Sequence record: KC801932 | Reading direction: 5' to 3' (one strand) | Source of the DNA: Escherichia phage Lw1 | Length of the DNA stretch: 64,000 nt | Part shown: one piece after another, positions 1 through 64,000 of the stretch | Position numbering within the stretch: the stretch's first letter is position 1 | How the letters are laid out: the number at the start of each line of letters is the position of its first letter | The notes under the pieces: model-generated | The model's input: the letters and a program-made list of their open reading frames with translations, nothing else | Database searches by the model: none | Told to the model about the DNA's origin: nothing | Position numbers and translations under genes: made by a program

Positions 1-47
1 TAGTCTCTCTACGTGGCTTAGAGGCGTTTTTAAAGGTGGTTGGATAA

Positions 48-440
48 ATGGCTGTTAACCTTCGCTTACTATACAGCGATATCGACCCGAACTTAACGAA
101 AGACTGGAACAAAGACGTTACCTCCTCGAAAGGGGCGGCAGCAGTAAAGAACAGTCTAATCGGTATCGTAACGACACAAAAAGGCACACGTCCTTTCGAT
201 AGCAACTTTGGTTGTGAGATAGGAGAGCAGATTTTCGAGAACATGAACCCGTTAACAGCGGAATCAGTAAGAACCTCGATTGTATCCGCGATCCGCGCAT
301 ACGAACCCCGTGTTTACAATCTGAATGTTGAAGTGATCCCACAGTATGACGAAAACGCGATCACCGTAACCGTTTACTACAGTATCATTGATGAACCGGA
401 AGAGATTGAAAAAATCAAACTCCAGCTATCATCCTCATAA
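48..440 (+). CDS. 25: baseplate wedge subunit gp25 (lysozyme-like fold)
   Basis: 130 aa; near-collinear with recalled T4 gp25 (LYSDIDP..DWNKDV, KNSL.GI.TT.KG.RPFD..FGC, IDEPEEIEKIKLQL); terminator immediately downstream. Confidence 0.85.
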   Translation: MAVNLRLLYSDIDPNLTKDWNKDVTSSKGAAAVKNSLIGIVTTQKGTRPFDSNFGCEIGEQIFENMNPLTAESVRTSIVSAIRAYEPRVYNLNVEVIPQYDENAITVTVYYSIIDEPEEIEKIKLQLSSS

Positions 441-442
441 CA

Positions 443-476
443 AAAAGCCCCTTCCTTTCGGTTGGGGCTTTTTTAT
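443..476 (+). terminator. hairpin + U-run terminator after gene 25 (aaagccccttcctttcggttggggctttttt)
   Basis: GC stem followed by T6; identical 30-nt sequence recurs at 37722-37753. Confidence 0.7.
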
Positions 477-477
477 G

Positions 478-711
478 TTAACGGGTTTTGAGATTAACCA
501 GCCATGAAGTTTGTGTTTCTAAGCTAATCGCTTTCCAGTCATACGCGACACTATATCCAGAATAAGTTTGACACACAACAGCATTTTCATTCAGAAACTT
601 AACTTTGTGCTTCGCTTCCTCTTCGTTCAAAGCAGCGCACACGAAGTTCTTTTCATACACGCCACCGTTAGGCTGGATAATGGTTTCTTCAATCAGATAT
701 ACACTGTTCAT
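478..711 (-). CDS. hypothetical protein (77 aa)
   Basis: ORF in minus-strand gene array; overlaps next gene start by 4 nt. Confidence 0.5.
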   Translation of the reverse strand: MNSVYLIEETIIQPNGGVYEKNFVCAALNEEEAKHKVKFLNENAVVCQTYSGYSVAYDWKAISLETQTSWLVNLKTR

Positions 712-923
712 GCTAATTCCTTCTCGATTGCTTCGATGATGTGGAGAACGTAACCGTTCAATTCTTTTGCTTTGTTGGCGGCTTCAACCATACCGTAACG
801 AGGAACTTCTAAAACGTTCGCACCTTCGAGCAGGTTGCTTTCGATGTCTACGATTACGTAGCTTTCACCGATTACCGCGCCTTTTCTCCAGTCTTTTACG
901 AATTTCATCATTTTAGCTTTCAT
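708..923 (-). CDS. hypothetical protein (72 aa; start moved to internal ATG MKAKMM)
   Basis: AGGAACGAG RBS before internal ATG at 923; the upstream extension to 983 only reads through the conserved PeSL-like cassette. Confidence 0.5.
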   Translation of the reverse strand: MKAKMMKFVKDWRKGAVIGESYVIVDIESNLLEGANVLEVPRYGMVEAANKAKELNGYVLHIIEAIEKELA

Positions 924-945
924 TTTCTCGTTCCTTTTGGCTGTT

Positions 946-1000
946 CCGTTTCGATATGTGTAATATAGCAAAGCCCTCACCATTAGGCAAGGGCTTTTTG
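946..1000 (-). promoter_or_regulatory. PeSL-like cassette 1 (hairpin + TGnTATATT extended -10 + ACACATATCGAAAC)
   Basis: minus-strand reading: hairpin, TGCTATATT, conserved leader, RBS, ATG; one of six near-identical copies. Confidence 0.6.
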
Positions 1001-1005
1001 TATTT

Positions 1006-1650
1006 TTAGAACTTATTATACAGGATGAAGTTTATTCCTATAGAATTCAATGCTTTACATGCAGCATCGAGGTCTTTAGGTTCTATTTCGATGCTATACT
1101 TAATGCTCTTGAGTACAGGAACTGTTTCGGATTCAAAAGAATCAAGAGTAGGAGTTTCCTGAACTGGTTCTGATGATTTCGTAATCACAATTGATTCCAG
1201 TTCGGATTGAAAGCGCGAAATCGCTTTCTTGTTTGCATACTTGAATTCTTTTGCGTATGCAAACAGCGCACGAATTTTCGAACGGGTTGTGACTACCGTA
1301 CTTTCCTTGTACTCAGCACTACGCAGAAACGATTTGTTGTTGATAAACATTTCTGCTGCAACCAGATTGTTTTTGTTGAAGTATGCTATCATTTCGCTCC
1401 GAGAATGAGTATATACAAATACATACACTTCACGATCTACTGTATACAGACGAGTATATACATGGGCTAAAAATAGATTTTCGCATACCTTATTAAAACG
1501 GTCTTCATTACTGATTGTTGAATTTCGTCTTTCTTTTGTATACGCGGAAAATGCAGAGGATTTGAAGTTCTTAGAGAGTTCTTCTATTTCCTCAATCGTT
1601 TTACCGACCATTAACCTCAACAGTTTTTCATTTTTTGATACATAAGCCAT
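1006..1650 (-). CDS. hypothetical protein (214 aa)
   Basis: ORF with no recognised motif. Confidence 0.5.
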   Translation of the reverse strand: MAYVSKNEKLLRLMVGKTIEEIEELSKNFKSSAFSAYTKERRNSTISNEDRFNKVCENLFLAHVYTRLYTVDREVYVFVYTHSRSEMIAYFNKNNLVAAEMFINNKSFLRSAEYKESTVVTTRSKIRALFAYAKEFKYANKKAISRFQSELESIVITKSSEPVQETPTLDSFESETVPVLKSIKYSIEIEPKDLDAACKALNSIGINFILYNKF

Positions 1651-1666
1651 ATTTCAATTTCTCTTT

Positions 1667-1957
1667 TTAGTGCATAAAAGATTTGATGTAGGTCACAATA
1701 TGTTCCCGACACGAGTCTACTGAGGTGTTTTCAGCAATAGCTGCATTGCAGAAGATTTCACCATCAAGCCAAAACGACAGCAGATATTGAATATCCCTTC
1801 CTTCGTTTTCCTCCTGGTGTTTCTTGATCCGTTCAAAGGCATCTTCGACGCTTTCGGTAGCGGTCAACAGTTCAGAATCACCATCAACCCCAGCCATTTC
1901 CCCAGCTTCTTCGCTGAATTCGCTTTCCAGTTCTTCCCAGTATACGATCGTTATCAT
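1667..1957 (-). CDS. hypothetical highly acidic protein (96 aa)
   Basis: about 23 Asp/Glu versus about 6 Lys/Arg, strongly negative net charge. Confidence 0.5.
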   Translation of the reverse strand: MITIVYWEELESEFSEEAGEMAGVDGDSELLTATESVEDAFERIKKHQEENEGRDIQYLLSFWLDGEIFCNAAIAENTSVDSCREHIVTYIKSFMH

Positions 1958-2090
1958 TGATTACCCCAAACAGATTTTACATTTACAGAGAGGACATTCT
2001 GCCTCTTTAACGCGTAGGCGTTTCGTTGTTGTCTTCTTTGCCGTATTGTGATCATATACATGAAGACAACGGAAGCAGATCACCAAACGT

Positions 2091-2558
2091 TTAGCCGTCA
2101 TAACCGCCACCGCATTTAACATCACCTTCAATGAACAGTTCGCGGTTGTCTCTCAAAAGATTGTATTTCTTTTCGAGTTCCGGCCCGAATGCGTCAGCGT
2201 CTTCATAATAGCTATAATTATAACAACCGCATTCATCATCCCATTCAGGATCATCACCGCATTCGTTGAAATGTACCACTTTGATATCATCAACGCCCAG
2301 TTCTTTCATTTTATTCCAGATATACCGGATGTCAACGCTATGATAACTGAATGCTTCAAGGGTGATACTATCACCATCAATTTGAGGAATACCCCATTTA
2401 GAACGTTGGTCATCGGTAATGATATCCAGTAAAGATTCTACGTTTTCATGTCCGTAAATCTTCGCGACCTCTTCCTCTTTACCAGGACGAACAAGCCCGA
2501 TCCCGATAATAAAGCTACTGCTTGAACTGTTACTTACAAAACCAGAACGGATCTTCAT
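2091..2558 (-). CDS. hypothetical protein with N-terminal leader MKIRSGFVSNSSSSSFI (paralog A, 155 aa)
   Basis: first 17 aa identical to ORF 5968-6480, remainder unrelated; ATGA start/stop overlap with upstream membrane-protein gene. Confidence 0.6.
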   Translation of the reverse strand: MKIRSGFVSNSSSSSFIIGIGLVRPGKEEEVAKIYGHENVESLLDIITDDQRSKWGIPQIDGDSITLEAFSYHSVDIRYIWNKMKELGVDDIKVVHFNECGDDPEWDDECGCYNYSYYEDADAFGPELEKKYNLLRDNRELFIEGDVKCGGGYDG

Positions 2559-2746
2559 CGTCTTACCTCGTATTTCGCGTTCTCAGCGATTTTTTCTTGA
2601 TAGATGTTATATGACATTACCAGAGGCGCAATCGCCACGATAAGCCCTATAAAGCACACAGAGAACTCACGTTTATTGAAAGCCAGGAACGCAATTGCGC
2701 TCCCGACTACAAACACACCTAATGCCAGTAAGAAGAATAGCGTCAT
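2555..2746 (-). CDS. small membrane protein (63 aa, two predicted TM helices)
   Basis: hydrophobic segments LLALGVFVVGSAIAFLAF and FIGLIVAIAPLVM. Confidence 0.5.
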   Translation of the reverse strand: MTLFFLLALGVFVVGSAIAFLAFNKREFSVCFIGLIVAIAPLVMSYNIYQEKIAENAKYEVRR

Positions 2747-3360
2747 TTCGGCAACGTGTCCATTTTGCGTGATTTTTCCAACAGGGTTTTGATTACCGTA
2801 TCCATCGCCTGTTCTGTATCACCATCATGATAGATGATCGCGGTTTGATGCAAACCTTTCACCAAACGATTAATAATGTACGCCATTTCGGTCGGTAACA
2901 GTTTACCCGTTTCGTTGAATTTTTCAAACAGTTTGAACAGTTCTTCGTTATTCCCTTTCTTACTGAAATTGAAATTGTGCATACCAGACAGAAGACCATC
3001 CAGATACAGAACTGTTTTGTTATCAGAGCGGAGGTGTCCACCGATTTTGTAGTAGTTGCTGAAAACGTATGGCGCTTCACGAACATCATTGATTTCTAAA
3101 CCAGCATCATCGATATTGCCTACGTGGGAGAAGAAATCCGCATCGTTATCGAACAGGTTGATCGCGCCTTTCTTGTACGGGAAGCCAGCCAGATTAATGA
3201 CCCCCTTTTCATACGCATTATCGTTATCAACGACAACGTATTCAGGAAGCATAGGGGCATACGGTTTGTTTTTGTCGTGGTTTTCGCGATACGCTAAAGG
3301 TTCAGCCAGATAGAGGATATCGCCTTGTTTGACTTCATCCCAAAAGATATTACGTGACAT
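2743..3360 (-). CDS. hypothetical protein (205 aa; start at MSRNIFWDE)
   Basis: ORF track extension to 3528 overlaps the upstream gene and is rejected; start set at the internal ATG just downstream of the 3375-3395 hairpin. Confidence 0.45.
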   Translation of the reverse strand: MSRNIFWDEVKQGDILYLAEPLAYRENHDKNKPYAPMLPEYVVVDNDNAYEKGVINLAGFPYKKGAINLFDNDADFFSHVGNIDDAGLEINDVREAPYVFSNYYKIGGHLRSDNKTVLYLDGLLSGMHNFNFSKKGNNEELFKLFEKFNETGKLLPTEMAYIINRLVKGLHQTAIIYHDGDTEQAMDTVIKTLLEKSRKMDTLPK

Positions 3361-3400
3361 ATTAAATTCCTCAATATGCCCCCTTTCGGGGGCTATTTCA

Positions 3401-5620
3401 TTACAGTTTAACTTCTTTTTCTTCCAGAACGATTTCGCAATCGAATGTTGCATCTTTCCAGAACTCATGCGGGATGATTTTGTCTGCTTTAACCGATACT
3501 TTGGTTTCTTCAAAATCCAGATCCGCAAACCAGGCGTGGCCTACAACGATACCGTACATTACACGGCTCAGGCGCTTGTTCAGTGCGCGTACTTCGTTGA
3601 TGGTTGCCTTTGTTTCTTTATCAAGGTACTCGATTACCTTATCCTTGTCAAGCGCTGCGAGTTCAGCTTTAACAGCATCGTAAGCCCACAGGATGATCAG
3701 GTCGCCGTTGTTCAGTTTCTTCTTACCTTCGGCACGTTTCGCAACAGTTGCCGCTACAGCAGGAAGGGAGGAAACACCCTTGATTTTCAGATTCAGTTCT
3801 TTCGACATATAAACATCAGTCGAATCGGTACGGGTTACTTTCGGGGAGAATCCATAATCACGAATACCCTGTTCAGATAACCATTCACCAGCGGCTTCAC
3901 CGTATTTCTGTTTCAGACCTTCGGCATTACGTAAACCGATCGCGTCGTCACGGAAGAACTTCATCACCTTCTGACGACCTTTCAGGATTTCCAGACGGAT
4001 AGAGTCGTTTACATACTCTTTACCGGAGATCCCGCGAGTCATCGCACGGTTAACCAGAGGCAGACTTGTAAAGTCAACCAGTACCGACATGCGGTCTTCA
4101 CCGATTTTTGCCAGCGGCTTGATAGTCAAACCAGAAGCGCGAAGGTTTTTCAGTGTCGGAATATCGGTTTCCAGTGGCAGAACCTTAACGTTTACGATCC
4201 CATCTTTAACGATGGTGAAGTTACGCACCTGCTTAGTTTCGATTTTTTCCGGCAGTCCCAGTTCTTTCTGTTTGCTTTCTGGGATAGTTACGTAACCTTG
4301 CAGATCCGTGTTAATGGAAATGTTAGGACGTGAACTGTTGCCGACCAGATGTTTAACCGATACTTTGGTTGTTGTCTGGGTAAATTTCGGTGTCCATATT
4401 TCGTGCGTTACCATTTGTGCGGCTAATGCTTTGCGTTCTTCCGGTGTTTTCGCATTTGCGATCTGTTCTGACAGTTGATCCAGAGTATCATCTTCTTTCT
4501 GTACTGTCTGACGGCCTGTACGGTTGTACGCCCAGTGTTCAGAAGACAGGTCGATCACTGTGTCAGTTTCTGCCAGCAGTTCGAGAGCATCAACCAGAGT
4601 GAATGCGTTTTCGTCTGGAACCATGTTGTAATCAACACCTTCAATCAGACGTTTACCCGCATCAACTACCGCTTCCGCGATCAGGTCTTTGGCGTTGGAA
4701 TAATCCTGCTTAGTAAAGCAGTTATCGTAAGCCTTAATCAGACGAACGTCACCGACTTTTTTCAGCACTTTCCATGCCAGATCAGGGTTCATGGTATGAA
4801 GTGCATGATACAGAACCACGTACAGAACCTGTTCACCTTCCATCGTAGCCGGATCAAATCCGTCGATATCGTTGATTGCGTTTTCACCCAGCGCCCAGAT
4901 GTTTTTGATGTGTTCTGGAACCAGTACAACACCATTTGCAGCGTTCAGGACATACACGCGCCCTTCGTCCAGATAGATCGCATGGGTAGCGTCACCGACC
5001 TTGACTTCAACACGCGGTGATGTTTGCGCGGTGATGATTTCAGCAAATGCTGGCTCGTATGCGTCGAAACCTTCAACGAATTTATGCAATGCGTTGGTTG
5101 CTTCTGCCATTTTTTCCAGCAGCGGACGGTTTACATAATAACCGTATTCCAAGAACGCGATGCTGTTAAAAGTCAGCGGGAGAACCGCACACGCTTTCAG
5201 GATGTCATCGGTACGCCAGCAGTTATCATAACCATCCGTAAGGAAGATCAGGCTGTTCAGATTGCCGTTTTCGGATTGCAGATCAGTTGCGATTTCCGCA
5301 GCCAGGTTCAGAGGTTCAACGAAACCAGTACAACCAGTGGGTTTCAGATAGCGGTCGATCGCGGTGCAGATGTTAGTCAGATCGGATACGTTGCTAACCT
5401 TCTCACCACGGAACACAGTACCGTAATCGCCTTTGCTGGAGAAGTACAGAATCGAAACTGTATCATCCTGTTTAACCAGACTCGCCAGGTTTGCTTTCAG
5501 ATGTTTACGGATTTTCGGGAGTTCGTTATACATAGAACCGGAAACGTCACACACGAAAACGTGGTTGGTCGGAGTCGGCTTCGATACTGCGTTTTTGAAT
5601 TCGATATTTGTAATTGACAT
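3401..5620 (-). CDS. von Willebrand factor A (vWA) domain protein, 739 aa
   Basis: N-terminal MIDAS-type motif VFVCDVSGSM ... LYFSS ... FLTDG (DxSxS..T..D); long C-terminal region of unknown function. Confidence 0.6.
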   Translation of the reverse strand: MSITNIEFKNAVSKPTPTNHVFVCDVSGSMYNELPKIRKHLKANLASLVKQDDTVSILYFSSKGDYGTVFRGEKVSNVSDLTNICTAIDRYLKPTGCTGFVEPLNLAAEIATDLQSENGNLNSLIFLTDGYDNCWRTDDILKACAVLPLTFNSIAFLEYGYYVNRPLLEKMAEATNALHKFVEGFDAYEPAFAEIITAQTSPRVEVKVGDATHAIYLDEGRVYVLNAANGVVLVPEHIKNIWALGENAINDIDGFDPATMEGEQVLYVVLYHALHTMNPDLAWKVLKKVGDVRLIKAYDNCFTKQDYSNAKDLIAEAVVDAGKRLIEGVDYNMVPDENAFTLVDALELLAETDTVIDLSSEHWAYNRTGRQTVQKEDDTLDQLSEQIANAKTPEERKALAAQMVTHEIWTPKFTQTTTKVSVKHLVGNSSRPNISINTDLQGYVTIPESKQKELGLPEKIETKQVRNFTIVKDGIVNVKVLPLETDIPTLKNLRASGLTIKPLAKIGEDRMSVLVDFTSLPLVNRAMTRGISGKEYVNDSIRLEILKGRQKVMKFFRDDAIGLRNAEGLKQKYGEAAGEWLSEQGIRDYGFSPKVTRTDSTDVYMSKELNLKIKGVSSLPAVAATVAKRAEGKKKLNNGDLIILWAYDAVKAELAALDKDKVIEYLDKETKATINEVRALNKRLSRVMYGIVVGHAWFADLDFEETKVSVKADKIIPHEFWKDATFDCEIVLEEKEVKL

Positions 5621-5629
5621 TTAAATTTC

Positions 5630-5968
5630 TCAGTATTTGGTTGTTTTATGTGCGTTTAAAATGCTTTGGATTTTTTCGGAAATCGTTTGCTGGTCTGGTT
5701 CACATCCCAACTTACCGCCAATCACCTTATAAAAATCTTCAACAGAGCTTACGTTAAAATCCGACATATCGAAACCTAAAGAATACATATGTGGATTTGT
5801 AAATTTGTAAACACCTACATCATACTCGTTAAGGTCGAAACGTTCAAGATATTTCTTCAAAGAGAATAAATCGAACGGTAGCGGAAGATGTTGTTCAATC
5901 GATACAGGTTCCCCCAGCTTATGCGCTTTTAGCGTTGCCGCTTTCGTGTACGTCATTTCTTCTTTCAT
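5630..5968 (-). CDS. hypothetical protein (112 aa)
   Basis: ORF; ATGA overlap with upstream gene. Confidence 0.5.
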   Translation of the reverse strand: MKEEMTYTKAATLKAHKLGEPVSIEQHLPLPFDLFSLKKYLERFDLNEYDVGVYKFTNPHMYSLGFDMSDFNVSSVEDFYKVIGGKLGCEPDQQTISEKIQSILNAHKTTKY

Positions 5969-6480
5969 CAGTGGTGACTCTTTGATGTATGTTCAAGGTT
6001 ACGGAAGATGTCGCCGTGTTCCATTTGTGTTCCAACAGGTCCGCATTCATCCGAGTAAGTAAACTCGTAGATAAACACACCGTTCTGATTACCGTACTTC
6101 ATGTTGTACTCTTCATACAACCACATCTTGATCAGAGCGTCTTTCTCTTCGGTTTCTAAATCGTACCAATCCCGACCATCATATGCAAGCGCAATTTGAG
6201 GATTTGAACGATAACGGGTTTCCGCGCTATCTTCGGTTTCCCAATCATAACGCTTATCGTCATAAAACGATTCAAAGCTGTTACCCATATGACCGCCCAA
6301 ATCACGGTGTACATGGTTGATCACTTCTTCGGATGTCAGCGACGGGGTATAGTAACCGCACGTAGGATGACAGTCACCCATCATTTCGCGCAGGTTGTCG
6401 ATATTAGTCGGATCTTTCGGGAACCGGACAATGAAACTACTTGATGAGCTATTGCTCACAAAACCAGAACGGATTTTCAT
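5968..6480 (-). CDS. hypothetical protein with N-terminal leader MKIRSGFVSNSSSSSFI (paralog B, 170 aa)
   Basis: same 17-aa N-terminus as 2091-2558, encoded with synonymous differences; ATGA overlap with upstream gene. Confidence 0.6.
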   Translation of the reverse strand: MKIRSGFVSNSSSSSFIVRFPKDPTNIDNLREMMGDCHPTCGYYTPSLTSEEVINHVHRDLGGHMGNSFESFYDDKRYDWETEDSAETRYRSNPQIALAYDGRDWYDLETEEKDALIKMWLYEEYNMKYGNQNGVFIYEFTYSDECGPVGTQMEHGDIFRNLEHTSKSHH

Positions 6481-6728
6481 TGTGCATCCTCAAAATTAAT
6501 TAAATCTTTTGTAATCGTAGGTATGTCTTTTTTCGAAACGGTCGCGTTACACAACAGTTTCCCCGTGAAACCATCGTATATACTGACGCTATAATAGGCA
6601 CACGTACATTTGACTTTCTCTAGTCTTTTCATTTCGTCAATGATTACATGGATGGAAACGGATGTCGCCTTTAAATCAACTAATTCATAATAATCATGCG
6701 ATACAGTTTCAAGAGTATAGATATTCAT
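6477..6728 (-). CDS. hypothetical protein (83 aa)
   Basis: ORF in overlapping gene chain. Confidence 0.45.
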   Translation of the reverse strand: MNIYTLETVSHDYYELVDLKATSVSIHVIIDEMKRLEKVKCTCAYYSVSIYDGFTGKLLCNATVSKKDIPTITKDLINFEDAQ

Positions 6729-6934
6729 GGTTTGCCTTTTGTTTCGGATTTCAGGACGATGTTACTGTAAGGATCTTTTGCTACCAGTTCCCACAGGTCG
6801 CCAGGGTGTTCACCGCTACGGTAAACCGACGAACATATAATCTCATTAAATTTGCTTACGGCTTCGTCGATGTCGTCATACCCGTGTTTGAGGGGCTTAC
6901 GATTACACCGGATGAAAAACATTTCTTTATTCAT
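6725..6934 (-). CDS. hypothetical protein (69 aa)
   Basis: ORF in overlapping gene chain. Confidence 0.45.
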   Translation of the reverse strand: MNKEMFFIRCNRKPLKHGYDDIDEAVSKFNEIICSSVYRSGEHPGDLWELVAKDPYSNIVLKSETKGKP

Positions 6935-7205
6935 TGACTTTCACCATATTAGACATTATTTCTTCAAATGTCACGGGAATTTCTTTAGGATCGCGATCAC
7001 CATCGTCCCATTCCTCTCGATGTCCTTTAATTTTGCTAACTGCGATCTTTTTGTCGTTTTCCCACACGGTTACTTCAATGCGGTCGCCAACGTAAGGAAA
7101 GCTGGGGTGTTTGTTGATTGCATCAACACAGGTTTGGAGGGATTCAGAGACTTGAATGACTTCACCGAAATCATAATCTCCATGACGGGCCAGAACATAG
7201 ATCAT
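6927..7205 (-). CDS. hypothetical protein (92 aa)
   Basis: ORF in overlapping gene chain. Confidence 0.45.
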   Translation of the reverse strand: MIYVLARHGDYDFGEVIQVSESLQTCVDAINKHPSFPYVGDRIEVTVWENDKKIAVSKIKGHREEWDDGDRDPKEIPVTFEEIMSNMVKVNE

Positions 7206-7375
7206 AGAACCCCCAGGGTGCGCCCCATTTTACTCATGATATCAGCAAATATCATGAAGTTGACAATAAACACAACGACAATACAAATATTAGATGTTAT
7301 GCGATGCCCTCGTTCGGCACATGCCATAGAAAGATATAACAACACATAAAGGAAAACAATTATTAGCCATAGCAT
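7202..7375 (-). CDS. small membrane protein (57 aa; start at MLWLII)
   Basis: GAGGA RBS 9 nt upstream of ATG at 7375; hydrophobic throughout. Confidence 0.45.
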   Translation of the reverse strand: MLWLIIVFLYVLLYLSMACAERGHRITSNICIVVVFIVNFMIFADIMSKMGRTLGVL

Positions 7376-7385
7376 AATATAATCC

Positions 7386-7589
7386 TCACTGGATATAGCG
7401 GTTGTAGTTGACGTGCCACATGAGACTTGACACAACATCATAAGCAAGCAAAGAGAACAAGACAAAAGTCACTATCAAAAGGATAGCTAACCAAGTAGTT
7501 CCGATCTGGTGTTTTGAAGATAACAACAAACACACGATACTGACAAAAGAAAGTACAGTGATAACAAGCATCACGATTGAAGGGGCCAT
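7386..7589 (-). CDS. small membrane protein (67 aa)
   Basis: two hydrophobic helices; GAGGA RBS; preceded by terminator hairpin 7607-7622. Confidence 0.5.
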   Translation of the reverse strand: MAPSIVMLVITVLSFVSIVCLLLSSKHQIGTTWLAILLIVTFVLFSLLAYDVVSSLMWHVNYNRYIQ

Positions 7590-7630
7590 AATACAATCCT
7601 CACAAAAGCCCCTTTCGGGGCTTGATTTAA

Positions 7631-7909
7631 TCAGTGTCCGAACACACCACGAATTGATTCAGCGAAAGCGTAGAACGCGGGGTTGTTTTCTTTCAACATT
7701 GCTTCTGATTTCAAAAGATACTCACCTTTAAACTTAGTACCAAACAGACAGTAAGAGAAAGAGCGATCCCACATGAAGCAGTTGTAATACTCACCACAAC
7801 GAACTTCAACCATCACGTAACCAGGATTAGAACCTTCGGCATACTCTTTCAGGAGGTTGTATTTCGCATCAGCACCAGGAAAACCAGCCAGCAAATCGTT
7901 GTAAGTCAT
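7631..7909 (-). CDS. hypothetical protein (92 aa)
   Basis: ORF followed by hairpin terminator. Confidence 0.5.
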   Translation of the reverse strand: MTYNDLLAGFPGADAKYNLLKEYAEGSNPGYVMVEVRCGEYYNCFMWDRSFSYCLFGTKFKGEYLLKSEAMLKENNPAFYAFAESIRGVFGH

Positions 7910-7981
7910 GATGTATTCCTTTTTCGGTTTCGTTTCAACAAGGACACTGTATTATAATTCAATCATCATTGCAAGCACTTT

Positions 7982-8236
7982 TTAAAAAAGATGCGTTAAA
8001 TGTCCTGCATTGCTGGGGTATTCGACGTAATCACCACGGAAGATGTTCAAATCTTTATCAAATTTAAACCCATGTCCTTGAACATCTTCATGACGAGATA
8101 CATAAGATACTCCATACTTTTCAAGGTCTTCCATATACATTTCGGTGATTCTCTTCGCTTTATCCAATCCGCGTCCCTCAAATCGAGAACGTCGATAATT
8201 CGCAAGAAGAAACGCATATAATTCTTCGTATGTCAT
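7982..8236 (-). CDS. hypothetical protein (84 aa)
   Basis: ORF; overlaps upstream methyltransferase gene end. Confidence 0.45.
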   Translation of the reverse strand: MTYEELYAFLLANYRRSRFEGRGLDKAKRITEMYMEDLEKYGVSYVSRHEDVQGHGFKFDKDLNIFRGDYVEYPSNAGHLTHLF

Positions 8237-9144
8237 TTCAATACCTTTCTGATTTGTTTCGCTATGGCTTCGATCACGGGTATTGAAACTGAATTTCCCG
8301 CTTGACGATATGCCTGTTTTTTACTATCCGGTATGATAAATGAATCAGGGAATCCCTGCAAACGAAAACACTCACGGGGAGTAAGTCTTCTGGGGTTCTT
8401 TCCTTCCTGCAACACCAGACATTGAACGCCGTCCTTGTAATACTGCTGGGTTATCGTCCCAGTGTGCGTAGAATCGCTTGTGACGGCCTGATAACCAAAC
8501 CCCTTACCATTCGCCTTGTTTCGTTCCTTACGCTCTCTAAAGCCTTTCCACGCGTTATCTGATAGGGTGTATGAATCATCAGCATCTTCGAGGATATCGC
8601 CCACTCTCGTAGGGGTACGCGGAGGAACAGGAAACGAAAAGAATACATCATCCAGGAAGCAAACAATAAACACACGTTCACGTCTTTGTGGTAGTCCGAA
8701 ATCTTTTGTATTCAGTCGTTGATAGAATACGTTATATCCTTCGGCCTCCAGAAGCCCGTAAATCGTTTTAAACGTCTTCCCCTTGTCATGGGTTAGTAGT
8801 TCAGGCACGTTCTCAAAGAACAGCACACGGGGCTTTTTAGCGCGTATGATGCGGAGTATTTCAAAGAACACAGTACCGCGAACATCATCGAACCCCAGTT
8901 TTAATCCTGCTTTACTGAATGCCTGACACGGGAACCCAGCCAACAGGATATCGTGATCAGGTACTTCGGTTTCTTTTATCTGGAACAGATCTCCCTGTAG
9001 GTTATCATTGCCCCAGTTTTCGATATATGTTTGCTGTGCGAACTTGTCGATTTCAGACGTTAAAAGGCATTCGACACCGCCGAACGCCTTATCAAATCCT
9101 AATCGAACCCCGCCCACACCAGCACAGAGGTCAATTATTTTCAT
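8233..9144 (-). CDS. DNA (cytosine-5)-methyltransferase, Dcm-like
   Basis: all canonical C5-MTase motifs in order: I DLCAGVGG, IV GFPCQAFS, VI FENVPEL, VIII QRRERVF, IX RLTPRECFRLQGFPDSF, X GNSVSIPV. Confidence 0.9.
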   Translation of the reverse strand: MKIIDLCAGVGGVRLGFDKAFGGVECLLTSEIDKFAQQTYIENWGNDNLQGDLFQIKETEVPDHDILLAGFPCQAFSKAGLKLGFDDVRGTVFFEILRIIRAKKPRVLFFENVPELLTHDKGKTFKTIYGLLEAEGYNVFYQRLNTKDFGLPQRRERVFIVCFLDDVFFSFPVPPRTPTRVGDILEDADDSYTLSDNAWKGFRERKERNKANGKGFGYQAVTSDSTHTGTITQQYYKDGVQCLVLQEGKNPRRLTPRECFRLQGFPDSFIIPDSKKQAYRQAGNSVSIPVIEAIAKQIRKVLK

Positions 9145-9401
9145 ACGTCAAAATCAATCTCGTCAATTTTGTATGAGTTTTCGTCAATGTCCGCCCATAG
9201 GGTTACATTGACGTGTTTACTATCTTCGTACAGATTACGCCCGTTCATCCCGCCCGTGTAATTGCTTTCGGTACGTTCAGTAACTTCCAGTCGGAGGCTA
9301 TCGCGCATGATCTGAACAACAGCCTGTTCCAGCGTAACCGCGTCTGGGTTTTTGGTATCGCCCAGTACAACGTCTTTAACGTTCAAAATAACATCAGTCA
9401 T
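9141..9401 (-). CDS. hypothetical protein (86 aa)
   Basis: ORF. Confidence 0.45.
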   Translation of the reverse strand: MTDVILNVKDVVLGDTKNPDAVTLEQAVVQIMRDSLRLEVTERTESNYTGGMNGRNLYEDSKHVNVTLWADIDENSYKIDEIDFDV

Positions 9402-9685
9402 TAGTAAAATTTCCCATAGGTGTTGAAATTTACGTGCGTCGGGCTTGCTTCTTCAACACGAATTTCATAATCATAATCCTCATTTGTTACGGAACGATCA
9501 TGTTTGATGACATCAACGATATATACCCGGAAGAATGCATGATACAGCGCATCGCGGATCTTTTCAGCAAGTACCGGAGGCTCACTATACAGGTTAATCA
9601 TATCGGAAACAATATCCTCTACGCGAGGAATATCGCGTTTATCAATATAACCAGTATATAAATTTACTTCTTTCATTAATGCCAC
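9401..9685 (-). CDS. hypothetical protein (94 aa)
   Basis: ORF. Confidence 0.45.
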   Translation of the reverse strand: MALMKEVNLYTGYIDKRDIPRVEDIVSDMINLYSEPPVLAEKIRDALYHAFFRVYIVDVIKHDRSVTNEDYDYEIRVEEASPTHVNFNTYGKFY

Positions 9686-9921
9686 TCCGTTTCGATACCG
9701 TATTTGTATGCGTCAATCCCCAGAGGGGTGATCAACAGACACATATCAGTATTTTCGTTTGGCGACTTAAACGCCGCAGTTGCGTAACCTTTTTCAATCA
9801 GGGCATTACGCCCTGATTTACTGGGTACGTCATCGAAATCCAATGTTAACACCTGTGATGCATATCTGTAAAGTTTATACAGCACGTCAATTTCAGCACC
9901 GGATAATTTCGGGAATGTCAT
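9676..9921 (-). CDS. hypothetical protein (81 aa)
   Basis: ORF. Confidence 0.45.
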   Translation of the reverse strand: MTFPKLSGAEIDVLYKLYRYASQVLTLDFDDVPSKSGRNALIEKGYATAAFKSPNENTDMCLLITPLGIDAYKYGIETEWH

Positions 9922-10916
9922 TTGTAGTACCCCACAACGTGATCGCGATAAACGCGTTCGATAAAGTCGTTCCAGAACTCGCGATCAACCTCTTTCGGAT
10001 AATTAGAGACTGCTGCAAGGCGTTCGACTTCACCCATGATTTCTTCCAGCTTTTCCTGGACAAAAGTGAAAGGTTTCGTTCCGGCTTTAACTTCTTTTAA
10101 AAGCTGGCTCTCTTCCAGAGGATATACGATATCACCATGTTTGTAAATGCTGATAAGCTGTAAGCCTCCGCGCAATGCGTGAGAAAGTGCTTTCCAGTCG
10201 ATCCCGTTGTTGGCTTCTGCCTGTCTTGCTCGTTCACCATATTCGTCCCAGAGTTTATACACTGACTTTTTCATTTCAGCTACGGTGATCGTAGACTGGA
10301 ATTTGCGCCCCAGCACTTCATAGAAGTCCTGACAACCGGATTTCAGGGTTTTGTCTGTAGTGAATCGACAGAACTCATTGGTCGGGAATGTGTGAGAGAC
10401 TTCACCAACTTTGATGTGATGTGTTGCGTCACCCAGATTAGACGGCATACGAACAATGCGGCTATTTGGTGTATCCTGCAACACATCGTATACTTCACGC
10501 AGTGCAGCCAGGCGAGAACCTTTAACGCCATACTTCGCCGCTTGCTTACGAACATAACCAAACAGGCCAGTTAGTTCCGTAGTGTAGAAACGTGAACGGT
10601 TAGCGCGGATATACTGCCAGATTTCGGAGTTAGCGATCATCTTACTATCATCAGCATGAAGCATATCGAGCGCTACGGTATCACCATCACACGCAAGGCT
10701 AATGAACTTAGGCAGACTATACAACTGACGGTCGATGTCGTCTACGGTGTTCTTAGAGCTTTTATCGCCCGTGCTCGTGTCGATAGTCTTCGGGGCTTTA
10801 CCCAGTAAGATATCGCGTGGATGCGGGAGAAAGATCCCTTTATAATCTTTGTCGCTTGTCGGGGTGTTCAGTCCATACAGGTGAGAACCGAACACAGTTT
10901 CCATTACAATTTTCAT
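9918..10916 (-). CDS. Pol-beta superfamily nucleotidyltransferase (332 aa)
   Basis: N-terminal GS-x9-[DE]h[DE] signature FGSHLYGLNTPTSDKDYKGIF with third acidic residue about 60 aa downstream (ALDMLHADD); helical C-terminal half. Confidence 0.55.
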   Translation of the reverse strand: MKIVMETVFGSHLYGLNTPTSDKDYKGIFLPHPRDILLGKAPKTIDTSTGDKSSKNTVDDIDRQLYSLPKFISLACDGDTVALDMLHADDSKMIANSEIWQYIRANRSRFYTTELTGLFGYVRKQAAKYGVKGSRLAALREVYDVLQDTPNSRIVRMPSNLGDATHHIKVGEVSHTFPTNEFCRFTTDKTLKSGCQDFYEVLGRKFQSTITVAEMKKSVYKLWDEYGERARQAEANNGIDWKALSHALRGGLQLISIYKHGDIVYPLEESQLLKEVKAGTKPFTFVQEKLEEIMGEVERLAAVSNYPKEVDREFWNDFIERVYRDHVVGYYK

Positions 10917-11311
10917 AGTTCAATACCTAATGTTTTTGCGATATCTTTCAGTTGAAATGTAGCGATTTCGGGAACAACAACATAATGAGTACCGAACTCT
11001 TTTCGTATTTTTTCGCACAGTTCAGTACGATACTGAATTTCATTGTATACAGTTTCGCTGCGATACATATAAAATCCACCCCATCCACCACCAGAACCCG
11101 AAGTCAACCCGCACTTACGATCGACTTTCTCAACGTTCCAGTCTTTCGCGTCAGCATCTTTGTTGGTGGATGCGTACAAGTATTGACGAGCAACCTTGAT
11201 TACGTGAAACACGCGAGGATTTTCGACTCTGCGATTATTGTAATTTCTTGTACCCGGATCGTAAATGGTATCACCCACTTTCACATCAGTTAAATCTTTC
11301 AAATTATTCAT
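10913..11311 (-). CDS. hypothetical protein (132 aa, Gly-rich GSGGGWGG)
   Basis: ORF; overlaps neighbours by 4 nt. Confidence 0.45.
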   Translation of the reverse strand: MNNLKDLTDVKVGDTIYDPGTRNYNNRRVENPRVFHVIKVARQYLYASTNKDADAKDWNVEKVDRKCGLTSGSGGGWGGFYMYRSETVYNEIQYRTELCEKIRKEFGTHYVVVPEIATFQLKDIAKTLGIEL

Positions 11312-11559
11312 TTCATTTTCCAGCAGTTTTTCTTTTCACAGTAGAATAACGGGAGTTTAGACAGCACCGGAGTAACCACATCTTCGCCCGTTTTCGTATT
11401 ATGTGTCAGTTCAACAGTCAACGACTGACCAGAAGCAGATTTCACAATATCCAGTTCTAGGATCTCACGATTACCCTTTGTATTGATTTCCGCAACATAG
11501 TAATCATGCCCGTTGATATCGACAACATCGCCCATCAGAATGCTTCTGGTATGTTTCAT
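11308..11559 (-). CDS. hypothetical protein (83 aa)
   Basis: ORF. Confidence 0.45.
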   Translation of the reverse strand: MKHTRSILMGDVVDINGHDYYVAEINTKGNREILELDIVKSASGQSLTVELTHNTKTGEDVVTPVLSKLPLFYCEKKNCWKMK

Positions 11560-12131
11560 TTGAATGTCACCTTCGTATACAGCGAGGACATCAAAGAACG
11601 GTCAACACCGTCAATAACAATCATACCCTGGTACGCGTCTTTGTCTTTGCGGGAGTACATACGGCACAGCAGCGAACCATCTTTTGCGATGTATTCAACC
11701 TGGTATGTGCGACGTTCTGTTTTCAGAATATCACCAATAGCAACCGGACGTTCTACCTTTTCACGAGTATTGAGCGCGAACGATAATACATTGTCACCAT
11801 CACAAACGACCGCTGTATCTTTCGCGGATACATCGCGACTGTCAATGCTATGGATGCTCACGGAATAAACACTATCGGAAATCAACATATGTGCATCACC
11901 GGAACCTACTTTAGCGATGATAGTTGATGCGGTCTTAGTACGCGTATCGGAAGCAAACACATACACAGTAATCGGTACACCACTTTGAGTGTCTTTCGCA
12001 ACAGATTGAACAGTGAACGATTCTTTTAACCCACGAGATCGTGAGTGATTGATATAAACACTATCACCAGGGATCAGAGCGCGACGGACAACTTTGGTTT
12101 CTTCGGTTTTAATAAATGCAGTTTTGTTCAT
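11556..12131 (-). CDS. hypothetical protein (191 aa)
   Basis: ORF. Confidence 0.45.
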   Translation of the reverse strand: MNKTAFIKTEETKVVRRALIPGDSVYINHSRSRGLKESFTVQSVAKDTQSGVPITVYVFASDTRTKTASTIIAKVGSGDAHMLISDSVYSVSIHSIDSRDVSAKDTAVVCDGDNVLSFALNTREKVERPVAIGDILKTERRTYQVEYIAKDGSLLCRMYSRKDKDAYQGMIVIDGVDRSLMSSLYTKVTFK

Positions 12132-12397
12132 AATGATTTCCTCTCAAATTCTTCATCAGATTTCCAGTACACGTTAAAGTTACGGCAATCATGATCAGAA
12201 GTCAACGTATATTTTTCACTTGTTTTTTCATCGGTGATAACCATCGTTTCATTTTCGATAGAGTCAACACCATACACAAACACTTTATCACCGCGCGTAT
12301 TCAGGAACGCGTCACCTTCTTCAATCAACTGCCAACAGTTCACTGGTAAACCGCCCGTGCTTATCGGACGGCTAACAAGACAGTAAGGACGTTTCAT
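12128..12397 (-). CDS. hypothetical protein (89 aa)
   Basis: ORF. Confidence 0.45.
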   Translation of the reverse strand: MKRPYCLVSRPISTGGLPVNCWQLIEEGDAFLNTRGDKVFVYGVDSIENETMVITDEKTSEKYTLTSDHDCRNFNVYWKSDEEFERKSL

Positions 12398-12582
12398 TAA
12401 TCAGCAAGCCTTATGTTATTTGGATCTGGAACGAAAGTATCTTTCTGGGTAATCATGAACACCAGGAAAGCGGCGATTTCAGGATCATCAATAACGTTGA
12501 ACTTGCGTTTGCCTTTCCAGCGTACCGCGATTTTACCATCATCGAGTTTTCTGATTGCTGCAACTTCTGCTTTCTGAGTCAT
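12397..12582 (-). CDS. hypothetical protein (61 aa; start at MTQKAEV)
   Basis: GGAGG RBS before ATG at 12582; upstream extension is read-through of PeSL-like cassette 2. Confidence 0.5.
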   Translation of the reverse strand: MTQKAEVAAIRKLDDGKIAVRWKGKRKFNVIDDPEIAAFLVFMITQKDTFVPDPNNIRLAD

Positions 12583-12593
12583 AATTACCTCCT

Positions 12594-12650
12594 TCGTTTC
12601 GATGCCCCTAATATAACAAAAGCCCTCACGCGAACGCAAGGGCTTTTTTA
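12594..12650 (-). promoter_or_regulatory. PeSL-like cassette 2
   Basis: hairpin aaaagccctcacgcgaacgcaagggctttttt + TGTTATATT + conserved leader. Confidence 0.6.
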
Positions 12651-12750
12651 ATCTTTTTATCGACAGAAAGGACAACTAAACTTATCGCCGCTTCCACCAT
12701 GACGAGGACAGCAAATTTTTTCGATTGGTGTCATTGTTAAAATTTTCATT

Positions 12751-13809
12751 TTAAAGTCCAGTAAACGCAACGATAATCTGATAGTGGTCATCGAAGAACT
12801 CACCACGTTTCTGTTTGACTTCGTGCATAGGCATCCAGAACGCCTCTGCTGCATCGTCAGCGCCTCCCATAATACGGGGCAGACTTCCATCATTGTTAGG
12901 CTCTAACTTGATGTATTGCGCTACAGTCGGTTTTGAGAAGTGTACGGAACGCTTCGGATGGTCGAACAGCATAGAATTGCGGATTGAACCACGGATAACC
13001 TTTTCAGGAACCTTGATCCGAACTTCTTCGAGCAATTCGCGGATCGCACAATCCAGGAACGTTTCATTCGCGTTTTTGTGTCCACCTGGCAGGGCTAATG
13101 CGCCTTTACCTGGTGCAAACTTACGACGAATCACTAACACATGGTTATTACAAACAACCACGCTATCACCAGTACAACAGTTTAACGCGTCGGGGTATGG
13201 GTACGCTTTGAACTTCTCCAGTTCATCTTCCCATTTCTCGAACTCGTAGTACAAGCGCCAGAACGTATCGGTCATCATCCATCCGTTAAGAGAACCCACG
13301 ACAGCAGCAGGAACATAACGGGCGATCTTCTCGTCCCATCCATTTTTATGTAAAAAGATGGTTGGACGCAGGTCGGTAGCAGATAAATCTTTGCCGTCAA
13401 CCTTAACCGGATCAACCGGAACATGAGTCCATCCGAACGCTTTAAGCCAGTACGAATCAGCATCTTTTTCGTAACCGTAGATCGCGATGTTATCGCCTTT
13501 GGTTTCGTCGATTGCTGTACGAACAGAGGTTTTCCATTTTTCTTCATTGTAAAGGTAATCTGGAATCGGCTTGAATTGCACACGGGCTACATCTTCGTAT
13601 TTGAACTCAGACAGTAACCAGCTTGTAATCATACGTTCCCGTTCGGTTGCCGTCAGCGGGTTTAAAACGTTAGGGTAAGCATAAGCTGAACCCAGGAGGA
13701 TATAAACGGTCTTCGACTCTTCCAGTGCTTTACGCACCATTGCCGCGTGACCATTATGGAAGGGTTGGAATCTGCCAATTACGACAGCTTTATCAAATTT
13801 GTATTTCAT
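12751..13809 (-). CDS. bifunctional NMN adenylyltransferase / Nudix hydrolase (NatV/NadM-like)
   Basis: N-terminal (H/T)xGH nucleotidyltransferase motif GRFQPFHNGH; C-terminal Nudix box GGHKNANETFLDCAIRELLEEV; start set at MKYKFDK with GTGGAG RBS. Confidence 0.8.
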   Translation of the reverse strand: MKYKFDKAVVIGRFQPFHNGHAAMVRKALEESKTVYILLGSAYAYPNVLNPLTATERERMITSWLLSEFKYEDVARVQFKPIPDYLYNEEKWKTSVRTAIDETKGDNIAIYGYEKDADSYWLKAFGWTHVPVDPVKVDGKDLSATDLRPTIFLHKNGWDEKIARYVPAAVVGSLNGWMMTDTFWRLYYEFEKWEDELEKFKAYPYPDALNCCTGDSVVVCNNHVLVIRRKFAPGKGALALPGGHKNANETFLDCAIRELLEEVRIKVPEKVIRGSIRNSMLFDHPKRSVHFSKPTVAQYIKLEPNNDGSLPRIMGGADDAAEAFWMPMHEVKQKRGEFFDDHYQIIVAFTGL

Positions 13810-13834
13810 AACGTGCTCCACGTTTAAAGGGTAA

Positions 13835-13933
13835 TCATAAAACAGACGCAATAATCAATACACCAAGCAAACCGCCAATAAAGCCGAAGAATAGCGAAAT
13901 GAAGATAGATAAGATGATCTGTTTTATGTTCAT
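13835..13933 (-). CDS. possible 32-aa hydrophobic peptide
   Basis: ATG..TGA ORF below ORF-track size cut-off; single predicted TM helix; low confidence. Confidence 0.25.
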   Translation of the reverse strand: MNIKQIILSIFISLFFGFIGGLLGVLIIASVL

Positions 13934-13985
13934 TATAGTATTCTCGTTCTAAGAATCAAGCCCCCAGTGCGGGGGCTTTAAAATC

Positions 13986-14912
13986 TTATTTACGGGAATC
14001 GAAAATCACTTTACCAGCGTAATCCGAACCCATGACAGTCTGAGGTACACCACCTTTATAACGGGTAGAGTAGTTCATCTGTACATCCAGTTCTTTCCAG
14101 CGGATCATTTCTGGGGTAATTGTGCGTTGCAGTACGGCGTTAGCCTCCGCTTCTTTCTTCGCTGCGTACAGTTTAGCATCAGCATCACGTTCGTTGGCAA
14201 TCGCATCGTTTTCACGCGCCTGACGATTTGCTTCCGCTTGTTTTACCTGTTGCTGTGAAGTCTGTTCGACTTTTGCCAGTTCCGCACGAGCGGCGTTAAC
14301 CTGTTCTTCACGAATTTTCGTGTTAGTTACCTGTTCCATGATAACATCCGGCAGGGTGATATCCTGCAAGAATACCTGTTTCACGGTGTAACCGTAAGGA
14401 CGCGCATACTCTTCGACTTCCTGTTGAATTGCGGTCTGCAACTGGTTCTGGATCTTAGCATCAAACAGATCCTGTGCTTTTGGAACCGATTTGCCGAACT
14501 CGCGAACGGTTGACAGCAGTTTTTCGGTTACATACTTATCCAGTGCCTGTTCCTGGTCTCCCGCGTTGATGCGGTTGATAGGCGCTTTGTTACCGTCAAA
14601 TTGCAGCATAACGGTCATATCAACAGTGGATTTAAACTTATCCTGTGAAGGAACCTGCAATTTATCGAACTTCTTCGCAATGTCTTTCGTGCTGAAAGTA
14701 TCGAAATCAGCCAGCGGGTTTACGATATGGAAACCAGGCAGTACAGGTTTCGGAGAAACCTTACCCATGAAGGTCTGAGTTTTGACCGTGCCGTCCTGTA
14801 CTACTGTAAAGGAGTTCGGAACCAGCCACAGTGCGGCTACTACGCCCAGAGCGATCAGAGTGGTTTTCTTCGGGTTGTTCAGGATAGTATTCATATTCAT
14901 AGTATGTCTCAT
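13986..14912 (-). CDS. SPFH/band-7 (prohibitin-like) domain membrane protein
   Basis: N-terminal TM helix LIALGVVAALWLV, then SPFH-like core and long Ala/Gln/Glu-rich coiled-coil tail. Confidence 0.55.
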   Translation of the reverse strand: MRHTMNMNTILNNPKKTTLIALGVVAALWLVPNSFTVVQDGTVKTQTFMGKVSPKPVLPGFHIVNPLADFDTFSTKDIAKKFDKLQVPSQDKFKSTVDMTVMLQFDGNKAPINRINAGDQEQALDKYVTEKLLSTVREFGKSVPKAQDLFDAKIQNQLQTAIQQEVEEYARPYGYTVKQVFLQDITLPDVIMEQVTNTKIREEQVNAARAELAKVEQTSQQQVKQAEANRQARENDAIANERDADAKLYAAKKEAEANAVLQRTITPEMIRWKELDVQMNYSTRYKGGVPQTVMGSDYAGKVIFDSRK

Positions 14913-14976
14913 TTAAGTTTATGTTTCAATTCGATAGTTATTCTATCATCACCATTCAGCTTGTCAAATACTTTTT

Positions 14977-15360
14977 TTAAGAAAGTTTTGTCAGCTTGTA
15001 AATCGTTTGATAGCACAAGCCTTTTATCTCGTCCAGGATGTTCTTCAATGAACTATCAACTGCGTCGTAGATTTCTTCGGCTTCGGCGGCTATTTTACGG
15101 AGATACGCTACCGTGTCAAGCACATTTTCAACTTTTAATACGGGTTTGTACCTTCCGGTAATGCCTATATGGATTTCGGTGAACTTATCGACCAGATCCT
15201 GCATATCTTCGTAAAACCCTTCATATGCTTTATGCTGTGAGTATGAACCAGTCGCAAAGTGTGCGCTGTGCATATACGTAACAGACATTAGGCATGTGCC
15301 GATAAAGGCATCGATCTTACTTGTGGTATCGCGTTCTGTAATTTCGTTAAACGTCTGCAT
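14977..15360 (-). CDS. hypothetical protein (127 aa)
   Basis: ORF. Confidence 0.45.
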   Translation of the reverse strand: MQTFNEITERDTTSKIDAFIGTCLMSVTYMHSAHFATGSYSQHKAYEGFYEDMQDLVDKFTEIHIGITGRYKPVLKVENVLDTVAYLRKIAAEAEEIYDAVDSSLKNILDEIKGLCYQTIYKLTKLS

Positions 15361-15370
15361 CTTTCATCCC

Positions 15371-15652
15371 TTATGAACGATGAATAGAAGCGAATTCAGT
15401 TGCTACCCTAAGCCCTAAGCGTTTGCATTCAGGTTCAGATTTACACTGTTTCTGCTGCCATTTTCGTTCCATATAATTATAGAAAAGTTCACTTGTATTT
15501 ACGCTGGGAGGGATGGTGTCTAGATACACCTGTAGCGCTGCATTGATGTAGTAGTCGAATTCTTTCGGTACGACTGAATCATCTGCGTGTGATGCTGGAG
15601 ACAAGATTAACAAACCAAACATCAGCGCTTTGGATATGCGTTTAATGTTCAT
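15371..15652 (-). CDS. small secreted protein (signal peptide MNIKRISKALMFGLLILSPASHA)
   Basis: signal peptide with AxA cleavage motif; TATAAATA on minus strand at 15713-15720. Confidence 0.5.
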   Translation of the reverse strand: MNIKRISKALMFGLLILSPASHADDSVVPKEFDYYINAALQVYLDTIPPSVNTSELFYNYMERKWQQKQCKSEPECKRLGLRVATEFASIHRS

Positions 15653-15760
15653 AAGCAATTTCTCTACGTGCTTACGGATCACCAATAGACCCGTTCCTGT
15701 ATATATTTATAGCAAAAAAGGGGCAATAAGCCCCCTTATGTTAAATCGATATAAAAATAA

Positions 15761-16153
15761 TCAGGTTATGTCATACCAGCATAAGCTACGCTCATATGCG
15801 CGGATCTTGTTGGCGTTTTCGATGTTTTCATCCCACCCAATTACACCAGCTTTCATCCGGCGCAATTCCTGACGCATCTTTTCACGAACTTTTGAATCTA
15901 TGCGCTTCTTTGCAATTTCGAGCATAACGGAAATGTCACCATGTGCTTTGTTACCGTCGCGGTTCACGTTCTTATCAAACCGGATATATGCGCAACCTGA
16001 TTTGTGTTTCCAATTGGTTGTATACCAACGTAAACCATCAGGGCTTTCCCCGTGTTGTGCATAATACTGTGAAAATGCTTTTGTCTCTTCGATCTGTTCG
16101 ATAGAGGACTTATCACGGGCTGGAACATATTTGTTACGGTAAGTACGGCTCAT
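15761..16153 (-). CDS. hypothetical protein (130 aa)
   Basis: ORF followed by hairpin + T6 terminator at 15722-15745. Confidence 0.45.
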   Translation of the reverse strand: MSRTYRNKYVPARDKSSIEQIEETKAFSQYYAQHGESPDGLRWYTTNWKHKSGCAYIRFDKNVNRDGNKAHGDISVMLEIAKKRIDSKVREKMRQELRRMKAGVIGWDENIENANKIRAYERSLCWYDIT

Positions 16154-16183
16154 AATGACTCTCCTTTGTTGTCTGATTACACC

Positions 16184-16768
16184 TTAACAGTTCACACCGA
16201 CTTTATCAAGCACCTTTTCATGATAATGCTTGCGACACAACGAAACGTATTTGTCTTCGGCTCCGATTTCGACTTGCGCCCCTTCTGTTACGAAGTTGCC
16301 TTGTGCGTCGATACGGGCGACCGTAGTTGCTTTACGTCCACAGTGACACATTCCCCTCAGTTCGCGGATCTCGTCAGCCCAGGCAAGCAACCAGTAAGAA
16401 CCCTCGAACAGATTCAACTGAAAGTCGGTACGCAACCCGTAGCACATCACAGGAATTTCGAGTTCATCGACAATACGACACAGATCGAAAACGTTTTTCT
16501 TCGAGAGGAATTGCGCTTCATCAACGAAGATACAAGAGATATTATTCCGGCGCAGGATATCCCAGAACAGATCCATTCTGGGTGCAATCAGTTCACAATT
16601 TGCACTTAGCCCAACACGAGAAGCAACAGTGTGTGATGTGCGAGTATCAAGCATAGGCTTGTAGATCACAACGTTCATACCGCGTTCTTTGTAGTTGTAT
16701 GCGTCTGTTAACAGACGCGCACTTTTGCCAGCGTTCATTGATGCGTAGTGATAATACAGTTTAGCCAT
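16184..16768 (-). CDS. tk: thymidine kinase
   Basis: P-loop YASMNAGKSARLL, FVDEAQF, C-terminal zinc ribbon CHCG..C..H; collinear with recalled T4 Tk. Confidence 0.9.
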   Translation of the reverse strand: MAKLYYHYASMNAGKSARLLTDAYNYKERGMNVVIYKPMLDTRTSHTVASRVGLSANCELIAPRMDLFWDILRRNNISCIFVDEAQFLSKKNVFDLCRIVDELEIPVMCYGLRTDFQLNLFEGSYWLLAWADEIRELRGMCHCGRKATTVARIDAQGNFVTEGAQVEIGAEDKYVSLCRKHYHEKVLDKVGVNC

Positions 16769-16973
16769 GTTTAGCCCGTTCCTCTGCTACTGCATCAAAC
16801 ACCGCGTCTTCAACTTCTTTTTCGACGAATGAAATGATTTCATCAACCATGCGATCGATGTATAATTGGTTGACATTGCGCGAATCTGGATCATCTTCTG
16901 CTGCATAATCCTGGTAAAGTTCTCCCAGTTCTTTCAGCTTGTGTTTTAACACTTTTTCTTCTTGAACTCTCAT
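16761..16973 (-). CDS. hypothetical protein (70 aa)
   Basis: ORF overlapping tk start. Confidence 0.45.
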   Translation of the reverse strand: MRVQEEKVLKHKLKELGELYQDYAAEDDPDSRNVNQLYIDRMVDEIISFVEKEVEDAVFDAVAEERAKHG

Positions 16974-17146
16974 TCTCTCGCCTCTTTACGTTCTTTATCG
17001 ATTAAGTCATCAACGAAACTGACAATATCATCCCACCAGTCCAATGCTTCCTGTGATGCTTTCGCGTCACCTTCGAGGAAACGATCGCGGGACTTTACGA
17101 AGTTCTCTACTTTCTTATAGAGTTTTTCTTTATCTGCGTTGATCAT
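16970..17146 (-). CDS. hypothetical small protein (58 aa)
   Basis: ORF below track cut-off; ATGA overlaps at both ends couple it to neighbours. Confidence 0.35.
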   Translation of the reverse strand: MINADKEKLYKKVENFVKSRDRFLEGDAKASQEALDWWDDIVSFVDDLIDKERKEARE

Positions 17147-17619
17147 AATTCCACCTTACGCATATCAATAGACGGATCGAAGTGTACCACGATGGTCGGA
17201 TAGTCGCCAGTAGAATCGTTTATAATGTCTTTAATGCGTTCCCAGTCGCCTCCAGCAAGCCCCGCACCAATAAGAGGGTAACGTTCAGGACACGCCCTGG
17301 CGCTTTCCACGGCGCTTTCAAAGCATGAACGGATTGCGTCGTAATCCACTTGTGGGCCAGCACCCCAGAACTTAAACTGGGTATAGGCGTTGAACACCAT
17401 ACGACCATCCTCTTGAACATAAACAGAGTTACGGCCCAGTTTTTTCTGGTTGCCTTTAAGCGTCATTGCATCCATTCGAAACGCGCCAGGGATTTTCTTC
17501 TTTACTTCTTTTGCAATCCCCGCACCCATATTACAGAAGCAGTTACACCCATGAATCAGGTGTACGTCACGACGAAGGAACAACTCAACAGCGTTCCCTT
17601 TAATCTCTTTGATAATCAT
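17143..17619 (-). CDS. macrodomain protein, TARG1/DarG-like (ADP-ribose processing)
   Basis: LIHGCNCFCNMGAGIAKEV matches the recalled H-C-x-S/N-x-D/C-x-x-MGAGIA core of TARG1/OARD1-type macrodomains; second Gly-rich loop GAGLAGGDW. Confidence 0.55.
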   Translation of the reverse strand: MIIKEIKGNAVELFLRRDVHLIHGCNCFCNMGAGIAKEVKKKIPGAFRMDAMTLKGNQKKLGRNSVYVQEDGRMVFNAYTQFKFWGAGPQVDYDAIRSCFESAVESARACPERYPLIGAGLAGGDWERIKDIINDSTGDYPTIVVHFDPSIDMRKVEL

Positions 17620-17711
17620 TCTTTATTACCCATTTTATAGCCGATCCCAATGACCAGCCCCATCAAAATAACCGCGCTTATCAAAAGCGCGAATTGTAGA
17701 CCTATGCTCAT
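17616..17711 (-). CDS. possible 31-aa membrane peptide
   Basis: ATGA-coupled to macrodomain gene; hydrophobic core LLISAVILMGLVIGIG. Confidence 0.3.
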   Translation of the reverse strand: MSIGLQFALLISAVILMGLVIGIGYKMGNKE

Positions 17712-17851
17712 TTAAATTGATCGTCCCATAGTTGCCACGCTTCCAGTTCATCATTGTATTCAGGGAGTGAACGTTCCCCTGGTTTCTTGACGTAATACCA
17801 GATAATGATAGCAACGGCGATAACAGTACCGTAAAAGATAATTAATCCCAT
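17708..17851 (-). CDS. possible 47-aa membrane peptide
   Basis: TAATG-coupled to upstream gene; N-terminal TM helix. Confidence 0.3.
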   Translation of the reverse strand: MGLIIFYGTVIAVAIIIWYYVKKPGERSLPEYNDELEAWQLWDDQFK

Positions 17852-18177
17852 TAGTATAATCCTATTCCGGCGTTATATTCATCCACCAGATAGGTACGCA
17901 GTTTTTCGCAGCGTTCCTTATTCGGTGCGCGGGTACAGAGTTTCATCATTGGTTCAGACTGCAAGAACTCGCGTTGTTTAGCCAGCTTTTGACGTTTGTA
18001 CAAGTGCGCGTTTTCTTCGCCCCACACATAAGCCGCGTCCAGTTGTTCCGCGATCACCTGGTAACATACCACAGTATCTTTAATGTCTCGATGGTCGCAG
18101 AGTTCAGACAGACGGTTGTCATCAACAGCGAACACGGAACCAGAAACCAAAGTCAGCAACAGCGCAAGTTTTTTCAT
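17851..18177 (-). CDS. small secreted protein (signal peptide MKKLALLLTLVSGSVFA)
   Basis: classical signal peptide. Confidence 0.5.
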   Translation of the reverse strand: MKKLALLLTLVSGSVFAVDDNRLSELCDHRDIKDTVVCYQVIAEQLDAAYVWGEENAHLYKRQKLAKQREFLQSEPMMKLCTRAPNKERCEKLRTYLVDEYNAGIGLY

Positions 18178-18179
18178 TA

Positions 18180-18581
18180 TTACTCTCCAAGTACGTAAAC
18201 AAAGCGGTCTTCGATTGAATCGTTAACACATTCGTAAATTCCCCCAGCGCGTACAGCTTTACGAATGCCGGATTTTACGATTTCCATGATCTCTTTGTTG
18301 CTTCCCCATACATTCAAATTGAAGTATAGCGCACATTCGATTGGATAGTCTTCTACGTTGCGATACACATCATCACTTTCACATACAAACAGTATGCGCT
18401 TTTCTTCTCCATATTCGAAGTAAATGCTAAACGCGTTCATACTGTTTTTATCAACAGTGATTTGAGTGATTTTAACGTTCGGTTTGCTTTTGAGTTCAGC
18501 AAGAACACTCTGAATAATAGATAACGCATTCAGTTTAATAAGTCCGCATTTTCCTACAATAACACGATGTGATGTACTCAT
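18180..18581 (-). CDS. hypothetical protein (133 aa)
   Basis: ORF; preceded by hairpin/promoter cassette 18585-18650. Confidence 0.45.
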   Translation of the reverse strand: MSTSHRVIVGKCGLIKLNALSIIQSVLAELKSKPNVKITQITVDKNSMNAFSIYFEYGEEKRILFVCESDDVYRNVEDYPIECALYFNLNVWGSNKEIMEIVKSGIRKAVRAGGIYECVNDSIEDRFVYVLGE

Positions 18582-18648
18582 AATTCAACCCTCAATAGTT
18601 GGTACACACATAATAAAAAAGCCCCTGCAAAAATGCAAGGGCTTTCGA

Positions 18649-19296
18649 TTAAATAATTTGCTTTTCTTCTAACAGTTTCGCGGTATGGTTAACCATGCGA
18701 GCATAATCACGGGCTTCTTTCTTCGTATACTTGAAGCCAGCGTTATAGCTTGCCAGCGCCTTTTTCAAGTCGCCTTTGTGGTAATCAAGCCAGTATTCCA
18801 GTTCATGAATGGCAAACTTAGAACCTCCCCGAAGGGATTCGAGCTTATTGATTACTACGCGTTTGGAATATGATTTATCCATCCGTGCGGAAGCACTGTT
18901 TACAGTGACTTGCCAACAGCCATAAGCATGATGACCTTTTTTGCCCTTTCCGGTGTTCTCACATGCGCGAGATTCGATCCAGGCAATAGCCGCTAAATGA
19001 TATCCCAAACGTTTCGATTTTTCTTTTTCAGCAGGTTTTGCAGTCGTTAGATCATAGTCGTTGCCAACTCTGAAAGCATACTCCAAAACCTTTTTCTGCT
19101 TTGGTGTAATTTCGTCCAATTCCTTGACATATGCAGGGGCATTGGCTGGTGCTTTCTTGATCACTGTTGCCTGTTGAAGCGGAAGTGTTGACTGAACAGC
19201 AGGAAGTTTTTCGATGAATTCTCCTAGCGGATCTGTCTTTGCGTGACCAGAAAAAGAGCATAAGAAAATGCTGGTCGCTAAAATAATTTTCTTCAT
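18649..19296 (-). CDS. secreted lytic transglycosylase-like (SLT domain) protein
   Basis: signal peptide; SLT-like motifs IESRACEN...GAYGCWQV and ASYNAG. Confidence 0.5.
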   Translation of the reverse strand: MKKIILATSIFLCSFSGHAKTDPLGEFIEKLPAVQSTLPLQQATVIKKAPANAPAYVKELDEITPKQKKVLEYAFRVGNDYDLTTAKPAEKEKSKRLGYHLAAIAWIESRACENTGKGKKGHHAYGCWQVTVNSASARMDKSYSKRVVINKLESLRGGSKFAIHELEYWLDYHKGDLKKALASYNAGFKYTKKEARDYARMVNHTAKLLEEKQII

Positions 19297-19356
19297 TGAT
19301 TAGTACCTTTTGTAACAAGAGAGGGCAATGATACCCTCACCTTATTATTTACGCAA

Positions 19357-19917
19357 CTAAAATTCTGGTTCTTCCGACTCACCCAGTTTATTGATGATGA
19401 ATTCAGCAACGTTATAGTTTGAAATCGACTTATTGGGATCGTACAGGGAAACGAGTTTTTCGAAAGATACTTGTACGACTTTCTTAAAGTGGACACCCCA
19501 GTTAGTAAAAAAGATCTCACTATTATCGAAACCACAATCAGGACTGAATAAAGCGCGATACTTATATCCGCTATAACCTTCCAGTCGGCTACTATGGTGT
19601 GCGTTACTGGTGATAAGGAAACGCCCCTGATGTGTTTCAACAACATAAAAGAAACCCAGACGTTCTTTATCATCAAATATACTGACAAATTTACGATGTG
19701 ATTCCTCGCGTTCAACACGGGTTTCAATGGCTTTCCATGTTGGTTCGTATTCAGGCCAGTCGTGTTCAACAACAACAGCCTTTAACGGTTCTTTACCATC
19801 ACGGGAACGCTGGCGTTCAACCCGTCGCGCAATAAAACGCAACTTTAGTTGGTCTTCGTATGACATTTTATCTACATCAGACAGTTTGATCACGATATAC
19901 TTTTGTTCGCGTTCCAT
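19357..19917 (-). CDS. hypothetical protein (186 aa)
   Basis: ORF. Confidence 0.45.
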   Translation of the reverse strand: MEREQKYIVIKLSDVDKMSYEDQLKLRFIARRVERQRSRDGKEPLKAVVVEHDWPEYEPTWKAIETRVEREESHRKFVSIFDDKERLGFFYVVETHQGRFLITSNAHHSSRLEGYSGYKYRALFSPDCGFDNSEIFFTNWGVHFKKVVQVSFEKLVSLYDPNKSISNYNVAEFIINKLGESEEPEF

Positions 19918-20093
19918 TATTTCACCACGATTTTATTATGACAGATAGGACAGGTGATCATTCTGTAGGTATCACGACCACCAGTGTAATCAGTATGCGT
20001 TTCTTCACGCACGTCTGTAGCATCATAGGAAAGAAGTGTTTCACATTTCCGACAGATCACTTCTTTTGGTTGCATCTTAACGACTTGTACCAT
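19917..20093 (-). CDS. small zinc-ribbon protein (58 aa; CRKC ... CPIC)
   Basis: ORF below track cut-off; paired CxxC motifs; TAATG coupling to downstream gene. Confidence 0.4.
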   Translation of the reverse strand: MVQVVKMQPKEVICRKCETLLSYDATDVREETHTDYTGGRDTYRMITCPICHNKIVVK

Positions 20094-20100
20094 AATAACC

Positions 20101-20298
20101 TCAGTTCAGATTTAAGTTGACTTTACTACCGCACTTAGGGCAGGTAATGAACTTCTTCACGATGTAGTCAGCAGGACTATAAAACCCGTTGTAAATGGTT
20201 ACTGTCTTGCTTTGAATGTCTTCCAGTTCGTATTCTAACCCAGTACGACAGGATTCACAAACAGTAATTAATTTTGGCGAAACGATAATTTTGATCAT
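20101..20298 (-). CDS. small zinc-ribbon protein (65 aa; CESC ... CPKC)
   Basis: GAGGT RBS before MIKIIV; same CxxC..CPxC architecture as neighbour. Confidence 0.45.
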   Translation of the reverse strand: MIKIIVSPKLITVCESCRTGLEYELEDIQSKTVTIYNGFYSPADYIVKKFITCPKCGSKVNLNLN

Positions 20299-20312
20299 GT
20301 ATACCTCACGAA

Positions 20313-20335
20313 AAAAGGGGCCGAAGCCCCTTTGA
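20313..20335 (-). terminator. hairpin ggggcttcggcccc + T6 terminator
   Basis: perfect GC stem, UUCG-type loop, T-run on minus strand; same stem recurs at 35161-35185. Confidence 0.7.
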
Positions 20336-21679
20336 TTAAAAGTTGTCTTCGACGAATGCTGCCAGGCGTCCACGATACACAGTATTCAGGATTATGTGAC
20401 TAGCATGGTCATATTCTTTAAGTTTTTCAACAGCATAGACAAAACCGTTGTTTACAGCAGTGTTTCGCGGGTTGTCAATCTGCTTAATATTCCCGCATAG
20501 TATCAGAAGTGTATTCTCTCCGCAACGGGAAATAATGGATTTTATTTCATGGTTGCTCAAGTTTTGACATTCGTCAACAATCAGCACTGAACCTTTACCA
20601 GGATCTGGGTGTCCGATAGAACGCCCACGGAAGTAATACAGGCTAGGGAACTGCACCACGCCTTTTTCCAGAAGTCCTTCAACGTACTTGTCAACTTCCG
20701 GTTGATCCTTAAACAGAATATTCAGGCTCGTGATACACGGTTCAACCGATGGTCGGAGTTTTTCACCCAGAGTACCAGGCAAGAACCCTATTTCACCAGA
20801 CAGCGGACTATCTGCCTTGACATACATCAGGTTTGCGAAGTGTCCCGCGTTAACCATGTGCATTGCGCCAGCAACCGCCAGCATTGTTTTACCCGAACCC
20901 GCCGCACCCATGATGGTCACAACGTCATTGTTCTTGTCCAGGATCGCATCAACGAATGACGCTTGCAGAGCATCGCGGGGCTGAATTGTTTTCATCAGCT
21001 TACGCTTTAACGCTTGTTCGTGCTTAATAGGCAACACTTCAAGCTGAAACTCTCCAGCAGCCACCACACGCCCTACAATCTCACCATCCGATAGAATGTA
21101 TTGGTTAGGGTAGAAATCCGCGTCAGGAAGCGATGAATACGTTATAACGGCAACAGGCCCGACATACTCCATGACTTCGACAGTTTCCCAGAACAGCGGC
21201 AGGTCGATATAACCTGAATACAACACATCACTATCTTTCAGCGAGTCATCGCCAGTGTATTGAAGAACCGGACAACCTTTAGACATCGCGATCAACAGCA
21301 TGTTAATGTCACGAGTCACCAGCGTTGCGCCCTGTTGAATACAGGTTGCAATGATCCGCGCATCCTGTTTATCGAGAGGGAACTCTTCGGGGCCGACATA
21401 ATCGACAATTTTGAGTGTTACACTTTCCGGTACTGCTGGGTTTGTTAAGTTTAACGAAACCCCTGTTTGGGTAATTGCTTCATAATTTTGTCCCAGGATT
21501 GCTTTGGACAATAGCCGGATCGCCAGTCGTGCTTCATGAGCGGTTCGCTCTTTGCTTTTCAGGTGATCCAGTTCTTCCATCGTTGCAGCAGTGATAATAA
21601 TTTCAGTATCAGGTTCGATGAAAGAGTAAACTGAATAGGGGTTCGAGATCAAAACGTTTGTATCGAGAACATATTTCAT
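20336..21679 (-). CDS. phoH: PIN-domain PhoH-like ATPase (YlaK-type)
   Basis: N-terminal PIN-like acidic core (LDTNVL...), Walker A GAAGSGKT, Walker B VDECQN. Confidence 0.8.
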   Translation of the reverse strand: MKYVLDTNVLISNPYSVYSFIEPDTEIIITAATMEELDHLKSKERTAHEARLAIRLLSKAILGQNYEAITQTGVSLNLTNPAVPESVTLKIVDYVGPEEFPLDKQDARIIATCIQQGATLVTRDINMLLIAMSKGCPVLQYTGDDSLKDSDVLYSGYIDLPLFWETVEVMEYVGPVAVITYSSLPDADFYPNQYILSDGEIVGRVVAAGEFQLEVLPIKHEQALKRKLMKTIQPRDALQASFVDAILDKNNDVVTIMGAAGSGKTMLAVAGAMHMVNAGHFANLMYVKADSPLSGEIGFLPGTLGEKLRPSVEPCITSLNILFKDQPEVDKYVEGLLEKGVVQFPSLYYFRGRSIGHPDPGKGSVLIVDECQNLSNHEIKSIISRCGENTLLILCGNIKQIDNPRNTAVNNGFVYAVEKLKEYDHASHIILNTVYRGRLAAFVEDNF

Positions 21680-21727
21680 AGAAATTTCCTGTTAATTGCG
21701 GGAACGAGGATTCGCCCCGCACTGCAA

Positions 21728-22195
21728 TTACATACCCAAACGGATGATATGGATATATGGGAACGGGTGTAAATGGCTACGCATACAATAAGTGAGTGTG
21801 CGCACCAGTTCGTAACGTTCGTCCCTTGTTGTGTCGCATTCATCGAAAATCAGGTTGATCGCCTGATGTTCAATTCTACGACCGCGAAATATCGAATCCA
21901 GATCCTGTTTAACTGATAACAGAACTGTATTGTCGCAGTTTTTATCAAGTTCGTATCGAGTAGCACTGTCGATCGCCATATGCTTAGTCGGCGCAACGTA
22001 GATATTCAACACACCTTTTGATTGTTTGATGATATCAAACGCCGCTTTGGTTTTGCCACTCATACGCCCCATATCCAGAGCGGTTTCAAATACTGATACT
22101 TCCCCGATCTGTTCGCCCCATCGACCTTCAATGATACGGGACAGGTGCATATTTCTCGACTGCCTTACAGCGTCAACATAAAATTGTGAAATCAT
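21728..22195 (-). CDS. hypothetical protein (155 aa)
   Basis: ORF. Confidence 0.45.
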   Translation of the reverse strand: MISQFYVDAVRQSRNMHLSRIIEGRWGEQIGEVSVFETALDMGRMSGKTKAAFDIIKQSKGVLNIYVAPTKHMAIDSATRYELDKNCDNTVLLSVKQDLDSIFRGRRIEHQAINLIFDECDTTRDERYELVRTLTYCMRSHLHPFPYIHIIRLGM

Positions 22196-22204
22196 GTTAT
22201 CGCC

Positions 22205-22600
22205 TTACGCAAGTTCAATATGCGGCGCGTCGATGAACTTAGTTTCAATAGGAAGACGCGGATCATTCTTCCAGTTGATACCGAAACGCAGTTTCACGCC
22301 CAGTTCATCACCAGCTTTTTTCATTGCGTCCAGGACAGGCAACCACACTTTCGGGTTTTTCTGCCAACCTTCCGGCAGTACACTAGGATACAGATCCACA
22401 GCATCGCCAGTGATGTGCTTTGATGCCATTGTCTGAGATACACCCTGGCGCACGTATTCGCGCTGTTGCTCTACGGTACGCAGACCTTCACGTACACCGA
22501 AATCAACGGTTGAGAGTTCAAGAGCACGGTTTACAACCTTAACCAGTTCAGGCTTAACACCTTTCAGGTTGTTCAGGCTTTTCTGACTAAATTTAAACAT
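22205..22600 (-). CDS. L-alanyl-D-glutamate peptidase (peptidase M15), T5-type endolysin
   Basis: 131 aa; collinear with recalled T5 endolysin (KPEL.KV..RALELS..DF....G.RT...Q, SKHITGDA.D, GVKLRFG, HIEL). Confidence 0.75.
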   Translation of the reverse strand: MFKFSQKSLNNLKGVKPELVKVVNRALELSTVDFGVREGLRTVEQQREYVRQGVSQTMASKHITGDAVDLYPSVLPEGWQKNPKVWLPVLDAMKKAGDELGVKLRFGINWKNDPRLPIETKFIDAPHIELA

Positions 22601-22666
22601 ACATACCTCTTTATGAAAATACCCTATGGGCTACACAGGGTATTTACGGTTTAAGAGGCGCAACAG

Positions 22667-23062
22667 TTACATTTCCCAGAGAGCATCATCCGCTCTACGG
22701 ATGGTCCATTCTCTGTGCATTTTACGACTTTCTTCTCTGATTTCGAGAGGCAGATTATCGTTGTTGATTTGGTCAACATATTCCCGTGCATCTTTTTCGC
22801 TAAGGAAAAAAGCATGGAAATTATAATGATTGCGCCCCAATACATTTCGATCCATCAATGAACATCGACTATGATTTTCCCAGTCATTGTAAATGGTAAT
22901 ACACTTAACAAATAACCCGATTCCACGATGATTATACGGGAATCCAGTGATGATATGTTTACGACCCATTTCTGCTTTAACACCAGTGATGCTAAACACT
23001 TCATACAGAATAGCACCAGGTTTAATGTCTTTCAGTTGAGCACGTTTTTCAAAAGCATTCAT
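22667..23062 (-). CDS. hypothetical protein (131 aa; start at MNAFEK)
   Basis: GTGAGGTG RBS before ATG at 23062. Confidence 0.45.
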   Translation of the reverse strand: MNAFEKRAQLKDIKPGAILYEVFSITGVKAEMGRKHIITGFPYNHRGIGLFVKCITIYNDWENHSRCSLMDRNVLGRNHYNFHAFFLSEKDAREYVDQINNDNLPLEIREESRKMHREWTIRRADDALWEM

Positions 23063-23117
23063 AATATACACCTCACAATTAGTTTTCATATACAGATTAC
23101 CATAGTCAGGTTATCTG

Positions 23118-23438
23118 TCAACAGGGATTATCGTTTTTTGATGGAAAAGTTAACTGGAACAAACGGTCATGCAACGCGTCGATACGTTCACACGCTTGCT
23201 TGAGTATCACTTTATCCCCCGCGCTGGTTGTCTCAATGCAGCCCAGTTCGTCCGCATCAATCGCGATCACATCATCCATCAGTGAAGCGAATATGTTCAC
23301 GTCAGGGTGAGTCAGTTCCTGTATTTCCAATATCATCCCGTCATGCTGGGATAACAGTTCGATGATATCTCTTTGCAGATCTCCCTGGTACGGGAAACCT
23401 GTTTGAAGATGGTTGATTATTCTTTCTGCTTTGGTCAT
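23118..23438 (-). CDS. hypothetical protein (106 aa)
   Basis: ORF after terminator 23455-23476. Confidence 0.45.
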   Translation of the reverse strand: MTKAERIINHLQTGFPYQGDLQRDIIELLSQHDGMILEIQELTHPDVNIFASLMDDVIAIDADELGCIETTSAGDKVILKQACERIDALHDRLFQLTFPSKNDNPC

Positions 23439-23476
23439 ATTTCACCTACAAAAAAGCCCCTTTCGGGGCTTCTGGA

Positions 23477-23740
23477 TTAAAGTTCACAGCAACGGCACAC
23501 ACCGTAATTGCTGAAAGGTTCTTCGCCGCTCAAATAAGCCCAGAAGTCGCAAGCCTGTTCAGCGGTTTCGAAGATTGCAGCCTCGTAGAAACCACGTTCT
23601 TCATTACCTGCTTCGTTGATATAAACCGGAGTCCAGAGGCTCGGTTTGAAGCAGTCAGAAACAACTACCCAACCATCTTTCGCTTTCATTGCTTCTTTAT
23701 TCGCTTCAACCATTTCCAGAATTTCGTTCAGTAAGCTCAT
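23477..23740 (-). CDS. hypothetical protein (87 aa)
   Basis: ORF. Confidence 0.45.
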   Translation of the reverse strand: MSLLNEILEMVEANKEAMKAKDGWVVVSDCFKPSLWTPVYINEAGNEERGFYEAAIFETAEQACDFWAYLSGEEPFSNYGVCRCCEL

Positions 23741-23811
23741 TTTGAATCCCCTTTAATCCGTTTCGTTGTCTACGAGAGAGATATTATCATACTGGGGATT
23801 CATGTCAACAC

Positions 23812-24075
23812 TTATTCGAAACGAATCGTGCTATTTTTGAAAAACATTCCAGAGCACACAGCACCAGCGATCGGTTTACCGTTTACGCCCGTAGCCGTAA
23901 ATCCGGTTGCGTATGTATCCTTTTCAGAACAGGAAAACCAGCTATATCCTGTGAACTGAATATTCGAATACCCTTGCGCTTCCAGGATACGCTGTGCTTC
24001 TCGTTCGTCGGTACAGCTTGATTGCAATAGAACGAGAACCACAACCAGTAAGACACATCCAATAACTTTAAACAT
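23812..24075 (-). CDS. putative lipoprotein (87 aa)
   Basis: hydrophobic signal ending LLQSSC (lipobox-like). Confidence 0.45.
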   Translation of the reverse strand: MFKVIGCVLLVVVLVLLQSSCTDEREAQRILEAQGYSNIQFTGYSWFSCSEKDTYATGFTATGVNGKPIAGAVCSGMFFKNSTIRFE

Positions 24076-24077
24076 AA

Positions 24078-24524
24078 TTACACTCTTTTTAAGTTGGTTT
24101 TACCTGCTTGAACCCAGCTAACACCTAAAGAACCACAACGGAAACCGCTGATAGCACCGAGACATACAGTTGTATGACTGAAAGTGTTAGGTAAATCGAC
24201 CTGGTTATCAGGAGAGATACCCAAATCATGTACGCTTACATCAGTTGCATACAGATAACCACCAGACACATACAGGGAATTGATCGAACCGAACGCGTCA
24301 TTAGGCCATTTAAAACGGTATTTGTCGCCCCATAGCTCAACTTCATACACCTGATATTCATCGAACAGAGGATCGTTACCCTTCGTTGCTGTATAAAGAG
24401 CACTACGCCATTCATACAGCTTTGCTTCAATGTCACTGACATTGATTTCTTTGCCAGCGCTTAAATCATCAAGCACTTGCTCAAGTTCGCGGATTGCTCC
24501 GCTTAATTCACAAGAAAGATTCAT
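24078..24524 (-). CDS. hypothetical protein (148 aa; start at MNLSCEL)
   Basis: ATGA coupling to upstream gene. Confidence 0.45.
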   Translation of the reverse strand: MNLSCELSGAIRELEQVLDDLSAGKEINVSDIEAKLYEWRSALYTATKGNDPLFDEYQVYEVELWGDKYRFKWPNDAFGSINSLYVSGGYLYATDVSVHDLGISPDNQVDLPNTFSHTTVCLGAISGFRCGSLGVSWVQAGKTNLKRV

Positions 24525-24880
24525 ACAATACCCTCTTCTTTGAGCACTTCCCAAATAAGTTTATCCAGGTGCATTAGGTTCCACATAACAGAGTCATACG
24601 AACCCAGCGAGCGGGAGTAAATTACACCCCATGAACGATATGCTTTTTGAAACTCTTCCGCGCTGTTTGTATCGCACGGCATATCATCACCAGAAGCGAT
24701 CAGCAGTTTAAACACCATCAGGCTGTTGAGCAGTTTTGAACTTGCGTCCTGTTCTCTCAGCTTAGACCAATACCGTTCGATAATCGCTTTTGCTTTCGGT
24801 TCAGTAATACGCCCATTACTACAACGTTCACGATACACATACATCAGTTCATCGAGTATTTCTGTCATAACACACCCCAT
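24521..24880 (-). CDS. hypothetical protein (119 aa)
   Basis: ORF. Confidence 0.45.
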   Translation of the reverse strand: MGCVMTEILDELMYVYRERCSNGRITEPKAKAIIERYWSKLREQDASSKLLNSLMVFKLLIASGDDMPCDTNSAEEFQKAYRSWGVIYSRSLGSYDSVMWNLMHLDKLIWEVLKEEGIV

Positions 24881-25191
24881 TTACTTTTGATTCTGTTGCA
24901 TTCTTCCGCACACTCTTTTTCCGCAAGGATTTTGCGAACAACCGCGTTTCTGATTTTCCAGAGATAATCGATCATCTGCATATCTTCGGGAGTGTGATAA
25001 CCTTTCATATCGCATTCAAATACGATAGCATCGCGTTCTGACATTGCCATTATCGCGGTAGCCGAACAAATGGTCATCCCACTATATTTTTCAATCAACG
25101 ATTCCAGTGTACGCTTTTCTGCCGGAATGTCAACAGTTATCGGAACAGGACGGATTCTTGTAGTCGAATCGTCGAAGGATTGATAAATCAT
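24865..25191 (-). CDS. hypothetical protein (108 aa)
   Basis: ORF. Confidence 0.45.
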   Translation of the reverse strand: MIYQSFDDSTTRIRPVPITVDIPAEKRTLESLIEKYSGMTICSATAIMAMSERDAIVFECDMKGYHTPEDMQMIDYLWKIRNAVVRKILAEKECAEECNRIKSKWGVL

Positions 25192-26342
25192 TTTAACTCC
25201 ACTGCATAAACATCGGTTTCGGGGGCTTTGTGTACGCGCATATCTTTACCACATACCGCATAAGCCGGACAGTTGCGACAACCGTTATGATCCGTGTTGC
25301 CTGTCAGTTCTTTACGGAACTGTTTTGTTTTCGGGTGTTCCCAGATATCTTTGATAAAATCATCGGCTTCAAGGACATTCAAACCTTCACCCCAGCCACC
25401 TTCAACCCAACGTTCGGTAAACGAGCAAGGGAAGAATTCGCCTTTTTCGTTGATGTAAGAGCTAAACATCGTCGCTTCACAATCTTCCGCATACTGCTTG
25501 TATTGTTCGAAGTTCGGGTGTCCCTCCATCGCTTCAACGAAAGCTGGGGCTGAACAGCTATCGAATCCAAATCCTACACCAGAATCAAGGCAGTATTCAA
25601 CAAGTTTTTTGTATTGTTCGCGGGTGACTGTATCCCAGTTCTTACCACGTCCCTTTTGTTTCAGACCCAGGAACACGATCGCGTTGACTTGTTTCAGGCG
25701 CGGATCATTACGCACAGCATCAACAACGGTAAACGCATCATCATAGGTCTTTGAGCTAACCATGAAATGTAGGTTGATTTGCTGTTGTCCTGCTTCTGCC
25801 AGGTTTGCGACGGAATCGAAAGCAACATCGAAGCCAGCATGTTTATAAACCGATACTGCAACAGCCCCAGCAACCGCCGCTAAACGCGCTGCAACGTCTT
25901 TTGATACATCAGCAATGGTAAGGTTCGGTACAATGCCTTTAGAACGCGCATAGGCCATCATATCGAACATATCAGGGTTTGTTTGTCCCTGTGCATCAGC
26001 ACCGAGTGCGCATTGGGTTAACCAGGGCATTTTATCAATGATGGATTTGAAAGAAGCAAGATCCATATTGTAGCCGTTCGGGTTATTGGACTTGTAACAG
26101 AAACCACACAGCTTACCAGCGGGGCCATTACATTTAGTTGTGATCTCGATATCGAGGATAAAAGGAAAATGACTATAAATAGGATCGTCAGCAGGAGTTT
26201 TGCCCCAAGTCATCATATGACCTGTTTTCATATCAAAATTAAAATTAACCTCTTCGGAACGATAGATTTTCTTTCCTTTCGCTTCCAGTAGAAGTCCAAC
26301 AGGCGTTTTGATATGTTTGGCGTTTACTTTAACGTGTCTCAT
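25188..26342 (-). CDS. Fe-S protein, radical-SAM-like with C-terminal SPASM/twitch-like Cys motif
   Basis: ITTKCNGPAGKLCGFCY (Cx7Cx2C, rSAM-like TxxCN..C.FCY context) and C-terminal CRNCPAYAVC (Cx2Cx5C); start set at MRHVKV with GAGGT RBS. Confidence 0.45.
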   Translation of the reverse strand: MRHVKVNAKHIKTPVGLLLEAKGKKIYRSEEVNFNFDMKTGHMMTWGKTPADDPIYSHFPFILDIEITTKCNGPAGKLCGFCYKSNNPNGYNMDLASFKSIIDKMPWLTQCALGADAQGQTNPDMFDMMAYARSKGIVPNLTIADVSKDVAARLAAVAGAVAVSVYKHAGFDVAFDSVANLAEAGQQQINLHFMVSSKTYDDAFTVVDAVRNDPRLKQVNAIVFLGLKQKGRGKNWDTVTREQYKKLVEYCLDSGVGFGFDSCSAPAFVEAMEGHPNFEQYKQYAEDCEATMFSSYINEKGEFFPCSFTERWVEGGWGEGLNVLEADDFIKDIWEHPKTKQFRKELTGNTDHNGCRNCPAYAVCGKDMRVHKAPETDVYAVELK

Positions 26343-26354
26343 AGGAACCTCATA

Positions 26355-27083
26355 ATGTATTACGTTTACAGAATCACAAATGTTATAGAGAACAAGCACT
26401 ATTATGGATCAAGAAAACCTAAAAAGTCAATGCTTGCTTCCGACGATTTAGGGAAACACTATTTCAGTAGTTCCCGTGATAGTCATTTCATCCAAGATCA
26501 GAAGGAAAATCCAGGACACTACAAATATAAAGTAATCGTATCGGGGTTGTCAAGGGAAAAGGCGATGAAACTTGAGAAAAGGTTACACGAAATCTACAAG
26601 GTGGACACGAACCCACATTTTTATAACAAACACATACACAACAGCGTTGATTTTTCATGTACACCAGAAACAGGAAAGAAGATTTCACAAACACACCAGA
26701 AATATGCAGCAAAGAAAATTTCAGAATCACATAAAAGGCGATTCAAGGAAGGTATAGCATCACATAAAGGAGAGAACAACCCACGATACAACGATCATCG
26801 GTCTTATGAAGAGATACACGGAGAAGAAAAAGCGGAGACTATACGCAAAGCACAATCTGAATCAAGAAGAGGAAAAGGCAATTCCCGCGCGGTTACGTGG
26901 AAATTTACTTCCCCTAATGGAGAAGAATTTTTAGTTGAAGGAGAATGTAAAAAGTTTTGCAAAGACAGAAATATTTCCATGCGTAAACTGAAAACCTATC
27001 TGGGTGAAGTCATCACAACATGCGATAAACCCTACTATATCTCTAAGAATACCGTAGGATGGAAATTAGAAAAGATTATTTGA
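26355..27083 (+). CDS. GIY-YIG homing endonuclease (Seg-like)
   Basis: N-terminal MYYVYRITN...HYYGS (GIY..YIG), basic C-terminal DNA-binding region; lone plus-strand gene among minus-strand genes. Confidence 0.7.
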   Translation: MYYVYRITNVIENKHYYGSRKPKKSMLASDDLGKHYFSSSRDSHFIQDQKENPGHYKYKVIVSGLSREKAMKLEKRLHEIYKVDTNPHFYNKHIHNSVDFSCTPETGKKISQTHQKYAAKKISESHKRRFKEGIASHKGENNPRYNDHRSYEEIHGEEKAETIRKAQSESRRGKGNSRAVTWKFTSPNGEEFLVEGECKKFCKDRNISMRKLKTYLGEVITTCDKPYYISKNTVGWKLEKII

Positions 27084-27330
27084 ATCTTCTTTTACGTTCG
27101 TCAGCCAATTCTTGTTTGTACGTTTTAATGTACTTCCCGTTAAGAATTCGAAGTTGCTGGAAAACTTTGTTGCACAAAGCACGTTTCGCTTTGTATTCTG
27201 GTGTATTGCGGATTGATTCGATCGTCATACCCATTTCGTTTTTAGGGTAAGCGCTCAACTCCCTGCCGATCTCTCTGTACCAGTTGCTTAACTGGTCACG
27301 CTTTGCTTTGTACTCTTCAAAAGTTAACAT
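27076..27330 (-). CDS. hypothetical protein (84 aa)
   Basis: ORF; degenerate PeSL-like hairpin upstream at 27347-27384. Confidence 0.45.
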   Translation of the reverse strand: MLTFEEYKAKRDQLSNWYREIGRELSAYPKNEMGMTIESIRNTPEYKAKRALCNKVFQQLRILNGKYIKTYKQELADERKRRFK

Positions 27331-27481
27331 AACAATCTCCGGTTTAGTTTCTATGTGTGTAAGGTATCATTACCATACACACAAAGCAAGCTATATTTTC
27401 AAAATTAATCGGAATAATACAAAACAGAACACAGCAGAAAACACCCAACATACAACGAAGAACAACGCGATTCTTTTCAAA

Positions 27482-27634
27482 TCATTCAAGGAATCTTCCA
27501 AAATCGGTTGCAACATCTTTCGGATCTGCTTCAAGTTCATACAGTTCACGAGCTAACGAACTTGGTTTGATATCACGCCCTAAATGGGCACTAACGGCAC
27601 TTAACCACTTAATGTAAGGATCGAACTTGCTCAT
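27482..27634 (-). CDS. hypothetical small protein (50 aa; start at MSKFDP)
   Basis: shortened from ORF-track call to avoid overlap with upstream gene. Confidence 0.3.
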   Translation of the reverse strand: MSKFDPYIKWLSAVSAHLGRDIKPSSLARELYELEADPKDVATDFGRFLE

Positions 27635-27644
27635 GGTATGCCTT

Positions 27645-27896
27645 TTATTTGATGCGTACTGCGTTGAAAGCCTGGTTACGAAGTTCGAAAGCCTGTTCAA
27701 GCTGTTCCGTGGTGAACAGAGGGCTGTCAGTGTTCGTAGTGAAACTGCAAATCGTTTTGCTGTCTGCGTTGACTTCTTCAACAACGATATCATAACCCCA
27801 GATCCCGCTAAGTTCGCACTTCACATTCCGGTACTTGATGTATACCGCAACAACATCTTCTTTCTTATAATTCCGGCTTTTGTAGATGATTTCCAT
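27645..27896 (-). CDS. hypothetical protein (83 aa)
   Basis: GGAGGA RBS; PeSL cassette 3 upstream. Confidence 0.5.
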   Translation of the reverse strand: MEIIYKSRNYKKEDVVAVYIKYRNVKCELSGIWGYDIVVEEVNADSKTICSFTTNTDSPLFTTEQLEQAFELRNQAFNAVRIK

Positions 27897-27908
27897 GATA
27901 TCCTCCTT

Positions 27909-27960
27909 CGTTTCGATGTGTGTAATATAACAGATCAGGGTTATCGAGTTTTAGCAATTC
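27909..27960 (-). promoter_or_regulatory. PeSL-like cassette 3
   Basis: cgtttcgatgtgtgtaatataac core (TGTTATATT on minus strand); weaker hairpin. Confidence 0.5.
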
Positions 27961-27967
27961 GTGCTAA

Positions 27968-28246
27968 TTATGCCATTTTCTTAGCGATTTTCCAGGCGGC
28001 TTTGAACGCTGGAACGTCTTCAATCTCAACCCAGAAACCAGATCCGAAACCATCATTGTAGCAAGGACAACCGTCGCAGTAGTTTTCCCAGGTCATCACT
28101 TCACCACCAACAGAAGCACCAGTTTCCATAGCGCGTAACGCATCTTCAACTTTTTCCAGTTTTTCGGCGTTGTCGTCGTAAATGGTGAAGTACCATTTGC
28201 CGTTGTATTCGTTACCCAGTTTGATTGCTTCGCGAACAAGTTTCAT
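27968..28246 (-). CDS. hypothetical protein (92 aa; start at MKLVRE)
   Basis: AAGGAAA RBS; ORF-track extension begins at a TTG inside the cassette. Confidence 0.5.
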   Translation of the reverse strand: MKLVREAIKLGNEYNGKWYFTIYDDNAEKLEKVEDALRAMETGASVGGEVMTWENYCDGCPCYNDGFGSGFWVEIEDVPAFKAAWKIAKKMA

Positions 28247-28269
28247 GATGATTTCCTTTTTGTCTGTTT

Positions 28270-28327
28270 CGTTTCGATGTGTGTAATATAACAAAACCCC
28301 TCACCATAGGCAAGGGGTTTCTTTAAC
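28270..28327 (-). promoter_or_regulatory. PeSL-like cassette 4
   Basis: core identical to cassette 3 plus hairpin aacccctcaccataggcaaggggtt. Confidence 0.6.
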
Positions 28328-28335
28328 AAAACGTG

Positions 28336-28584
28336 CTATTTTGTTTCTTCGAGGATTCGAAGGATTTCGGCGCGGGGGATCGGATGTTTTGCCAGCTCAC
28401 GGATCGCATGATCAAGATGCGTTTTACACATCAAGAATTCTTTCCCGCATTTGTGGCATGTCGCATACATATCACCATGTATACGGTCGATTCCATCCAT
28501 CACATAATACTTCATAAAGACGTAAGGTGTTCCACCATTCCAGCCCCGCGCAACGTGATTACACTCTCGATTGAACCATGACAT
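28336..28584 (-). CDS. hypothetical protein (82 aa, Cys/His-rich)
   Basis: ORF. Confidence 0.45.
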   Translation of the reverse strand: MSWFNRECNHVARGWNGGTPYVFMKYYVMDGIDRIHGDMYATCHKCGKEFLMCKTHLDHAIRELAKHPIPRAEILRILEETK

Positions 28585-29186
28585 CAGTAATACCCTGGAT
28601 CTTTGAAGTGTGCTTTCATGTATCGCAGAATTTCATGAAGCATCTGGATTTGCTCATGTCCACGTTGTGAAGACATATCGATCATGACGCGAGTCATTTC
28701 GACGTTCTCCAGGCTTGATATACGCTGTTTTAAGGCGTTGTTTTCCTCTTCCAACTCAACCATACGGTCATATGCTTTGATACGCTCCAGAGGCATATCA
28801 GGGCGCTGTTTGAGGACACGGGCGCGGGACACTTCGCATTCGTGATTTGCTTTCCAGTGATCACGTTCACTAGCAATTTTATCGTTCTCCTGGTGTAGAC
28901 GTACAATCTCTTTAAGGAGGCGTTCAGTGGTATCGGGATCAAACGAAACCATGTATTGCATCAGGGATTGCAACCACAGATCCTCTAGCACCGACTGTAA
29001 CGCTTTAGGCCCAATAATGGTAAACGCGCGTTTCTTCATGTTGCTACCGAAACCGTAGTTAACGTTACCCGTAATCGAACCTGGTTGATTCGTACCATCC
29101 CACTTGTCACCGATAACAGGTTTTACTTGCTGAATAGCACGATTCAGTATTTCTAATTCTTCATCTAAAATCATTTCATATCCCAT
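28584..29186 (-). CDS. hypothetical coiled-coil protein (200 aa)
   Basis: ORF. Confidence 0.45.
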   Translation of the reverse strand: MGYEMILDEELEILNRAIQQVKPVIGDKWDGTNQPGSITGNVNYGFGSNMKKRAFTIIGPKALQSVLEDLWLQSLMQYMVSFDPDTTERLLKEIVRLHQENDKIASERDHWKANHECEVSRARVLKQRPDMPLERIKAYDRMVELEEENNALKQRISSLENVEMTRVMIDMSSQRGHEQIQMLHEILRYMKAHFKDPGYY

Positions 29187-29575
29187 AATTCATATTGTGA
29201 GCGAAGGATAGCGTAAAGGCTACCGATATGGATCGTGTCTACCGGACACTGGAACAGATCCCCGCGCATCATGTTAAACTCGATATCGTTACGTTCAACA
29301 TAGTTGCCGATCATTGATGTCCAGCCCATCACCAGGTTGTAACCATCTTCCGATAACCCATAAGCCAACTTAACCAAGATGCATCGCTTATCAGCCAGTT
29401 CTACGCGCATATGGGTACTGGTATGGGTGACCTTGTTCGGGAATCTGCGAAACATTTTAGTAAGGAGTTTTGCGGTTTCAATATTGAACGCCAGTTCTTG
29501 ATCCTTACTGGTCTGGTTATCATGACGACGATCCAGATATTTCTTCATTTTCGGATTCAGATTCACATGTTGCAT
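29171..29575 (-). CDS. hypothetical protein (134 aa)
   Basis: ORF. Confidence 0.45.
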   Translation of the reverse strand: MQHVNLNPKMKKYLDRRHDNQTSKDQELAFNIETAKLLTKMFRRFPNKVTHTSTHMRVELADKRCILVKLAYGLSEDGYNLVMGWTSMIGNYVERNDIEFNMMRGDLFQCPVDTIHIGSLYAILRSQYELWDMK

Positions 29576-29784
29576 AATATATCCCTCACAGGTTTATAAC
29601 GTTCTTTTCCAGTGCCGTTGCATGAACTGCATTTTGGCGATCCGTGGTTATCATATCGCCCCGAACCATTACATGCAACACATTTCCGTAATTTCCAGCC
29701 ATACACGAACCGCATGTAATAATCGGTTCGTGCTGCCTTGCGCTCATGGAAGTTCATACTTTGTTGTAAACCTGAACAACCCAC
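29563..29784 (-). CDS. small zinc-finger protein (CVACNGSG ... CSSCNGTG, DnaJ-like CxxCxGxG repeats)
   Basis: two CxxCxGxG motifs; start position uncertain. Confidence 0.4.
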   Translation of the reverse strand: MGCSGLQQSMNFHERKAARTDYYMRFVYGWKLRKCVACNGSGRYDNHGSPKCSSCNGTGKERYKPVRDILCNM

Positions 29785-29957
29785 ATTTCGATGTTCGGCG
29801 CGTAAGTAACGTTTACCATCGGCATAGTGCGGTATTTGTAAGCGGCTTTGTACGCATCGAGTTCAGTTGGAACACAGAAAGAGAAACCGTTGTCATAACG
29901 TTCTGCGTTAGAAACTTCATAACCAACTACAGCAGCAATATTTTTGTTCATGTTCAT
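29754..29957 (-). CDS. hypothetical protein (67 aa; start at MNMNKN)
   Basis: AAAGGAAAAC RBS; PeSL cassette 5 upstream. Confidence 0.5.
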   Translation of the reverse strand: MNMNKNIAAVVGYEVSNAERYDNGFSFCVPTELDAYKAAYKYRTMPMVNVTYAPNIEMWVVQVYNKV

Positions 29958-29978
29958 GATGTTTTCCTTTCTGTGTTT

Positions 29979-30034
29979 CGTTTCGATGTGTGTAATATAC
30001 AAAAAAGCCCCTGCATTGCAAGAGGCTTTTGAAT
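29979..30034 (-). promoter_or_regulatory. PeSL-like cassette 5
   Basis: core cgtttcgatgtgtgtaatatac plus hairpin agcccctgcattgcaagaggct. Confidence 0.6.
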
Positions 30035-30993
30035 TATTTTGGCAATTTTTTGATTAATGCTTGTAAGTCGTTGATTTTAGAAAACAGTTCATCGCTATAT
30101 CGCATCAATTCCTGTCTGCGTTTCGCAGCCCATGAAACCAATGTTTTTGCATCATCAACACCATAAGTGTATCCATCAGCGGATAGACGAATGATCGCAC
30201 GAGAACCGTAGTCAGCATTTGCATGTTCGATTAAAAACTTCACCGCTTCGAGAAGTTCGGAATCTTCCTTACTGACTAGAACACCGTTATCATCAGGAAA
30301 TTCGTTTTCATCATGAACACTTGCAAAATCAAGGTCGATATAATCATCCTGATTCACCTGGCGGCGCGTGTTGTCTTCGAGACTTTCAATCTGTGAAACC
30401 ATAGTTTCGACCGGATCTCTTTCAATTGGTTCTCTGTCGGTTCCTACTTCTTCCAGGAACATCAACAACCAACCAGGGATCAACGAATCAAAAGAACGCT
30501 GAATATGGCTTGCATGGTCACTACCCAGTATTTTCAACGCACAACCGTCTTTAGTAGCGGTATGGATATAGATAACATTACGGTCACGCATACGGCGGCT
30601 ACCATGAGAAAGATAGCGACGTAGCGAAGTGTTATGTCCATAGCGTCCCAGATCCAGGTTACACAGGGAATCAATAGCCCCACGGTTAGCAATCCGGTAG
30701 CGCGTACCAGTTTCAAATCGCAACTTTTCGGTAGTCACTGGTGTGAATTCTTCGTAAAGAATGTAATATTCTTTCGGGATCTCGCGATCAAGAACTCTCA
30801 ATACACCATTCTCCGAAGGAGTGAGCACAGAACGAACATTACCGTTCGCATCGCAATGTACCTGCATGACTTGAGGATAATAGAACCCTTTAGCCTTTAG
30901 GGTGTATTCATGCAAACGACTCAAGCGCTTTCTGTAGTACCATTTACCAGTAACAAACGGGGTTGCAGATCCTGCTAAACTAATTGGTTTCAT
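30034..30993 (-). CDS. hypothetical protein (319 aa), co-transcribed with DUF262 gene
   Basis: ATGA overlap with upstream DUF262 ORF; no motif recognised. Confidence 0.5.
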   Translation of the reverse strand: MKPISLAGSATPFVTGKWYYRKRLSRLHEYTLKAKGFYYPQVMQVHCDANGNVRSVLTPSENGVLRVLDREIPKEYYILYEEFTPVTTEKLRFETGTRYRIANRGAIDSLCNLDLGRYGHNTSLRRYLSHGSRRMRDRNVIYIHTATKDGCALKILGSDHASHIQRSFDSLIPGWLLMFLEEVGTDREPIERDPVETMVSQIESLEDNTRRQVNQDDYIDLDFASVHDENEFPDDNGVLVSKEDSELLEAVKFLIEHANADYGSRAIIRLSADGYTYGVDDAKTLVSWAAKRRQELMRYSDELFSKINDLQALIKKLPK

Positions 30994-31523
30994 TTTGTGG
31001 CCTTATACATTTCAATTACGCGTTTCATGTGCTCTTGTGATTGAGGCACACCAGCGAAGTTCAATTTAATGAAGAATTCAAGACGATCCTTTTTGGTGCA
31101 TTCATCCAGCCCCAGGGCAGGTAATGACAAGTTTTCAAAGGCTCGTTGTTCATGTCGTTGCATATCATCCCAGAACAGACGGGAACCATCCGGCATAGGA
31201 ATCCCAATCTCACCCTCATAGACTTTGATGATAGTCGTCAGGCGTTGTTTCCCGTCGATTACTTCTACCCAATGGGATTCATTGAATTCACTATCAACGG
31301 CAATCGCGATAATACCACATGGGAAACCAGTGATCAACGTAGTCAGGAATTCATCTTGTTCTTTCTGCGTCCACACGTAGGGGCGCTGATACGATGGATT
31401 CAGATCCAGATCCTTATTTTTCCACCAGTGAATATAACTTCCAACCATGATCGCATGTTCACGACTTTTGAAAGTTATCCGTTCACGAATTCGGTTACGG
31501 GCTGGGATATCATCTTTAGACAT
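30990..31523 (-). CDS. DUF262 (ParB/Srx-like, GmrS N-terminal-type) domain protein
   Basis: NPSYQRPYVWTQ ... VIDGKQRLTT resembles the DUF262 QR-x-yvW and DGQQR motifs. Confidence 0.5.
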   Translation of the reverse strand: MSKDDIPARNRIRERITFKSREHAIMVGSYIHWWKNKDLDLNPSYQRPYVWTQKEQDEFLTTLITGFPCGIIAIAVDSEFNESHWVEVIDGKQRLTTIIKVYEGEIGIPMPDGSRLFWDDMQRHEQRAFENLSLPALGLDECTKKDRLEFFIKLNFAGVPQSQEHMKRVIEMYKATK

Positions 31524-31845
31524 TATGGATCACCCACAGCAATAAACAAGAATTGATAACCGCGAAAGTGGTACAAATTGCAGCAAAAACACGCGCATTA
31601 TGAACATCAGTTTTCAGTTCTGCGATCTCTTGATCCTTTTCGCTTTCGAATTCGTCGCGGGTTCCATAGTAACCAGGATCAGCAGGGGTAGCAATACGCA
31701 CAGCATCTTTTTCTACAATAGTCGCATAACCATTGTTTACATTTGTTGCACCGTACCAATCACCACGGTCATTGTTAATGATCAGGTGTTGTCCCTTTTC
31801 ATTGTGCTTTGCTTCACCAGTGACAACTACACGTTTACCGTTCAT
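31516..31845 (-). CDS. hypothetical protein with C-terminal TM helix (109 aa)
   Basis: ORF. Confidence 0.45.
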   Translation of the reverse strand: MNGKRVVVTGEAKHNEKGQHLIINNDRGDWYGATNVNNGYATIVEKDAVRIATPADPGYYGTRDEFESEKDQEIAELKTDVHNARVFAAICTTFAVINSCLLLWVIHNV

Positions 31846-31848
31846 AAT

Positions 31849-32109
31849 TTATTCCTTCACATGTTGTAACAGGAAGTCTAACAGCTTTCCTTCCTCTTGC
31901 ATAGCATAAACTTTATTAAGTTTTGCGATGTTTTGAAAATCAGTGGTGTCGGCATATTCCCAGACACCATCATCAGAAACAATAGCACCCACTGATAAAC
32001 CAGTTTCGGGGTTGCGAGTTAACGCCAGCCCCAGCGGGTGCAATATTTCTTTGTTGATTTTCCAGATCAGCCCCATATCGGACAGGGTGTTGAAATCAAC
32101 AATTTTCAT
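31849..32109 (-). CDS. hypothetical protein (86 aa; start at MKIVDF)
   Basis: shortened to avoid overlap with upstream gene. Confidence 0.4.
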   Translation of the reverse strand: MKIVDFNTLSDMGLIWKINKEILHPLGLALTRNPETGLSVGAIVSDDGVWEYADTTDFQNIAKLNKVYAMQEEGKLLDFLLQHVKE

Positions 32110-32110
32110 G

Positions 32111-32497
32111 TTATGCCTTTGGGACAACACCGAATGCCAGAAGACCCATACGATGATCGTTATCTGCCTCTTCACGGAAGAAATAGTATTGTTCATCGGA
32201 AATATCGATTACGGTGATACCCTCTTTCAGATACGGCAACAGATATAACGGGATCAGCATCAAATCAGATTCACTGCTCCATTTACGGAAACCCAGATTT
32301 TCCATTTCTTCCCGCGTCAAATCATTAGGATCTACCGGAAAGAAATTAGGCGATTTCATCAGGCGACCAGGAAGGTCACGAATATTGCTGATTGCGAATT
32401 CCGTTCCCCATGAAGTGTATTCAATAGGTTCGGCGGCACGGGTTGCGGTAGCAACGAGAATCATTTGGCACAGTTGAAAAGTATTTGGATTGCTCAT
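32111..32497 (-). CDS. hypothetical protein (128 aa)
   Basis: ORF. Confidence 0.45.
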   Translation of the reverse strand: MSNPNTFQLCQMILVATATRAAEPIEYTSWGTEFAISNIRDLPGRLMKSPNFFPVDPNDLTREEMENLGFRKWSSESDLMLIPLYLLPYLKEGITVIDISDEQYYFFREEADNDHRMGLLAFGVVPKA

Positions 32498-32907
32498 GAT
32501 ATAGATCCCACAAGTTTAGTCAGAAGGTGTCCCATAGTCTTACGCGCATGATCGCGGATTTCGCTATAAGGAACATATTTGAAACCATCCATTTCTGTTA
32601 TAGTTCGACCATTCTTAACGAAGGTTGACGCACAGAAACATTTTTCGGCTTCGGGGTAAGTATCGCCTTTGTAGACAAACAATGCAAGTTTTTTCTTGTT
32701 TGTATAGTCCAAAACACCCAGGCTGATCAGTTGGTCGGGGAACACTTCAAAGCCAGTTTCTTCGAAGCATTCACGAATAGCAGCATCAATATGGGCTTCG
32801 CCTTTTTCAACATGCCCCTTTGGGATATCCCAGTGGGGCGTTTCGGTAGCGTGACCCATTAGAATGCTGCCGTTATTCAGAAAGAGAATACCAGCAGACA
32901 ATTCCAT
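32494..32907 (-). CDS. Nudix hydrolase (NudE-like)
   Basis: Nudix box GHVEKGEAHIDAAIRECFEETG; start set at MELSAG. Confidence 0.8.
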   Translation of the reverse strand: MELSAGILFLNNGSILMGHATETPHWDIPKGHVEKGEAHIDAAIRECFEETGFEVFPDQLISLGVLDYTNKKKLALFVYKGDTYPEAEKCFCASTFVKNGRTITEMDGFKYVPYSEIRDHARKTMGHLLTKLVGSIS

Positions 32908-32908
32908 G

Positions 32909-33136
32909 TTATACCCCTTTAGAGGTAAACTGTGCGTCGTATGCTGCAAGTGCATTATCTGCACGTTTTTTCGCTTCGGTATGCCCACGACTATCATTGA
33001 TAGCACGACGATACATTTCGACCCAGAATACGCGACGTGTATCTTCGTTCGCTTCAAACAGTTTAATATCGCGGTATACGTTTTGCTCTTTGATCATTTG
33101 AGCAAGTTGCAGGTCATGTTCGGTTTGGAAAGTCAT
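32909..33136 (-). CDS. hypothetical protein (75 aa)
   Basis: ORF. Confidence 0.45.
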   Translation of the reverse strand: MTFQTEHDLQLAQMIKEQNVYRDIKLFEANEDTRRVFWVEMYRRAINDSRGHTEAKKRADNALAAYDAQFTSKGV

Positions 33137-33387
33137 AATTCACCCATTTCTTTCAGTTCAGTTTTGAGTTTTTCGAGCGTAGATTGATATTGAATGCCTT
33201 TCATGTTTGACAGACGGCTATAATACAATGTACGCGTTTCGTTAATTTCTGCCAACACTTCTTGATCTAACTTAGAAGAATCAGCACCGAATGCCATATG
33301 AAACAGCGCTTCGGCTGTAGGGGCAAACCCATGTTGAAAGGCTATACCCAGTTTTGGTTCAAATTGCATCAGGGAAACATTAGCCAT
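33133..33387 (-). CDS. hypothetical protein (84 aa; start at MANVSL)
   Basis: shortened from ORF-track call. Confidence 0.4.
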   Translation of the reverse strand: MANVSLMQFEPKLGIAFQHGFAPTAEALFHMAFGADSSKLDQEVLAEINETRTLYYSRLSNMKGIQYQSTLEKLKTELKEMGEL

Positions 33388-33673
33388 AATATTCTTCGTA
33401 GTCCTCGCAATCTGGGAGATACGTTTCGCAGAACATGCACAACGTGAAGAAAGTAGGCTGGCGAATCCCTGGATTATCAGGTAGATACATCCAGAACGTG
33501 TTAGCAAACACGATGAAGGTTTTCAGGTTTTCAACGGTTACTTCGCTGATACCATCATAACCGGATTGAGCAATAGCGCGTTCCAGGGGAACATGGTATT
33601 GCTGGCAGTAGTCGGCGTAATGTTCACTCAATACCATTGAGTTAGCCGCTTTTACGAGATCGATAATTTTCAT
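33380..33673 (-). CDS. hypothetical protein (97 aa)
   Basis: ORF. Confidence 0.45.
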   Translation of the reverse strand: MKIIDLVKAANSMVLSEHYADYCQQYHVPLERAIAQSGYDGISEVTVENLKTFIVFANTFWMYLPDNPGIRQPTFFTLCMFCETYLPDCEDYEEYYG

Positions 33674-34008
33674 GCTTTTACATATTCCACTTTAACAGGT
33701 TTGGCGATAAGGTGATCTTTGGTGTAACCTTGTCCGTCGCAAACATCACAAACGATTTTGAAATCTTCCATTTGGTCGACCCATCCATAATCAGGCAATC
33801 CAGAAGGGTACGTGTTGAAGGTTTTAACACTGTATCCTTTCCCATCACACTTAGGGCATTTATACGGGTATTTCGATTTGATCGCACTATACAATTGACC
33901 CAATGTGGTCGAATGATCAAAGTGTATAACAAATGCTTCAATGTCAGCAATACGCAGTTCGTTTGGCTTGATCACAGTAAACACATTTGAAGGTATGTTT
34001 GAGCGCAT
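33670..34008 (-). CDS. zinc-finger protein (CPKCDGKG ... CDVCDGQG)
   Basis: two CxxCxGxG motifs; start set at MRSNIP. Confidence 0.45.
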   Translation of the reverse strand: MRSNIPSNVFTVIKPNELRIADIEAFVIHFDHSTTLGQLYSAIKSKYPYKCPKCDGKGYSVKTFNTYPSGLPDYGWVDQMEDFKIVCDVCDGQGYTKDHLIAKPVKVEYVKA

Positions 34009-34250
34009 AATATATTTCTCACTTAAAGAATTTTTTGATGAAAGAGAGGAACAATCCACCACCGAACATGATCCAGTATCCCGCGCCGTCACCGTGAAAC
34101 AGGACGTAAACCGCGACACCATAACAAAAGATTTCTGCAATATTCAGTAAGTTTCTCATAATCCCCTCCCTTTTCTCTACACCAGGTATTTTACCAGAAA
34201 ATAGACTACTGTCAACAACAAAGTTTTATCAACGATACGATCACCAGTCA

Positions 34251-34391
34251 TCAGTAGTCACCCATAGGTTGAGAAGAAGCAACGCTCAATACGAGGAAAG
34301 AGCACTTGTTGATCCGGCAATATTCTTTTGCACAGTGAACACTACCTTTCATCACAAACCCGTTTGAGAACACCAACCAGTAAAGTTTCAT
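34251..34391 (-). CDS. hypothetical small protein (46 aa; start at MKLYWL)
   Basis: AGGAGGTAA RBS; PeSL cassette 6 upstream. Confidence 0.4.
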   Translation of the reverse strand: MKLYWLVFSNGFVMKGSVHCAKEYCRINKCSFLVLSVASSQPMGDY

Positions 34392-34403
34392 GATTACCTC
34401 CTT

Positions 34404-34458
34404 TGTTTCGACACCCCTAATATAACAAAAGCCCCTGCACGAATGCAAGGGCTTTTTC
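34404..34458 (-). promoter_or_regulatory. PeSL-like cassette 6
   Basis: core tgtttcgacacccctaatataac plus hairpin agcccctgcacgaatgcaagggct. Confidence 0.6.
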
Positions 34459-34626
34459 AAATATTTTTCAACATGCGTAGTTGAGGTGGACAATCTGGAG
34501 AAGCAATCAAACGATCCAGGCGAGACATAACGCGACGGTATCCGTCATACTCAAACTTGATTTTAGGCGGTACGTAGTTCACGTTAATTGCGTTGCGCGT
34601 GTTAATGTTCGCTTCGTACTCAGGGA

Positions 34627-35148
34627 TCACGAACTCTCGCCGCGATGTTCGATGTGCTCCGTGATATCCTCAACAGTCTTATCAAGGTCCAGAGATTCAG
34701 CATCTTCCTTGATAATAGTCAAATCTACAGGCAGTGTCAACAGTCTTTTCACTCCGCTGATATCTTCGATACGAGAATCATACGCAAGGGTAACATGCGG
34801 TTTGTAGTTGTCAAAATCGTAAGTCGCTCCGGCATCCATCGCATCATTGAAACGGCTATGCAGATAATCAGACTCCAGAACACCGACGATAGTGTTACCG
34901 TATTTTGTGTCCCACTTCTCTACGTCAACCAGTCGGGCAGGTTCAGAGATACCAGAGGCAGGGAACAAATCAACCGTCTTACGGCTATACACAATCGTTG
35001 TATGAAGTTTTTCAGCAGACACCGGATTCTCTACACCCAGAAGTTTTTGCACTTGTGCAAGCGCTTCACAGGAAGCCTGATCGAACTTCGCACACATATA
35101 GATCCCCGAATCAACTACGGGTTTCGCAACTTCAATAAAACTTTTCAT
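34627..35148 (-). CDS. acb1: 2H phosphoesterase, Acb1-like anti-CBASS nuclease (T4 gene 57B position)
   Basis: two H-x-T-x motifs (LHTTIVYS and PHVTLAYD) about 70 aa apart; immediately downstream of 57A as 57B is in T4. Confidence 0.7.
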   Translation of the reverse strand: MKSFIEVAKPVVDSGIYMCAKFDQASCEALAQVQKLLGVENPVSAEKLHTTIVYSRKTVDLFPASGISEPARLVDVEKWDTKYGNTIVGVLESDYLHSRFNDAMDAGATYDFDNYKPHVTLAYDSRIEDISGVKRLLTLPVDLTIIKEDAESLDLDKTVEDITEHIEHRGESS

Positions 35149-35160
35149 GTGTACTCCAAA

Positions 35161-35185
35161 TGAAAAAGGGGCCGAAGCCCCTAGT
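35161..35185 (-). terminator. hairpin ggggcttcggcccc + T5 terminator between 57A and acb1
   Basis: same stem-loop as 20313-20335. Confidence 0.6.
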
Positions 35186-35202
35186 GGTTAAACGCCTAAG
35201 CG

Positions 35203-35454
35203 TTAAGCATCTTTTGTTTCTGCGTCATCGGCTTCCGGCAGAAGTGCTTTGATAGCACCCAGCAGAGCATCAGGGGTTACACCCTGGGAACCGTCGATTT
35301 CCAGCAGACCGCAAATTTGACCGACGAGTTGGCGATGGCTTTGCAGTTCCTGATCTTTACCCTGAATGATTTCGTTCAGATCGAATACACGGGCTTTCAG
35401 AAGCAGGATGTCACTTTGCAGTTGCTGGGTTTGGTTTTTGGTTTGTTCAGTCAT
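35203..35454 (-). CDS. 57A: tail fibre assembly chaperone gp57A
   Basis: 83 aa, coiled-coil, acidic C-terminus; recalled similarity to T4 gp57A; synteny with gene 1. Confidence 0.75.
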   Translation of the reverse strand: MTEQTKNQTQQLQSDILLLKARVFDLNEIIQGKDQELQSHRQLVGQICGLLEIDGSQGVTPDALLGAIKALLPEADDAETKDA

Positions 35455-35465
35455 TGTTTACACTC

Positions 35466-36125
35466 TTAAAAGTTAAATACATTCAGCACGTCAGTTTTCA
35501 ATTCACCAAGCGTACCATTATTTAGGATGATAATATCGTTTGGTTGGGGTTTCAATCCTTTCTCAGTTGAATGGCTATCGTCTTCCCCAGTTTCGCGTTC
35601 GATGAATACAAATTTAGTCCCGAACTTGCTCAGGTATTTATATTCATGTTTTTGTCGAACGTCTGTAATGATAAAGTGATCTTTATCGGATTTCAAGATT
35701 TTCTTCAATACAATGTCAGTCCATACAGAATCGTTCTCATTGCAAACGATGTCAGTACCGAAAACCTGCATCAAACGGCGTATTGTCCAGGGATGTTTGT
35801 TTGTTTGGCAAATTTCATACGCGATGATATCAGCATTATTAAGCCAGTACCCGCGTTTAGTCAACGATTCAATGCCATTAGCAAACAGCATACGCGCACC
35901 TTCGTTAGACATCAACAGGGGTGCTTCCCGATCCCCTGAATAGAATGGGTTTGTTTTAGAGAGTTCTCGCAGATAGCGATCCCCTGATGCAGACATTCCA
36001 TTTCTCAGGATACTCTTTATTTCATCAGCAAGCGCGATTGCTTCAACGTTCTGATAGTTATCCAAAACGAATTGAGAAACGGTGTCTTTACCTGTTCTCT
36101 TTTTTCCGCAAATACCATAAATCAT
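35466..36125 (-). CDS. 1: deoxynucleoside monophosphate kinase gp1
   Basis: P-loop GICGKKRTGKDT, WTIRRLMQVFGTD, ITDVRQ; collinear with recalled T4 gp1. Confidence 0.85.
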   Translation of the reverse strand: MIYGICGKKRTGKDTVSQFVLDNYQNVEAIALADEIKSILRNGMSASGDRYLRELSKTNPFYSGDREAPLLMSNEGARMLFANGIESLTKRGYWLNNADIIAYEICQTNKHPWTIRRLMQVFGTDIVCNENDSVWTDIVLKKILKSDKDHFIITDVRQKHEYKYLSKFGTKFVFIERETGEDDSHSTEKGLKPQPNDIIILNNGTLGELKTDVLNVFNF

Positions 36126-36661
36126 GATTCTTTTTTCCGTGGAGTCGGCACGAGTACCTTTCCGTCTATCTCAATTTCCATATGTGCGAAGTTGAACATA
36201 GCCATACAGGAAACGGCTTCATCCGAGTCATTAGTGTACATAAGCTCAAGCTCTCCCAGGTTGGAGGGCCAAGCACCATAAAAGCGAAATGTCGCCACAG
36301 TTTTTGATTGCGAGTTATCCAGGATGTGTAAAGCCATTGCCTGTTGTGGTTCACTCCATCGAATTGAATCGAAGGTGTTAAAATCACAGGTTCCAAGCAT
36401 CCACAGGTAAACACCCAGATACGAACGCAATTCTTCATCAACAGCAAAACGGATAGTCAACGGATCGAACTCCATTGCAGATCCAGGGATTTTCCCACGG
36501 ATCATAGGGTTCAATGGTACGTCCGTAATTGGAATGTTGACAGAAGGTAGTGTAACACCCTGAATTTGTAGTTTCAACCCTTTCATATAATCATTATCAG
36601 GAATATCTAACATAAAGTTAGTTGGTGAAATCTGGTTCAGGATCATAGCAGTAGTGTTCAT
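36122..36661 (-). CDS. 3: tail tube terminator / tail completion protein gp3
   Basis: 179 aa in the conserved 4-2-3-1 order; called by size and synteny only. Confidence 0.55.
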   Translation of the reverse strand: MNTTAMILNQISPTNFMLDIPDNDYMKGLKLQIQGVTLPSVNIPITDVPLNPMIRGKIPGSAMEFDPLTIRFAVDEELRSYLGVYLWMLGTCDFNTFDSIRWSEPQQAMALHILDNSQSKTVATFRFYGAWPSNLGELELMYTNDSDEAVSCMAMFNFAHMEIEIDGKVLVPTPRKKES

Positions 36662-36695
36662 TAATGATCTCCATTTTGTAGATATTTATGTAGAC

Positions 36696-36860
36696 CGTGA
36701 GCGAAGCGAACACACGAACGAAGTGAGTGTTTTTAACTCAACTACATAATTATATATTTATATTTTATATATAGAGAAAAATGTAGTTTTTGGTATGGTT
36801 TTTAACCAACTGTAAACTATCCGTCTTCGCTTCGCTTGACGGAACTCGCTTCGCTCGTGA
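36696..36860. repeat. composite inverted-repeat element: GAGCGAAGCGA / TCGCTTCGCTC arms flanking an AT-rich core with nested CTACAT..ATGTAG palindrome
   Basis: left arm 36699-36709, right arms 36827-36836 and 36846-36856; alternating TA tract 36750-36775; TATAAATA on minus strand at 36755-36762. Confidence 0.6.
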
Positions 36861-36931
36861 TCTTGAAAAACTATTTGACCCTTTCAATAAATAGGTATAT
36901 CATACCTATACTTTCAAAAGAGATTGAAAAC

Positions 36932-37717
36932 ATGAAATCATTCAAAGAACTACTGTCTGAATCTGTTCAGACCAAAAAATTTGCTAAAACTGTTGATCTG
37001 GTTGACCGTGGTAATGCTTCAAAAGGTCAGATCGGTTTCCTGCACTTTGCACACGGTGCTGATTACGATGTGTATGCGCCGGACTCTCACGATCTCGCCT
37101 ACTTCGGTAAAGGTGTTGTTCGCCTGAAAGGTAAAACCACTGGTAAAACTCAGGCTGCATATGTTGACTGGGCGAAAGGTACGGTTTCTTTCTATAGCGG
37201 CGATCCGGCAGATGACCTGAAATTCGACAAGCCAGCGAAATTCAAAGGCGCTTCCCTGTACAAAGAAGCCGAAGAAAATCTGGATCTGTATAATCAGTTA
37301 GCGGAAGACTTCGAAATTGATGTACCGATGGATGAAGCACTGGTGAAAGGTAAGGTGTACAAGCTCCCAAGCAACGATATGCGCTTGCTGTATACCGGAC
37401 GTACCAAAAACAAGCCTACAGGTGAATACGCTGTGTTTACGGTTGTAGATGCCTCCGGTAAGCCTCGTCTGGTATCGGGTAAACGATTTACCCAGGAATA
37501 CAAAGGCGATATGCTGTCTAAACTGGTTCTCGCTGAATCGGAAGATCTGAACGAGGCCGCTAAAGGCATTCGCGAAAAAGTTATTGCGGTGTTGGTGAAG
37601 CGCGGGTTTAACGAAAAAGATGCAGAAAAGATGGTTGATAAAAACCTAAAAGATGCGATGAAAGTTCGCCCTGGTGCAACTCCAGGAAAACTAGCGGAAA
37701 TCGTGAGCACCTTGTAA
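36932..37717 (+). CDS. candidate internal head protein with capsid targeting sequence
   Basis: N-terminus MKSFKELLSE matches the T4 IP CTS pattern MKTYQEFIAE with an L-x-E protease site; E. coli-optimal codon usage; AATAAATA upstream; plus-strand insert in minus-strand module. Confidence 0.5.
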   Translation: MKSFKELLSESVQTKKFAKTVDLVDRGNASKGQIGFLHFAHGADYDVYAPDSHDLAYFGKGVVRLKGKTTGKTQAAYVDWAKGTVSFYSGDPADDLKFDKPAKFKGASLYKEAEENLDLYNQLAEDFEIDVPMDEALVKGKVYKLPSNDMRLLYTGRTKNKPTGEYAVFTVVDASGKPRLVSGKRFTQEYKGDMLSKLVLAESEDLNEAAKGIREKVIAVLVKRGFNEKDAEKMVDKNLKDAMKVRPGATPGKLAEIVSTL

Positions 37718-37721
37718 AAAT

Positions 37722-37753
37722 AAAGCCCCTTCCTTTCGGTTGGGGCTTTTTTT
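37722..37753 (+). terminator. hairpin + T7 terminator, same sequence as 443-476
   Basis: identical 30-nt sequence. Confidence 0.7.
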
Positions 37754-38606
37754 AATATCGGTTCCAAACTTTTTTCGCGCTGTATGGTTTTCCTTTCGAC
37801 TGGAAAGCCTGTGTAGGCAACCAAACTGCTTTCGCCCAGTCTTTTGGGGCTATCTCTGCAAGAGGTGATCGCAGGTGCGCAGGTAAGTATGCTTTGATCA
37901 TTTGATCTGCACCGCGCATCCCTTTCACGTTGTTCCAGTTGATTTTCAATCTGGTTTTGTTTGAAAGGCGATCTGTTGAACCATAACCACGTTTCAACAG
38001 TTCTTCTAAAAACTCTTGACGGGCTTTAGGTGGCGCATAGTGCAAGTTCAAACCGTACAGAACAACGTTACCCGCTTTAGAACGTCCTGAACCCAGGAAG
38101 ATGATTAGCGGGAACCGATCCCAGTATGGTAAGGTGTCTTTATATTTCGCGTCATACACGAACGTATACAGGCGACCTGTTGCTGGTTTCGCTACCCTGT
38201 GCGTTTTGATGCTGGTTTTGATGAAGTCACCAAACCAATCGGTTGAATCCTTTTGACGTTTCGCAGCAGAAACACCAACTGTAATTTTCCGTAAACTATT
38301 TCGGAAGTCGTTGATGATGTCAACTGTATGTTTTTTGCGATAGTCATTGCGTTTTCGTCGGGCTTCGGTTTCTGCTGTACGTCGCGAGATTTCATCATCA
38401 ATCTGCTGTTTATAGCGGTGCATAGACTTTGTGAACGTTGCGTATGCAATCCCGTTTTCGTCCGCGAATTTTTTGGCTGTCATGCCTTTTAATTTTGCGC
38501 GTCTGAATTTAACACCCAGTTCAACCCATTCACCAAGTTTTCGCTTCGGTGGCGGTTTCGGCTTATCTTCTTCTGCGATGATCTCAAACTCAAATATAAA
38601 ACTCAT
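37752..38606 (-). CDS. 2: DNA end protector protein gp2
   Basis: 284 aa basic protein between genes 4 and 3; size and synteny with T4 gene 2. Confidence 0.65.
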   Translation of the reverse strand: MSFIFEFEIIAEEDKPKPPPKRKLGEWVELGVKFRRAKLKGMTAKKFADENGIAYATFTKSMHRYKQQIDDEISRRTAETEARRKRNDYRKKHTVDIINDFRNSLRKITVGVSAAKRQKDSTDWFGDFIKTSIKTHRVAKPATGRLYTFVYDAKYKDTLPYWDRFPLIIFLGSGRSKAGNVVLYGLNLHYAPPKARQEFLEELLKRGYGSTDRLSNKTRLKINWNNVKGMRGADQMIKAYLPAHLRSPLAEIAPKDWAKAVWLPTQAFQSKGKPYSAKKVWNRY

Positions 38607-38627
38607 AATTCCCTCCGTTTAGGGTAT

Positions 38628-39095
38628 TTATTGCCCTTTCCATCCAAATACACGTTTCAACGTGTCTTCTGTGATGATCTTAAACTCCCAGCCCTTTTGT
38701 TTTGCTGCTGCATTAGCGGCTTTCCATTTGTCAATGTTTACTGCATAAGTATACAGCGCATCAACAAATTTCTTTTTGTTGTGAACGTTGTTATTCGCTG
38801 GTTTCGGTGGTGGCAATGTTTCTTTCATCGGTTTGACTTCCCATAGGTAGGTCACTCCGTTATCCATTTCAACATAAAAATCCATGAAGTAACGCCGTCT
38901 TTTACCGTCTGCGTTGCTGAAATAGGGGATAACAACCTCTTCACTGTTCCAGCGCTTTACATGCGGGTTTCGATCAAGCCAGTTCATAATATATTTTTCC
39001 CAGCTTGAACGATACGTTATCTTTCGGGGATCGCCTTTATATTTTGTGATGTTCTGGGGCATAAAAGACCCCTTGTACGTCTGTCTTCCAGCCAT
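38628..39095 (-). CDS. 4: head completion protein gp4
   Basis: 155 aa; MAG.QTYKGSF...KYKG...ITYRSSWE...EE..IPYFS recalled from T4 gp4; divergent from gene 53. Confidence 0.8.
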   Translation of the reverse strand: MAGRQTYKGSFMPQNITKYKGDPRKITYRSSWEKYIMNWLDRNPHVKRWNSEEVVIPYFSNADGKRRRYFMDFYVEMDNGVTYLWEVKPMKETLPPPKPANNNVHNKKKFVDALYTYAVNIDKWKAANAAAKQKGWEFKIITEDTLKRVFGWKGQ

Positions 39096-39138
39096 TTTAG
39101 ATCCTAAATATAGTAAACATTAGATAGGGGAAATTACA

Positions 39139-39693
39139 ATGTTGTTCTCATTCTTCCCGCCTGTTGATTATAAAGGCACACCAACTACTGATATCTACCG
39201 CGATTATCGTTTTTACTTCAATCGCGTAATCAGGAATTATAAGCCCCGCACATATCAACTGACAGGATCATTAAGACCTGAACAATTAGCGGAAACGCTA
39301 TACGGAAACCAACAATACTACTGGGTTATCCTGATGCTCAATGATAATTACGATCCGTTCTATGGATGGATTACAGATCAGGAAACCGCTTATCAATGCG
39401 CTGTTCAGCGTTATTCGAAAGTAGGTGGTGAGCAAGTTCTTTACCATATGGACGGACAAAGCAACCGTTATTATAACCTGGTTGAAGATCCGACTAACCC
39501 CGGTCATTGGTATGACAAGGGTGATAAAGATATGCGTTATTTGCAGTATCAGGGAACTTTAGTCCCTGTAGATATTTATGAAGATGCCGTGTTGCAAAAT
39601 GAAGCACTTCGTACCATTAAAATTATCAATCCCTCTGATATTCAATCGTTTGTAAGCGATTATATCAAGGAAATGGAAAAGGCGAACACATGA
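39139..39693 (+). CDS. 53: baseplate wedge subunit gp53
   Basis: MLF.FF.P..Y...TDI.R.Y..YF.R, NDNYDP.YGWIT.QE.AYQ, YDKGDK, collinear with recalled T4 gp53. Confidence 0.85.
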   Translation: MLFSFFPPVDYKGTPTTDIYRDYRFYFNRVIRNYKPRTYQLTGSLRPEQLAETLYGNQQYYWVILMLNDNYDPFYGWITDQETAYQCAVQRYSKVGGEQVLYHMDGQSNRYYNLVEDPTNPGHWYDKGDKDMRYLQYQGTLVPVDIYEDAVLQNEALRTIKIINPSDIQSFVSDYIKEMEKANT

Positions 39694-41456
39694 GATACGG
39701 TGGAAATGCAAACTCCCCGTTTTTTGATGGGGTTGTTGAAGAAGTTGATGACCCGTTATTTCTGGGACGGGTTCGGGTTCGCGTATTTGGTGAACACCCA
39801 GCACAGAAACAGAAATCTGAAACTATCGGTATTCCTGTTGAGGAATTGCCGTGGATGGTTCCTATCCAGAACATCACCAGCGCTGCTGTATCAGGAGTTG
39901 GGTTCTCTCCGACTGGTATCGTAAGAGGTAGCTTTGTATTCGGCGTATGGCGCGATAAATGGCATCAGGACGGCGTTATACTGGGAACCTATGCAGGGCA
40001 GTATGTTGAGAAGCCCGACACTCAGAAAGGCTTCTGTGACCCGTTTGGTGAGTATCCCCGCTACGTTGGTAACGATGTCAACGTATTGGCTCGTGGTGGT
40101 GTAGAAGGTAGGACATCAAGTAGTGTTGTTATCCGTGATGCAAACAGTTCATTGGCAGTAAACCCAGACGATCGCCCACTGGACGAAATACCGGAAGATA
40201 ACCGACCGGACACTGGCGGTTTCACCATTGAAACAATGATCAAGCAGGATGAAGGTATTCGGTTGACGTGGTATTATGATGTTAAAGGTTATACAATCGG
40301 GATTGGACACTTTTTCTTAACCGCTCCACAAGGTACAGATCCGGCAGTTGTTAACGCAGCGTTATCTAAACAAATTGGTAGAACTGTTACTGGTGTTCCT
40401 GGATCAATCACAGCAGAAGAAGCGGGCGTTTTATTTCAGCAAGATTTAGCTAAAGTTCATAGAGATATTCAGAATAATAGCAAAGTTCGTGAAGTATATC
40501 ATGATCTTAACCGTCCGCGCCAGATGGCTATTGAAAACATGTGCTTTCAGATGGGTGTTGGTGGTGTAGCAAAATTTACAAATGCTCTGGCTGCTATGAA
40601 GAGTCAGGACTGGCAAACCGCCTACAACGAACTGAGAAACTCAACATGGGCTAACCAGACACCAGGACGTTCTTCACGCGTATCTAAAATCGTGCTGACC
40701 GGAAACCTTGAATCATATGGTGTTATGGTTCCAGATCCAGAAGGAAGAAGCCTAAGCGCTGCTTATAACGCTGTAGTTCTGCAAGCCAGTAACCCAGAAG
40801 ACCCTTTTGTTCCTGGTGATACCCGTGTAATGTTCGAGGAACCAAAATCTGCATACGCTGCTGAATATCCTTACAATATGGTGTTTGAATCTCGTTCGGG
40901 ACATATTCAAGAATTCGACGATACACCAGGATTTGAACGTTATAACCGCGTTCACCCGGCAGGGACATATGAAGAAATTCGTCCTGATGGAAGCCGTGTC
41001 GTAAAAATTATGGGTGATGATTATCAGATTGTTATGCAGGGCAGGAAACTGAACGTTAAAGGCAATTTGCAAGTGGTAGTCGAAGGTGATGCGTTCATTT
41101 ACAATATGGGTAACGTTCAACAGACTGTTGATGGAAACGTAACTGAGTTCGTGCGCGGTAACGTAAACCAGACTGTCGAGGGTGAATATGTGGGACGCGT
41201 AAAAGGTAACGCAGAATTAACCGTCGAAAAAGATGCTACTATAAACGTGGATCAGAATTTAATGGCTAACGTTAAACAGAATGCAACTGTTAACGTAACC
41301 GAAGATGCAACTGTTACCGCAAAAAATGCGATGATGGATATTGAACAAGACTTCGATTTAAACGCGAACAATATCACAATGGTTGCCCGACAAAATACAT
41401 TAATAGATTCCGGTTCTCTGACTAAGATAACTGGTGGAACAGTCCAGGTAGGTTAA
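39690..41456 (+). CDS. 5: baseplate central spike / tail lysozyme gp5
   Basis: N-terminal OB domain (LGRVRVRVFGEH), T4-lysozyme-type domain (GYTIGIGHF), C-terminal beta-helix VxGxxxxxVEG repeats. Confidence 0.9.
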   Translation: MRYGGNANSPFFDGVVEEVDDPLFLGRVRVRVFGEHPAQKQKSETIGIPVEELPWMVPIQNITSAAVSGVGFSPTGIVRGSFVFGVWRDKWHQDGVILGTYAGQYVEKPDTQKGFCDPFGEYPRYVGNDVNVLARGGVEGRTSSSVVIRDANSSLAVNPDDRPLDEIPEDNRPDTGGFTIETMIKQDEGIRLTWYYDVKGYTIGIGHFFLTAPQGTDPAVVNAALSKQIGRTVTGVPGSITAEEAGVLFQQDLAKVHRDIQNNSKVREVYHDLNRPRQMAIENMCFQMGVGGVAKFTNALAAMKSQDWQTAYNELRNSTWANQTPGRSSRVSKIVLTGNLESYGVMVPDPEGRSLSAAYNAVVLQASNPEDPFVPGDTRVMFEEPKSAYAAEYPYNMVFESRSGHIQEFDDTPGFERYNRVHPAGTYEEIRPDGSRVVKIMGDDYQIVMQGRKLNVKGNLQVVVEGDAFIYNMGNVQQTVDGNVTEFVRGNVNQTVEGEYVGRVKGNAELTVEKDATINVDQNLMANVKQNATVNVTEDATVTAKNAMMDIEQDFDLNANNITMVARQNTLIDSGSLTKITGGTVQVG

Positions 41457-41458
41457 TC

Positions 41459-43531
41459 ATGATCATGGATTATGAAACGATAATTGATGGAATTATGCAA
41501 AATTTTCAGCATCCTTGTGATGCTGAAATACCTGCTGGATCGTACAGACGTATTATCTGGCAGGGACATACAGAAGACTACCCCGCTGTTGGGGTAGAAT
41601 GGGATACTGAAATCATTCCGATCGGGACGCATCTTTACACGCAATCCCCGTTCGGACAGAAAAGCGATCCGCTTCCGGTAGTCAACTCCCCAGGAACCGA
41701 TCCAGGAACTGGGGAAGCAACCGGGATTCTGGTAGAGAAGATTGGTTATTATTTCACCACACAACAGGAAATTGACGATTATATCACTTCTATTGGTGCA
41801 ACGAAACTAACTGGTAACGATTGGTACGGCGCGGATCTGACAAAAGCAAACCTGTTTAAAAATCCGGGGGAACTCGCAATGTATAAAGTCGAGAACTCTG
41901 GTGGTTATCTGATGACTTCTGGACCTCGCTGTGATCCACGTATCAGACAGGCTTATAACGTCGATACAGGGGCGTTTACGAGCATTGATTACGATTGGAA
42001 TGGTAATCGTATTGCTTACATGAAACATGACGACACAGGGGCGCACAATTGCAAATACGTAGGGATGATGGTCAACACCAACGCAGATACGAGCATTCCT
42101 CCGGTTCCTCCGGCTATGCCGTCTGTGTATGGTGCGTTACCGAGCGAAATTTCAATGATGCGATCTGGTTTGGGTTGTGTTCCGGCGACCGTTGGGTTTG
42201 CCTACACAAACATCAGTGATGCGATGCTCGAAGCATGGAACGAAACCAGGAAATCATTCAAACTTGTATTTGACATGCTTTCTGGGATCACTAAATCGGG
42301 TTCTGGTGGTATTTCTACAATGTATGATGGTTTGTGTATCGCGATGGAAGAAATTGCAGCAGGTGCTCTTGCTTTATCCCAGCAAGCATGGCAAGCCGCA
42401 ATGAAAGTGTTTCGTGATGTTATTTCATCAGCATTGAACATTGTAGGTGGTGCGTGGGACATGATAAAAAGTTTTCTGCCTACGGTGACCATTATGGGTG
42501 TGTCGATAAACATATACGATCTGATTTTTGGTGATAACTCTGTTCAGACACTAAAAGACGCATTTCAGGCAATCATTGATTCTGGTGTACAAACATATGA
42601 AGCAATCATAAACGAAATATATGCCACTATAGGCAGTGTTTACAATTATGCGGTAGAATATGTCAAGGCTGGCGCTAGAGACCTCGTAGACGCGTGTAGT
42701 GCGTTATTTGATTGGTGTATTACTATGTTCCAGAATGGTTGTGTGGCACTGGTTGATTTATACGGAAGGATCATGCAGATCTGGTCAATGCCTCCGATGG
42801 TTCCAAACCCGTTATGGGCTGCTGTTTTGGCTATCAGAAACATCCTTATGCAGATCAAACCTCTTGATATAATTTTAAGCGGTAACTTTCCTGGTTTTAC
42901 TGCGATGGACTTGTACCAATGGGCGCAAGAAAAAGTCAAGGAATTTATTGATCAATCATACGAACAGATACGCGGATATTATGAACAGGCTAAAAATCTT
43001 TACAACATGCTAACATCGCAGACTCAGGAAAGGGATGCAATAAAACGTAAATTTGACCAGTATCTTAACTGGATGTGGGGTGCTGTTACTGATGCTGCTA
43101 CCGCTGCATATCAGGCCGCGTTGGACGCTGCAAACGAAGCAATCGAACAAACAAAGGCAATGATAGATGGTGTTAAAGCACAGATAGCCGCTCTACAGGA
43201 CGCGTTGAAAGACACGTACAGTCTCGCAATGGAAGAGTTAAAGAAACTGCCTATCATGCAGCAGATTAACGAATTCTTAGGCTACTGTGGTATTGCTTTC
43301 GATGACTTACTGAAAACGTATGATAACGCGGTTACGGGCGCAAAATCCCTGTATAAAAACTTTGTGGACAGTTCCCGATCGTTCAAGGATACCTGCAAGG
43401 TGATATACAACCAGATATGTACGCTGGCACTAAGTAAGGTGACTCAATACGTGAATAAACTGTTGTCTCTAATCGGACTGATGATCAATTTCGCATCAAT
43501 CAATATTTGCGTTCCGATGATTCAACTATAA
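41459..43531 (+). CDS. large hypothetical protein (690 aa) between genes 5 and 6
   Basis: ATG 3 nt after gene 5 stop; predominantly helical with hydrophobic stretches and hydrophobic C-terminus; no T4 counterpart of this size recalled at this locus. Confidence 0.6.
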   Translation: MIMDYETIIDGIMQNFQHPCDAEIPAGSYRRIIWQGHTEDYPAVGVEWDTEIIPIGTHLYTQSPFGQKSDPLPVVNSPGTDPGTGEATGILVEKIGYYFTTQQEIDDYITSIGATKLTGNDWYGADLTKANLFKNPGELAMYKVENSGGYLMTSGPRCDPRIRQAYNVDTGAFTSIDYDWNGNRIAYMKHDDTGAHNCKYVGMMVNTNADTSIPPVPPAMPSVYGALPSEISMMRSGLGCVPATVGFAYTNISDAMLEAWNETRKSFKLVFDMLSGITKSGSGGISTMYDGLCIAMEEIAAGALALSQQAWQAAMKVFRDVISSALNIVGGAWDMIKSFLPTVTIMGVSINIYDLIFGDNSVQTLKDAFQAIIDSGVQTYEAIINEIYATIGSVYNYAVEYVKAGARDLVDACSALFDWCITMFQNGCVALVDLYGRIMQIWSMPPMVPNPLWAAVLAIRNILMQIKPLDIILSGNFPGFTAMDLYQWAQEKVKEFIDQSYEQIRGYYEQAKNLYNMLTSQTQERDAIKRKFDQYLNWMWGAVTDAATAAYQAALDAANEAIEQTKAMIDGVKAQIAALQDALKDTYSLAMEELKKLPIMQQINEFLGYCGIAFDDLLKTYDNAVTGAKSLYKNFVDSSRSFKDTCKVIYNQICTLALSKVTQYVNKLLSLIGLMINFASINICVPMIQL

Positions 43532-43534
43532 ATA
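43527..43534 (+). promoter_or_regulatory. T4-type late promoter TATAAATA upstream of gene 6
   Basis: exact TATAAATA 20 nt upstream of the gene 6 ATG. Confidence 0.6.
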
Positions 43535-43554
43535 CCCGATAAAGAGGGGTAATA

Positions 43555-45468
43555 ATGGCTACCGTAAAGAAACAAATTAATCAGATCCCCGATATTTTCG
43601 TCGGGGCTACTTTTGATGAAATCAAATCAGATTTAATTAACTGGCTTCGTGGTCAGGAAGAATTTAAGGATTACGATTTCGCTGGCTCTCGTATGAACGT
43701 ACTGGTTGACCTGCTTTCGTATACTACACTGTACATTCAGCAAATGAGTAACACCGCACTATTCGAATCATTCATTCGAACTGCGGCGCTTCGTAGTTCT
43801 GTTGTACAAAAGGCTCAGGATCTGGGATATATGCCGGACTCTCGCACCGCTGCAAATACCTCGATTCTAATTACTGCAAAGAACCCGCTGAACCCTACGT
43901 CAATTCGTATTCCACGAGGGACGAAGTTTATCGGTACTGTAAAAGAAACAAACAGCTTCCCGTTTGTCGTATCCGATGACGTGGTGATCGTGCGTGACAA
44001 AGACAACAACTATGTTTCTATGTTAAACATTGTCCAGGGGCGTTTAGTTCGTACTGAGGTAATCTACGATGGTTCTACTATCCTGATTCGCGATCCGAAT
44101 ATAGACCGTAACCAGGTGCGTGTGTCTATCAACGGGGCGCAATGGGATGACTGGACAAACGAAAGTATCGTAAACGCAACGGGCGCAAGTACCGTGTTTT
44201 ATATGCGGGAAACCGTTGACGGACACACTGAGGTTTACTTTGGTGAAGGTGAAACCAGTCAACAGGTGGCAGGTGGTGCTCTTACCGCTGACTACATCGG
44301 GGGCTTGAAACCTGCTAACGGTTCTGTCGTTGTTATTGAATATATTTCAACCAATGGCGAAGAAGCAAACGGTGCGGAAAACTTTGTTTACGTGGATACG
44401 TTGACAAATATCAGCATTACAAGTATTGTTGAGAACCCGACCAACTCTCAGGACTACGTAGGTGCTGATGGTGGCGGTGAACCGGAAGACATTGAGCGTA
44501 TTCGTGAACTTGCTCCGATCATGCGTGAAACACAACGTCGTTGTGTTACTGCGTCGGATTATGAATCGTTCCTGTCTCACAGATTCGGTTCGGTGATCCA
44601 AGCTGTACAGTGCTTTACTGACAGTGAAAAACCTGGATATGCGTTTATCGCGGTTAAACCGAAATCAGGGTTGCGCTTAACCTCTGTGCAGAAAGAGGAT
44701 ATGCAAAACTATCTGGCGAAGTATAACCTTGCGACGATCACGCCGTCTATTCTCGACCCTAACTATCTGTATATTGTACAAAACATCAAAGTTACGTATG
44801 ATATCAGTAAATTGATTGAGTCAGAAGAATGGCTTCGTGGTCAGGTAATCAACGAAATCGACAAATACTATACTGATAACGTTGAAATTTTCAACAAATC
44901 ATTCAGTAAGTCCAAGATGTTGACCTATGTTGATAACGCGGACGTGTCGATCATCGGTTCTTCTGCAACGATTAACATGTTGCGTGAACTCGATAACTAT
45001 TACAGTGCTCCGATGTCTGGTATTCATTTCTTAAACCAGGTCGCATCACGATCCATTATATCGAACGGATTCAAGTATACAAATGCTGATGACGATTCAT
45101 ATGATGTGCGTTATGCGTCTACTGATATGGACACTACGACCGGACTTGCTAAAATCGTAATAGGGCCATTTAAAGATGGTGATATCTCAATCACTCCGTA
45201 TGCTGGGGATGATTTCGATAAATACCCTGGGGTGACGGACAGAACGAAATACTATGAGGTCGGTTATGTTGAACATTACAACGACTTCATTAGCTTCGAT
45301 CTGGGTGTTTTAAACGTCCCATCAGAACGCTTTAGCGCTGCTTATATCGAACTGACGGCTAAACCATTAGAGGAAACTATCTTTACCCGTGATGGTTCTC
45401 TGATTGTGTTTGAAAACGATCTGCGTCCTCAATATACCACGTTGACGATGAACCCGATCAGCCAATAA
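43555..45468 (+). CDS. 6: baseplate wedge subunit gp6
   Basis: IP.IFVG.TF.EIK..LI.WL.GQ.EF.DYDF.GSR.NVL.DLL.Y.TLYIQQ recalled from T4 gp6. Confidence 0.85.
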   Translation: MATVKKQINQIPDIFVGATFDEIKSDLINWLRGQEEFKDYDFAGSRMNVLVDLLSYTTLYIQQMSNTALFESFIRTAALRSSVVQKAQDLGYMPDSRTAANTSILITAKNPLNPTSIRIPRGTKFIGTVKETNSFPFVVSDDVVIVRDKDNNYVSMLNIVQGRLVRTEVIYDGSTILIRDPNIDRNQVRVSINGAQWDDWTNESIVNATGASTVFYMRETVDGHTEVYFGEGETSQQVAGGALTADYIGGLKPANGSVVVIEYISTNGEEANGAENFVYVDTLTNISITSIVENPTNSQDYVGADGGGEPEDIERIRELAPIMRETQRRCVTASDYESFLSHRFGSVIQAVQCFTDSEKPGYAFIAVKPKSGLRLTSVQKEDMQNYLAKYNLATITPSILDPNYLYIVQNIKVTYDISKLIESEEWLRGQVINEIDKYYTDNVEIFNKSFSKSKMLTYVDNADVSIIGSSATINMLRELDNYYSAPMSGIHFLNQVASRSIISNGFKYTNADDDSYDVRYASTDMDTTTGLAKIVIGPFKDGDISITPYAGDDFDKYPGVTDRTKYYEVGYVEHYNDFISFDLGVLNVPSERFSAAYIELTAKPLEETIFTRDGSLIVFENDLRPQYTTLTMNPISQ

Positions 45469-45475
45469 TTTTAAA

Positions 45476-45502
45476 CCCCTGTCATCCGGCAGGGGTTTTT
45501 TG
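45476..45502 (+). terminator. hairpin aacccctgtcatccggcaggggtt + T-run
   Basis: GC stem + TTTTTTGTTT. Confidence 0.6.
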
Positions 45503-45547
45503 TTTCCTAAATATGGGATATAAGTAACGCAAATTTGGAGAAACATA

Positions 45548-48500
45548 ATGATTAAAGCGCCGTCAATTACCAGTTTGCGCGTTGATAAACTGGCTGCTAA
45601 CTTCGTTTATTTGAAGTGGGATAGCGTCGGCATGGATTTTTACTATGTCGTGGAAATGGCTGAAACTCGCGGTGCGGGTGGTGCTGTGATTCCAGATGCG
45701 GATCTAACATGGTTCCAGTTGGGCTATGCGTATGTGAACGAATGGTTCTCTACTGCTGTGCAACCGGATAGCTTTTACAAATTCCGTATTAAGGTTACAC
45801 ATCAGGGATTTGAACCGTCTGATTGGGTTTACAGTGATGAACTCTGGACATTCACCCTTAACGCCTACGCATATTCAACCATGCGCGAATTTACACCAAG
45901 TGACGCATTTATAAACGAAAAATTCGCAAAGAACAATCAGAATTACGTGAATTTTAATACAGATGTGGTAATGGCAGCGTTGATGAAAGAAGACTTCGTG
46001 TTTTCTCCACTGTACACTGACGTATCCCAGATTAGTGATAAGATTCTTACACAGGAAAACTATCACGAGATCCAGGATCACATTGAACACGTTTGTAATG
46101 ACATTAACAGAACTTTTCTGGTAGCGTCAAACGGTTTGTTATATCTGTTTGAACGTTTTCAGAACATGGCTAAGGTATCCAATGACAAGGGGCAAACATG
46201 GCATTACTACAAGGCGTTTAACGACCGCGTAGGAAACCCCGTATCGCGCTCTGTAGCGTACCAAAGCACAAACACAACATATGTACTGGGTTATGACCGG
46301 ATCTTCTACGGGCGCACTTCAACGGATATTCGCTGGTCTGCGGACGATGTGCGATTCTCTGCTGATGACGTTACGTTTGCTAAACTGGGGAACCAGGCAG
46401 GGCTTGATTTCGACGTTGACTCATACAACACATTTGCAAAACTGCCTGGTGATGTATCGAAATATGCAGAAGCAATTGCATGTTCTGATGAATGGCTTTA
46501 TGTTGTAGCAAAAAACGTTATGCGTCGTATCGCTCTGAAACAGACACCGATCGACACCGATCCGAGTTCACCAACGTTCGGGGAAAAGATTTTCGACACA
46601 ACAAGCTATACTGTTGTACCAGGGAATGATAAAATTGTTGTTAAGAAAATGGATGTAATGAACGGTATATTATACGCGCTCGTTTCGGGTGAAGTAAAAA
46701 CAGCTCTACAAGATCCGACAAAACCGGAAAACGTTGTTCCGTCTGATGATTCTGGTGTGTATCAATGGCAAGAAGACACTAAAACTTTTGTTCGCCTGTA
46801 CGGTAATACAGAAGAGGAACGTTTCTTCATTGAACACGAATATACCAATATGTCAACAAACGGGAAAGAGATTTTTATCTCTGTTGCAAATTACAAGTAT
46901 CCTGGGACTTTGCCAGATCCAGAACTGTTGGTCACTAACCCTGAATTAATCAGTGCTGTGAAATATGATTTGCGTCCTGGTTACACTGCCAGCCTGTCGA
47001 TTAACTTCGCAACTATTCGCGCACATATCGACGACCCTACAGTATGGGAGTTCGGGCCGCAAGAATATTACAACGAAGCAAACTATAGCTGGTTTTTCCG
47101 TGATTCCGTTCGTACATGGATCACTAATGACAACCGTCCGTTGGTGGTATATCCGAAAATTGTATATGAACTCGTTACGGATACTGCGGGACCGTCCTCT
47201 ACGTTGCGCGTCAACAAAGAAGTATGGGATCGCGGACATGTTACGATTTACATAAACAACATCAAGTTCACAGGGTTCACAAAGTATACAAACGGCGTGT
47301 TGCTGTATAAAAGTTCCGGTGAAATTATCGGGTTCTTTGAACTGAGTTATCGTGCTCGTGATAGTCTAACGATTTTCTGGAAACCAGACAACACATTGCT
47401 GATTGCTGATTTAATCCAACAGGAACGCGAACAGCCTTACGTACCGGATCTGTCTTCTGGACTGATTGACCCAGATTTAAGCCATATGATTACTCGCTTT
47501 GCACCTCAAAGCTATCTGGATCAGGAATACTTCGAAAAGTTCGGTGAATACTATTTGCAATTCGTTTCTCTGGGTGAAAACACCTACTATAACAAGTTGC
47601 TGAACCTAATCAGGAACAAATACCCACGCGAGAAAAACAGCGTTGAATATCTGTGGTCGGAAGTAAACCGTCGCAATATCTACCTAGATAAAACGAAGCG
47701 TGATCAGGTTGTACGATTCTTTGAATCCCGTGCTAGTGATTTTTATTCTACGAAGGGGATCGAGGCAAGCTATAAATTCCTGTTTAAACTCCTGTATAAC
47801 GAAGATGTGTCTGTAGAGATTGAAAGTTCAAACACCCTCGAATATGATATTTTGGTTTCTTCAACGAATATCAGTCAGGATATTGTAGGACGGACGATCT
47901 ATACACCAACTGCACGAGCAAACGTAACGTACATCGAACGAGATTACAAAGACGGGCAACTGCGTTGGTCGATGACGTTACACAACGTGATCGGTAACTT
48001 CCTGGAAGGGCAGGTCGTTAAGTCTGAAAAGACTAATTTCACAGGTAACATACTGCGTGGTGTTCGTGGTAAGCAAATGGCGAATAACTCGATCGACTAC
48101 TTCAACCGTGGGCGCTCGTATTATGTGATGAAAATCCGTTCAAACCTTCCGGCTTCCCGTTATAAGGATGACGTGTTACGGTTTGTGCATCCGGTAGGAT
48201 TTGGCTTTATCGGTATTACCATGCTTACGGTTTTCATTAACTCCGGTTTATCGATGACGCATAGTGAAACGATAATTGATATCCTTCGAAACTATCGTTT
48301 TGATAGTGGGTATCCTAAGTTCTGGCCCGATCGTGTTGCGCGTCTGGATGGTAACGGAAACCAGACATTTGACCTTGTGACAGGCGAAGCATTGTACGAA
48401 CCTCACCCTAACGCGGGGCAACCGTTCGATGTTCCTCCAGAATACGACATTGACGAACAACCGCTGAATGGTGTATTGCCGTCCGCGCGTAGATTCGATC

Positions 48501-48631
48501 AAAGTCCGCTGTTCGATAGTTCTGCGGTTAAATACTCTCAGTTCCGTAACTTAGTGGAAAAACGATTGAAAGACGACGCGGGTAATCCTCGCGATCCGAA
48601 TCCACCGACTCAGATAAAGGTAGGAAAATAA
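45548..48631 (+). CDS. 7: baseplate wedge subunit gp7
   Basis: 1027 aa (T4 gp7 about 1032) in conserved 6-7-8 order. Confidence 0.75.
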   Translation: MIKAPSITSLRVDKLAANFVYLKWDSVGMDFYYVVEMAETRGAGGAVIPDADLTWFQLGYAYVNEWFSTAVQPDSFYKFRIKVTHQGFEPSDWVYSDELWTFTLNAYAYSTMREFTPSDAFINEKFAKNNQNYVNFNTDVVMAALMKEDFVFSPLYTDVSQISDKILTQENYHEIQDHIEHVCNDINRTFLVASNGLLYLFERFQNMAKVSNDKGQTWHYYKAFNDRVGNPVSRSVAYQSTNTTYVLGYDRIFYGRTSTDIRWSADDVRFSADDVTFAKLGNQAGLDFDVDSYNTFAKLPGDVSKYAEAIACSDEWLYVVAKNVMRRIALKQTPIDTDPSSPTFGEKIFDTTSYTVVPGNDKIVVKKMDVMNGILYALVSGEVKTALQDPTKPENVVPSDDSGVYQWQEDTKTFVRLYGNTEEERFFIEHEYTNMSTNGKEIFISVANYKYPGTLPDPELLVTNPELISAVKYDLRPGYTASLSINFATIRAHIDDPTVWEFGPQEYYNEANYSWFFRDSVRTWITNDNRPLVVYPKIVYELVTDTAGPSSTLRVNKEVWDRGHVTIYINNIKFTGFTKYTNGVLLYKSSGEIIGFFELSYRARDSLTIFWKPDNTLLIADLIQQEREQPYVPDLSSGLIDPDLSHMITRFAPQSYLDQEYFEKFGEYYLQFVSLGENTYYNKLLNLIRNKYPREKNSVEYLWSEVNRRNIYLDKTKRDQVVRFFESRASDFYSTKGIEASYKFLFKLLYNEDVSVEIESSNTLEYDILVSSTNISQDIVGRTIYTPTARANVTYIERDYKDGQLRWSMTLHNVIGNFLEGQVVKSEKTNFTGNILRGVRGKQMANNSIDYFNRGRSYYVMKIRSNLPASRYKDDVLRFVHPVGFGFIGITMLTVFINSGLSMTHSETIIDILRNYRFDSGYPKFWPDRVARLDGNGNQTFDLVTGEALYEPHPNAGQPFDVPPEYDIDEQPLNGVLPSARRFDQSPLFDSSAVKYSQFRNLVEKRLKDDAGNPRDPNPPTQIKVGK

Positions 48632-49623
48632 TGGCTCAACAAAACATCTACCGTGCGGTCGTAACTGGTAAGTTCCGCACGGAAAACATGATGAACTTTC
48701 GTGATATGATCGGGGATGACCCCGATCACAACTCGATTTATATGTCAATCGGGAGAACAGAACAATGGGCTGATAATGAATCAGATCCTGAGTTTGCTCC
48801 CCCGTATCCGAACGATGATACAGATGGTATTGTTGATATGTGGACGCATATGATCGGCACGACGAAAGTTCCTGGCGAAATGATTGATGCAATCGTTCCG
48901 CGTAAAGACTGGGGCGATACTCGATACCCAAACCCGAAAATATTCTATGTGAATGATATCGTGGTTGTCAACTCCGCTCCTTATAACCGTACTGACTATG
49001 GTAAAGGATGGATGGTATACCGCGTTGTAGACGTTCCTGATATCGGTTCTTGCTCTATCTCCAGTATCACGGGTAAAGTTGAATGTGTGCGCATTGGTGG
49101 CGTTTGGACGCCTACTCATGAATCTGTCGAACCCCCGCGCGGGGAAGCAAACGGGATTGATATGGGTGACGGGTATATTTGGGAATATCTCTATACTATC
49201 CCTCCTGATGTCGTGATCAACCGTTGCACAAACGAACATATTGTCGTTCCATTCCCTGATGAACTTGAAGAAGATCCGGTACGCTGGGGTTACGATAACG
49301 TGATTAAATGGTATCCAGATATGTATGATTTGGTGTTCCGTATGAAGGTACACTCAATGCGATTCCGTGCATATATGGATTCTCTGTTCTTCCCGCAAGC
49401 CTCATTACCTGGCAACCGTGGGTTCCGTCAAGTCAGCGTGATTGTTAACCCTCTGCTCAAAAAGGCGCAACCAACAGATCCAGAAGTGAAAGCAACCGGA
49501 CAATTTTATACACGGGATCAGCTTGAACTTGATTCAGGGCAAATGATCTACATGGAAAACAGACAACCGATTATTCGTTCTCCTGATCAGACCGAAGAAG
49601 TCAGTATTATTTTCGAATTCTAA
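48631..49623 (+). CDS. 8: baseplate wedge subunit gp8
   Basis: 330 aa, TAATG coupling to gene 7, synteny. Confidence 0.7.
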   Translation: MAQQNIYRAVVTGKFRTENMMNFRDMIGDDPDHNSIYMSIGRTEQWADNESDPEFAPPYPNDDTDGIVDMWTHMIGTTKVPGEMIDAIVPRKDWGDTRYPNPKIFYVNDIVVVNSAPYNRTDYGKGWMVYRVVDVPDIGSCSISSITGKVECVRIGGVWTPTHESVEPPRGEANGIDMGDGYIWEYLYTIPPDVVINRCTNEHIVVPFPDELEEDPVRWGYDNVIKWYPDMYDLVFRMKVHSMRFRAYMDSLFFPQASLPGNRGFRQVSVIVNPLLKKAQPTDPEVKATGQFYTRDQLELDSGQMIYMENRQPIIRSPDQTEEVSIIFEF

Positions 49624-49633
49624 GGAAAACATA

Positions 49634-50497
49634 ATGGCATATCAAACAGGCAAAAAATTAATTGACGTGGGGCAGATCGGCAACCCGTCAACTGGTGACC
49701 CGCTGTATGACGGCGGTGTAAAACTTAACGAAATCATCACCAACGTGTATAACGCGTTTGGTGATGTGCGTTTACTGACTGCAAACGATGGTGTGGGTAC
49801 AATGCTGCTCCACGCTACCGGATATTTTCAGAAGTTACCACGTACCTATTATTCAGGCAATCCGATCGAACTGGGTTCCTTGCATGATATGGATACGTCA
49901 ACAGGACCGATCACGGTTGTTCTTCCTTCTGGCAAAGCGGGTGAAGGATGTTATTTCATAAATAGTAACGGTAGTATTTCTGTTGACCGTCCTCTGGTGT
50001 TCCGTCCTCAAGTTGGCGATAATATCAAAGGTGTCCAGGATCAGCTTTACATCACCTCTCCATACACCCAGATTAAATTGTGGTGTGTTAAGAAAGAGGG
50101 TTCTGTAACCACATGGGATTATTCAGTCGAATCAATGTTCGGCTCTAAAACAATGCCAGTGGATACTACCAAACTAATTCTGAAAGCATCACCGACCGCA
50201 ATTCCTTTATTCGGTTACACTGAATTCAGCGGGGCGAAATTGCTCGTATATGCTGAAAGTATGACAGGAACAGTCAATAAAATGGCTGAAATCCTTCTCG
50301 CGGTAGACCGTATTGCTAAAGGCGTGTATTCAACAGAATATGCTGTTCTGAAAAATAGCGATGACGATATGTACACCCTTACTTTCACTGTCGGCGCTGG
50401 TGATGTGGTATATGCAAACGTACAATCCAAAGTCGAAGATCGCATTAAGTTTTCGATTAAAGCGATTGACACCATTAAATCAGGGATCGCAGCATGA
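49634..50497 (+). CDS. 9: baseplate wedge / long tail fibre attachment protein gp9
   Basis: KKLID.G.IGN.STGD...DGG.K.N, YNAFGD, FINSNGSISV, SPY...L.C, W.YS.ESMFG recalled from T4 gp9. Confidence 0.85.
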   Translation: MAYQTGKKLIDVGQIGNPSTGDPLYDGGVKLNEIITNVYNAFGDVRLLTANDGVGTMLLHATGYFQKLPRTYYSGNPIELGSLHDMDTSTGPITVVLPSGKAGEGCYFINSNGSISVDRPLVFRPQVGDNIKGVQDQLYITSPYTQIKLWCVKKEGSVTTWDYSVESMFGSKTMPVDTTKLILKASPTAIPLFGYTEFSGAKLLVYAESMTGTVNKMAEILLAVDRIAKGVYSTEYAVLKNSDDDMYTLTFTVGAGDVVYANVQSKVEDRIKFSIKAIDTIKSGIAA

Positions 50498-52311
50498 AAC
50501 AAGAAATTATTATAGGTAACGTGGTTGATGACGGCGCTGGCGATTACTTACGCCGTGGTGGTCAAAAAACAAACGCGAACTTTACCGAATTATATGAAAA
50601 GCTGGGTGACGGGGAAATCCCTCACCCAGCGGGTGCGTGGAAAACGCATTCCGCTCCTACATTGAACCCTATTTTTGGTGATTCATGGGCGCTGAATACC
50701 AGTAACAACCGTATTACTGTAAACCTCCCTAAAGGGGGCGTAAGCGATTATAACAAGGTTATTCGTCTGCGTGATGTTTGGAGTAAATGGGCGGTTAACA
50801 ACGTGCGTATCGTTCCGGCAACGGGAGACACCATCAAAGGTTCACCAACTTACAAAGAACTGTACAAAGATTTCATGGATGTTGAACTGGTTTATTGTGC
50901 TCCTGGGCGTTGGGAATACGTCGAGAACAAACAGGTTGACAAAATAACAACTTCGGATCTGGCTACCGTAGCGAAAGAAACCTATATCGCAACTCAGGGA
51001 CAGACAGACTTCCCGAATGTGTTCGGTCCTGGCAACATGTACAACGTTCGTGCTCTCGAAGTCTACTATCGTGGTAACTTGCTGTACATCGACGATAAGA
51101 ACGGCTTTAATGAAGCAAACAGTGATTACGGTTCGCCTGGGGCAACTGCGGGGCAACTCGTAGAACTGGATGGAACCAACATACGCCTTAAACGTCCCTG
51201 TAACGCTGGTGACACGCTTCAATTTGTCACCTATATGGATGGTATAGCAACATGGCGTTCGACGTATGAAGCGCATACAATGCGCGTATACAACACTGGA
51301 GACACTGAACTTGTGAGCGTACCTGGTGAAATCTGGGTTGGCGATCTGGCTAACAAGAAAGAATTCACCACTGCTGAATTTGGTATCAGTTCCCGTGTGT
51401 TGATTAACCCGAATTCATTCGAACTGCTGCTGAACGGTCGTCAGCTTGTAAAAGCAGGTGATGCGGATCTTCCTACGTTTGTTTGTGAAGGTGCGGAAGG
51501 TTATGATGAAGATAGCTGTTTGGCTAACTCCGGTTTATGGGTTCCGTCTGGACAGGATTACAGTCTAATCTTTGTTAACTCTATTGTGACTGGGATTAAG
51601 TTTCATCAGGCACTGGAAACCCGCGATGTGGTAACAATCCGTTGGTTCAATAACGATATCGGAACCGTAATGGAATGGGACGGCGTAGGCGGTATTAAAG
51701 AGCATACGGATAAACTGTATCTGAATAACGAAGACGAATTGACTTTGGTTAATCAGATTGAATATACAGACTACAACAACCCGTCACAAAAAACAATGCG
51801 TAAGGTTGCAGATCCTTTCGTTGGTCGTCTGTTGGATTTGCAAGCGTTTTTCGATGTGATTCACCCTATTGGGACAATTTACGAAAACGCACACAACGAC
51901 GCAAACCCAGGCGATTATATGGGATTTGGTATCTGGACACGATATGCAGAAGGGATGTTTATTGCTGGTTGGACTACCGATGCAGCAGATAGCGATTTTG
52001 GGCTGAACAATAACGATCTGGATGGTTCCGGTCAACCTACACACACATCAGGTGGTACTGGTGGTGAACGCGGCTACGAAATCAAACCGATCAACGTTCC
52101 ACAAATCGAATCTACCGATAAAGTTCTGATTAAGGACGATAACGGGATCATTATCATTGGTGGTTGTCAGGTTGACCCAGATGCAACAGGACCAGGATAC
52201 ACTAAATACCGTGAGGATGTATTGAAAGTAAATCAGGGTAATACTACTCCTGATAAGCTGAAAACGCTCCCTCCGTATATTACTGCACATCGCTGGATAA
52301 GGGTAGCATAA
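50494..52311 (+). CDS. 10: baseplate wedge subunit gp10
   Basis: 605 aa (T4 about 602), ATGA coupling, synteny. Confidence 0.7.
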   Translation: MKQEIIIGNVVDDGAGDYLRRGGQKTNANFTELYEKLGDGEIPHPAGAWKTHSAPTLNPIFGDSWALNTSNNRITVNLPKGGVSDYNKVIRLRDVWSKWAVNNVRIVPATGDTIKGSPTYKELYKDFMDVELVYCAPGRWEYVENKQVDKITTSDLATVAKETYIATQGQTDFPNVFGPGNMYNVRALEVYYRGNLLYIDDKNGFNEANSDYGSPGATAGQLVELDGTNIRLKRPCNAGDTLQFVTYMDGIATWRSTYEAHTMRVYNTGDTELVSVPGEIWVGDLANKKEFTTAEFGISSRVLINPNSFELLLNGRQLVKAGDADLPTFVCEGAEGYDEDSCLANSGLWVPSGQDYSLIFVNSIVTGIKFHQALETRDVVTIRWFNNDIGTVMEWDGVGGIKEHTDKLYLNNEDELTLVNQIEYTDYNNPSQKTMRKVADPFVGRLLDLQAFFDVIHPIGTIYENAHNDANPGDYMGFGIWTRYAEGMFIAGWTTDAADSDFGLNNNDLDGSGQPTHTSGGTGGERGYEIKPINVPQIESTDKVLIKDDNGIIIIGGCQVDPDATGPGYTKYREDVLKVNQGNTTPDKLKTLPPYITAHRWIRVA

Positions 52312-52973
52312 TGACACAATTTATTTCAAAGACAAGGGAGGGGGCGAAAGTCCCTTCTCGTGAAGCAGACTTTTTGCAATATGAAATGGGTACGAAAGAA
52401 CCCCTTATTGGTGGTAAACGTACCATCGGCGGTGCAAACGTTGATCAGCTTCGCAAAGGGATAGACTATCCCAACGTACAATCAGCAATCGATGACCTGT
52501 ATTCTCTGACTCAACAGATCCCGATTAACGGGGTTATCATGATGACAGAAGACAGTCCACCGACCGCTGTTCAGCAGGTAGAAACAATCACGTTTGATGG
52601 AACTGTACAAAATCCAGATCCAGACCAAACGAAAGCAACCGTTCATGTTTATGGCTTTCCGTTTGTATTCGATAACACAACGAACGCCTCTACGGTATGC
52701 GAAACAGTATTCAACAAGTTTACTGAATTTGTCAACGACGAAAAATATTTCGATCTGGTTACGCGTAAAGGATTGAACGGGGAAATTCTGGAAGTTCGTT
52801 TTATTGATGCGGTTCCACATCCGGTAACTAACGCAACAGAAAACGGGATCTCTATGGTTGGTGTAATCGACGTACAGGCGCGTTCTGGTTACGGTACGTG
52901 GTCGAAACTGGGTGAGATTGATCTTGCTGTAACTCCACCTGTTCCGATTTATTATTTCAAACGTATTGCGTAA
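52311..52973 (+). CDS. 11: baseplate wedge subunit gp11 (short tail fibre connector)
   Basis: 220 aa (T4 219), synteny. Confidence 0.7.
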   Translation: MTQFISKTREGAKVPSREADFLQYEMGTKEPLIGGKRTIGGANVDQLRKGIDYPNVQSAIDDLYSLTQQIPINGVIMMTEDSPPTAVQQVETITFDGTVQNPDPDQTKATVHVYGFPFVFDNTTNASTVCETVFNKFTEFVNDEKYFDLVTRKGLNGEILEVRFIDAVPHPVTNATENGISMVGVIDVQARSGYGTWSKLGEIDLAVTPPVPIYYFKRIA

Positions 52974-52982
52974 GGATAACCA

Positions 52983-54374
52983 ATGAGTAACAACACAATT
53001 AACCACGTAAGCGATGCGTCAGTTTACGTGACTTTCGATCCGGCTGGTACGCAATGGCCTTCGACGTTTACCAACGTACAGCAAGCCCTAGCCTCTATAG
53101 GCTCATGGGCGCGTGAAGATGTGGGTTTGCCTAACGCTGCCCCTGGTGTGCGTGGTATCGCTGCTATTGCTACCGAGGCGATGATTGACGCAGGTACTGA
53201 CACCGAAACGATCGTTACTCCAGCGCTGTTGGCATATCGTTTACAGAATCCTCATGCGTCACAAACTGTATGGGGTTATACCCGTTATGCGACCGATGCA
53301 GAAGCAACCACAATCACTAACGATTTGGTTTCTGTAACTCCGCGTTCTGTTGATGTTATTTTCAACACCAGACAAGCAACAGAAACTGTATGGGGTTCTG
53401 CGAAACTGTCAACTACAGCACAAGCAACATCAGGTACTGATGACACAACCGCAATGACTCCATTGAAGGTTAAACAAGCGATCTCCGCTCTGGTTCCGGT
53501 TCAATCTAACGCAACGGAAAGTTCGTTCGGTTTGGTTCAGTTGGCTACGGTTGCAGAAGTCCGCGCAGGTACTATCCGCGATGGATTTGCAATTTCACCA
53601 TATACGTTTATTCGTCTGAATGCAACAGAATCCGATCTAGGTATTATTCGAATAGCTTCACAGGGTGAAGTCAACACAGGCGCTGATGATACAAAAGCTG
53701 TTACCCCGCTGAAACTGGCTAACTTGAAAGGTTCTGGTAGCGCGTTTGGTTTGGTTAAATTATCAACAGATGTAAACACAGGGCTGGCGAACACAGCGCT
53801 TTCTGCTGGTGCTAACGTGGTTCCGAGCAACCGTGATAGTGCAATTACTGGTGGTGCTCTGTATCAGGGTTCAGTTACTGGTGCTAATAAATACCAAACA
53901 CATAGCGACGTTGAAGCAAATATTCCTATTGGGTGTATGATGCTCGCGGCATTCAACTCAGATTACGGAAACCTGTTTATCGCAAACGGTCGCGCGATGA
54001 ATAGAAACGCAAACCCAGAACTATTTGCACGTATTGGCTACGCATATGGCGGTAGTGGTGATATTTTCAACCTCCCAGATATGCGCGGGGTTGCTGCTCG
54101 TGGTTTCGATGCGGGACGTGGGTTAGATCCTGGTCGCGGGTTTGGTACATATCAGGCCGATGCGTTTGCGTATCACGAACATAACCTACAGATGATTTTG
54201 CTGAACGGCGGTAATATTCCATCAAGTCAGGCTGTTTATGAACTGAAATGGGCCAAGAAAAATGACCAACGAATCTATGATTTAGATCCGAACTATAGCA
54301 AAGCTAAGGGTGTTGGTGCTAACGAAACGCGAATGAAAAACGTTGCGGTCAACTATGTAATTCGAGTACGATAA
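52983..54374 (+). CDS. 12: short tail fibre protein gp12
   Basis: MSNNT..HVS....YV.FDP; repeated TPLK/ATES.G..QLATVA.VR.GT; C-terminal LPDMRG...NETR.KN..VNYVIRV recalled from T4 gp12. Confidence 0.85.
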   Translation: MSNNTINHVSDASVYVTFDPAGTQWPSTFTNVQQALASIGSWAREDVGLPNAAPGVRGIAAIATEAMIDAGTDTETIVTPALLAYRLQNPHASQTVWGYTRYATDAEATTITNDLVSVTPRSVDVIFNTRQATETVWGSAKLSTTAQATSGTDDTTAMTPLKVKQAISALVPVQSNATESSFGLVQLATVAEVRAGTIRDGFAISPYTFIRLNATESDLGIIRIASQGEVNTGADDTKAVTPLKLANLKGSGSAFGLVKLSTDVNTGLANTALSAGANVVPSNRDSAITGGALYQGSVTGANKYQTHSDVEANIPIGCMMLAAFNSDYGNLFIANGRAMNRNANPELFARIGYAYGGSGDIFNLPDMRGVAARGFDAGRGLDPGRGFGTYQADAFAYHEHNLQMILLNGGNIPSSQAVYELKWAKKNDQRIYDLDPNYSKAKGVGANETRMKNVAVNYVIRVR

Positions 54375-54386
54375 AGGGGTTAATCC

Positions 54387-56675
54387 ATGATTTCAAAACT
54401 TAACCCGTTACCAAAGATCCCGTTTGTTGATGGTGTCCCTTCGGACACCACACAAACCCCGATCAGTTGGATTCTTAACGGTGAGACTCTCGACGGGGCC
54501 AAAACAAAGGTCACTAGCGAGGGTTCTTTAAACAGATGCGGCGTTCTGGTTCAAAAGAACGCGGTGCAATTGGAAACAAACACCATTACGCAAACGGCAA
54601 AAATCAACGAAGTTATCGATCAAGTTAACCTCATTAGTGAAAACCTCGCGGCTATTTCTGATGAAAGCGTGATCGAAAAACTGGATCAGGTCGTTGCTGA
54701 TGTGGAAGTGTTAAAAGTCGATATGACTGCGGTTCAAGGTTCTACCGCAAGCAATACCCTGAAAATTCAGGATCTCGATAAAGATATCGGGACATGGGAT
54801 GCTACAACAGATCCAAAACACCGAACCATTCGCAAAGATATTATTTTTCTGAAAGGGGAAATGGGCGCATATCCTGGATTTAATCAGGACGGTGACGTAG
54901 ATCCTACTTCAACTGGCTCTGGAATGAAATACAAAATCATGACGAACGCGCAAGCGATTTCGATTCATGAAGGGCGTATTACCAGACTGGAAGACGATTG
55001 GGCCAACTCAGATGTAGGCCATTTAACTGATGAAGTTACCGACTTGCGTAATGAAATGGGGCCGAAACATTTAGCAACGTTTGAATCGGTGTACGTTCGT
55101 CTGAATAAAATTGGTACGGATATCACTGGGATTAATACCGAACTGACAGAAATCAACCAATATATCGGTCGTACTGGTACAGGTGGTTCTGGAAGTATTT
55201 CTGCTCGAATGACTACGGCAGAAACGAATATTGTTACTCTGCAAACGCAGATGAATGATTCTTCCGTTGGTGTTCTTCCTCGCGTAATTTCTCTTGAAAA
55301 CCAAGTTGGGAATTCGCAGGTTCCGGGTAGTATTCGTTATGATATCAGTAATATCAAACGTGACATTAGCGACCTGAATATGGTTGTTGGTGAATCAAGC
55401 GATGAAGGGCTACGGGGCGAAATGGCTCAGGTTATGTCCGATATCGGTACAGATTCACAACCTACAAGCATTAAAGGCCGTCTGCTTAACGTAGAGAATA
55501 CGCAGCGCGACGATCACCAGCGTTTGATTGATGTCGAATCTATTGTTGGTAACACCTCAAGCGGACTTGTTGCGGCTAACATCGCAATGGGTAAAGCGGT
55601 TTATGGTGATGCAACCAGTTCAGATCCGTTCCTCAAAGACGGTATTCAGAAAACGACTCGCGATAGCAAAACTGCAATTGGTGTCAACACTACAGGTTCT
55701 GAAACTGGAATCTATAAGTTGATTTCCGATCTGACTGCTCGTGTTGCTGCTCTGGAAAGTGGTTCTGGTAGTGATCTCGAACAGCGTGTTTCCGATCTTG
55801 AAGTCAATAAAGCATCGCATCAGGACGTTACAAACGCACTGGTTCCGTATATTACTGAAACTGAGGCCGATATCAAGTACGAACCGAAGAAGATTCCGCT
55901 TGCGTTCACTCAAAACCTCGTTGGTCGAAATGATTATATCGAAGGTGATGACATTTCTCTGATGGTTACTGTATCTGGTGGTAAAGTCCCTTATGCGTAC
56001 CAGTGGAAGAAAGACAACGCGAACGTAGGTACGAACGCATCAAGTTTGATGATCCAGACCATCACATCGGCTAACGCTGGCGTGTATAAGGTTGAAGTAA
56101 CTGACGCAGATAACACGGTTATCACTTCTAACGAATTGACAATTGCTGTTTATCCGGTTCCTCAGTTCGATACTAACCTGGCTGATAAATCAGTGGTTGA
56201 CGGTGATCCTCTGACTCTGGAAGTTGTGTATAGCGGCGGTAAACCTTCGTACACTTACGAGTGGTTCAAAGATAACTCTGTTATCTCTGGGGCAACATCA
56301 GCAACATTTACCAAATCTGCGGTTACAAGTGCCGATGCTGGTGAATACTATGTTTCTGTGACTGACTCGATGAACAACCAAAATGATTCAGTGAAAGCAA
56401 ATGTGACGGTAACACCACGTCCTGCACTGGCATTCACTACGGATCTGAGTTCTACTAAATCATATAGCACAGGTGCTGATATGGACCTTGCTGTTGTCGT
56501 AACTGGTGGTAAAACACCATATACGTACAAATGGTTTAAAGACACTGCGGAAATTTCCGGTCAGACAGGCGCAAGCCTTACCACTGTAGCAGAAGATGGA
56601 GTGTATAAAGTCGAAGTGACTGATGCACTAACGACTAAAATCACATCAACTGAATGCACGGTAACTGTTGCATAA
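54387..56675 (+). CDS. wac: fibritin (wac, whisker) with three C-terminal Ig-like domains
   Basis: N-terminus LP.IPFVDG......ISWI.NGE..GA.T...SEGS.NR like recalled T4 Wac; central coiled-coil heptads; three about 85-aa repeats (GGK.PY.Y.WFKD....G.....T..A..GVYKVEVTD) replace the foldon. Confidence 0.75.
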   Translation: MISKLNPLPKIPFVDGVPSDTTQTPISWILNGETLDGAKTKVTSEGSLNRCGVLVQKNAVQLETNTITQTAKINEVIDQVNLISENLAAISDESVIEKLDQVVADVEVLKVDMTAVQGSTASNTLKIQDLDKDIGTWDATTDPKHRTIRKDIIFLKGEMGAYPGFNQDGDVDPTSTGSGMKYKIMTNAQAISIHEGRITRLEDDWANSDVGHLTDEVTDLRNEMGPKHLATFESVYVRLNKIGTDITGINTELTEINQYIGRTGTGGSGSISARMTTAETNIVTLQTQMNDSSVGVLPRVISLENQVGNSQVPGSIRYDISNIKRDISDLNMVVGESSDEGLRGEMAQVMSDIGTDSQPTSIKGRLLNVENTQRDDHQRLIDVESIVGNTSSGLVAANIAMGKAVYGDATSSDPFLKDGIQKTTRDSKTAIGVNTTGSETGIYKLISDLTARVAALESGSGSDLEQRVSDLEVNKASHQDVTNALVPYITETEADIKYEPKKIPLAFTQNLVGRNDYIEGDDISLMVTVSGGKVPYAYQWKKDNANVGTNASSLMIQTITSANAGVYKVEVTDADNTVITSNELTIAVYPVPQFDTNLADKSVVDGDPLTLEVVYSGGKPSYTYEWFKDNSVISGATSATFTKSAVTSADAGEYYVSVTDSMNNQNDSVKANVTVTPRPALAFTTDLSSTKSYSTGADMDLAVVVTGGKTPYTYKWFKDTAEISGQTGASLTTVAEDGVYKVEVTDALTTKITSTECTVTVA

Positions 56676-56682
56676 TTTAACA

Positions 56683-56703
56683 AGGGGCGCAAGCCCCTTT
56701 TGA
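56683..56703 (+). terminator. hairpin aaggggcgcaagccccttttg
   Basis: GC stem + T-run immediately after wac. Confidence 0.6.
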
Positions 56704-56710
56704 GGATCAT

Positions 56711-57634
56711 ATGATTACGAACAACCCTGAACAATTGAAGGATGAAATTCTTCGTCGTCTGGGCGCACCAATCATCAAAATCGAAATCACACAAGACCAG
56801 ATTTACGATTGCATTCAACGCGCACTGGATCTGTATGCGGAATATCATTACAACGGAACAAACAAAAGCTATATTATTCTGACACTGGGCGAAGATAACC
56901 CACGCAACGTATTTGATTTGAGCAAAGAACACATTTTCGCGATCACAAAAGTATTGCGTACAAATATCGGTTCCCTGGTTTCTATGGATGGTACAGCGGT
57001 TTATCCGTGGTTTACCGATTTCCTGATGGGGCTTACTGGTGGTTCATTGGGCGGTCGCTGTTCATCCAGTGTATACGGTATGAACGCATACGGTGCGGAT
57101 CTGGGGTATTTTACACAGATGATGTCCTATCAGCGCTCGATGCAAGATTTGCTGGCTCCGTTGCCTGATTACTGGTACAACGATGACACTGGTCAATTTT
57201 GCGCATGGGGTAAAGTCAACTACGGTGATATCATTGTTATTGAAGCGATGGTCCGTTCTTTCGTTGACGTTCCTAGTGCCGTAGGAAGCGTTGCAGGATA
57301 CGCTACAGCGGGTTCTAACGCAGTAGAAGACCAATCTATAGCCGACATCTACGATAACCCTTATAACGCGGTTGTGGGCGGTGTACGTGCGGGGCAGGGA
57401 ACAACTGTTACTGGTGGAACCTCTGCATATAACAACCGTTGGGTAAAAGACTACTCGACCGCGCTGGTAAAAGAAATCAACGGACAAATTCTGGCTAAGT
57501 TCCAGGGTATGCAATTGCCTGGTGGTGTTGCTCCTGATGGAACGCGACTGATCCAGGAAGCAGAAACCAAATTACAAGGATTGCGCGACGAACTGATTTC
57601 TATGTCTGACGCAGTTCCTATTATTATGGTGTAG
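56711..57634 (+). CDS. 13: neck protein gp13
   Basis: 307 aa (T4 309), synteny. Confidence 0.7.
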   Translation: MITNNPEQLKDEILRRLGAPIIKIEITQDQIYDCIQRALDLYAEYHYNGTNKSYIILTLGEDNPRNVFDLSKEHIFAITKVLRTNIGSLVSMDGTAVYPWFTDFLMGLTGGSLGGRCSSSVYGMNAYGADLGYFTQMMSYQRSMQDLLAPLPDYWYNDDTGQFCAWGKVNYGDIIVIEAMVRSFVDVPSAVGSVAGYATAGSNAVEDQSIADIYDNPYNAVVGGVRAGQGTTVTGGTSAYNNRWVKDYSTALVKEINGQILAKFQGMQLPGGVAPDGTRLIQEAETKLQGLRDELISMSDAVPIIMV

Positions 57635-57642
57635 GGGGAATA

Positions 57643-58389
57643 ATGCAAAACTGGGATGAAAGTTTATTCGCTCAGTTGTCAACGGGAGAGGGAGTTGATC
57701 GCAACTTAAAGGATCAAGTTACTAACCCGTATGTAAACTGGTACAAATATAACCCGACACAACAGCTACACGATTCACTGACAGCAGAATCCATACAGAT
57801 GAAATCACCTGATATGTATTATGTCAGACGTGAATTTGTGAATATAGATAAAATACTGGGTGAAGACCGAGAATCTAAATTTACGAAATCGTGGAAGATT
57901 GCGGCATATATTGAATCATACGCCAACTACGAAGGACAGCGGGACTTCTTTAGCAAATTTGGGTTGAGTTCTAACGACGAAATGACGCTGGTACTGAATC
58001 CGCGTTTATTTGCACATCAAACTGATGGTGGTATTCCTGTGTTGGGGGATTTGATTTATTTCCCTATGGACAACAGCCTGTTTGAAATTACATGGGTGGA
58101 AGCAGATCCGTTCTATCAGTTCGGTGATCGTCCTCAACGTAAAATCAACCTGGCTAAATTCATCTACACGGGCGAAGAATTGGCTCCTGAATTGCAGCGA
58201 AACGAGGGAATCCATATTGAACCTGATGCAGAACTGGATCTTGAACCTATTCGAAATCTCGACGGGCTGGCAGATATCAACATTGAACAGTACGAAGAAG
58301 ACAAAGAATTTGAAAAAGAAAGTGACGAGTTCATCGATTCTTTTGATGTTGTCAACGGACGCGGATCTCCATTCGCAACGTTGCCCTAA
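57643..58389 (+). CDS. 14: neck protein gp14
   Basis: 248 aa (T4 256), synteny. Confidence 0.7.
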   Translation: MQNWDESLFAQLSTGEGVDRNLKDQVTNPYVNWYKYNPTQQLHDSLTAESIQMKSPDMYYVRREFVNIDKILGEDRESKFTKSWKIAAYIESYANYEGQRDFFSKFGLSSNDEMTLVLNPRLFAHQTDGGIPVLGDLIYFPMDNSLFEITWVEADPFYQFGDRPQRKINLAKFIYTGEELAPELQRNEGIHIEPDAELDLEPIRNLDGLADINIEQYEEDKEFEKESDEFIDSFDVVNGRGSPFATLP

Positions 58390-58398
58390 ATAGTTTAT

Positions 58399-59172
58399 AT
58401 GGGTATAGGCGAAAGTCTGTACCCTCTTCGAAGAGGATTTTATGATATGGTTGCAAAAATCTCTATAGAACAAAGAGAACATCAATTAAAAGAACGTTGT
58501 GCGGAATTAGAACTATCTTTTGATGGATGGGTAGACCAATCAGCGATCACAAAATATTCAAAGTTTTATGTTGTTTGCAGTAAAGGACATAGAACAGAAA
58601 AACAGATCAAACCATTTGTCAACAAAAGTCGTCCAAACGGATGTTATTTGTGTTCCCCTAAGATGAAAATATCAAAGGAAAACAGAATCGAGGAAATCAA
58701 AACTCTTGCAGATTCAATTGGATATACATTCGTAGATTTCGTTGGGGTGTATAAAGATGCACACACAAAAATATCAATGGTTTGCGATAAAGGCCATAAT
58801 TGGGATGTAAGTATAGTTGCTTTTCTCAATCAAGGTCATCGCTGTAAAAAATGCGCAACGTCTGGGTTCAATCCGAACAAACCAGCATACGTATACGTAC
58901 AATCACTATCTGGAAAATTTCTGAAATTTGGGATAACCAACAGAACACCAAAGAAAAGAATGTGTGCGCAATCAAATAAATCCGTTTATAAACACGAACT
59001 GGTTTATCAAAAATTATTCGATAAAGGTATTGATGCAATGAGTATTGAACAGAAGATCAAACAATCTCTTGTTTGTGGCGTAGTCGATAAATCAGATATG
59101 ATGGATGGATATACAGAAACAACAGATATATCCAATTACGATAAACTGTTGAATATTATAGAAGGAGTATAA
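58399..59172 (+). CDS. T5orf172/GIY-YIG-like putative homing endonuclease inserted between genes 14 and 15
   Basis: two C-x-KGH...C-x2-C zinc-finger-like modules followed by AYVYVQSLSGKFLKFGITNRTPKKR (GIY-YIG-like); start may be the internal MVAKIS. Confidence 0.5.
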   Translation: MGIGESLYPLRRGFYDMVAKISIEQREHQLKERCAELELSFDGWVDQSAITKYSKFYVVCSKGHRTEKQIKPFVNKSRPNGCYLCSPKMKISKENRIEEIKTLADSIGYTFVDFVGVYKDAHTKISMVCDKGHNWDVSIVAFLNQGHRCKKCATSGFNPNKPAYVYVQSLSGKFLKFGITNRTPKKRMCAQSNKSVYKHELVYQKLFDKGIDAMSIEQKIKQSLVCGVVDKSDMMDGYTETTDISNYDKLLNIIEGV

Positions 59173-59174
59173 AA

Positions 59175-59992
59175 TTGTTTGGCTACTGGTATAATAGCTC
59201 ACTGCGTAACTACATTGTTCTTATGGGACAATTGTTTAACCATGTTCAGGTTAAAAGAGTTCGCGGCGACCAAGAAAAATTTATTAAGGTTCCAATTACC
59301 TACGCATCGAAAGAGAAATTTCTTGCTTCCATGAATAAACTCAACTATGCGTATAGTCAGGAAAACGTAGCAAAGACGGAAACCATTTTACCGCGAATGA
59401 ACTTATCACTGGTCGATCTGCAATATAACGCAATTCGTAAAACCAGCATCGCGGTCAACCAAAAAATGACGCAATTGCAATCACCCCGCAAGACGATCAC
59501 GCAGTTTAACCCTGTGCCTTATCGTTTAATTTTTGAACTGGGTGTGTATACGCGATATGAAGACGACATGTTTCAGATTGCAGAACAGATTTTACCGTAT
59601 TTTCAACCACATTTCAACTGCAAGATTACCGAACTGCATAAGAACGAAATCACAGTTGACCGAGACATCAAAATCAGTCTCCAGTCGGTTGCACCAGATA
59701 CAACGTTTGAGGGCGAAGCATCACAGCGCCGACATGTTGAATGGTCTTTCATGTTCGAATTGCAGGGTTATCTGTACCCGCCTGTTACTGACGTTAAGGG
59801 CGAAATCAGAACAGTATACACGGATTTCTTTGCCAATATGAACCCATTGGATAAAGATAACTTTGAATCCGTTGATAGTCAAGCCGATCCGGTAGATCTG
59901 CCTTTGCAGGATTACACGGGCGAAGAATATATTCAGACGTATTCGCACGATAAGCCGATCCCGTCTGGTGATGAACCTCCTAAGCCGAGGGA

Positions 59993-59996
<4 letters not shown>
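59175..59996 (+). CDS. 15: tail sheath stabiliser / tail completion protein gp15
   Basis: MFGYWYNSS.RNY..LMG.LF recalled from T4 gp15; apparent TTG start with GGAG RBS 7 nt upstream. Confidence 0.85.
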
Positions 59997-62336
<2,340 letters not shown>

Positions 62337-62354
62337 ATTAGAGGAAATTCTATA

Positions 62355-64000
62355 ATGGCTTTACAATCTCCAGGTATTGAAACCAAAGAAACATCGGTAC
62401 AATCTACCGTTGTTCGAAATTCAACTGGTCGCGCTGCCATTGTTGGTAAATTTTCATGGGGGCCAGCTTATCAGATCCGTCAGATTTCTAACGAAGTCGA
62501 ACTGGTAAACTATTTTGGTTCCCCAGACAACCTAACCGCTGATTATTTCATGAGTGCTGTTAACTTCTTGCAGTACGGTAATGATCTCCGTGTGGTTCGT
62601 GTTGTCGATAAAGATGCCGCAAAAAACGCAAGCGCAATTTTTAACCAGATCAAAACAACCATTGCTTCGCAGGGTTCCAACTACACCGTTGGCGACGTAA
62701 TTAAGGTAAAATATAGCAACAACGTAGTTGAAGAAAATGGTAAAGTGTCAAAAGTTGACAGTAACGGCAAAATCCTTGCGGTAGTCATCCCAAGCGAAAA
62801 AATCGTTGCTCGTGCAAAACAGATCGGGACTTATCCAGATATTTCTACTGGCTGGACTACTGAAATCGTTTCTCAGTCTTCTGGTGTGTCTGCGTCAATC
62901 ACGATCGATGGTATCGAAAGCGATTCTGGTATCACTCTGCTGAACCTGGATATTGCTAAAGAAACCATTCAAGGAACTGCGTTCCAGACACTGACCCAGA
63001 AATACCAGATCCCATCTGTTGTGGCTCTGTATCCTGGCGAACTGGGTTCTACTGTAGAGGTGGAGATTATCTCCAAAGCTGCTTACGATTCTGGCGCTAT
63101 GATTTCCGGTTTCCCTTCTGGGATCTCCGTTAAAAACAGCGGTCGCTCTGTGATGACTTATGGTCCACAGACCGAAAACCAGTACGCTTTTGTTGTGCGT
63201 CGTGGTGGTATTGTACAAGAATCTTTCATCGTGTCAACAGAAAAAACCGACAAAGATATCTACGGCGTAAACATCTATATGGATGACTTTTTCGCTAACG
63301 GTGGTTCACAGTACGTATTCGGTACTTCTATGAACTGGCCTAAAGGCTTCTCCGGTATTCTAGAATTTGGTGGTGGTTTGTCCTCAAACGACACCGTAGG
63401 CGCTGATGAACTGATGACTGGTTGGGATATGTTCGCTGATCGCGAAGCCCTTCACGTCCCGCTGCTGATTGCTGGTGCTTGTGCTGGTGAAACCGTAGAA
63501 GTAATGTCTACTGTTCAGAAGCATGTTATCTCGATCGGTGACGAACGTCAGGATTGTACTGTGTTTGTATCGCCTCCGCGTTCTCTTCTGGTGAACATTC
63601 CTCTTGCTCAGGCAGTGGATAACATCGTTGAATGGCGTATGGGATATACAATCAGTGGTAACACTCCGGTAGACAACAACCTGAACGTAAGTTCAAGCTA
63701 TGGCTTCCTGGATGGTAACTATAAATATCAGTATGATAAATACAATGACGTGAACCGCTGGGTTCCGCTGGCAGGTGATATCGCTGGCCTGTGTGTTTAC
63801 ACTGATAGCGTTGCGCAACCGTGGATGTCTCCGGCTGGTTACAACCGTGGTCAGATCCGTAACTGCATTAAACTGGCTATTGAACCGCGTACTGCACACC
63901 GTGACGCGATGTATCAAGTTCAGATTAACCCGGTAACAGGTTTTGCAGGTGGCTCTGGTTTCGTTCTGTTCGGTGATAAAACACTGACTAATGTTCCGAG
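62355..64000 (+). CDS. 18: tail sheath protein gp18 (3'-truncated by window end)
   Basis: MALQSPGIETKETSVQSTVV.NSTG.AA..GKF.WGPA.QI.Q..NEV.LVN.FG and FLQYGNDLRVVR recalled from T4 gp18; TATAAATT 16 nt upstream of ATG. Confidence 0.9.
   Translation, partial: MALQSPGIETKETSVQSTVVRNSTGRAAIVGKFSWGPAYQIRQISNEVELVNYFGSPDNLTADYFMSAVNFLQYGNDLRVVRVVDKDAAKNASAIFNQIKTTIASQGSNYTVGDVIKVKYSNNVVEENGKVSKVDSNGKILAVVIPSEKIVARAKQIGTYPDISTGWTTEIVSQSSGVSASITIDGIESDSGITLLNLDIAKETIQGTAFQTLTQKYQIPSVVALYPGELGSTVEVEIISKAAYDSGAMISGFPSGISVKNSGRSVMTYGPQTENQYAFVVRRGGIVQESFIVSTEKTDKDIYGVNIYMDDFFANGGSQYVFGTSMNWPKGFSGILEFGGGLSSNDTVGADELMTGWDMFADREALHVPLLIAGACAGETVEVMSTVQKHVISIGDERQDCTVFVSPPRSLLVNIPLAQAVDNIVEWRMGYTISGNTPVDNNLNVSSSYGFLDGNYKYQYDKYNDVNRWVPLAGDIAGLCVYTDSVAQPWMSPAGYNRGQIRNCIKLAIEPRTAHRDAMYQVQINPVTGFAGGSGFVLFGDKTLTNVP

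Follow-up and report, generated by a model that had tools for sequence, protein, structure and literature searches.

The 64,000-nucleotide stretch of DNA from Escherichia phage Lw1 analysed here (record KC801932; hereafter the window) is likely to carry a family of composite terminator-promoter-leader cassettes of the promoter-early stem-loop (PeSL) kind, which would punctuate the early-gene hyperplastic region of this RB43/RB16-type T4-like phage (Pseudotevenvirus). This reading draws on the observed anatomy of the cassettes, the stability and covariation of their hairpins, their conservation above that of the flanks, their location and the recombinant joints found at them.

All six copies listed by a previous sequence-only reading were located on the minus strand, from 946-1000 to 34404-34458. 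They share a core of 23-25 nt, TGnTATATT followed by a box of 14 nt, ACACACATCGAAAC or AGGGGCATCGAAAC, for which approximately zero copies are expected by chance. With up to three mismatches allowed, the 23-mer TGTTATATTACACACATCGAAAC returned 4 matches against 0.00 expected, and TATATTANNNNCATCGAAAC returned 9 against 1.02, comprising all six copies and a related site at 27347. An nhmmer profile of the core retrieved exactly the six copies from the window (E values of 6e-8 to 1e-5), the next match being 27347-27362 with an E value of 0.42. A hairpin-plus-core profile recovered five copies at E <= 8e-13 and a hairpin at 18610-18651 at 7.5e-7, copy 3 being matched through the core only. No copy was found by the profile search within 36-64 kb of the window. 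The two related sites reported at 18585-18650 and 27347-27384 proved to be as described, the former (r1) being a hairpin without the box and the latter (r2) a box without the hairpin.

All copies lie in the minus-strand early-gene hyperplastic block, between the gp25 and gp3/gp1 orthologues, and each is set exactly between a stop codon and an SD-ATG. The small gene expected after each copy was found with its SD and ATG; these first genes encode 46-92 aa, are co-oriented with the cassettes and all belong to PHROG families of unknown function. The predicted annotation artefact was also verified, as the ORFs 12397-12675 and 34251-34493 begin at TTG and yield ..GFCYIRG(I/V)ETKEVIM before the true ATG.

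Copy 1 (921..1002, minus strand like all the others) shows a hairpin at 970-997 with the -35-like TTGCCT at 985-990, TGc and TATATT at 962-967, the box ACACATATCGAAAC at 948-961 with its predicted +1 at the A at 955, and the ATG at 923 of a 71-aa gene (708-923); its fold is -19.9 kcal/mol (z -4.9). Copy 2 (12580..12652) has a hairpin at 12618-12647 (-18.9 kcal/mol, z -4.9), TTGCGT at 12634-12639, an 18-nt spacer, TGt and TATATT at 12610-12615, the box AGGGGCATCGAAAC at 12596-12609, a predicted +1 at 12603 and a GGAGG SD before the ATG at 12582 (61-aa gene, 12397-12582). Copy 6 (34389..34460) likewise has an 18-nt spacer and a GGAGG SD, with a hairpin at 34427-34456 (-20.2 kcal/mol, z -4.8), TTGCAT at 34443-34448, TGt and TATATT at 34419-34424, the box AGGGGTGTCGAAAC at 34405-34418, a predicted +1 at the G at 34412 and the ATG at 34391 of a 46-aa gene (34251-34391). 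The hairpin of copy 4 (28244..28340) lies at about 28293-28321 (-19.3 kcal/mol, z -5.1), with TTGCCT at 28308-28313, TGt and TATATT at 28285-28290, the box at 28271-28284, a predicted +1 at 28278 and the ATG at 28246 of a 92-aa Frd.1-like gene (27968-28246); a T1-type 21-nt repeat, AATAGCACGTTTTGTTAAAG, occupies 28320-28340, and its TAG serves as the stop of the preceding ORF, 28336-28584. In copy 5 (29955..30034), the hairpin at 30003-30030 (-13.9 kcal/mol, z -3.3) carries TTGCAA at 30016-30021, followed after a 16-nt spacer by TATATT at 29994-29999, the box at 29980-29993, a predicted +1 at 29987 and the ATG at 29957 of a 67-aa gene (29754-29957).

Copy 3 (27894..27968) is devoid of the hairpin and carries the T1-type repeat TTAGCACGAATTGCTAAAAC at about 27947-27966, whose TTGCTA is separated by 22 nt from TGt and TATATT (27924-27929); the box lies at 27910-27923, the predicted +1 at 27917 and the ATG of an 83-aa gene (27645-27896) at 27896. 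The related cassette r1 (18579..18650) belongs to the same hairpin family (18617-18646; -21.2 kcal/mol, z -5.7), with TTGCAT at 18633-18638, a 17-nt spacer, TATTAT at 18610-18615, a different start region with no CATCGAAAC box and the ATG at 18581 of a 133-aa gene (18180-18581). The hairpin-less r2 (27328..27389; -3.5 kcal/mol, z 0.1) shows TTGCTT at 27384-27389, a 17-nt spacer, TACCTT at 27361-27366, the box ACACACATAGAAAC at 27347-27360 and the ATG at 27330 of an 84-aa gene (27076-27330).

A GC-rich hairpin with a U-run had been attributed to every copy; this holds for five of the six, while copy 3 gave -6.0 kcal/mol (z -1.8). The RNA of the five hairpin copies and r1 folds at -13.9 to -21.2 kcal/mol with z scores of -3.3 to -5.7, followed by the U-run, and 0 of 200 shuffles folded equally well. 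Copies 2, 4, 5, 6 and r1 were flagged by the terminator scan, and the U-run of copy 1 is short. In an alignment of 35 unique hairpin cassettes from relatives, which are partly orthologous and hence not independent in the pair counts, about 97% of the cells were paired. The outer pair switches between G-C (18) and C-G (15), the one following TTGC takes the forms A-U, G-C or C-G, and the TTG side of the stem is invariant while its partners alternate between Watson-Crick and G.U. Such a pattern fits a sense-strand RNA hairpin under -35 constraint, with the hairpins as putative terminators.

The five hairpin copies carry the -35-like TTGCnn within the hairpin 5' arm, 16-18 nt from TATATT, in agreement with only 4 of the 6 consensus positions. 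TGn occurs in four of these five copies, and copy 3 has TGn and TATATT only; the extended -10 claimed for each copy is thus present in copies 1-4 and 6, whereas in copy 5 (TTGTATATT) the TG is one position off. Copies 1, 4 and 5 were also listed by a simple promoter consensus scan. The likely +1 was placed by similarity with the annotated T7 sites, in which transcription starts at an A after a C (C then ATCGAGAGGG for A1, C then ATGAAACGACAG for A3), as in the C then ATCGAAACGAAACAG of the window, 6 nt past the -10; the upstream promoter parts are unrelated, and this short similarity serves only for that placement. The box recurs downstream of canonical sigma-70 promoters in unrelated phages: in IMG/VR contexts outside the RB43/T1-type, 18 of 43 occurrences of TATATTA-N4-CATCGAAAC follow, at 16-18 nt, a TTGACA-like hexamer (at least 5/6 positions of TTGACA), versus 3 of 197 control TATATTA sites (p = 1e-12). 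On these sequence comparisons, transcription probably starts within the conserved box. Literature searches for transcript measurements in this phage and its relatives found none, and we infer both initiation at the predicted +1 and its timing, early versus later.

According to the proposed mechanism, a minus-strand transcript coming from upstream would form the GC-rich hairpin and end within the U-run (UUUUGUUAUAUU). The same DNA would act as a promoter for the host sigma-70 RNA polymerase, with TTGCnn in the hairpin 5' arm, the U-run doubling as spacer, TGn and -10 TATATT, ACACAC (or AGGGGC) as the discriminator and a start at the A of CATCGAAAC. The leaders, 21-32 nt long, A/C-rich, predicted to be unstructured and equipped with an SD and ATG, would then bring ribosomes to the small gene that follows.

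It is unlikely that the cassettes are instead activator-dependent middle promoters, at which a protein encoded or recruited by the phage would recognise one of the conserved sequences (box, hairpin DNA or ATAGCAC..TTGnTAAAA repeat), switching the promoters on after the first early genes and replacing MotA, which is absent from RB43-type phages. Nolan et al. found neither motA nor a middle-promoter consensus in RB43 (PMC1524935), and the GenBank records of KP15 and KP27 annotate nearly equal sequences, at sites orthologous to copies 2, 3, 4 and r1 and paralogous to copy 6, as "Putative middle promoter; discovered using MEME" together with ARNold terminators, the r1 orthologue of KP15 bearing both (Maciejewska et al. 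2016, PMC5219037). The middle label would imply dependence on a phage factor, but it is based on MEME motif finding only, its timing is unsupported by data, and the annotation is given without architecture, PeSL or recombination link. The weak -35 and a conservation exceeding sigma-70 needs also favour an activator; however, extended -10 promoters need no good -35. Moreover, unrelated phages, host-RNAP promoters of the T7 type and other sites in RB43-type genomes show the same -10 and start box behind a canonical TTGACA -35, which argues for use by the unmodified host polymerase.

The 21-nt repeat bears on the same question. aaATAGCACnnnTTGnTAAAA is an intergenic direct repeat of the T1-like phages TLS, T1 and Rtp, described only in Drexlerviridae, where its function is listed as an open question (PMC11447400). 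Copies 3 and 4 agree with its defining features (a match to aaATAGCACnnnTTGnTAAAA, intergenic, along transcription, with a start codon some 76 nt further on), the repeat lying 70 nt and 92 nt from the ATG, respectively. Given its rigid spacing of 22 or 33 nt from the -10, the repeat is centred near -41 or -52, where an activator or the alpha-CTD typically sits, but it is missing in the other four of the six window copies. In T1, NBD2 and many IMG/VR contigs of about 50 kb, the repeat is combined, as in copy 3, with a start of the CATCGAAAC type behind an extended -10; T1-like phages lack a homologue of the copy-3 gene, which confines the sharing to the regulatory DNA. The T4 MotA box (TGCTT; TGCTTtA) has its centre at -30 and precedes the -10 by 11-13 nt. 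The cassettes resemble MotA promoters in that the -35 is weak or absent, the -10 is good or extended and a conserved TGCT-containing motif lies upstream, but the distance from the end of TTGnTA to the -10 is 22 or 33 nt; on this spacing and on the findings of Nolan et al. for RB43, a MotA-type promoter was rejected. A sigma-54 promoter at TAGCACGAATTGCTA, sought as GG and GC elements with TGGCAC-N5-TTGC spacing, was also discarded, as each copy shows AG in place of GG and a G-to-G spacing of 9, not 11.

We consider it improbable that the box is conserved mainly as RNA rather than as promoter DNA, the mRNA 5' end (AUCGAAAC...) controlling stability, translation or processing through a phage or host factor. 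The box covers -6 to +8, with conservation running on into the leader (GAAACAGA..AAAGGAA or GAAGGAGG), within it only GAAAC (+4 to +8) stays unchanged from the ACAC to the GGGG subtype, and the A/C-rich leaders, with no structure predicted, would suit this role. On the other hand, no Rfam family matches, no conserved secondary structure was found and the discriminator half lies upstream of the predicted +1, hence outside the transcript; a role of this kind is in any case compatible with the terminator-promoter cassette.

The cassette occurs in 189 phage records, each having it at 3-9 sites; it is 100% identical across 64 nt in RB43, and in Miller a further copy follows the DNA ligase gene, before small ORFs. 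Cassette identity is 0.97-0.98 versus 0.74-0.88 for the flanks. Neutral duplication in the recent past, or a small mobile element devoid of regulatory role, would account for the near identity of copies within the genome but is very improbable, given that orthologues in Pseudotevenvirus and Slopekvirus exceed flank identity, the stems show compensatory changes, placement between stop codon and SD-ATG is exact, genes are co-oriented, and the window copies show no terminal inverted repeats or target duplications.

PeSLs are defined by architecture, i.e., a sigma-70-type promoter with a stem-loop possibly overlapping the -35, followed by the SD and ATG of a small ORFan, in hyperplastic regions and adjoining indels between close relatives (PMC2839356; PMC4122927). 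They have been described in RB49/phi1 (Arbiol et al. 2010, PMC2839356) and in T4/PST and KVP40/nt-1 (Comeau et al. 2014, PMC4122927), the 2010 paper mentioning for the RB43 group only "PeSL-like sequences" near g43 of RB43, data not shown. Beyond architecture, promoter and terminator activity and mini-circles arising when neighbouring copies recombine also count as PeSL criteria. Each sequence-level feature was recovered here: the sigma-70-type promoter (TTGCnn, 16-18 nt and TATATT in the five hairpin copies), the stable stem-loop in or next to it (five of six copies and r1, not copy 3 or r2), overlapping the -35 as in one PeSL subclass, the SD and start codon of a small ORFan in a hyperplastic location, and the association with indels and replacements among close relatives, though most breakpoints lie elsewhere. 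The PeSL assignment is thus supported by architecture and comparison, with the caveat that the phage is of the RB43/RB16 type and not of the RB49/phi1 type cited by the sequence-only reading. Differently from PeSLs, the -35 is TTGCnn instead of a near-perfect TTGACA, compensated by TGn, and the most conserved part is the 14-nt discriminator/start box, absent from the PeSL description. No RB49-type phage occurs among the listed sequence matches, indicating that the cassettes are analogues, not sequence homologues, of RB49 PeSLs, a known kind of element not previously described in detail in the RB43/RB16 group.

In comparisons with related phages, homology of the flanks changes partner at the cassettes. 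Around copy 5, the window equals Miller/CfP1 on the upstream side as far as through the hairpin and RB16/RB43/EkoM5VN from the SD onwards, the crossover falling inside the invariant 35 nt (recombinant joint within about 29965-29999). The flanks of copies 1, 2 and 4 are likewise decoupled, and RB43 lacks exactly the copy-3 cassette and its gene. A homology breakpoint was found at 8 of 8 cassette junctions versus 37 of 68 other junctions (p = 0.011; 0.07 when copy 6, whose breakpoint is 133 nt from the cassette, is excluded). Since 37 of the 45 breakpoint-bearing junctions have no cassette, the cassettes explain only a minority of the gene-replacement breakpoints and are not the main route of gene turnover in the region. 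Their high conservation could result from selection on promoter function alone. As copies hardly differ over 35-85 nt, both from one another and across related phages, the cassettes may also represent homology patches and, as proposed for PeSLs, recombine with one another; by the mechanism we infer, the phage's own recombination system would thereby swap, insert or delete promoter-plus-gene modules.

The window belongs to a T4-like Pseudotevenvirus genome of the RB43/RB16 group and is matched most closely by the records of the Citrobacter phages Xman, CfP1, Miller and IME-CF2 (about 91% identity); RB16 shows 94% identity to the window over part of the query. From 440 to about 36,100, between the gp25 and gp3/gp1 orthologues, lies a block of about 80 small minus-strand genes, mostly annotated as hypothetical in Miller, RB16, CfP1 and KP15: a hyperplastic region as Comeau and Krisch define it. 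A 931-nt segment at 26160-27090 is missing from all six relatives compared and carries, within this minus-strand early block, a plus-strand ORF of 256 aa (26313-27083) assigned to PHROG 314 (homing endonuclease, E 5e-26). Near-identical terminator-like hairpins (AAAAAGCCCCTTCCTTTCGGTTGGGGCTTTTTT, 94% identical) occur 37 kb apart at 439-474 and 37717-37752, near the two ends of the block, and a second pair (AAAAAGGGGCCGAAGCCCCT, 100% identical) was located 15 kb apart at 20312-20331 and 35163-35182. A 63-nt direct repeat (2499-2561 and 6421-6483, 78% identity) at the 5' ends of the minus-strand ORFs 2091-2558 and 5968-6480 suggests that these are paralogous small genes.

The block also contains all the copies of a dispersed putative terminator-promoter cassette, co-oriented with the genes, and the first gene after each copy, 46-92 aa long, falls into a PHROG family of unknown function. 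The sequence-only reading had reported six copies and likened them to the promoter-early stem-loop (PeSL) elements of RB49/phi1-type phages; the finding proved real and its interpretation correct in outline. The six sites, 946-1000, 12594-12650, 27909-27960, 28270-28327, 29979-30034 and 34404-34458 (copies 1-6), all show on the minus strand TATATT followed by a conserved 14-nt box, a Shine-Dalgarno (SD) sequence and ATG. In the window the 23-mer TGTTATATTACACACATCGAAAC with up to 3 mismatches gave 4 matches against 0.00 expected, and the looser TATATTANNNNCATCGAAAC gave 9 against 1.02 expected, taking in all six copies and a related site at 27347. An nhmmer core profile, derived from cassette copies of related phages, returned exactly six cores in 64 kb (E 6e-8 to 1e-5), the next match having an E value of 0.42, and a profile including the hairpin recovered five full copies (E <= 8e-13), a hairpin at 18610-18651 and copy 3 by its core only. 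Further candidates at 9689, 11052, 38967 and 54103 were discarded as chance matches, located within genes or devoid of a -10.

A hairpin with U-run, originally attributed to every copy, was found in five; copy 3 has neither, and its fold energy was -6.0 kcal/mol (z -1.8) versus -13.9 to -21.2 kcal/mol (z -3.3 to -5.7) in the others. Similarly, the TGn extended -10 occurs in copies 1, 2, 3, 4 and 6, but in copy 5 (TTGTATATT) the TG is one position off the canonical one. The artefactual N-terminus ..GFCYIRG(I/V)ETKEVIM, produced by ORFs reading through the repeat, was confirmed.

In the 5' to 3' direction of the minus strand, the parts of a full copy are an A-run, a hairpin of 12-13 bp (GCCCTTGCN-loop-NGCAGGGGC or GCCCTTGCN-loop-NGTGAGGGC, with CCCC...GGGG ends in copy 4), the U-run TTTTGT, TATATT, ACACAC or AGGGG(C/T), (A/G)TCGAAAC, a leader rich in A and C whose SD is AAAGGAA or GGAGG and, finally, the ATG. 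The hairpin's 5' arm contains a -35-like TTGCnn, separated from TATATT by 16-18 nt, so that together with the TGn a single DNA stretch encodes terminator stem, U-tract, -35, extended -10 and -10. Hairpin pairs were examined in 35 distinct cassettes drawn from relatives and IMG/VR contigs and were tabulated fold by fold, since stem and loop lengths differ and the MAFFT alignment was consequently out of structural register. The outer pair was G-C in 18 and C-G in 15, the pair after TTGC was A-U, G-C or C-G, and the TTG side never varied while its partners switched between Watson-Crick and G.U, although these counts are indicative rather than independent, as the cassettes are partly orthologous, and the use of each sequence's own minimum-energy fold is biased towards finding pairs. 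The pattern is, indicatively, the one expected of a sense-strand RNA hairpin whose 5' arm would also be held as a -35. No Rfam family matched anywhere in the window when gathering thresholds were applied.

All the sequence-level features by which PeSLs are recognised occur in the cassettes (PMC2839356, PMC4122927), which on these grounds probably form a further PeSL-type family. The proposed match to RB49/phi1-type phages holds for the architecture only; no RB49-type phage is among the copy-4 matches listed, so in sequence the cassettes are unrelated to the RB49 PeSLs. On RB43, the 2010 paper (PMC2839356) goes no further than naming 'PeSL-like sequences' near g43, without showing them. The cassettes are present in relatives: copy 4 (64 nt) has matches in 189 phage records, at 3-9 places per record, in Pseudotevenvirus and Slopekvirus phages of Klebsiella, Enterobacter, Cronobacter, Citrobacter and Escherichia, and is 100% identical in RB43. 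Identity within the cassette reaches 0.97-0.98 where the flanks show 0.74-0.88. A further copy was observed in Miller at 57003-57066 (locus L097), outside the region covered by the window, after the DNA ligase gene and ahead of a run of small plus-strand ORFs, co-oriented with transcription.

In the KP15 RefSeq record the orthologous sites are marked 'putative middle promoter; discovered using MEME' and overlap ARNold terminators, the accompanying paper giving the method alone for this label. A MotA-type middle promoter, with TTGCTA taken as the MotA box, was rejected because the box would lie at the wrong distance from the -10 and RB43 has no reported MotA; Nolan et al. found neither MotA nor a middle-promoter consensus in this phage and described its early promoters as TTGACA-type with UP elements. 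A sigma-54 reading of TAGCACGAATTGCTA fails on AG instead of GG and on the spacing. Promoters of the TTGACA type also occur in the minus-strand block, e.g., at 14940-14967, 23781-23808 and 34188-34215, and the cassettes are therefore a distinct repeated subset of the promoters there. Other composite or strong minus-strand promoters were noted in the same block at 13932-13985, 14940-14967 and 23781-23835: one has the hairpin AAAGCCCCCGCACTGGGGGC fused to TTGATT-16-TATAAT, another shows TTGACA-16-TAGAAT followed by ATCGAATTGAAAC, and the third has TAGCACGATTCG.. ahead of TTGACA-16-TAATAT. Literature searches for Slopekvirus or RB43 transcriptomes or transcript mapping, and for the motif strings, returned nothing relevant.

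For recombination, positions 1-37 kb of the window were set against their syntenic counterparts in Miller, CfP1, RB43, RB16, EkoM5VN and KP15. Copy 5 is the clearest case of recombination. On its upstream side the window equals Miller and CfP1 over the upstream gene, the hairpin and TTTTTTG, and on its downstream side it equals RB16, and nearly equals RB43 and EkoM5VN, from AAAACATCATG into the downstream gene, Miller and CfP1 having a different gene behind this cassette. The crossover falls within 35 nt common to all the genomes compared, TATATTACACACATCGAAACGAAACACAGAAAGG, and as judged from the alignments it is a clean recombinant joint inside this invariant promoter core. For copies 1, 2 and 4 the upstream and downstream flanks have their best matches in separate genomes or at separate cassettes. 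An additional gene sits between two cassettes at the copy-4 locus of EkoM5VN, and RB43 lacks exactly the copy-3 cassette and its gene (27635-27967).

With counts corrected by hand for copies 2 and 6, which are hidden by read-through ORFs, 8/8 cassette junctions had, in one comparison or more, a homology breakpoint no further than 40 nt away, versus 37/68 other junctions (p = 0.011), or 7/22 of those with an intergenic spacer of at least 25 nt (p = 0.001 versus the cassette junctions); the copy-6 breakpoint is 133 nt from its cassette, and omission of this copy gives p = 0.07. Most junctions with a breakpoint (37 of 45) have no cassette. The cassettes appear to be preferred exchange points and not the main cause of plasticity.

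The box following TATATT is absent from the published PeSL description. By position it is predicted to comprise the discriminator (-6 to -1) and the first eight bases of the transcript. In the T7 promoters used by host polymerase, the start is annotated at the A of ATCGAGAGGG preceded by C (A1) and of ATGAAACGACAG preceded by C (A3), which places the predicted +1 at the A of CATCGAAAC, corresponding to window positions 955, 12603, 27917, 28278 and 29987, and in copy 6 at the G of position 34412. Scanning IMG/VR for TATATTA-N4-CATCGAAAC returned many contigs neither RB43-like nor T1-like, one group of which (L013) is lambdoid; a BLAST search with another of them, L008, turned up no named relative. 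A hexamer matching TTGACA in at least 5 of 6 positions was found 16-18 nt ahead of this motif in 18 of 43 distinct contexts and in only 3 of 197 control TATATTA sites from the same loci (p = 1e-12). The IMG/VR loci having the motif behind a near-consensus TTGACA are L008, L013, L020, L023, L032, L033, L036, L040, L050, L059, L064, L073, L083 and L091, and RB43-type genomes also have this combination of -10, box and leader behind a canonical TTGACC with no hairpin (loci L038, L039, L056 and L081). As the box occurs elsewhere after ordinary -35s, it would act as a start-region module of ordinary sigma-70 promoters, a use that argues against the need for an RB43-specific activator, and TATATTA-N4-CATCGAAAC looks like a widely used module of this kind. 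At the copy-1 locus ACAC-type and GGGG-type boxes interchange between genomes, leaving GAAAC (+4 to +8) as the only invariant part, which may be conserved in either a DNA role or an RNA role.

A further element, ATAGCAC-N3-TTGnTAAAA, precedes the promoter on the minus strand in copy 3 (27947-27966) and, imperfectly, in copy 4 (28320-28340). This motif is the 21-nt direct repeat aaATAGCACnnnTTGnTAAAA reported for TLS, T1 and Rtp, whose function was listed as an open question by the authors of the TLS paper (PMC11447400). In T1 and NBD2 it stands ahead of almost all early intergenic promoters, and it is also present in many IMG/VR contigs of about 50 kb, the loci with the repeat being L094 (NBD2), L096 (T1) and L009-L087. 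A BLAST search with copy 3 returned 887 records, including T1 and hundreds of other phages of about 50 kb from Escherichia, Shigella, Klebsiella, Citrobacter and Salmonella, with 75-81% identity over 60-70 nt. The RB43-type Straboviridae and the T1-type Drexlerviridae are unrelated families of virulent enterobacterial phages. Gene sharing between them at this site was ruled out by tblastn with the copy-3 gene, which detected homologues only in RB43-type phages, plus two distant matches, and none in T1-like phages; the regulatory DNA alone is common.

Among 86 distinct occurrences, the start of a TAnnnT hexamer follows TTGnTA at exactly 22 nt in 44 and at exactly 33 nt in 12, with almost nothing at other offsets. 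The 33-nt class corresponds to the hairpin-bearing RB43-type copies, including copy 4, and members of the 22-nt class lack a -35 at the usual distance. TTGnTA was dismissed as an ordinary -35, the spacer being 22 nt with no -10-like hexamer at 17 nt. The rigid spacing, with its jump of one helical turn, suggests an upstream promoter element read from one helix face. In T1-like promoters (e.g., positions 834-900 of locus L096 and loci L055 and L087) an inverted repeat often brackets the -10, as in GGGGTAAT..ATTACCCC or GGGCATT..AATGCCC, resembling the PeSL subclasses whose stem-loop overlaps the -10.

We tentatively propose, as a possibility short of an even chance, that the cassettes are part of a promoter architecture common to RB43-type Straboviridae and T1-type Drexlerviridae, with the ATAGCACnnnTTGnTAAAA repeat as its upstream promoter element. 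The repeat would stand in, in a helix-face-dependent manner, for the -35 at extended -10 promoters, always 22 nt or one turn more (33 nt) from the -10, and the common CATCGAAAC start would follow. If so, the architecture would probably have spread by horizontal exchange of regulatory DNA alone. The module common with T1-like phages is the more novel lead, partly contained in the original finding.

The comparison at the copy-5 joint directly supports the idea of regulatory cassettes as portable recombination sites of gene modules, here in a third T4-like lineage, within the limit that most gene turnover in the minus-strand block takes place without them. Many RB43-type and Slopekvirus phages are therapy candidates. 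Gene callers read through the cassettes and generate false N-termini, and once the cassettes are recognised the transcription units of both phage groups can be drawn more accurately. If true, the shared architecture would settle the function that the TLS paper left open, account for T1-like genomes seeming almost free of sigma-70 promoters and represent a portable promoter module moving between phage families. The -10/start module and, in two copies, the T1-type repeat recur in unrelated phage families, which makes the cassettes relevant to several phage groups.

Follow-up and report, generated by a model that had tools for sequence, protein, structure and literature searches.

Two genes with an identical leader

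The window, by which we mean the whole 64-kb stretch of DNA analysed here from a T4-type phage, contains two minus-strand genes whose products start with the same peptide. Open reading frames and their translations delimit gene A (2091..2558, 155 aa) and gene B (5968..6480, 170 aa, phrog_7397), the latter encoding a protein 100% identical to Escherichia phage Lw1 gp116. Residues 1-17 are exactly equal in both proteins (MKIRSGFVSNSSSSSFI) and correspond to codons 1-17 at 2508..2558 and 6430..6480, both on the minus strand; a six-frame scan of the 64 kb found this peptide, hereafter the tag, just in these two genes. Each gene starts with an ATGA overlap with the stop codon of a preceding small ORF (‘tcat’ on the plus strand at 2555-2558 and 6477-6480), as the preliminary description of this DNA had stated. 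The neighbourhood is a long minus-strand cluster that includes a Dcm methylase and an RlaP-family gene.

Beyond the leader, BLASTP detected no further common sequence between proteins A and B, and profile-profile comparison of the two families aligned them confidently over the leader alone. With the tag removed, hhalign gave no signal, and the idea of A and B as distant homologues that share a fold was rejected. The earlier view of two unrelated ORFs that diverge completely after an identical 17-residue start is therefore borne out. Because the cargos are not homologous, the leader does not represent the N-terminus of one common globular domain, the contrary reading raised at that time; in the AlphaFold models of both proteins, residues 12-17 of the tag nonetheless form the beginning of the first beta strand (protein A: pLDDT 86.7, residues 1-11 below 50, strand 12-23; protein B: pLDDT 82.3, residues 1-10 below 50, strand 13-20).

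The cargo of protein A is a small alpha/beta domain with the C-terminal end CGGGYDG and is related to the widespread ‘GAGRNG-COOH’ family (hhalign probability of 97% to the GAGRNG cluster); a fold search returned weak ferredoxin-like matches only. An assignment of protein A to phrog_132 (‘head-tail adaptor’) was rejected, since the match is not reproducible across the family: it is found for close A homologues only, and neither P0030 (54% identical) nor more distant members match. The cargo of protein B is mostly helical, with the conserved C-terminus YSDExG...EHGDIFRN..H...SHH. Neither protein matched a model in Pfam or NCBIfam, and a PDB sequence search with the tag-containing A and B profiles revealed no matching chain and no solved relative.

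At the DNA level, the leaders of A and B differ at 10 of 51 bases, every one of these differences being synonymous and including a complete AGC/TCA switch of serine codons. The leader is invariant within both families, even though the rest of the proteins falls to ~30% identity. These observations agree with the earlier proposal that selection acts on the peptide. Genes A and B had also been described as bracketing a vWA gene, in an arrangement that might form a module. They do flank this gene (3401-5620, 739 aa, Pfam VWA), but three further ORFs of 63, 205 and 112 aa also lie between them. A place of the vWA gene in the module was rejected, as it is a lineage-specific neighbour that accompanies the tag only in RB43-type phages (10/121 loci, the Miller reference locus L001 included).

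The tag as a portable N-terminal peptide

The tag begins at least 265 ORFs in at least 120 IMG/VR viral contigs and has the N-terminal consensus M-K-I-R-x-G-F-V-S-N-S-S-S-S-S-F-(I/V/C/L)2, covering 16-18 residues; the peptide is also written as MKIRSGFVSNSSSSSFIV. Six serines, N10, F7 and F16 are invariant. The residue ahead of KIR was M, V or L in 216/220 non-redundant ORFs and A or I in the other four; in the A case inspected (locus L058), a Met lies one residue further upstream (MAKIR). When the tag was stripped from the 220 non-redundant proteins, these fell into ~73 BLAST clusters unrelated in sequence, of which profile-profile comparison merged few, with A and B remaining unrelated. The idea of a portable tag on different cargos is thus confirmed well outside the window. 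The cargos are whole folded proteins of 80-400 aa, their genes often stand in tandem arrays of up to 13, and none of the tag proteins scanned was matched by any Pfam or NCBIfam model. A tag-only profile recovered 21,072 metagenomic clusters (50% identity, E<=1e-3), or 1,179 at E<=1e-10, and some few metagenomic proteins have the tag twice, with one copy internal.

As 17 consecutive residues are equal in otherwise unrelated proteins, chance can be excluded. All six serine codons are in use among hundreds of other phage tag genes, and in 273 copies every one of the six serine positions is encoded by both AGY and TCN, which argues for selection on the peptide. Conservation at the DNA level, such as that of a recombination or regulatory site, is ruled out by this spectrum of synonymous codons. 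Judged from these sequences, the tag is a real, near-invariant module that thousands of otherwise unrelated large-phage proteins share. A search of 185,579 species genomes yielded only 33 stretches, which with a single exception lie on contigs of metagenome-assembled genomes (MAGs), and the system is overwhelmingly phage-encoded. A query of a word-indexed protein database with the leader alone gave just 4 short fragments. A tblastn search of GenBank phages with the bare tag returned nothing, where the low-complexity filter probably masks the serines, and searches of the same records with two other cargo families gave nothing useful.

A radical SAM/SPASM enzyme linked to the tag genes

A tblastn comparison of all ORFs of the window with the tag loci made one gene stand out. 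It encodes a radical SAM enzyme whose C-terminal domain is of the SPASM/twitch Fe-S type (25188..26342, minus strand, 384 aa from ATG, phrog_7293; an alternative GTG start at 26399 would give 403 aa) and lies 19-23 kb upstream of genes A and B, on their strand. The protein combines the AdoMet cysteine motif with a C-terminal auxiliary Fe-S domain, matching SPASM in Pfam (9.3e-6) and SPASM (1.8e-5), twitch radical SAM (3e-5) and radical SAM maturase (2.2e-6) models in NCBIfam. Searched against the PDB, its profile hit SuiB (1.6e-6) and SkfB (7e-6), and also BtrN and PqqE; its nearest solved relatives, SuiB and SkfB, are peptide-modifying radical SAM maturases. Within the family, two cysteines are invariant in C-x2-C-Y-K, and most members have a third one 3-7 residues upstream; the alignment further shows conserved C263, C288 and C306 and a CxxC at about 355-358. 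The stretch ahead of the radical SAM core spans only about 55-60 residues, some 45 of them conserved. Pfam and NCBIfam revealed the core and SPASM alone, with no RRE (PqqD-like) domain, and the enzyme matches no characterised radical SAM equivalog; no anSME or Hxs model is among its NCBIfam matches.

Homologues of the enzyme were present in 54 of the 149 loci ascertained by the tag. All tag genes in these 54 loci lie on the enzyme strand; measured from the midpoint of the enzyme gene, the nearest one starts at a median distance of 917 bp. For the reverse sampling, loci were collected with the enzyme as query, using a closer alignment of 8 sequences because one of 37 sequences was too diverse. 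In 49 of these 61 loci, tag genes occur within 10 kb, with 180 on the enzyme strand and none opposite; most begin 12-1000 bp past the enzyme stop, in arrays of up to 13. Among the 41 enzyme contigs that were new relative to the tag scan, 30 carry tag genes. The remaining 12/61 loci lack a tag gene within this distance, some of them having shortened flanks and one carrying a tag gene ~16 kb off. Co-orientation is general in phage gene clusters, so that strand agreement on its own is weak evidence.

The association extends to known phages. Of 50,697 GenBank phage records, 171 have the enzyme and 175 the tag region, and a comparison by organism name gives nearly equal counts for the two. Vibrio phage D479, a jumbo phage and the one distant cultured phage inspected more closely, encodes an enzyme homologue of 57% identity and at least five tag genes on the enzyme’s strand within 12 kb. 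The linkage holds even for enzyme homologues that share only 27-51% identity, and no second conserved gene was found in the enzyme/tag neighbourhoods. Taken together, the tag and the enzyme show strong genomic linkage and co-occurrence, with co-localisation and co-orientation across the sampled loci; in the window, both lie on one strand, at a distance of 19-23 kb.

This linkage bears on the possibility that the tag acts alone, be it as a degron or stability signal at the N-terminus, as a beta-zipper motif for self-association or as a binding site for a conserved host machine, while the radical SAM enzyme acts elsewhere, for example on a nucleotide or DNA. Short linear binding motifs typically show the kind of disorder that residues 1-11 have in the AlphaFold models, enzyme and tag genes are not neighbours in the window, and the few proteins with a second, internal tag would fit as well. 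Such a role would, however, leave unexplained why this enzyme is the sole consistently linked gene across 27-51% identity, and why tag and enzyme are confined to apparently the same cultured phage groups. Sixteen near-invariant residues also go far beyond what a degron requires, and the phylogenetically very diverse hosts disfavour a host partner for the tag. We therefore consider an independently acting tag unlikely.

Possible role of the tag and comparison with known systems

The explanation we favour is that the tag probably serves as the shared recognition and modification site of a phage radical SAM/SPASM maturase acting on many folded proteins. From the linkage and the relatedness to peptide maturases, we infer that the enzyme would bind the tag and alter it chemically. 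A single enzyme would serve many substrates, namely small folded proteins from dozens of unrelated families with the tag at their extreme N-terminus; a conserved putative recognition sequence followed by a variable remainder is what the ~73 unrelated clusters display. In the models, residues 1-11 form a flexible tail before the first beta strand, so that the enzyme should be able to reach them. Such a scheme would resemble that of RiPPs (ribosomally synthesized, post-translationally modified peptides), with one maturase and many leader-sharing precursors, whole proteins taking the place of the ‘cores’. Of the targeting or processing signals considered in the preliminary description, the notion of a processing signal would hold in this broad sense, because the tag is tightly linked to a maturase-like enzyme; capsid targeting, secretion and protease recognition find no support in the data, as detailed below.

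A docking role for the tag predicts the same genomic pattern as a substrate role. The tag could be a docking peptide that tethers interchangeable specificity domains, the cargos, to the radical SAM enzyme, each cargo delivering a different host molecule for radical modification or inactivation. The same linkage data would apply, a single enzyme with many variable partners fits, and there is no other conserved partner gene. On the other hand, the six invariant serines together with N10, F7 and F16 resemble reactive or recognised substrate residues, known radical SAM/SPASM systems that comprise several small linked genes pair an enzyme with its substrates, and up to 13 adaptors per enzyme would be unprecedented, which makes tethering a rather unlikely arrangement. 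The evidence for a modified tag is itself purely genomic, no RRE was detected in the enzyme and, in the window, it is not a neighbour of genes A and B.

As to the chemistry of a modified tag, three speculative candidates can be named. Hydrogen abstraction at the serine C-beta could yield formylglycine or another oxidised serine, for which the dehydrogenases anSME and BtrN provide a model; alternatively, a Phe/Asn/Ser cross-link or an epimerisation may be formed. The hypervariable arrays among early-oriented genes of large phages would fit host-takeover or anti-defence effectors, which might, again speculatively, need the modification for activity, stability or localisation. It is possible, albeit doubtful, that large phages carry a tagging system of their own, in which one radical SAM enzyme puts a novel chemical group on a universal 16-residue tag and thereby licenses fast-evolving early effectors (>20,000 clusters). 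The licence might then concern activity, protection from degradation or covalent attack on host targets. Such a system would define a new class of proteins that are made on ribosomes and modified by radical SAM chemistry, possibly with new radical reactions on a poly-serine/Asn/Phe motif.

If the enzyme modifies the tag, large phages would have a post-translational modification system peculiar to them, widespread and unannotated, that touches tens of thousands of ‘hypothetical’ proteins, of which those scanned gave no Pfam or NCBIfam match. The tag offers a single handle for likely effector proteins in phage genomes, and a short portable tag with a cognate enzyme might become a tool for protein engineering. 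Phages of E. coli and Klebsiella that are in culture and serve in phage therapy (RB43, Lw1, KP15-type) would allow a direct test of the enzyme-motif pair. Even if the chemistry were ordinary, the link would explain the conservation pattern and assign a role to what is annotated in these phages as a ‘radical SAM protein’. In the literature, we could not find an earlier description of the tag and enzyme system, be it the tag motif, phage SPASM enzymes or radical SAM genes of the RB43 group.

The capsid-targeting sequence (CTS) of T4 has the consensus MKTYQEFIAE and ends in a prohead-protease site, (L/I)-x-E. A comparable capsid-targeting or injection signal, by which diverse anti-defence proteins would be loaded into the prohead for co-injection, with the radical SAM linkage incidental or secondary, would suit the hypervariable tandem arrays and the T4-type origin of the window. 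The tag does not resemble this consensus, however, and the positions behind it (19-30) are variable, without a fixed Glu or a conserved cleavage site; family B alone has L30-x-E32. In the models, tag residues 12-17 are part of the fold itself, within its first strand. The surroundings of the genes look like an early and not a late region: the T4 late-promoter sequence TATAAATA has no match in positions 1 to 12,000, which bears on the time of expression only indirectly, and the genes belong to the long minus-strand cluster described above. The linked gene, finally, encodes a radical SAM enzyme and not a head assembly protein. Capsid targeting is thus highly improbable, despite the resemblance to T4 internal proteins, in which a short conserved N-terminal leader precedes hypervariable, often tandemly encoded small proteins (PMC3012670). 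A virion proteome covering tag proteins was not found in the literature, and PMC6412083 contains none. Inspection of the leader also speaks against a Sec, Tat or lipoprotein signal: it has no hydrophobic signal-peptide core, the polar SNSSSSS being followed by only 2-6 hydrophobic residues that lie in a beta sheet in the AlphaFold models, and neither RR nor a lipobox is present.

Parallels to the proposed maturation exist among the radical SAM/SPASM RiPP systems (SuiB/streptide, SkfB, AlbA, PqqE/PqqA, MftC/MftA). In their operons, the gene of a radical SAM enzyme that has an auxiliary Fe-S domain is joined by one to many small genes with a common recognition sequence and an otherwise variable remainder. 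Prochlorosins exemplify the multi-precursor logic. The phage ‘precursors’, by contrast, are not short peptides but entire folded proteins (80-400 aa) that belong to dozens of unrelated families. Their conserved element is limited to 16-18 residues, which are probably also the site of modification, and no RRE/PqqD domain was detected in the phage enzyme. The tag also lacks the known motifs of RiPP cores (Cys, Trp-Lys, Glu-Tyr, C-terminal Tyr).

The anaerobic sulfatase-maturating enzyme, which converts Ser or Cys to formylglycine, and the HXS system described below resemble the present proposal in that a radical SAM enzyme targets a short motif containing Ser inside a protein of full size. A poly-Ser tag would be a fitting substrate for dehydrogenation of serine side chains. 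In its C-terminal cysteine spacing, the phage enzyme resembles the one-cluster twitch domain of BtrN. Membership in the anSME/formylglycine family was rejected, given that the tag has no sulfatase motif, (C/S)-x-(P/A)-x-R, and that the NCBIfam matches of the enzyme include no anSME model. The tag likewise has no HxS repeats, and a single phage enzyme would serve many unrelated proteins, which differs from both the sulfatase and the HXS systems. In the bacterial defence system HXS, HxsB/HxsC mature the HxS-repeat effector HxsA (PMC13128918), so that such radical SAM systems operate in the conflict between phages and bacteria; here, the enzyme is found on the phage side.

A common leader on two otherwise unrelated proteins

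The phage belongs to the RB43 group (Pseudotevenvirus) of T4-type phages, and the window region shares 94-95% DNA identity with Citrobacter phage Miller, RB16 and RB43. Gene A (2091-2558, minus strand, 155 aa) and gene B (5968-6480, minus strand, 170 aa; product sharing 100% identity with gp116 of Escherichia phage Lw1) both start with the 17 residues MKIRSGFVSNSSSSSFI, here called the tag. In agreement with the preliminary description, this leader stretch is the only common ground of the two proteins in BLASTP. The synonymous differences and the translational coupling reported there were found as well: 10 of the 51 nt differ between the leaders, every change being synonymous, among them an AGC/TCA codon switch, and the start of each gene overlaps the stop of the preceding ORF in an ATGA. 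The description was correct except that it left the strand unstated, and the 739-aa vWA gene (3401-5620, minus strand) is indeed flanked by A and B, together with three further ORFs. A six-frame scan of the window revealed no third leader copy.

The bodies of metagenomic homologues diverge to about 30% identity, while M1-F16 is invariant in family A, as are R4 and G6-F16 in family B; the leader is the best-conserved portion of each. Profile-profile comparison aligned the two families confidently in the leader only. Neither had a match in Pfam or NCBIfam, nor did either profile match a solved structure. We also checked whether the N-terminus forms part of a common globular domain: no single such domain contains the tag, which precedes different folds and is modelled as a flexible tail joined to them without a linker.

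Many tag families end in short conserved motifs (W-Y-D/N-G, G-T-R-x-C, S-H-H, N-D-N-Y). Variants recur across otherwise unrelated families, namely (G/A)(G/W)(Y/R/H)(D/N)G, G-T-R-x-(C/S), S-(H/N/Q)-H, N-D-N-(Y/H) and E-G-G-Y, in many loci and, in the window, at the end of gene A (2091-2111). As the final strand and the tag-proximal strand are modelled in the same sheet region, both protein ends may form a single site.

Spread of the tag over phage proteins

Further proteins with this leader, a search proposed earlier, were sought in IMG/VR using a degenerate DNA pattern for KIRxGFVSNSSSSSF. The loci listed, at least 120 and chiefly contigs of 35-460 kb, contain at least 265 tag ORFs of 36-399 aa. 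Of the 220 non-redundant ORFs among the matches listed, 216 have M, V or L in front of KIR and four have A or I; the one A case inspected (locus L058) reads MAKIR. The 'Ser' positions of the pattern were left open to Thr, Cys and Arg, and Ser occupies them in 92-100% of the listed matches, with AGY and TCN codons both in use at each of the six Ser positions. By this codon mixture, selection acts on the peptide, as proposed, and not on the DNA.

Without the tag, the 220 non-redundant proteins among the matches listed fall into 73 BLAST clusters. Comparing the 19 largest clusters of an enlarged set (499 sequences) by hhalign joined few of them; A pairs with a 'GAGRNG-COOH' family (probability 97%), and no relation of A to B appeared. 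Tag genes form tandem arrays of translationally coupled genes, such as the five or six in L058. Two tags occur in some single predicted metagenomic proteins (P0068, P0070, P0071, P0076, P0079, P0109, P0164), the second internal and in most preceded by Met; judged by protein sequence, they may be tandem tag genes joined in one frame, or the gene caller may have read through from one to the next.

Against 1.84 billion representative proteins, a tag-only profile matched 1,179 clusters at E<=1e-10 and 21,072 at E<=1e-3, the lower-confidence share of which may include some serine-rich false positives. Pfam contains no family for the tag proteins scanned, and phrog_7397 (family B) is the sole PHROGs entry bearing the tag. 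Among the genomes of 185,579 bacterial and archaeal species, only 33 stretches matched, all but one on contigs of metagenome-assembled genomes (MAGs) with the look of mis-binned phage. Tag arrays and the radical SAM (rSAM) gene described below are present on contigs assigned to Patescibacteria, Nanoarchaeota, Omnitrophota, Heimdallarchaeota and others (L122-L154), which seem to be huge-phage sequences placed in MAGs by mis-binning; one of them, JBAZKE010000006.1, has 78,067 bp, as does IMG/VR contig 3300029288_000143. Contig NZ_JBHSCL010000010.1 (L125; 178,077 bp), from a 'Flagellimonas marina' isolate assembly, carries the vWA gene and a pair of tag genes spaced by 3,950 bp, the arrangement of RB43-type phages; its length also fits such a phage genome, and contamination by a Pseudotevenvirus is very likely.

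A radical SAM/SPASM enzyme linked to tag genes

When every window ORF was compared with the tag loci by tblastn, a single gene stood out (25188-26342, minus strand; phrog_7293), with homologues in 58 loci other than RB43-type at up to 51% identity. It encodes a radical SAM enzyme with a C-terminal SPASM/twitch Fe-S domain. The family shows a C-x2-C-Y-K motif whose two Cys are invariant; most members carry a third Cys 3-7 residues before it, and a group of cysteines near the C-terminus is conserved too. The solved proteins nearest to its profile are the RiPP maturases SuiB (1.6e-6) and SkfB (7e-6), followed by BtrN and PqqE.

Among the loci listed, 54 of 149 tag-ascertained loci contain the enzyme, in all 54 on the strand of every tag gene. 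The median distance from enzyme midpoint to nearest tag start is 917 bp, which places the genes next to each other. Reverse sampling of 61 loci ascertained by the enzyme alone gave tag genes within 10 kb in 49, with 180 on the enzyme's strand and 0 opposite; most begin 12-1000 bp past the enzyme stop, and an array can comprise as many as 13. Tag genes were present in 30 of the 41 enzyme-ascertained contigs new relative to the tag scan. These neighbourhoods held no other conserved gene. GenBank phages include 171 records with the enzyme and 175 with the tag region, and organism counts, compared by name, are nearly equal for Klebsiella, Enterobacter, Cronobacter, Citrobacter and Escherichia. One of the two GenBank records with enzyme identity <60% is Vibrio phage D479, a cultured jumbo phage (57%), which has at least five same-strand tag genes within 12 kb of the enzyme gene. 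In the window, the enzyme gene shares a strand with B and A and lies upstream of them by 19-23 kb.

The most economical reading of this linkage, which we consider rather probable, is a maturase-substrate system, in which one phage radical SAM/SPASM-type enzyme would recognise, and most likely modify, an exposed tag on many different proteins. Candidate chemistries are serine C-beta oxidation, by analogy with the anSME and BtrN dehydrogenases, Phe/Asn/Ser cross-linking and epimerisation. A docking peptide tethering specificity subunits to the enzyme predicts an identical genomic picture, and we regard it as unlikely. An autonomous motif (degron or self-association) independent of the enzyme, likewise unlikely, leaves the linkage unexplained. 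Capsid targeting, raised in the preliminary description, would agree with the architecture of T4 internal proteins (PMC3012670), but the tag is unrelated to T4's sequence, lacks a following protease site and is partly integrated in the fold in models, and the linked gene is an enzyme, not a head gene; we therefore judge it very improbable.

The maturase-substrate system shares its logic with RiPP systems (one maturase, many leader-sharing precursors), anaerobic sulfatase maturation and HXS, a bacterial defence system, the latter two with protein-modifying rSAM enzymes (PMC13128918 for HXS). In contrast to all three, it is encoded on the phage side, its substrates would be whole, unrelated proteins, and what is conserved is a short element, probably itself reactive. 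By kind it would be an rSAM maturase whose substrates are linked to it, notable for its scale and immediate testability in cultured coliphages. Full-text literature searches returned no description of the motif, of phage SPASM enzymes or of RB43-group radical SAM genes; GenBank labels are 'radical SAM protein' for the enzyme and 'hypothetical' for tag proteins. The cargo genes are among minus-strand, early-type genes, and positions 1-12,000, which include A and B, contain no T4 late-promoter match. Hypervariability, small size and this early-type position without a late-promoter match fit a host-takeover or anti-defence effector role.

Other genes near the tag and enzyme genes

The vWA gene, previously suggested as part of a possible module, was rejected as a component: it accompanies the tag in RB43-type phages only. 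Annotated function of its product (phrog_2426) is limited to the N-terminal vWA domain. Its 205-aa (2743-3360, minus strand) and 112-aa (5630-5968, minus strand) neighbours are without annotated function, and the three are kept together in RB43-type and Slopekvirus-type phages. A 332-aa ORF (9918-10916, minus strand) with an RlaP-family domain (RNA-repair-pathway nucleotidyltransferase, PF10127) has homologues in five tag loci of unrelated phages. A 569-aa ORF (MPTTPRKARMLLREGKAKV...) near tag arrays in 10 loci (e.g. L132, 4156-5866) resembles, by eye, an HNH/IscB-type mobile endonuclease.

On the opposite strand, a 256-aa ORF (26313-27083, plus strand) adjoins the rSAM gene on its 5' side, with the T4 late-promoter consensus TATAAATA shortly upstream (26174-26181, plus strand). 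From its N-terminus (YVYRITN...YYGS) it looks like a GIY-YIG homing endonuclease; Pfam gave no match at 1e-3. In D479, an annotated homing endonuclease adjoins the rSAM homologue (L226, 13124-13852).

Follow-up and report, generated by a model that had tools for sequence, protein, structure and literature searches.

The early region of Escherichia phage Lw1 that holds five candidate counter-defence genes is very probably the usual arm of non-essential early genes in a T4-type genome, extending between the side of baseplate gene 25 and 57A/1/3, in which the five genes carry independent functions and form no co-selected island. The five genes are mostly counterparts of phage anti-immunity genes that have already been described. 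Lw1 is a T4-like Pseudotevenvirus of the RB43/RB16 group with a published genome of 176,227 bp, and its nearest match in the phage collection is RB16 (92.7%). The window analysed here is a 64-kb stretch of record KC801932. The arm was defined as positions 400-36700, with 84 minus-strand ORF slots; the remainder of the window consists of plus-strand baseplate and tail genes. All five ORFs proposed in the earlier note were confirmed in place and on the minus strand (Table 1).

Table 1. Features of the early arm of Lw1, with positions in the 64-kb window
Feature	Position	Strand	Main match or remark
Orphan C5 DNA cytosine methyltransferase, 303 aa, Dcm-type target-recognition domain (TRD)	8233..9144	-	Pfam PF00145 DNA_methylase 8.9e-93
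T4 NrdC.11 homologue, RlaP-family Pol-beta nucleotidyltransferase, 332 aa	9918..10916	-	Pfam PF10127 RlaP 6e-14
PeSL-like repeat copy: GC-rich stem-loop, TATATTA, then Shine-Dalgarno	12579..12658	-	Direct-repeat families D1-D6
NatV/NadM-type NMN adenylyltransferase + Nudix hydrolase, 352 aa, Nmnat half of NARP2	12751..13809	-	Pfam CTP_transf_like 1.6e-08, NUDIX 6.8e-15
T4-collinear anchors rI.-1, rI, tk, (tk.4), vs, vs.1	14977..19296	-	Frame the macrodomain gene
58-aa ORF, stop overlaps macrodomain gene start by 4 nt	16970..17146	-	phrog_19420 4.4e-32
Orphan macrodomain, 158 aa, T4 Tk.4 (AdfM, anti-DarTG2) homologue	17143..17619	-	Pfam Macro 1.1e-05
Homing endonuclease gene inside the arm	26313..27083	+	phrog_314 5.2e-26
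DUF262-only (GmrSD N-terminal domain) protein, 177 aa, without nuclease domain	30990..31523	-	Pfam GmrSD_N 7.9e-19
NudE (T4 e.1) Nudix hydrolase homologue	32494..33057	-	Pfam NUDIX 1.6e-12
Acb1 (gp57B) 2H phosphoesterase, 173 aa	34627..35148	-	Pfam PF23474 3.3e-48
Further PeSL-like copies	936-997, 18610-18645, 27894-27932, 28254-28333, 29960-30029, 34388-34467

Gene order and strand of the arm

The genes nrdC.11, rI.-1, rI, tk, tk.4, vs.1, nudE, 57B, gp1, gp3, gp2 and gp4 occur in the same order in Lw1 and in the T4-type phage RB27, and the conserved T4 order is nrdC.11 – rI – tk – tk.4 – vs – nudE – 57B – 57A – 1 – 3. The T4-type counterparts match the same Pfam families as the Lw1 proteins. 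The anchor genes around the macrodomain gene match Pfam DUF5856, Antiholin, TK and SLT, as well as phrog_1256 (valyl-tRNA synthetase modifier); BLASTP pairs them with rI.-1, rI, tk and vs.1 of RB27, where the order is identical. The NudE homologue (39% identical to RB27 nudE) is a further synteny anchor and the second Nudix enzyme of the arm. The concentration of the five genes in one arm, on which the earlier note rested its case, corresponds to this conserved order: nrdC.11, tk.4 (adfM) and 57B (acb1) are T4 counterparts retained in ancestral order, and the Dcm-type orphan methyltransferase and NatV are RB43-group additions on the same T4 scaffold.

The description of the arm as hyperplastic holds relative to T4, as T4-type homologues are BLAST-detectable for only 10 of the 84 slots, but not within the genus, where RB16 has a match for 75 (about 90% of gene content kept). 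Similarly, its description as a minus-strand early arm is correct in part. Early expression is plausible from the sigma-70-like sites, all eight of which (at least 10/12 matches, positions 8000-27999) are on the minus strand; however, the homing endonuclease gene is on the plus strand, and of the minus-strand ORFs opposite this gene, the two longest (26488-26730 and 26804-26980) had no match in PHROGs, RB16 or Klebsiella phage phi1_146010. As a separate observation, 6-bp palindromes are strongly avoided.

Families of the five proteins

Each of the five families is backed by Pfam, and the assignments, including their finer labels, were upheld by Pfam, structure and profile matches. For three of the families, Acb1, NARP2 and AdfM/Tk.4, anti-defence activity of homologues has been shown experimentally.

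The Acb1 assignment is supported by a match to PDB Acb1 7t26 (4e-25) in which both H-x-T motifs (HTT, HVT) align. The protein is 41% identical to RB27 57B and 100% identical to that of RB16, and, as in T4, its gene is placed directly upstream of 57A, gp1 and gp3. Insertions in T4 57B/acb1 are depleted on a CBASS host (10.1101/2025.11.20.689424). By analogy with its homologues, the Lw1 enzyme would cut CBASS cyclic-oligonucleotide signals.

The macrodomain protein, which is 100% identical to Lw1_gp142, scored 25.8 bits against a Pfam Macro cut-off of 22. It is 35% identical to RB27 tk.4 (2e-25), occupies the T4 position between tk and vs, and is 27% identical to PhiKZ AdfM gp104 (3e-9). The label TARG1/DarG-like is borne out by its AF2 model (pLDDT 91), for which the top Foldseek matches were the Thermus aquaticus DarG macrodomain 5m31, TARG1 4j5s and BT1257 2fg1, and by DarG as its sole PADLOC match (1.9e-08). 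Homologues were found in 2,727 of 50,697 phage records, and a macrodomain is encoded by 41% of myoviruses. A T4 tk.4 knockout is more sensitive to DarTG2 (HIDEN-SEQ, 10.1101/2025.11.20.689424), with enzymatic removal by T4 AdfM inferred in that work, and PhiKZ AdfM strips DarT2 ADP-ribose off DNA in vitro (PMC13309987). The Lw1 protein may likewise take DarT2-type ADP-ribose off thymidine in phage ssDNA. An invariant Gln occupies the position of the DarG/TARG1 catalytic Lys throughout the family, T4-type Tk.4 included, so the chemistry may differ from that of DarG. In addition, four residues just before the PLIGAG segment, present in all close relatives, are missing from Lw1, and model confidence dips at the gap (pLDDT 79-82); this allele could therefore be impaired. 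The adjoining 58-aa ORF had no Pfam match and is missing in RB16 and phi1_146010; in RB16, it was lost together with the macrodomain gene as a clean two-gene indel with TCATTCT at both junctions.

NatV matches Synechocystis NadM 2qjo (7.6e-54) and Francisella 2qjt (6.5e-46) over its full length, and NCBIfam bifunctional NMNAT/Nudix at 1e-78, under the equivalog cut-off. The ORF can be extended to 13851 via TTG, although the Shine-Dalgarno context favours the ATG at 13809; a sigma-70-like TTGATT-16-TATAAT is found upstream at 13959-13932. Homologues occur in 435 phage records, with about 40% identity in KVP40-like Vibrio phages. The name NatV-like is supported by the NadM match and by Table S2 of the NARP preprint, which lists the Lw1 Nampt KC801932_00235 as 'Nmnat-associated'; the Nampt gene is absent from the 64-kb window and encoded elsewhere in the genome. 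Together, Nampt and Nmnat of KVP40 abolish Thoeris and DSR2 defence (NARP preprint), and Lw1 NatV with NadV would be expected to restore NAD+ after Thoeris, DSR or SIR2-type depletion.

Cells that carry no defence system also gain NAD+ from NARP2, so a purely metabolic function, in which NatV and NadV raise NAD+ for replication, is conceivable for this pair. Extended to all five genes, phage metabolism and self-regulation as the chief purpose is an improbable explanation. It would have the methyltransferase act in regulation or packaging, NrdC.11 maintain tRNA pools, and the macrodomain reverse or tidy ADP-ribosylation by phage Alt/Mod-type enzymes or remove the ADP-ribose-1''-phosphate left by RNA repair. 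Evidence against it is that the KVP40 NARP2 genes, when co-expressed, abolished two defences and that a NARP2 knock-in phage partly overcame Thoeris, although tk, nudE and gp1 add further nucleotide-metabolism genes to the arm. For the macrodomain, the range of known substrates (Appr1p and protein ADP-ribose among them), the presence of yeast Poa1p, an Appr1p phosphatase, among its Foldseek neighbours and the missing catalytic Lys agree with such a role, but DarG is the nearest profile in two independent libraries, and T4 can do without tk.4 and 57B on plain K-12, the two genes mattering only on DarTG2 or CBASS hosts.

The methyltransferase is over the cut-off of NCBIfam TIGR00675 dcm (1.7e-95) and under that of the Dcm subfamily PRK10458 (196.7 bits). 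It contains the catalytic C5-methyltransferase signatures PCQ, ENV, QRRER and GNSV and is 95-96% identical in RB16 and phi1_146010. Its top full-length structure was M.HhaI (1.2e-63). For the TRD alone (residues 165-251), the structures matched were all of Dcm type (3lx6 and 3me5), at a weak 5e-5 and 26 bits, which agrees with the Dcm-like label. The Lw1 genome paper states in one line that virion DNA is methylated at Dcm sites. From this line and the weak TRD match, the specificity is probably CCWGG; modification of phage CCWGG sites would, as in homologues, block EcoRII-type restriction.

NrdC.11 is 51% identical to RB27 nrdC.11 (2.6e-119), itself a PF10127 protein, and G10, S11, D22, D24, D60, D62 and D84 are invariant in 30 homologues. 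No sequence relatives were found in the PDB. Foldseek of the AF2 model (pLDDT 86) gave weak matches only (E about 7e-3), the clearest being the Pol-beta nucleotidyltransferases 3c18, HalB, kanamycin nucleotidyltransferase and poly(A) polymerase. RlaP enzymes extend RNA 3'-OH ends by one or two NMPs (10.64898/2025.12.29.696909). NrdC.11 may similarly put one or two nucleotides on damaged RNA 3' ends, plausibly aiding tRNA repair after anticodon-nuclease attack; we infer a tie to counter-defence only via the RNA-repair function proposed for the RlaP family, and no RNA ligase gene was found beside nrdC.11 in the window.

Spacing, small ORFs and repeats

The five genes are 0.8 to 17 kb apart. Random placement among the 84 slots equals or beats their span with P = 0.58 and their tightest trio with P = 0.27, so that they are no closer together than random ORFs of the arm. 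That they share the arm is explained by its holding essentially every non-structural accessory gene in the window. A genuine selected anti-defence island, with small interleaved ORFs enriched for undescribed anti-defence proteins, is thus rather unlikely, if less so than a metabolic purpose; joint expression on injection or cassette exchange via PeSL-like repeats are examples of what could maintain one. The small ORFs, named as prime candidates in the earlier note by guilt by association, gave no match in Pfam or PHROGs to families whose anti-defence role is known. The arm also carries unrelated genes for thymidine kinase, antiholin rI, endolysin, SLT, PhoH and dNMP kinase, and the two-gene NARP2 pathway is itself split by the location of Nampt. 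In favour of an island, the strand bias of the strong sigma-70-like sites is consistent with immediate-early expression, and the same arm of RB27 has genes annotated vs.4 and ipI, the genes for Acb2 (anti-CBASS) and IPI* (anti-GmrSD), respectively.

Also in favour of an island, PeSL-like repeats are present at gene boundaries beside natV and acb1, and modular shuffling in T4-like phages has been proposed to run through PeSLs. The macrodomain module is a cassette that is either cleanly present or cleanly absent, which also speaks for an island, but its indel junctions show 7-bp microhomology and no PeSL. Terminator-like stem-loops were called at 12647-12618 and 18646-18617. The DUF262-only protein matched NsnA (1.6e-16) and PD-T4-2_A (2.9e-12) in PADLOC, is labelled 'DefenseFinder protein' in phi1_146010 and is present in 266 phage records. 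A further point in favour of an island is that about one-third of phage genomes have anti-defence genes at most 10 kb apart, and the use of guilt by association for discovery has been put forward (PMC11724313).

Comparison with known systems

The Lw1 methyltransferase resembles the E. coli/Shigella Dcm (EcoRII-type; 3lx6, 3me5) in its TRD and M.HhaI in its catalytic core; unlike Dcm, it lacks the N-terminal extension of about 90 aa, is phage-encoded and has no restriction enzyme partner. NrdC.11 shares with RlaP of P. fluorescens and P. aeruginosa the PF10127 domain, the GS and conserved Asp residues, an N-terminal nucleotidyltransferase domain and a C-terminal helical domain, but T4 NrdC.11 falls in sequence cluster 5 and the characterised RlaP enzymes in cluster 1a (10.64898/2025.12.29.696909). 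NatV has the bifunctional Nmnat-Nudix architecture of KVP40 NARP2 (NadV + NatV), whose genes are treated as an operon in the preprint, in contrast to Lw1, where the Nampt gene is outside the window.

Like T4 Tk.4/AdfM and PhiKZ gp104, the Lw1 macrodomain is a stand-alone protein of about 155-160 aa. It shares the HGCNCF...MGAG...YTQ...IGAG motifs with T4-type Tk.4, and its conserved N26 corresponds to N23 of PhiKZ AdfM, the Asn mutated in that study; in PhiKZ AdfM the residue aligned with the catalytic one of DarG is Lys, whereas in the Tk.4 family it is Gln. The Lw1 Acb1 shares PF23474, scored well over its threshold, and both catalytic H-x-T motifs with T4 gp57B and Erwinia phage FBB1 Acb1 (7t26/7t27), and the position upstream of 57A; its C-terminus is about 20 residues longer than that of the T4-type protein (173 versus 152 aa).

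Anti-defence islands of T4 have already been published (AntiDefenseFinder paper, PMC11724313). The Lw1 arm is like these and the hyperplastic regions and PeSLs of T4-like phages (PMC2839356, PMC4122927) in combining multiple genes against different systems amid small ORFs, and in being variable, early and edged by promoter/stem-loop repeats. It differs from the T4 islands in its spacing, no tighter than chance, and in its gene content, conserved within the genus.

Family assignment of the five flagged genes

The earlier note had singled out five minus-strand genes of the early arm as counter-defence candidates. All five ORFs are present (see the table below), and a Pfam profile search matched each to the family that had been named for it.

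The Acb1 (57B) protein matches PF23474 at 3.3e-48 (163.5 bits against a cut-off of 27) and a solved Acb1 (PDB 7t26) at 4e-25. Two of its segments, KLHTTIVY and KPHVTLAY, line up with HTT and HIT in the solved Acb1, the two catalytic H-x-T/S motifs of the 2H fold. The protein is 41% identical to T4-type 57B and, as in T4, its gene lies directly upstream of 57A. T4 depends on 57B/acb1 when it grows on CBASS hosts; cleavage of CBASS cyclic nucleotides and rescue from CBASS were shown for T4 57B only (10.1101/2025.11.20.689424).

NatV contains the Pfam domains CTP_transf_like and NUDIX and aligns end to end with bifunctional NadM enzymes, namely that of Synechocystis (2qjo, 7.6e-54) and that of Francisella. 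The nucleotidyltransferase motifs GRFQPFHNGH and SATDLR, located by alignment to 2qjo, and the Nudix box G-x5-E-x7-RELLEE are intact. Its partner in the NAD+ reconstitution pathway NARP2, the Nampt NadV, is absent from the 64-kb window. The partner is found elsewhere in the Lw1 genome, as Table S2 of the NAD+ reconstitution (NARP) preprint lists KC801932_00235 as an "Nmnat-associated" Nampt, alongside those of RB16, CfP1 and IME-CF2. The NARP2 assignment for Lw1 is therefore already in the literature. Restoration of NAD+ and defeat of an NAD+-depleting defence were shown in that preprint for the KVP40 genes only. NatV homologues were found in 435 of 50,697 phage records, in agreement with the NARP2 frequency of 1.1% published there.

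The methyltransferase matches Pfam DNA_methylase (PF00145) at 8.9e-93 over profile positions 1-323 of 324. Alignment to M.HhaI, the best solved structure for the full-length protein (1.2e-63), revealed GFPCQAFS with the PCQ cysteine, FFENV, QRRER and GNSV, which we take to be the defining catalytic motifs of C5-methyltransferases. The protein passes the NCBIfam dcm superfamily model and scores below the cut-off of the PRK10458 Dcm subfamily model. Specificity in C5-methyltransferases is set by the target-recognition domain (TRD), the stretch between motifs VIII and IX. When the TRD was searched alone against solved structures, only the Dcm-type structures 3lx6 and 3me5 matched, at 5e-5 and a weak 26 bits, and no HhaI TRD was found. 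An HhaI-like GCGC specificity, with M.HhaI as the best full-length PDB match and GCGC not avoided in the window, was rejected on this restriction of TRD matches to Dcm-type structures. CCWGG (Dcm-type) specificity is our best guess and our prediction for the Lw1 enzyme. CCWGG is not depleted in the window, with 123 sites or 0.82 of expectation.

The isolation host of Lw1 was BL21(DE3), and dcm activity is lacking in E. coli B strains. Because of this host, the methylation of many Dcm sites of virion DNA, described in a Lw1 genome paper that does not give the propagation host, is plausibly of phage origin. Neither of the two flanking ORFs (7982-8236 and 9141-9921) contains a Pfam domain or a nuclease domain, and both match only PHROGs of unknown function; the methyltransferase is therefore an orphan, without an adjacent cognate restriction endonuclease.

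Six-base palindromes are strongly avoided across the window (1-64000). Twenty-nine of the 64 are absent, as are 16 of the 49 expected five times or more; of 3,620 non-palindromic hexamers, only 8 are missing. The absent palindromes include GGATCC (0 observed, 20.9 expected), TCCGGA (0 and 23.8), CGTACG (0 and 14.7) and CTGCAG (0 and 13.8). The tetramers CTAG (0.34), AGCT (0.49) and GGCC (0.54) are depleted, and GATC, GCGC and CCWGG are not. In a phage with unmodified cytosine, this avoidance looks like passive evasion of type II restriction that would complement methylation.

The fourth protein, NrdC.11, matches PF10127 (RlaP) at 6e-14 (52.8 bits against a cut-off of 23). G10 and S11 of the GS motif, together with D22, D24, D60, D62 and D84, are invariant among 30 homologues; three conserved Asp residues are required in RlaP (10.64898/2025.12.29.696909). 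Lw1 NrdC.11 is 51% identical to the T4-type NrdC.11 of phage RB27, which matches the same Pfam family, and the copies in RB16 and RB43 are annotated as nrdC.11. No close solved structure was found in the PDB copy searched, which lacks the PfRlaP crystal structure, and Foldseek matches were weak, the clearest being Pol-beta nucleotidyltransferases (NTases). In the AF2 model (pLDDT 86), an NTase domain at the N-terminus is followed by a helical domain at the C-terminus, an architecture that it has in common with PfRlaP (10.64898/2025.12.29.696909). Bacterial RlaP enzymes add one or two NMPs at damaged RNA 3' ends, and a model confined to these bacterial enzymes was proposed, in which tRNAs attacked by nucleotide-excising ribotoxins (RloC, for example) are rescued; T4 NrdC.11 was put in a separate cluster "of unknown function" (December 2025 preprint, 10.64898/2025.12.29.696909). 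A counter-defence role of Lw1 NrdC.11 in repair after anticodon nucleases is plausible by analogy, on purely inferential grounds. The domain scans of the ORFs of 5630-35454 returned no RtcB, Rnl or Pnk match, which gives NrdC.11 no RNA ligase or RNA repair neighbourhood there; the PHROG label "RNA ligase" in this region belongs to Acb1. The ORF directly upstream of nrdC.11 bears a phage ProQ C-terminal-like domain. A conserved RNA module of the two genes was rejected, as the corresponding upstream ORF of RB27 lacks a ProQ_C domain.

Features of the early arm of Lw1 with their coordinates, strands and matches
Feature	Coordinates	Strand	Match or remark
Methyltransferase	8233-9144	-	
NrdC.11 (RlaP)	9918-10916	-	
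NatV	12751-13809	-	
Macrodomain protein (Tk.4/AdfM type)	17143-17619	-	Lw1_gp142, 100% identical
Acb1 (57B)	34627-35148	-	
ProQ_C-like ORF	10913-11311	-	
58-aa ORF	16970-17146	-	adjoins macrodomain gene
Zinc-ribbon ORFs	19917-20093; 20101-20298	-	both phrog_2834 (two stretches); Pfam DZR weakly
PIN-PhoH2-type protein	20336-21679	-	NCBIfam PhoH2 1.1e-29, below its cut-off
Radical SAM enzyme, SPASM/twitch domain	25188-26342	-	phrog_7293
Homing endonuclease gene	26313-27083	+	phrog_314, 5e-26
319-aa protein	30034-30993	-	next after DUF262-only ORF, 4-nt overlap
DUF262-only protein, 177 aa	30990-31523	-	GmrSD_N 7.9e-19; PADLOC NsnA 1.6e-16, PD-T4-2_A 2.9e-12
Plus-strand gene	36836-37717	+	matches RB16 gene of unknown function
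PeSL-like repeat, at least seven gene boundaries	936-997; 12579-12658; 18610-18645; 27894-27932; 28254-28333; 29960-30029; 34388-34467	coding (-)	
T4-type functions: antiholin (rI), DUF5856 (rI.-1), thymidine kinase	within 5630-35454	-	Pfam/PHROG
T4-type functions: valyl-tRNA-synthetase modifier, SLT-domain protein (vs.1), endolysin	within 5630-35454	-	Pfam/PHROG
T4-type functions: PIN-PhoH, radical SAM/SPASM enzyme, NudE, 57A chaperone	within 5630-35454	-	Pfam/PHROG
Further proteins: ProQ_C-like, SPFH, DUF262-only	within 5630-35454	-	Pfam/PHROG

The macrodomain gene and its absence from RB16

The macrodomain protein matches Pfam Macro at 1.1e-05, and a sequence search of the PDB returned BT1257, SCO6735, DarG and TARG1. 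DarG is its sole match in PADLOC (1.9e-8) and likewise in NCBIfam. The nearest Foldseek matches of the AF2 model (pLDDT 91) were Thermus aquaticus DarG (5m31, 3.9e-8) and TARG1 (4j5s, 4.5e-8), and the predicted fold belongs to the TARG1/DarG (ALC1-like) class. The protein is 35% identical (2e-25) to T4-type Tk.4 of RB27, and the gene lies between tk and vs in both genomes, the order tk ... tk.4 – vs – vs.1 of the window being that of the T4-type genome. Homologues were detected by tblastn in 2,727 phage records, including those of T-even phages, in which the gene is tk.4, next to vs. The one T4 gene found to be needed for growth on a DarTG2 host was tk.4, which thereby received the name adfM (November 2025 preprint, 10.1101/2025.11.20.689424). 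An unrelated macrodomain of a chimallivirus, PhiKZ gp104, strips the ADP-ribose added by DarT2 from DNA in vitro (PMC13309987).

The catalytic Lys of DarG (K80) and TARG1 (K84) is not present in the Lw1 protein, which has Q81, a residue invariant in 42 family members. T4-type Tk.4 shares this Gln, whereas PhiKZ AdfM and TARG1 have Lys. Because Gln replaces the catalytic Lys as in T4-type Tk.4, the Lw1 protein is, judged by its sequence, a Tk.4-type AdfM homologue and not a canonical DarG macrodomain. The argument that the missing Lys makes the Lw1 protein inactive was dropped, as T4-type Tk.4 has the same Gln and protects T4 from DarTG2. N26, M31-G32-x-G34 and G118/G120 are invariant or nearly so in the family, and N26 corresponds to N23, the active-site Asn of PhiKZ AdfM (PMC13309987).

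At about residues 110-116, the Lw1 protein reads ...CPERYPLIGAG..., where all close relatives have ...CPE(R/Q)LPIVTPLIGAG.... This 4-residue deletion is found only in the Lw1 allele; it precedes PLIGAG, adjoins the phosphate-binding loop and coincides with the lowest AF2 confidence. The Lw1 allele may be weakened by it.

RB16 lacks exactly two genes here, the macrodomain gene and the 58-aa ORF (window 16974-17619 against RB16 ~18220-18310). The flanks of the gap align perfectly, and the heptamer TCATTCT stands at each of the two Lw1 junctions, a sign that the deletion may have been mediated by microhomology.

Content and layout of the early arm

The window belongs to the published genome of Lw1 (KC801932), a Pseudotevenvirus. 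From ~400 to 36,700, almost all genes are on the minus strand, bounded by a homologue of the baseplate gene 25 and by 57A, gp1 and gp3; past ~36,700, baseplate and tail genes follow on the plus strand. In 8000-27999, eight sigma-70-like sites match at 10 or more of 12 positions, and every one of them lies on the minus strand, a distribution that fits early transcription of the arm. Over window positions 8000-30000, RB16 is 92.7% identical across 85% of the length, and other RB43-group phages of Citrobacter, Klebsiella, Enterobacter and Cronobacter are 83-90% identical. The arm is not very plastic within the genus, since 75 of its 84 ORF slots have a match in RB16.

All 72 minus-strand ORFs of 5630-35454 were scanned by concatenation against Pfam and PHROGs. 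The scan recovered the same five flagged genes and the expected T4-type functions. The earlier note had regarded the small ORFs interleaved between the five as prime candidates for further anti-defence functions; no family with a known anti-defence role was found by Pfam or PHROGs among the remaining ORFs of this region, and the suggestion was not borne out. BLASTP with T4-type arm proteins found no homologue of vs.4 or ipI in the window.

Ten successive minus-strand genes in 7982-12397, among them those for NrdC.11 and the methyltransferase, are joined by start/stop overlaps of 1, 4 or 10 nt, which suggest a single translationally coupled transcription unit. The two neighbouring zinc-ribbon ORFs, downstream of the vs.1-like SLT gene, look like tandem paralogues. 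The radical SAM enzyme, which has no specific NCBIfam equivalog, and the PIN-PhoH2-type protein, a putative RNA helicase/nuclease, are both conserved genus-wide, and neither has a known role during phage infection.

Two of the eight plus-strand ORFs tested inside the arm are real. One is the homing endonuclease gene, which runs into the start region of the radical SAM gene; of the minus-strand ORFs opposite it, the two longest showed no homologues. The gene probably corresponds to the one MobE-family endonuclease that the Lw1 genome paper mentions.

The DUF262-only protein is similar to the N-terminal domain found in defence nucleases of the GmrSD, NsnA and PD-T4-2 types, but it has neither a nuclease domain nor a nuclease partner. 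A split GmrSD-like nuclease formed with its 319-aa downstream neighbour was rejected: the latter has no Pfam, PADLOC or NCBIfam match, and RB16 shares only its C-terminal third. The DUF262-only protein may act on defence nucleases of the DUF262 type, as a decoy or as an inhibitor, or may be what is left of a phage-borne system.

The intergenic repeat consists of a GC-rich stem-loop (AAAGCCCTTGC...GCAAGGGCTTTT), followed by TTATATTA and then by CGAAACGAAGGAGG with the ATG; its parts are the stem-loop, TATATTA and a Shine-Dalgarno sequence. Other T4-like phages have similar promoter/terminator cassettes, known as PeSLs (PMC2839356, PMC4122927). No description of the repeat for the RB43 group was found in the paper checked on these cassettes.

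Inherited gene order and comparison with T4

The earlier note had also taken the concentration of the five genes in one genome arm as the observation of interest. In a permutation over the arm's 84 ORF slots, five randomly placed genes spanned no more than the observed distance in 58% of trials (P = 0.58), and in 27% (P = 0.27) they included three as close together as the genes of the methyltransferase, NrdC.11 and NatV. Statistical clustering into an anti-defence island is thus not significant. RB27 has, on one strand, the order nrdC.11, rI.-1, rI, tk, tk.4, vs, vs.1, e, nudE, 57B, 57A, 1, 3, 2, 4, and 12 of these genes have BLASTP counterparts in the same order in the window. NARP2, the sole multi-gene pathway, is split, with NatV in the arm and Nampt at a distant locus. 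Because of the T4-type collinearity, the chance-level permutation result and the split NARP2, the arrangement is, on gene-order comparison, an inherited one, and the concentration is not meaningful. This is a caution for T4-like genomes in general: early-arm co-location of anti-defence genes reflects inherited order, and by itself is weak evidence on the function of neighbouring ORFs.

A further reading, which we consider unlikely, joins the ADP-ribose and NAD enzymes (the AdfM-type macrodomain, the NatV Nudix domain, NudE and the distal NadV) into one salvage loop in place of separate counter-measures, with at least one tightly coupled small ORF as a new anti-defence factor or cofactor. Nudix domains would convert ADP-ribose, whether taken off DarT-modified DNA or set free by NADase effectors, to AMP and ribose-5-phosphate; these products would pass through PRPP to NMN by way of NadV, and NatV would re-adenylylate NMN to NAD+. 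Candidates for the small ORF would be the 58-aa ORF, which is inherited together with the macrodomain gene, and the overlap-joined genes between 12397 and 7982.

The finding yields little new biology. It provides checked annotation for five Lw1 genes, most of them deposited as "hypothetical" or with generic names. For phage therapy with Pseudoteveniruses of Klebsiella, Enterobacter and Citrobacter, the genes predict which defences would be tolerated, namely CBASS, DarTG2, NAD+ depletion and EcoRII-type restriction. The T4 AdfM family, with its unusual Gln active site, reaches the RB43 group, and exactly that module was lost in RB16.

Anti-defence islands in T4 and the use of guilt by association (PMC11724313), as well as hyperplastic regions and PeSL cassettes (PMC2839356, PMC4122927), have already been published. 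The feature itself is ordinary. Its genes belong to anti-defence families already known, most of them have T4 counterparts, and they lie in the accessory arm usual for such phages, in a genome already published.

Follow-up and report, generated by a model that had tools for sequence, protein, structure and literature searches.

NrdC.11 of Escherichia phage Lw1, a nucleotidyltransferase of the RlaP family with a putative role in tRNA repair

Escherichia phage Lw1 carries, at positions 9918-10916 on the minus strand of the 64,000-nucleotide stretch of record KC801932 analysed here (the window), a gene that is almost certainly the Pseudotevenvirus (RB43/Miller-like) orthologue of T4 nrdC.11, and whose product is a nucleotidyltransferase (NTase) of the RlaP family (PF10127) within the Pol-beta superfamily. 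By analogy with the characterised enzymes of this family, the protein would be an RNA 3'-end nucleotide-adding enzyme that works with the phage Pnkp/Rnl1 tRNA repair, a reading to which we assign a probability of about 0.6. The gene itself is already known: it has a named T4 orthologue, is annotated in RefSeq and in close relatives, falls into a named Pfam family and is cited by recent biochemistry. The new evidence here is the operon linkage of full-length NrdC.11-type homologues in bacteria to RNA repair.

The Lw1 gene, its orthologues and its setting

The two genes on which the description centres are:

9918-10916, minus strand: complete coding sequence of an NrdC.11-type RlaP-family nucleotidyltransferase (ORF list, PHROG 388, identity to T4 and RB43 NrdC.11)
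10913-11311, minus strand: upstream gene of 132 aa with a ProQ C-terminal-like domain (PF24203 at 3.6e-18)

The open reading frame is intact in the ORF list, with an ATG start, and its 332-aa product is 51% identical to T4 NrdC.11 over 332 aa (BLASTP, E 2e-118). While the first-pass annotation took T4 to lack a gene of this kind, this full-length orthologue lies at 55435-56445 of NC_000866 (NP_049709.1, RefSeq product "nucleotidyltransferase"); the two proteins have the same start and share the conserved motifs, and their lengths are 332 aa in Lw1 and 336 aa in T4. Identity to RB43 NrdC.11 is 87%. The best annotated relative of the window is Citrobacter phage Miller (genus Pseudotevenvirus), where the orthologue is already labelled "nucleotidyltransferase, RB43 NrdC.11-like". 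PHROG 388 ("nucleotidyltransferase") matches residues 1-331 at 2e-117. Homologues were found by tblastn in 1,691 phage records, and a profile search returned 6,557 cluster representatives at E<=1e-3, 1,448 of them at E<=1e-30.

RlaP was reportedly named by Burroughs and Aravind in 2016. The Lw1 protein scores 52.8 bits (E 6e-14) against the Pfam profile of the family, PF10127 (RlaP, RNA repair pathway DNA polymerase beta family), for which the gathering cut-off is 23 bits; the match covers residues 2-133, corresponding to positions 19-143 of the 249 in the profile. T4 NrdC.11 also scores on PF10127, and the domain is precomputed in all 120 homologues among the matches listed. The T4 protein has in addition been placed explicitly in cluster 5 of a PF10127 similarity network (PMC12776372). 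No match to the Lw1 protein was found in NCBIfam or PADLOC, nor any Pfam match to the head domains of CCA-adding enzymes or poly(A) polymerases.

The T4, RB43 and Lw1 genes occupy the same genomic zone, a leftward early/accessory string between the rI/tk side and the nrdC/baseplate side. The immediate neighbours of nrdC.11 differ among T4, Acj9, Thanatos-1 and the Lw1 window; in T4 its neighbours are the genes of a mobD homing endonuclease and of the NrdC.10 ATPase, whereas the Lw1 copy is flanked by the ProQ-C-like gene and small ORFs. In Lw1 the stop codon of nrdC.11 overlaps the start of the following gene and its start overlaps the stop of the upstream 132-aa gene (ATGA), within a tightly packed, translationally coupled string of small genes that runs leftward from about 12600 to 8233 and includes, further down, a C5 cytosine methyltransferase. 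Since the ProQ-C-like gene stands next to nrdC.11 in none of T4, Acj9 and Thanatos-1, a functional link between the two is at best tentative. A strong terminator-like hairpin (12618-12647) lies upstream of the string; overall the terminator scan did not rise above shuffled controls, and the promoter scan gave weak consensus matches only.

None of the ten ORFs of the window that were scanned matches an RNA ligase or Pnkp, the tRNA search found no tRNA genes in the window, and the canonical-RlaP HMM has NrdC.11 as its sole match there, so that a second RlaP copy is absent. At the nucleotide level the window shows 83-86% identity to T4-like phages of Citrobacter, Enterobacter, Klebsiella and Cronobacter, whose genomes measure 178 kb. 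In close relatives the repair genes do occur: tblastn found Rnl1 homologues in RB16 and YI837, and a Pnkp homologue in Entb_46, the closest nucleotide match to the window. The numbers of organisms with NrdC.11, Rnl1 and Pnkp among T4-like phages, again from tblastn, are near-identical; since the three genes descend together in this clade, we rejected these counts as independent support.

Catalytic residues and predicted fold

Within the protein the following features can be distinguished:

10632-10916, minus strand: N-terminal Pol-beta NTase core, about residues 1-95
10845-10889, minus strand: GS...DxD catalytic signature, translation GSHLYGLNTPTSDKD, with G10, D22 and D24 invariant in 75 homologues
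10731-10739, minus strand: D60-I-D62 (DID) with the probable third catalytic carboxylate, D62, from alignment to an RlaP Asp and the predicted strand 61-67
10656-10667, minus strand: D84-M-L-H87 (DMLH), the conserved acid noted earlier, D84 aligning with the invariant Glu (EWL) of canonical RlaP
10512-10547, minus strand: KQAAKYGVKGSR motif (residues 124-135) characteristic of the NrdC.11-type subfamily, from the translation and its conservation
10296-10469, minus strand: variable beta-rich insert, about residues 150-207, from predicted strands and alignment indels
9924-10283, minus strand: C-terminal helical domain, about residues 212-331, a bundle of long helices in the AlphaFold2 model

The translated N-terminus reads MKIVMETVFGSHLYGLNTPTSDKDYKGIF. 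Members of the Pol-beta NTase superfamily carry the signature hG[GS]x9-13Dh[DE]h, and the Lw1 protein has this pattern as F9-G10-S11-x10-D22-K-D24-Y. The initial recognition of a Pol-beta signature from the sequence was therefore sound, although the spacing after GS is ten residues rather than the nine first given, still within the permitted range. Across 75 aligned homologues with 32-51% identity to Lw1 NrdC.11, G10, S21, D22 and D24 are invariant, and S11, D60, D62 and D84 are each conserved to at least 90%. The core pattern GS...DxD...D, with D62 as its presumed last member, recurs in thousands of homologues.

A third acidic residue had been placed about 60 residues downstream of the signature. 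This residue, D84, is indeed conserved, but the third catalytic role probably falls to D62. In the profile-profile alignment made with hhalign D22 and D24 pair with the invariant DxD of canonical RlaP, D62 pairs with an invariant Asp (D88 in the reference) and D84 with the invariant Glu of the EWL motif. The third carboxylate of the Pol-beta superfamily sits on a beta-strand, and in the AlphaFold2 model D62 lies on the predicted strand 61-67 while D84 is on a helix. Since D62 both aligns with the RlaP Asp and lies on a strand, we take D22, D24 and D62 as the likely metal-binding triad, with D84 probably a conserved fourth acid.

The AlphaFold2 model, built from an alignment of 18 sequences, has a mean pLDDT of 85.9. 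Its N-terminal alpha/beta core (strands 2-9, 23-30, 44-48 and 61-67) has an NTase fold similar to that of solved Pol-beta members. After the core comes a helical linker region that holds the KQAAKYGVKGSR motif, whose Y129 never varies among the 75 homologues and whose Q125, K128 and G133 are conserved to at least 90%; the motif served as a search pattern that recovered bacterial homologues. The C-terminal part had been described as a helical domain of 230 aa. Helical segments are predicted there, but it is not purely helical, with strands at 152-156, 163-167, 183-188, 196-201 and 204-207 forming an insert that shows indels and low conservation in the alignment of NrdC.11-type proteins. A conserved basic motif, R229...K242..H246..R249 (window positions 10170-10232), lies in the C-terminal domain. 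A role for this domain as a HEPN nuclease was considered and rejected, as the Rx4-6H motif is absent, the H246-x2-R249 arrangement being different from it, and Lw1 NrdC.11 does not qualify as a member of the MNT-HEPN toxin-antitoxin systems.

When the model was compared with the PDB using Foldseek the matches were mainly Pol-beta NTases, with modest E-values of 2e-3 and up: 3c18, Hailong HalB, ANT(4'), Tam41, poly(A) polymerases, TUTases, LinB and AAD(9). The search of predicted viral structures returned numerous nucleotidyltransferases from phages, giant viruses and baculoviruses (HE65). Thus structure prediction and fold comparison, the checks proposed at the outset, place the protein among Pol-beta NTases, and no CD-NTase appears among its fold matches. 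Sequence searches of the PDB with the protein, the NrdC.11 profile and the canonical RlaP profile gave nothing significant, and the copy searched evidently lacks the PfRlaP structure.

Comparison with canonical RlaP and the bacterial neighbourhoods

Two canonical RlaP enzymes, from P. fluorescens and P. aeruginosa, have been characterised by Carruthers, Fatma and Huang (bioRxiv, December 2025; PMC12776372). Their substrate is RNA, not DNA and not protein, and E. coli proteins are not modified; the enzymes attach one or two NMPs (or dNMPs) to the RNA 3'-OH, with a preference for Mn2+ or Co2+ (PMC12776372). Nicked-tRNA mimics are favoured, and pre-treatment with RlaP followed by ligation restores aminoacylation of a tRNA missing one anticodon-loop nucleotide, while in total RNA the labelling reached rRNA and full-length tRNAs besides fragments (PMC12776372). 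RlaP is proposed there to act against "smart" ribotoxins, RloC among them, which trim the RNA after cutting it (PMC12776372). The specificity of the Lw1 enzyme had been called unknown in the first-pass annotation, a description which this work makes outdated at the level of the family.

The measured activity is, however, that of canonical RlaP and not of the NrdC.11 type. Both share, by sequence alignment, the GS...DxD...D...E/D core, and they have a common two-domain plan, an NTase followed by a helical C-terminal domain, and in bacteria both are associated with RtcB and Pnkp-Hen1 operons. When the alignment of NrdC.11-type proteins was compared with one of canonical short RlaP from bacterial operons, hhalign aligned only 88 N-terminal columns (probability 89%, E 2e-6), and with neither Pfam nor hhalign did the homology extend through the helical C-terminal domain to the full length of the protein. 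NrdC.11-type proteins are about 60-80 aa longer, and their C-terminal half, with its beta-rich insert, could not be aligned to canonical RlaP by either method. Given this difference in the C-terminal half, the specificity could differ as well. On sequence grounds Lw1 NrdC.11 is best treated as belonging to a distinct RlaP subfamily, cluster 5 of the published network (PMC12776372).

We scanned one genome per bacterial or archaeal species with two C-terminal NrdC.11-type motifs as seeds, which yielded 80 loci. One was set aside as an apparent phage genome within a bacterial assembly, leaving 79 bacterial or MAG loci whose homologues are 30-49% identical over essentially the full length. ORFs were called in 6-kb flanks and clustered, and the cluster representatives were identified with Pfam. 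The RNA-repair genes found near the NrdC.11-type genes are:

RtcB ligase: 11 of 79 loci (PF01139, 2e-132)
Pnkp, kinase-phosphatase-Rnl1-type ligase: 7 of 79 loci (Pfam)
Hen1: 5 of 79 loci (PF12623, 3e-112)
TROVE/Ro60: 6 of 79 loci (Pfam)

At least one of these four lies within 6 kb in 18 of the 79 loci, from at least eight distinct lineages. By a rough estimate for genomes of about 4 Mb, chance would place a single-copy gene no further than 12 kb from a gene picked at random in some 0.3% of cases, so the enrichment of RNA-repair genes is very large. In the other 61 loci the flanks show no RNA-repair gene; part of these loci sit on short contigs, and some may derive from phages. In the Nitrosospira locus the order is Ro60-RtcB-x-NrdC.11type-RlaP-Hen1-..-Pnkp, and in Asticcacaulis it is Hen1-Pnkp-NrdC.11type-RlaP, with overlapping stop and start codons.

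As in these two operons, a canonical RlaP gene lies immediately downstream in about 19-22 of the 79 loci, often with overlapping stop and start codons, and matches PF10127 over the full profile (227 bits). The NrdC.11 type in bacteria thus co-occurs with canonical RlaP and does not replace it. That the two are paired rather than substituted for one another hints at a distinct sub-function, and their roles may be non-redundant.

An RNA-repair neighbourhood is therefore seen for the bacterial full-length homologues and is not seen locally in the phage window. Among phages that are not T4-like, Gordonia phage Trax encodes a related NTase, and the genes of an RNA ligase and a Ro-like protein lie no more than 4 kb from it. 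The distribution of RlaP in jumbo phages has been reported to mirror that of RNA ligase (PMC7824862).

A putative role in RNA repair and its alternatives

Classic T4 tRNA repair consists of Pnkp and Rnl1. RloC excises the wobble nucleotide, so that plain religation yields a dead tRNA, and the idea that a nucleotide-adding enzyme could let T4-like phages overcome this has been in the literature since 2016. For Lw1 NrdC.11 we infer the substrate, the number of nucleotides, the metal and the biological target as follows. The enzyme would use a two-metal Pol-beta mechanism, probably with Mn2+, like the Pseudomonas RlaP enzymes, and would add one or two NMPs, untemplated, to the 3'-OH of broken RNA. 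R229, K242, H246 and R249 may bind the RNA or the NTP where the two domains form a cleft. In an infected cell such addition would restore the nucleotides lost from the anticodon loops of host or phage tRNAs after the action of cut-then-trim nucleases such as RloC, and Pnkp and Rnl1, encoded elsewhere in the genomes of this phage group, would then reseal the full-length tRNA. T4 survives loss of the nrdC.11-mobD.3 block (PMC9825161), and such dispensability fits an accessory, conflict-related role. Three roles had been put forward at the outset, nucleotidylation of a host factor, synthesis of a signalling or decoy nucleotide, and tRNA repair; it is the last, as tRNA or RNA repair, that the present data favour, while signalling loses ground with the lack of PADLOC matches and of CD-NTase folds. 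Points that count against RNA repair are that the phage copy has no local linkage to a ligase, that the canonical RlaP partner of the bacterial loci is missing from the window, that the C-terminal half differs from that of canonical RlaP, and that 61 of the 79 bacterial or MAG loci show no RNA-repair gene in the flank.

The lack of a ligase gene beside the phage copy would be in keeping with 3'-end addition for some other purpose, such as the rebuilding of a trimmed tRNA 3'-CCA or the tailing of host or phage transcripts for stability. The chemistry of the family would be identical in this case, and in total RNA canonical RlaP labelled rRNA and full-length tRNAs as well as fragments (PMC12776372). 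The translationally coupled upstream gene, with its ProQ-C-like domain, points the same way. ProQ is an RNA chaperone. The bacterial full-length homologues, however, are embedded in operons for ligation and end healing (RtcB, Pnkp-Hen1, Ro60), which argues for the repair of breaks, and Pfam finds no head domain of a CCA-adding enzyme or poly(A) polymerase in the protein. We therefore regard this purpose as unlikely, though it is the strongest of the competitors to break repair.

It would seem rather improbable that the substrate is instead a protein or a small molecule, nucleotidylated (for example AMPylated) as by ANT, MNT, GlnE or DrrA, with the inactivation of a host defence protein or toxin as one conceivable purpose. 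The aminoglycoside NTases (kanamycin ANT(4'), AAD(9), LinB) do resemble Lw1 NrdC.11 in carrying, after the NTase core, a helical and HEPN-related domain for substrate binding. Their substrates, on the other hand, are small molecules, they have no sequence similarity to the Lw1 protein beyond the catalytic signature, and the phage gene has no resistance context. More generally the fold matches are weak and at the level of the superfamily (5-16% identity), E. coli proteins are not substrates of canonical RlaP (PMC12776372), the H246-x2-R249 arrangement is not that of HEPN proteins, and the bacterial neighbourhoods are those of RNA repair and not of toxin-antitoxin systems. Neither PADLOC nor the fold matches gave any pointer to a toxin.

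Hailong HalB ranks first in the fold search, probably because the PDB copy searched holds no RlaP structure. A primer-independent oligonucleotide synthase like HalB could make oligo(dA)-type or other decoys that silence a host effector, or interfere with signalling defence. We consider this very improbable for Lw1 NrdC.11. HalB (PDB 9dbh) and the NTase-like protein 3c18 are 5-15% identical to it (HalB itself only 15%) without any match at the sequence level, a resemblance of superfamily members. HalB also belongs to a defence operon with HalA, whereas a HalA-like partner is absent from every context examined here, among the neighbours of the Lw1 gene and elsewhere. PADLOC has no match, and both the family assignment and the bacterial neighbourhoods favour RNA repair. 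Of membership in the CD-NTases or the cGAS-OAS group there is likewise no sign, be it a model or fold match or a partner effector. Finally, the notion of a decayed, non-functional ORF with a motif arisen by chance, for which we found no supporting point, is already refuted by conservation, as the catalytic residues are invariant in 75 diverse homologues, relatives number in the thousands, and the frame is intact and translationally coupled to its neighbours.

Within the preferred reading of RNA repair, a more specific and tentative proposal, one that we would hold to be possible but on balance doubtful, is that the NrdC.11 type forms a functionally distinct branch of RlaP with a C-terminal substrate-binding domain of its own, and that T4-like phages have captured this branch alone against RloC-like nucleases. 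The NrdC.11 type would then do what canonical RlaP cannot, be it the addition of a specific nucleotide, action on a particular damaged tRNA or some other end chemistry.

The gene is thus a widespread and already annotated orthologue and not a new kind of enzyme. If its proposed role in RNA repair is correct, NrdC.11 would be a third component of T4 tRNA repair beside Pnkp and Rnl1, and this would give T4-like phages a way past host nucleases of the RloC type.

The nucleotidyltransferase gene string and other genes of the window

The gene for the NrdC.11-type, RlaP-family nucleotidyltransferase (NTase) lies within a leftward string of genes, which terminates with that for a C5 cytosine DNA methyltransferase, annotated likewise in related phages. 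Within the window the genes of interest are:

8233-9144, minus strand, C5 cytosine DNA methyltransferase, 303 aa
10913-11311, minus strand, ProQ C-terminal-like protein, 132 aa
12751-13851, minus strand, cytidylyltransferase-like and Nudix domain protein, 366 aa, 2 kb upstream of the NTase
25188-26399, minus strand, SPASM iron-sulfur domain ORF, 403 aa

The 132-aa product matches the phage ProQ C-terminal-like domain (PF24203, 3.6e-18) and its gene is translationally coupled to that of the NTase through an ATGA overlap. The protein could be an RNA-binding partner. No ProQ-C-like gene adjoins nrdC.11 in the three neighbourhoods compared, those of T4, Acj9 and Thanatos-1. The SPASM ORF (PF13186, 1e-5) is probably a radical-SAM-type enzyme.

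Comparison with other phage loci

In phage Miller the 366-aa protein is annotated as an NMN adenylyltransferase/Nudix hydrolase. Gordonia phage Trax (L084) resembles the window in having NAD-salvage genes near its RlaP-like NTase, with those for NAMPT and PRPP synthetase sitting between the RNA ligase and the NTase. In T4 and Acj9 the downstream neighbour of nrdC.11 is nrdC.10 (7344-8321 in the T4 locus, L002), which in T4 gives weak AAA/STAND-type NTPase matches below the Pfam cut-offs; it is missing from the corresponding position in the window.

An NrdC.11 82% identical to the query is encoded on NZ_JBHSCL010000010.1 (L004), from a 'Flagellimonas marina' assembly. The contig measures 178,077 bp, the size of a Pseudotevenvirus genome, and so probably represents a phage genome, or a contaminant, within the bacterial assembly.

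Tandem nucleotidyltransferase genes in bacteria

At about 19-22 bacterial/MAG loci (L013, L025, L045, L046, L054-L056, L066, L068 and others) the gene directly after that of the NrdC.11-type long PF10127 protein encodes a canonical short RlaP, and in many cases the stop codon of the first overlaps the start codon of the second. Such tandems are frequently set within RtcB, Pnkp-Hen1 or Ro60 operons, which suggests that the NrdC.11 type and canonical RlaP are two non-redundant NTases of one repair system.
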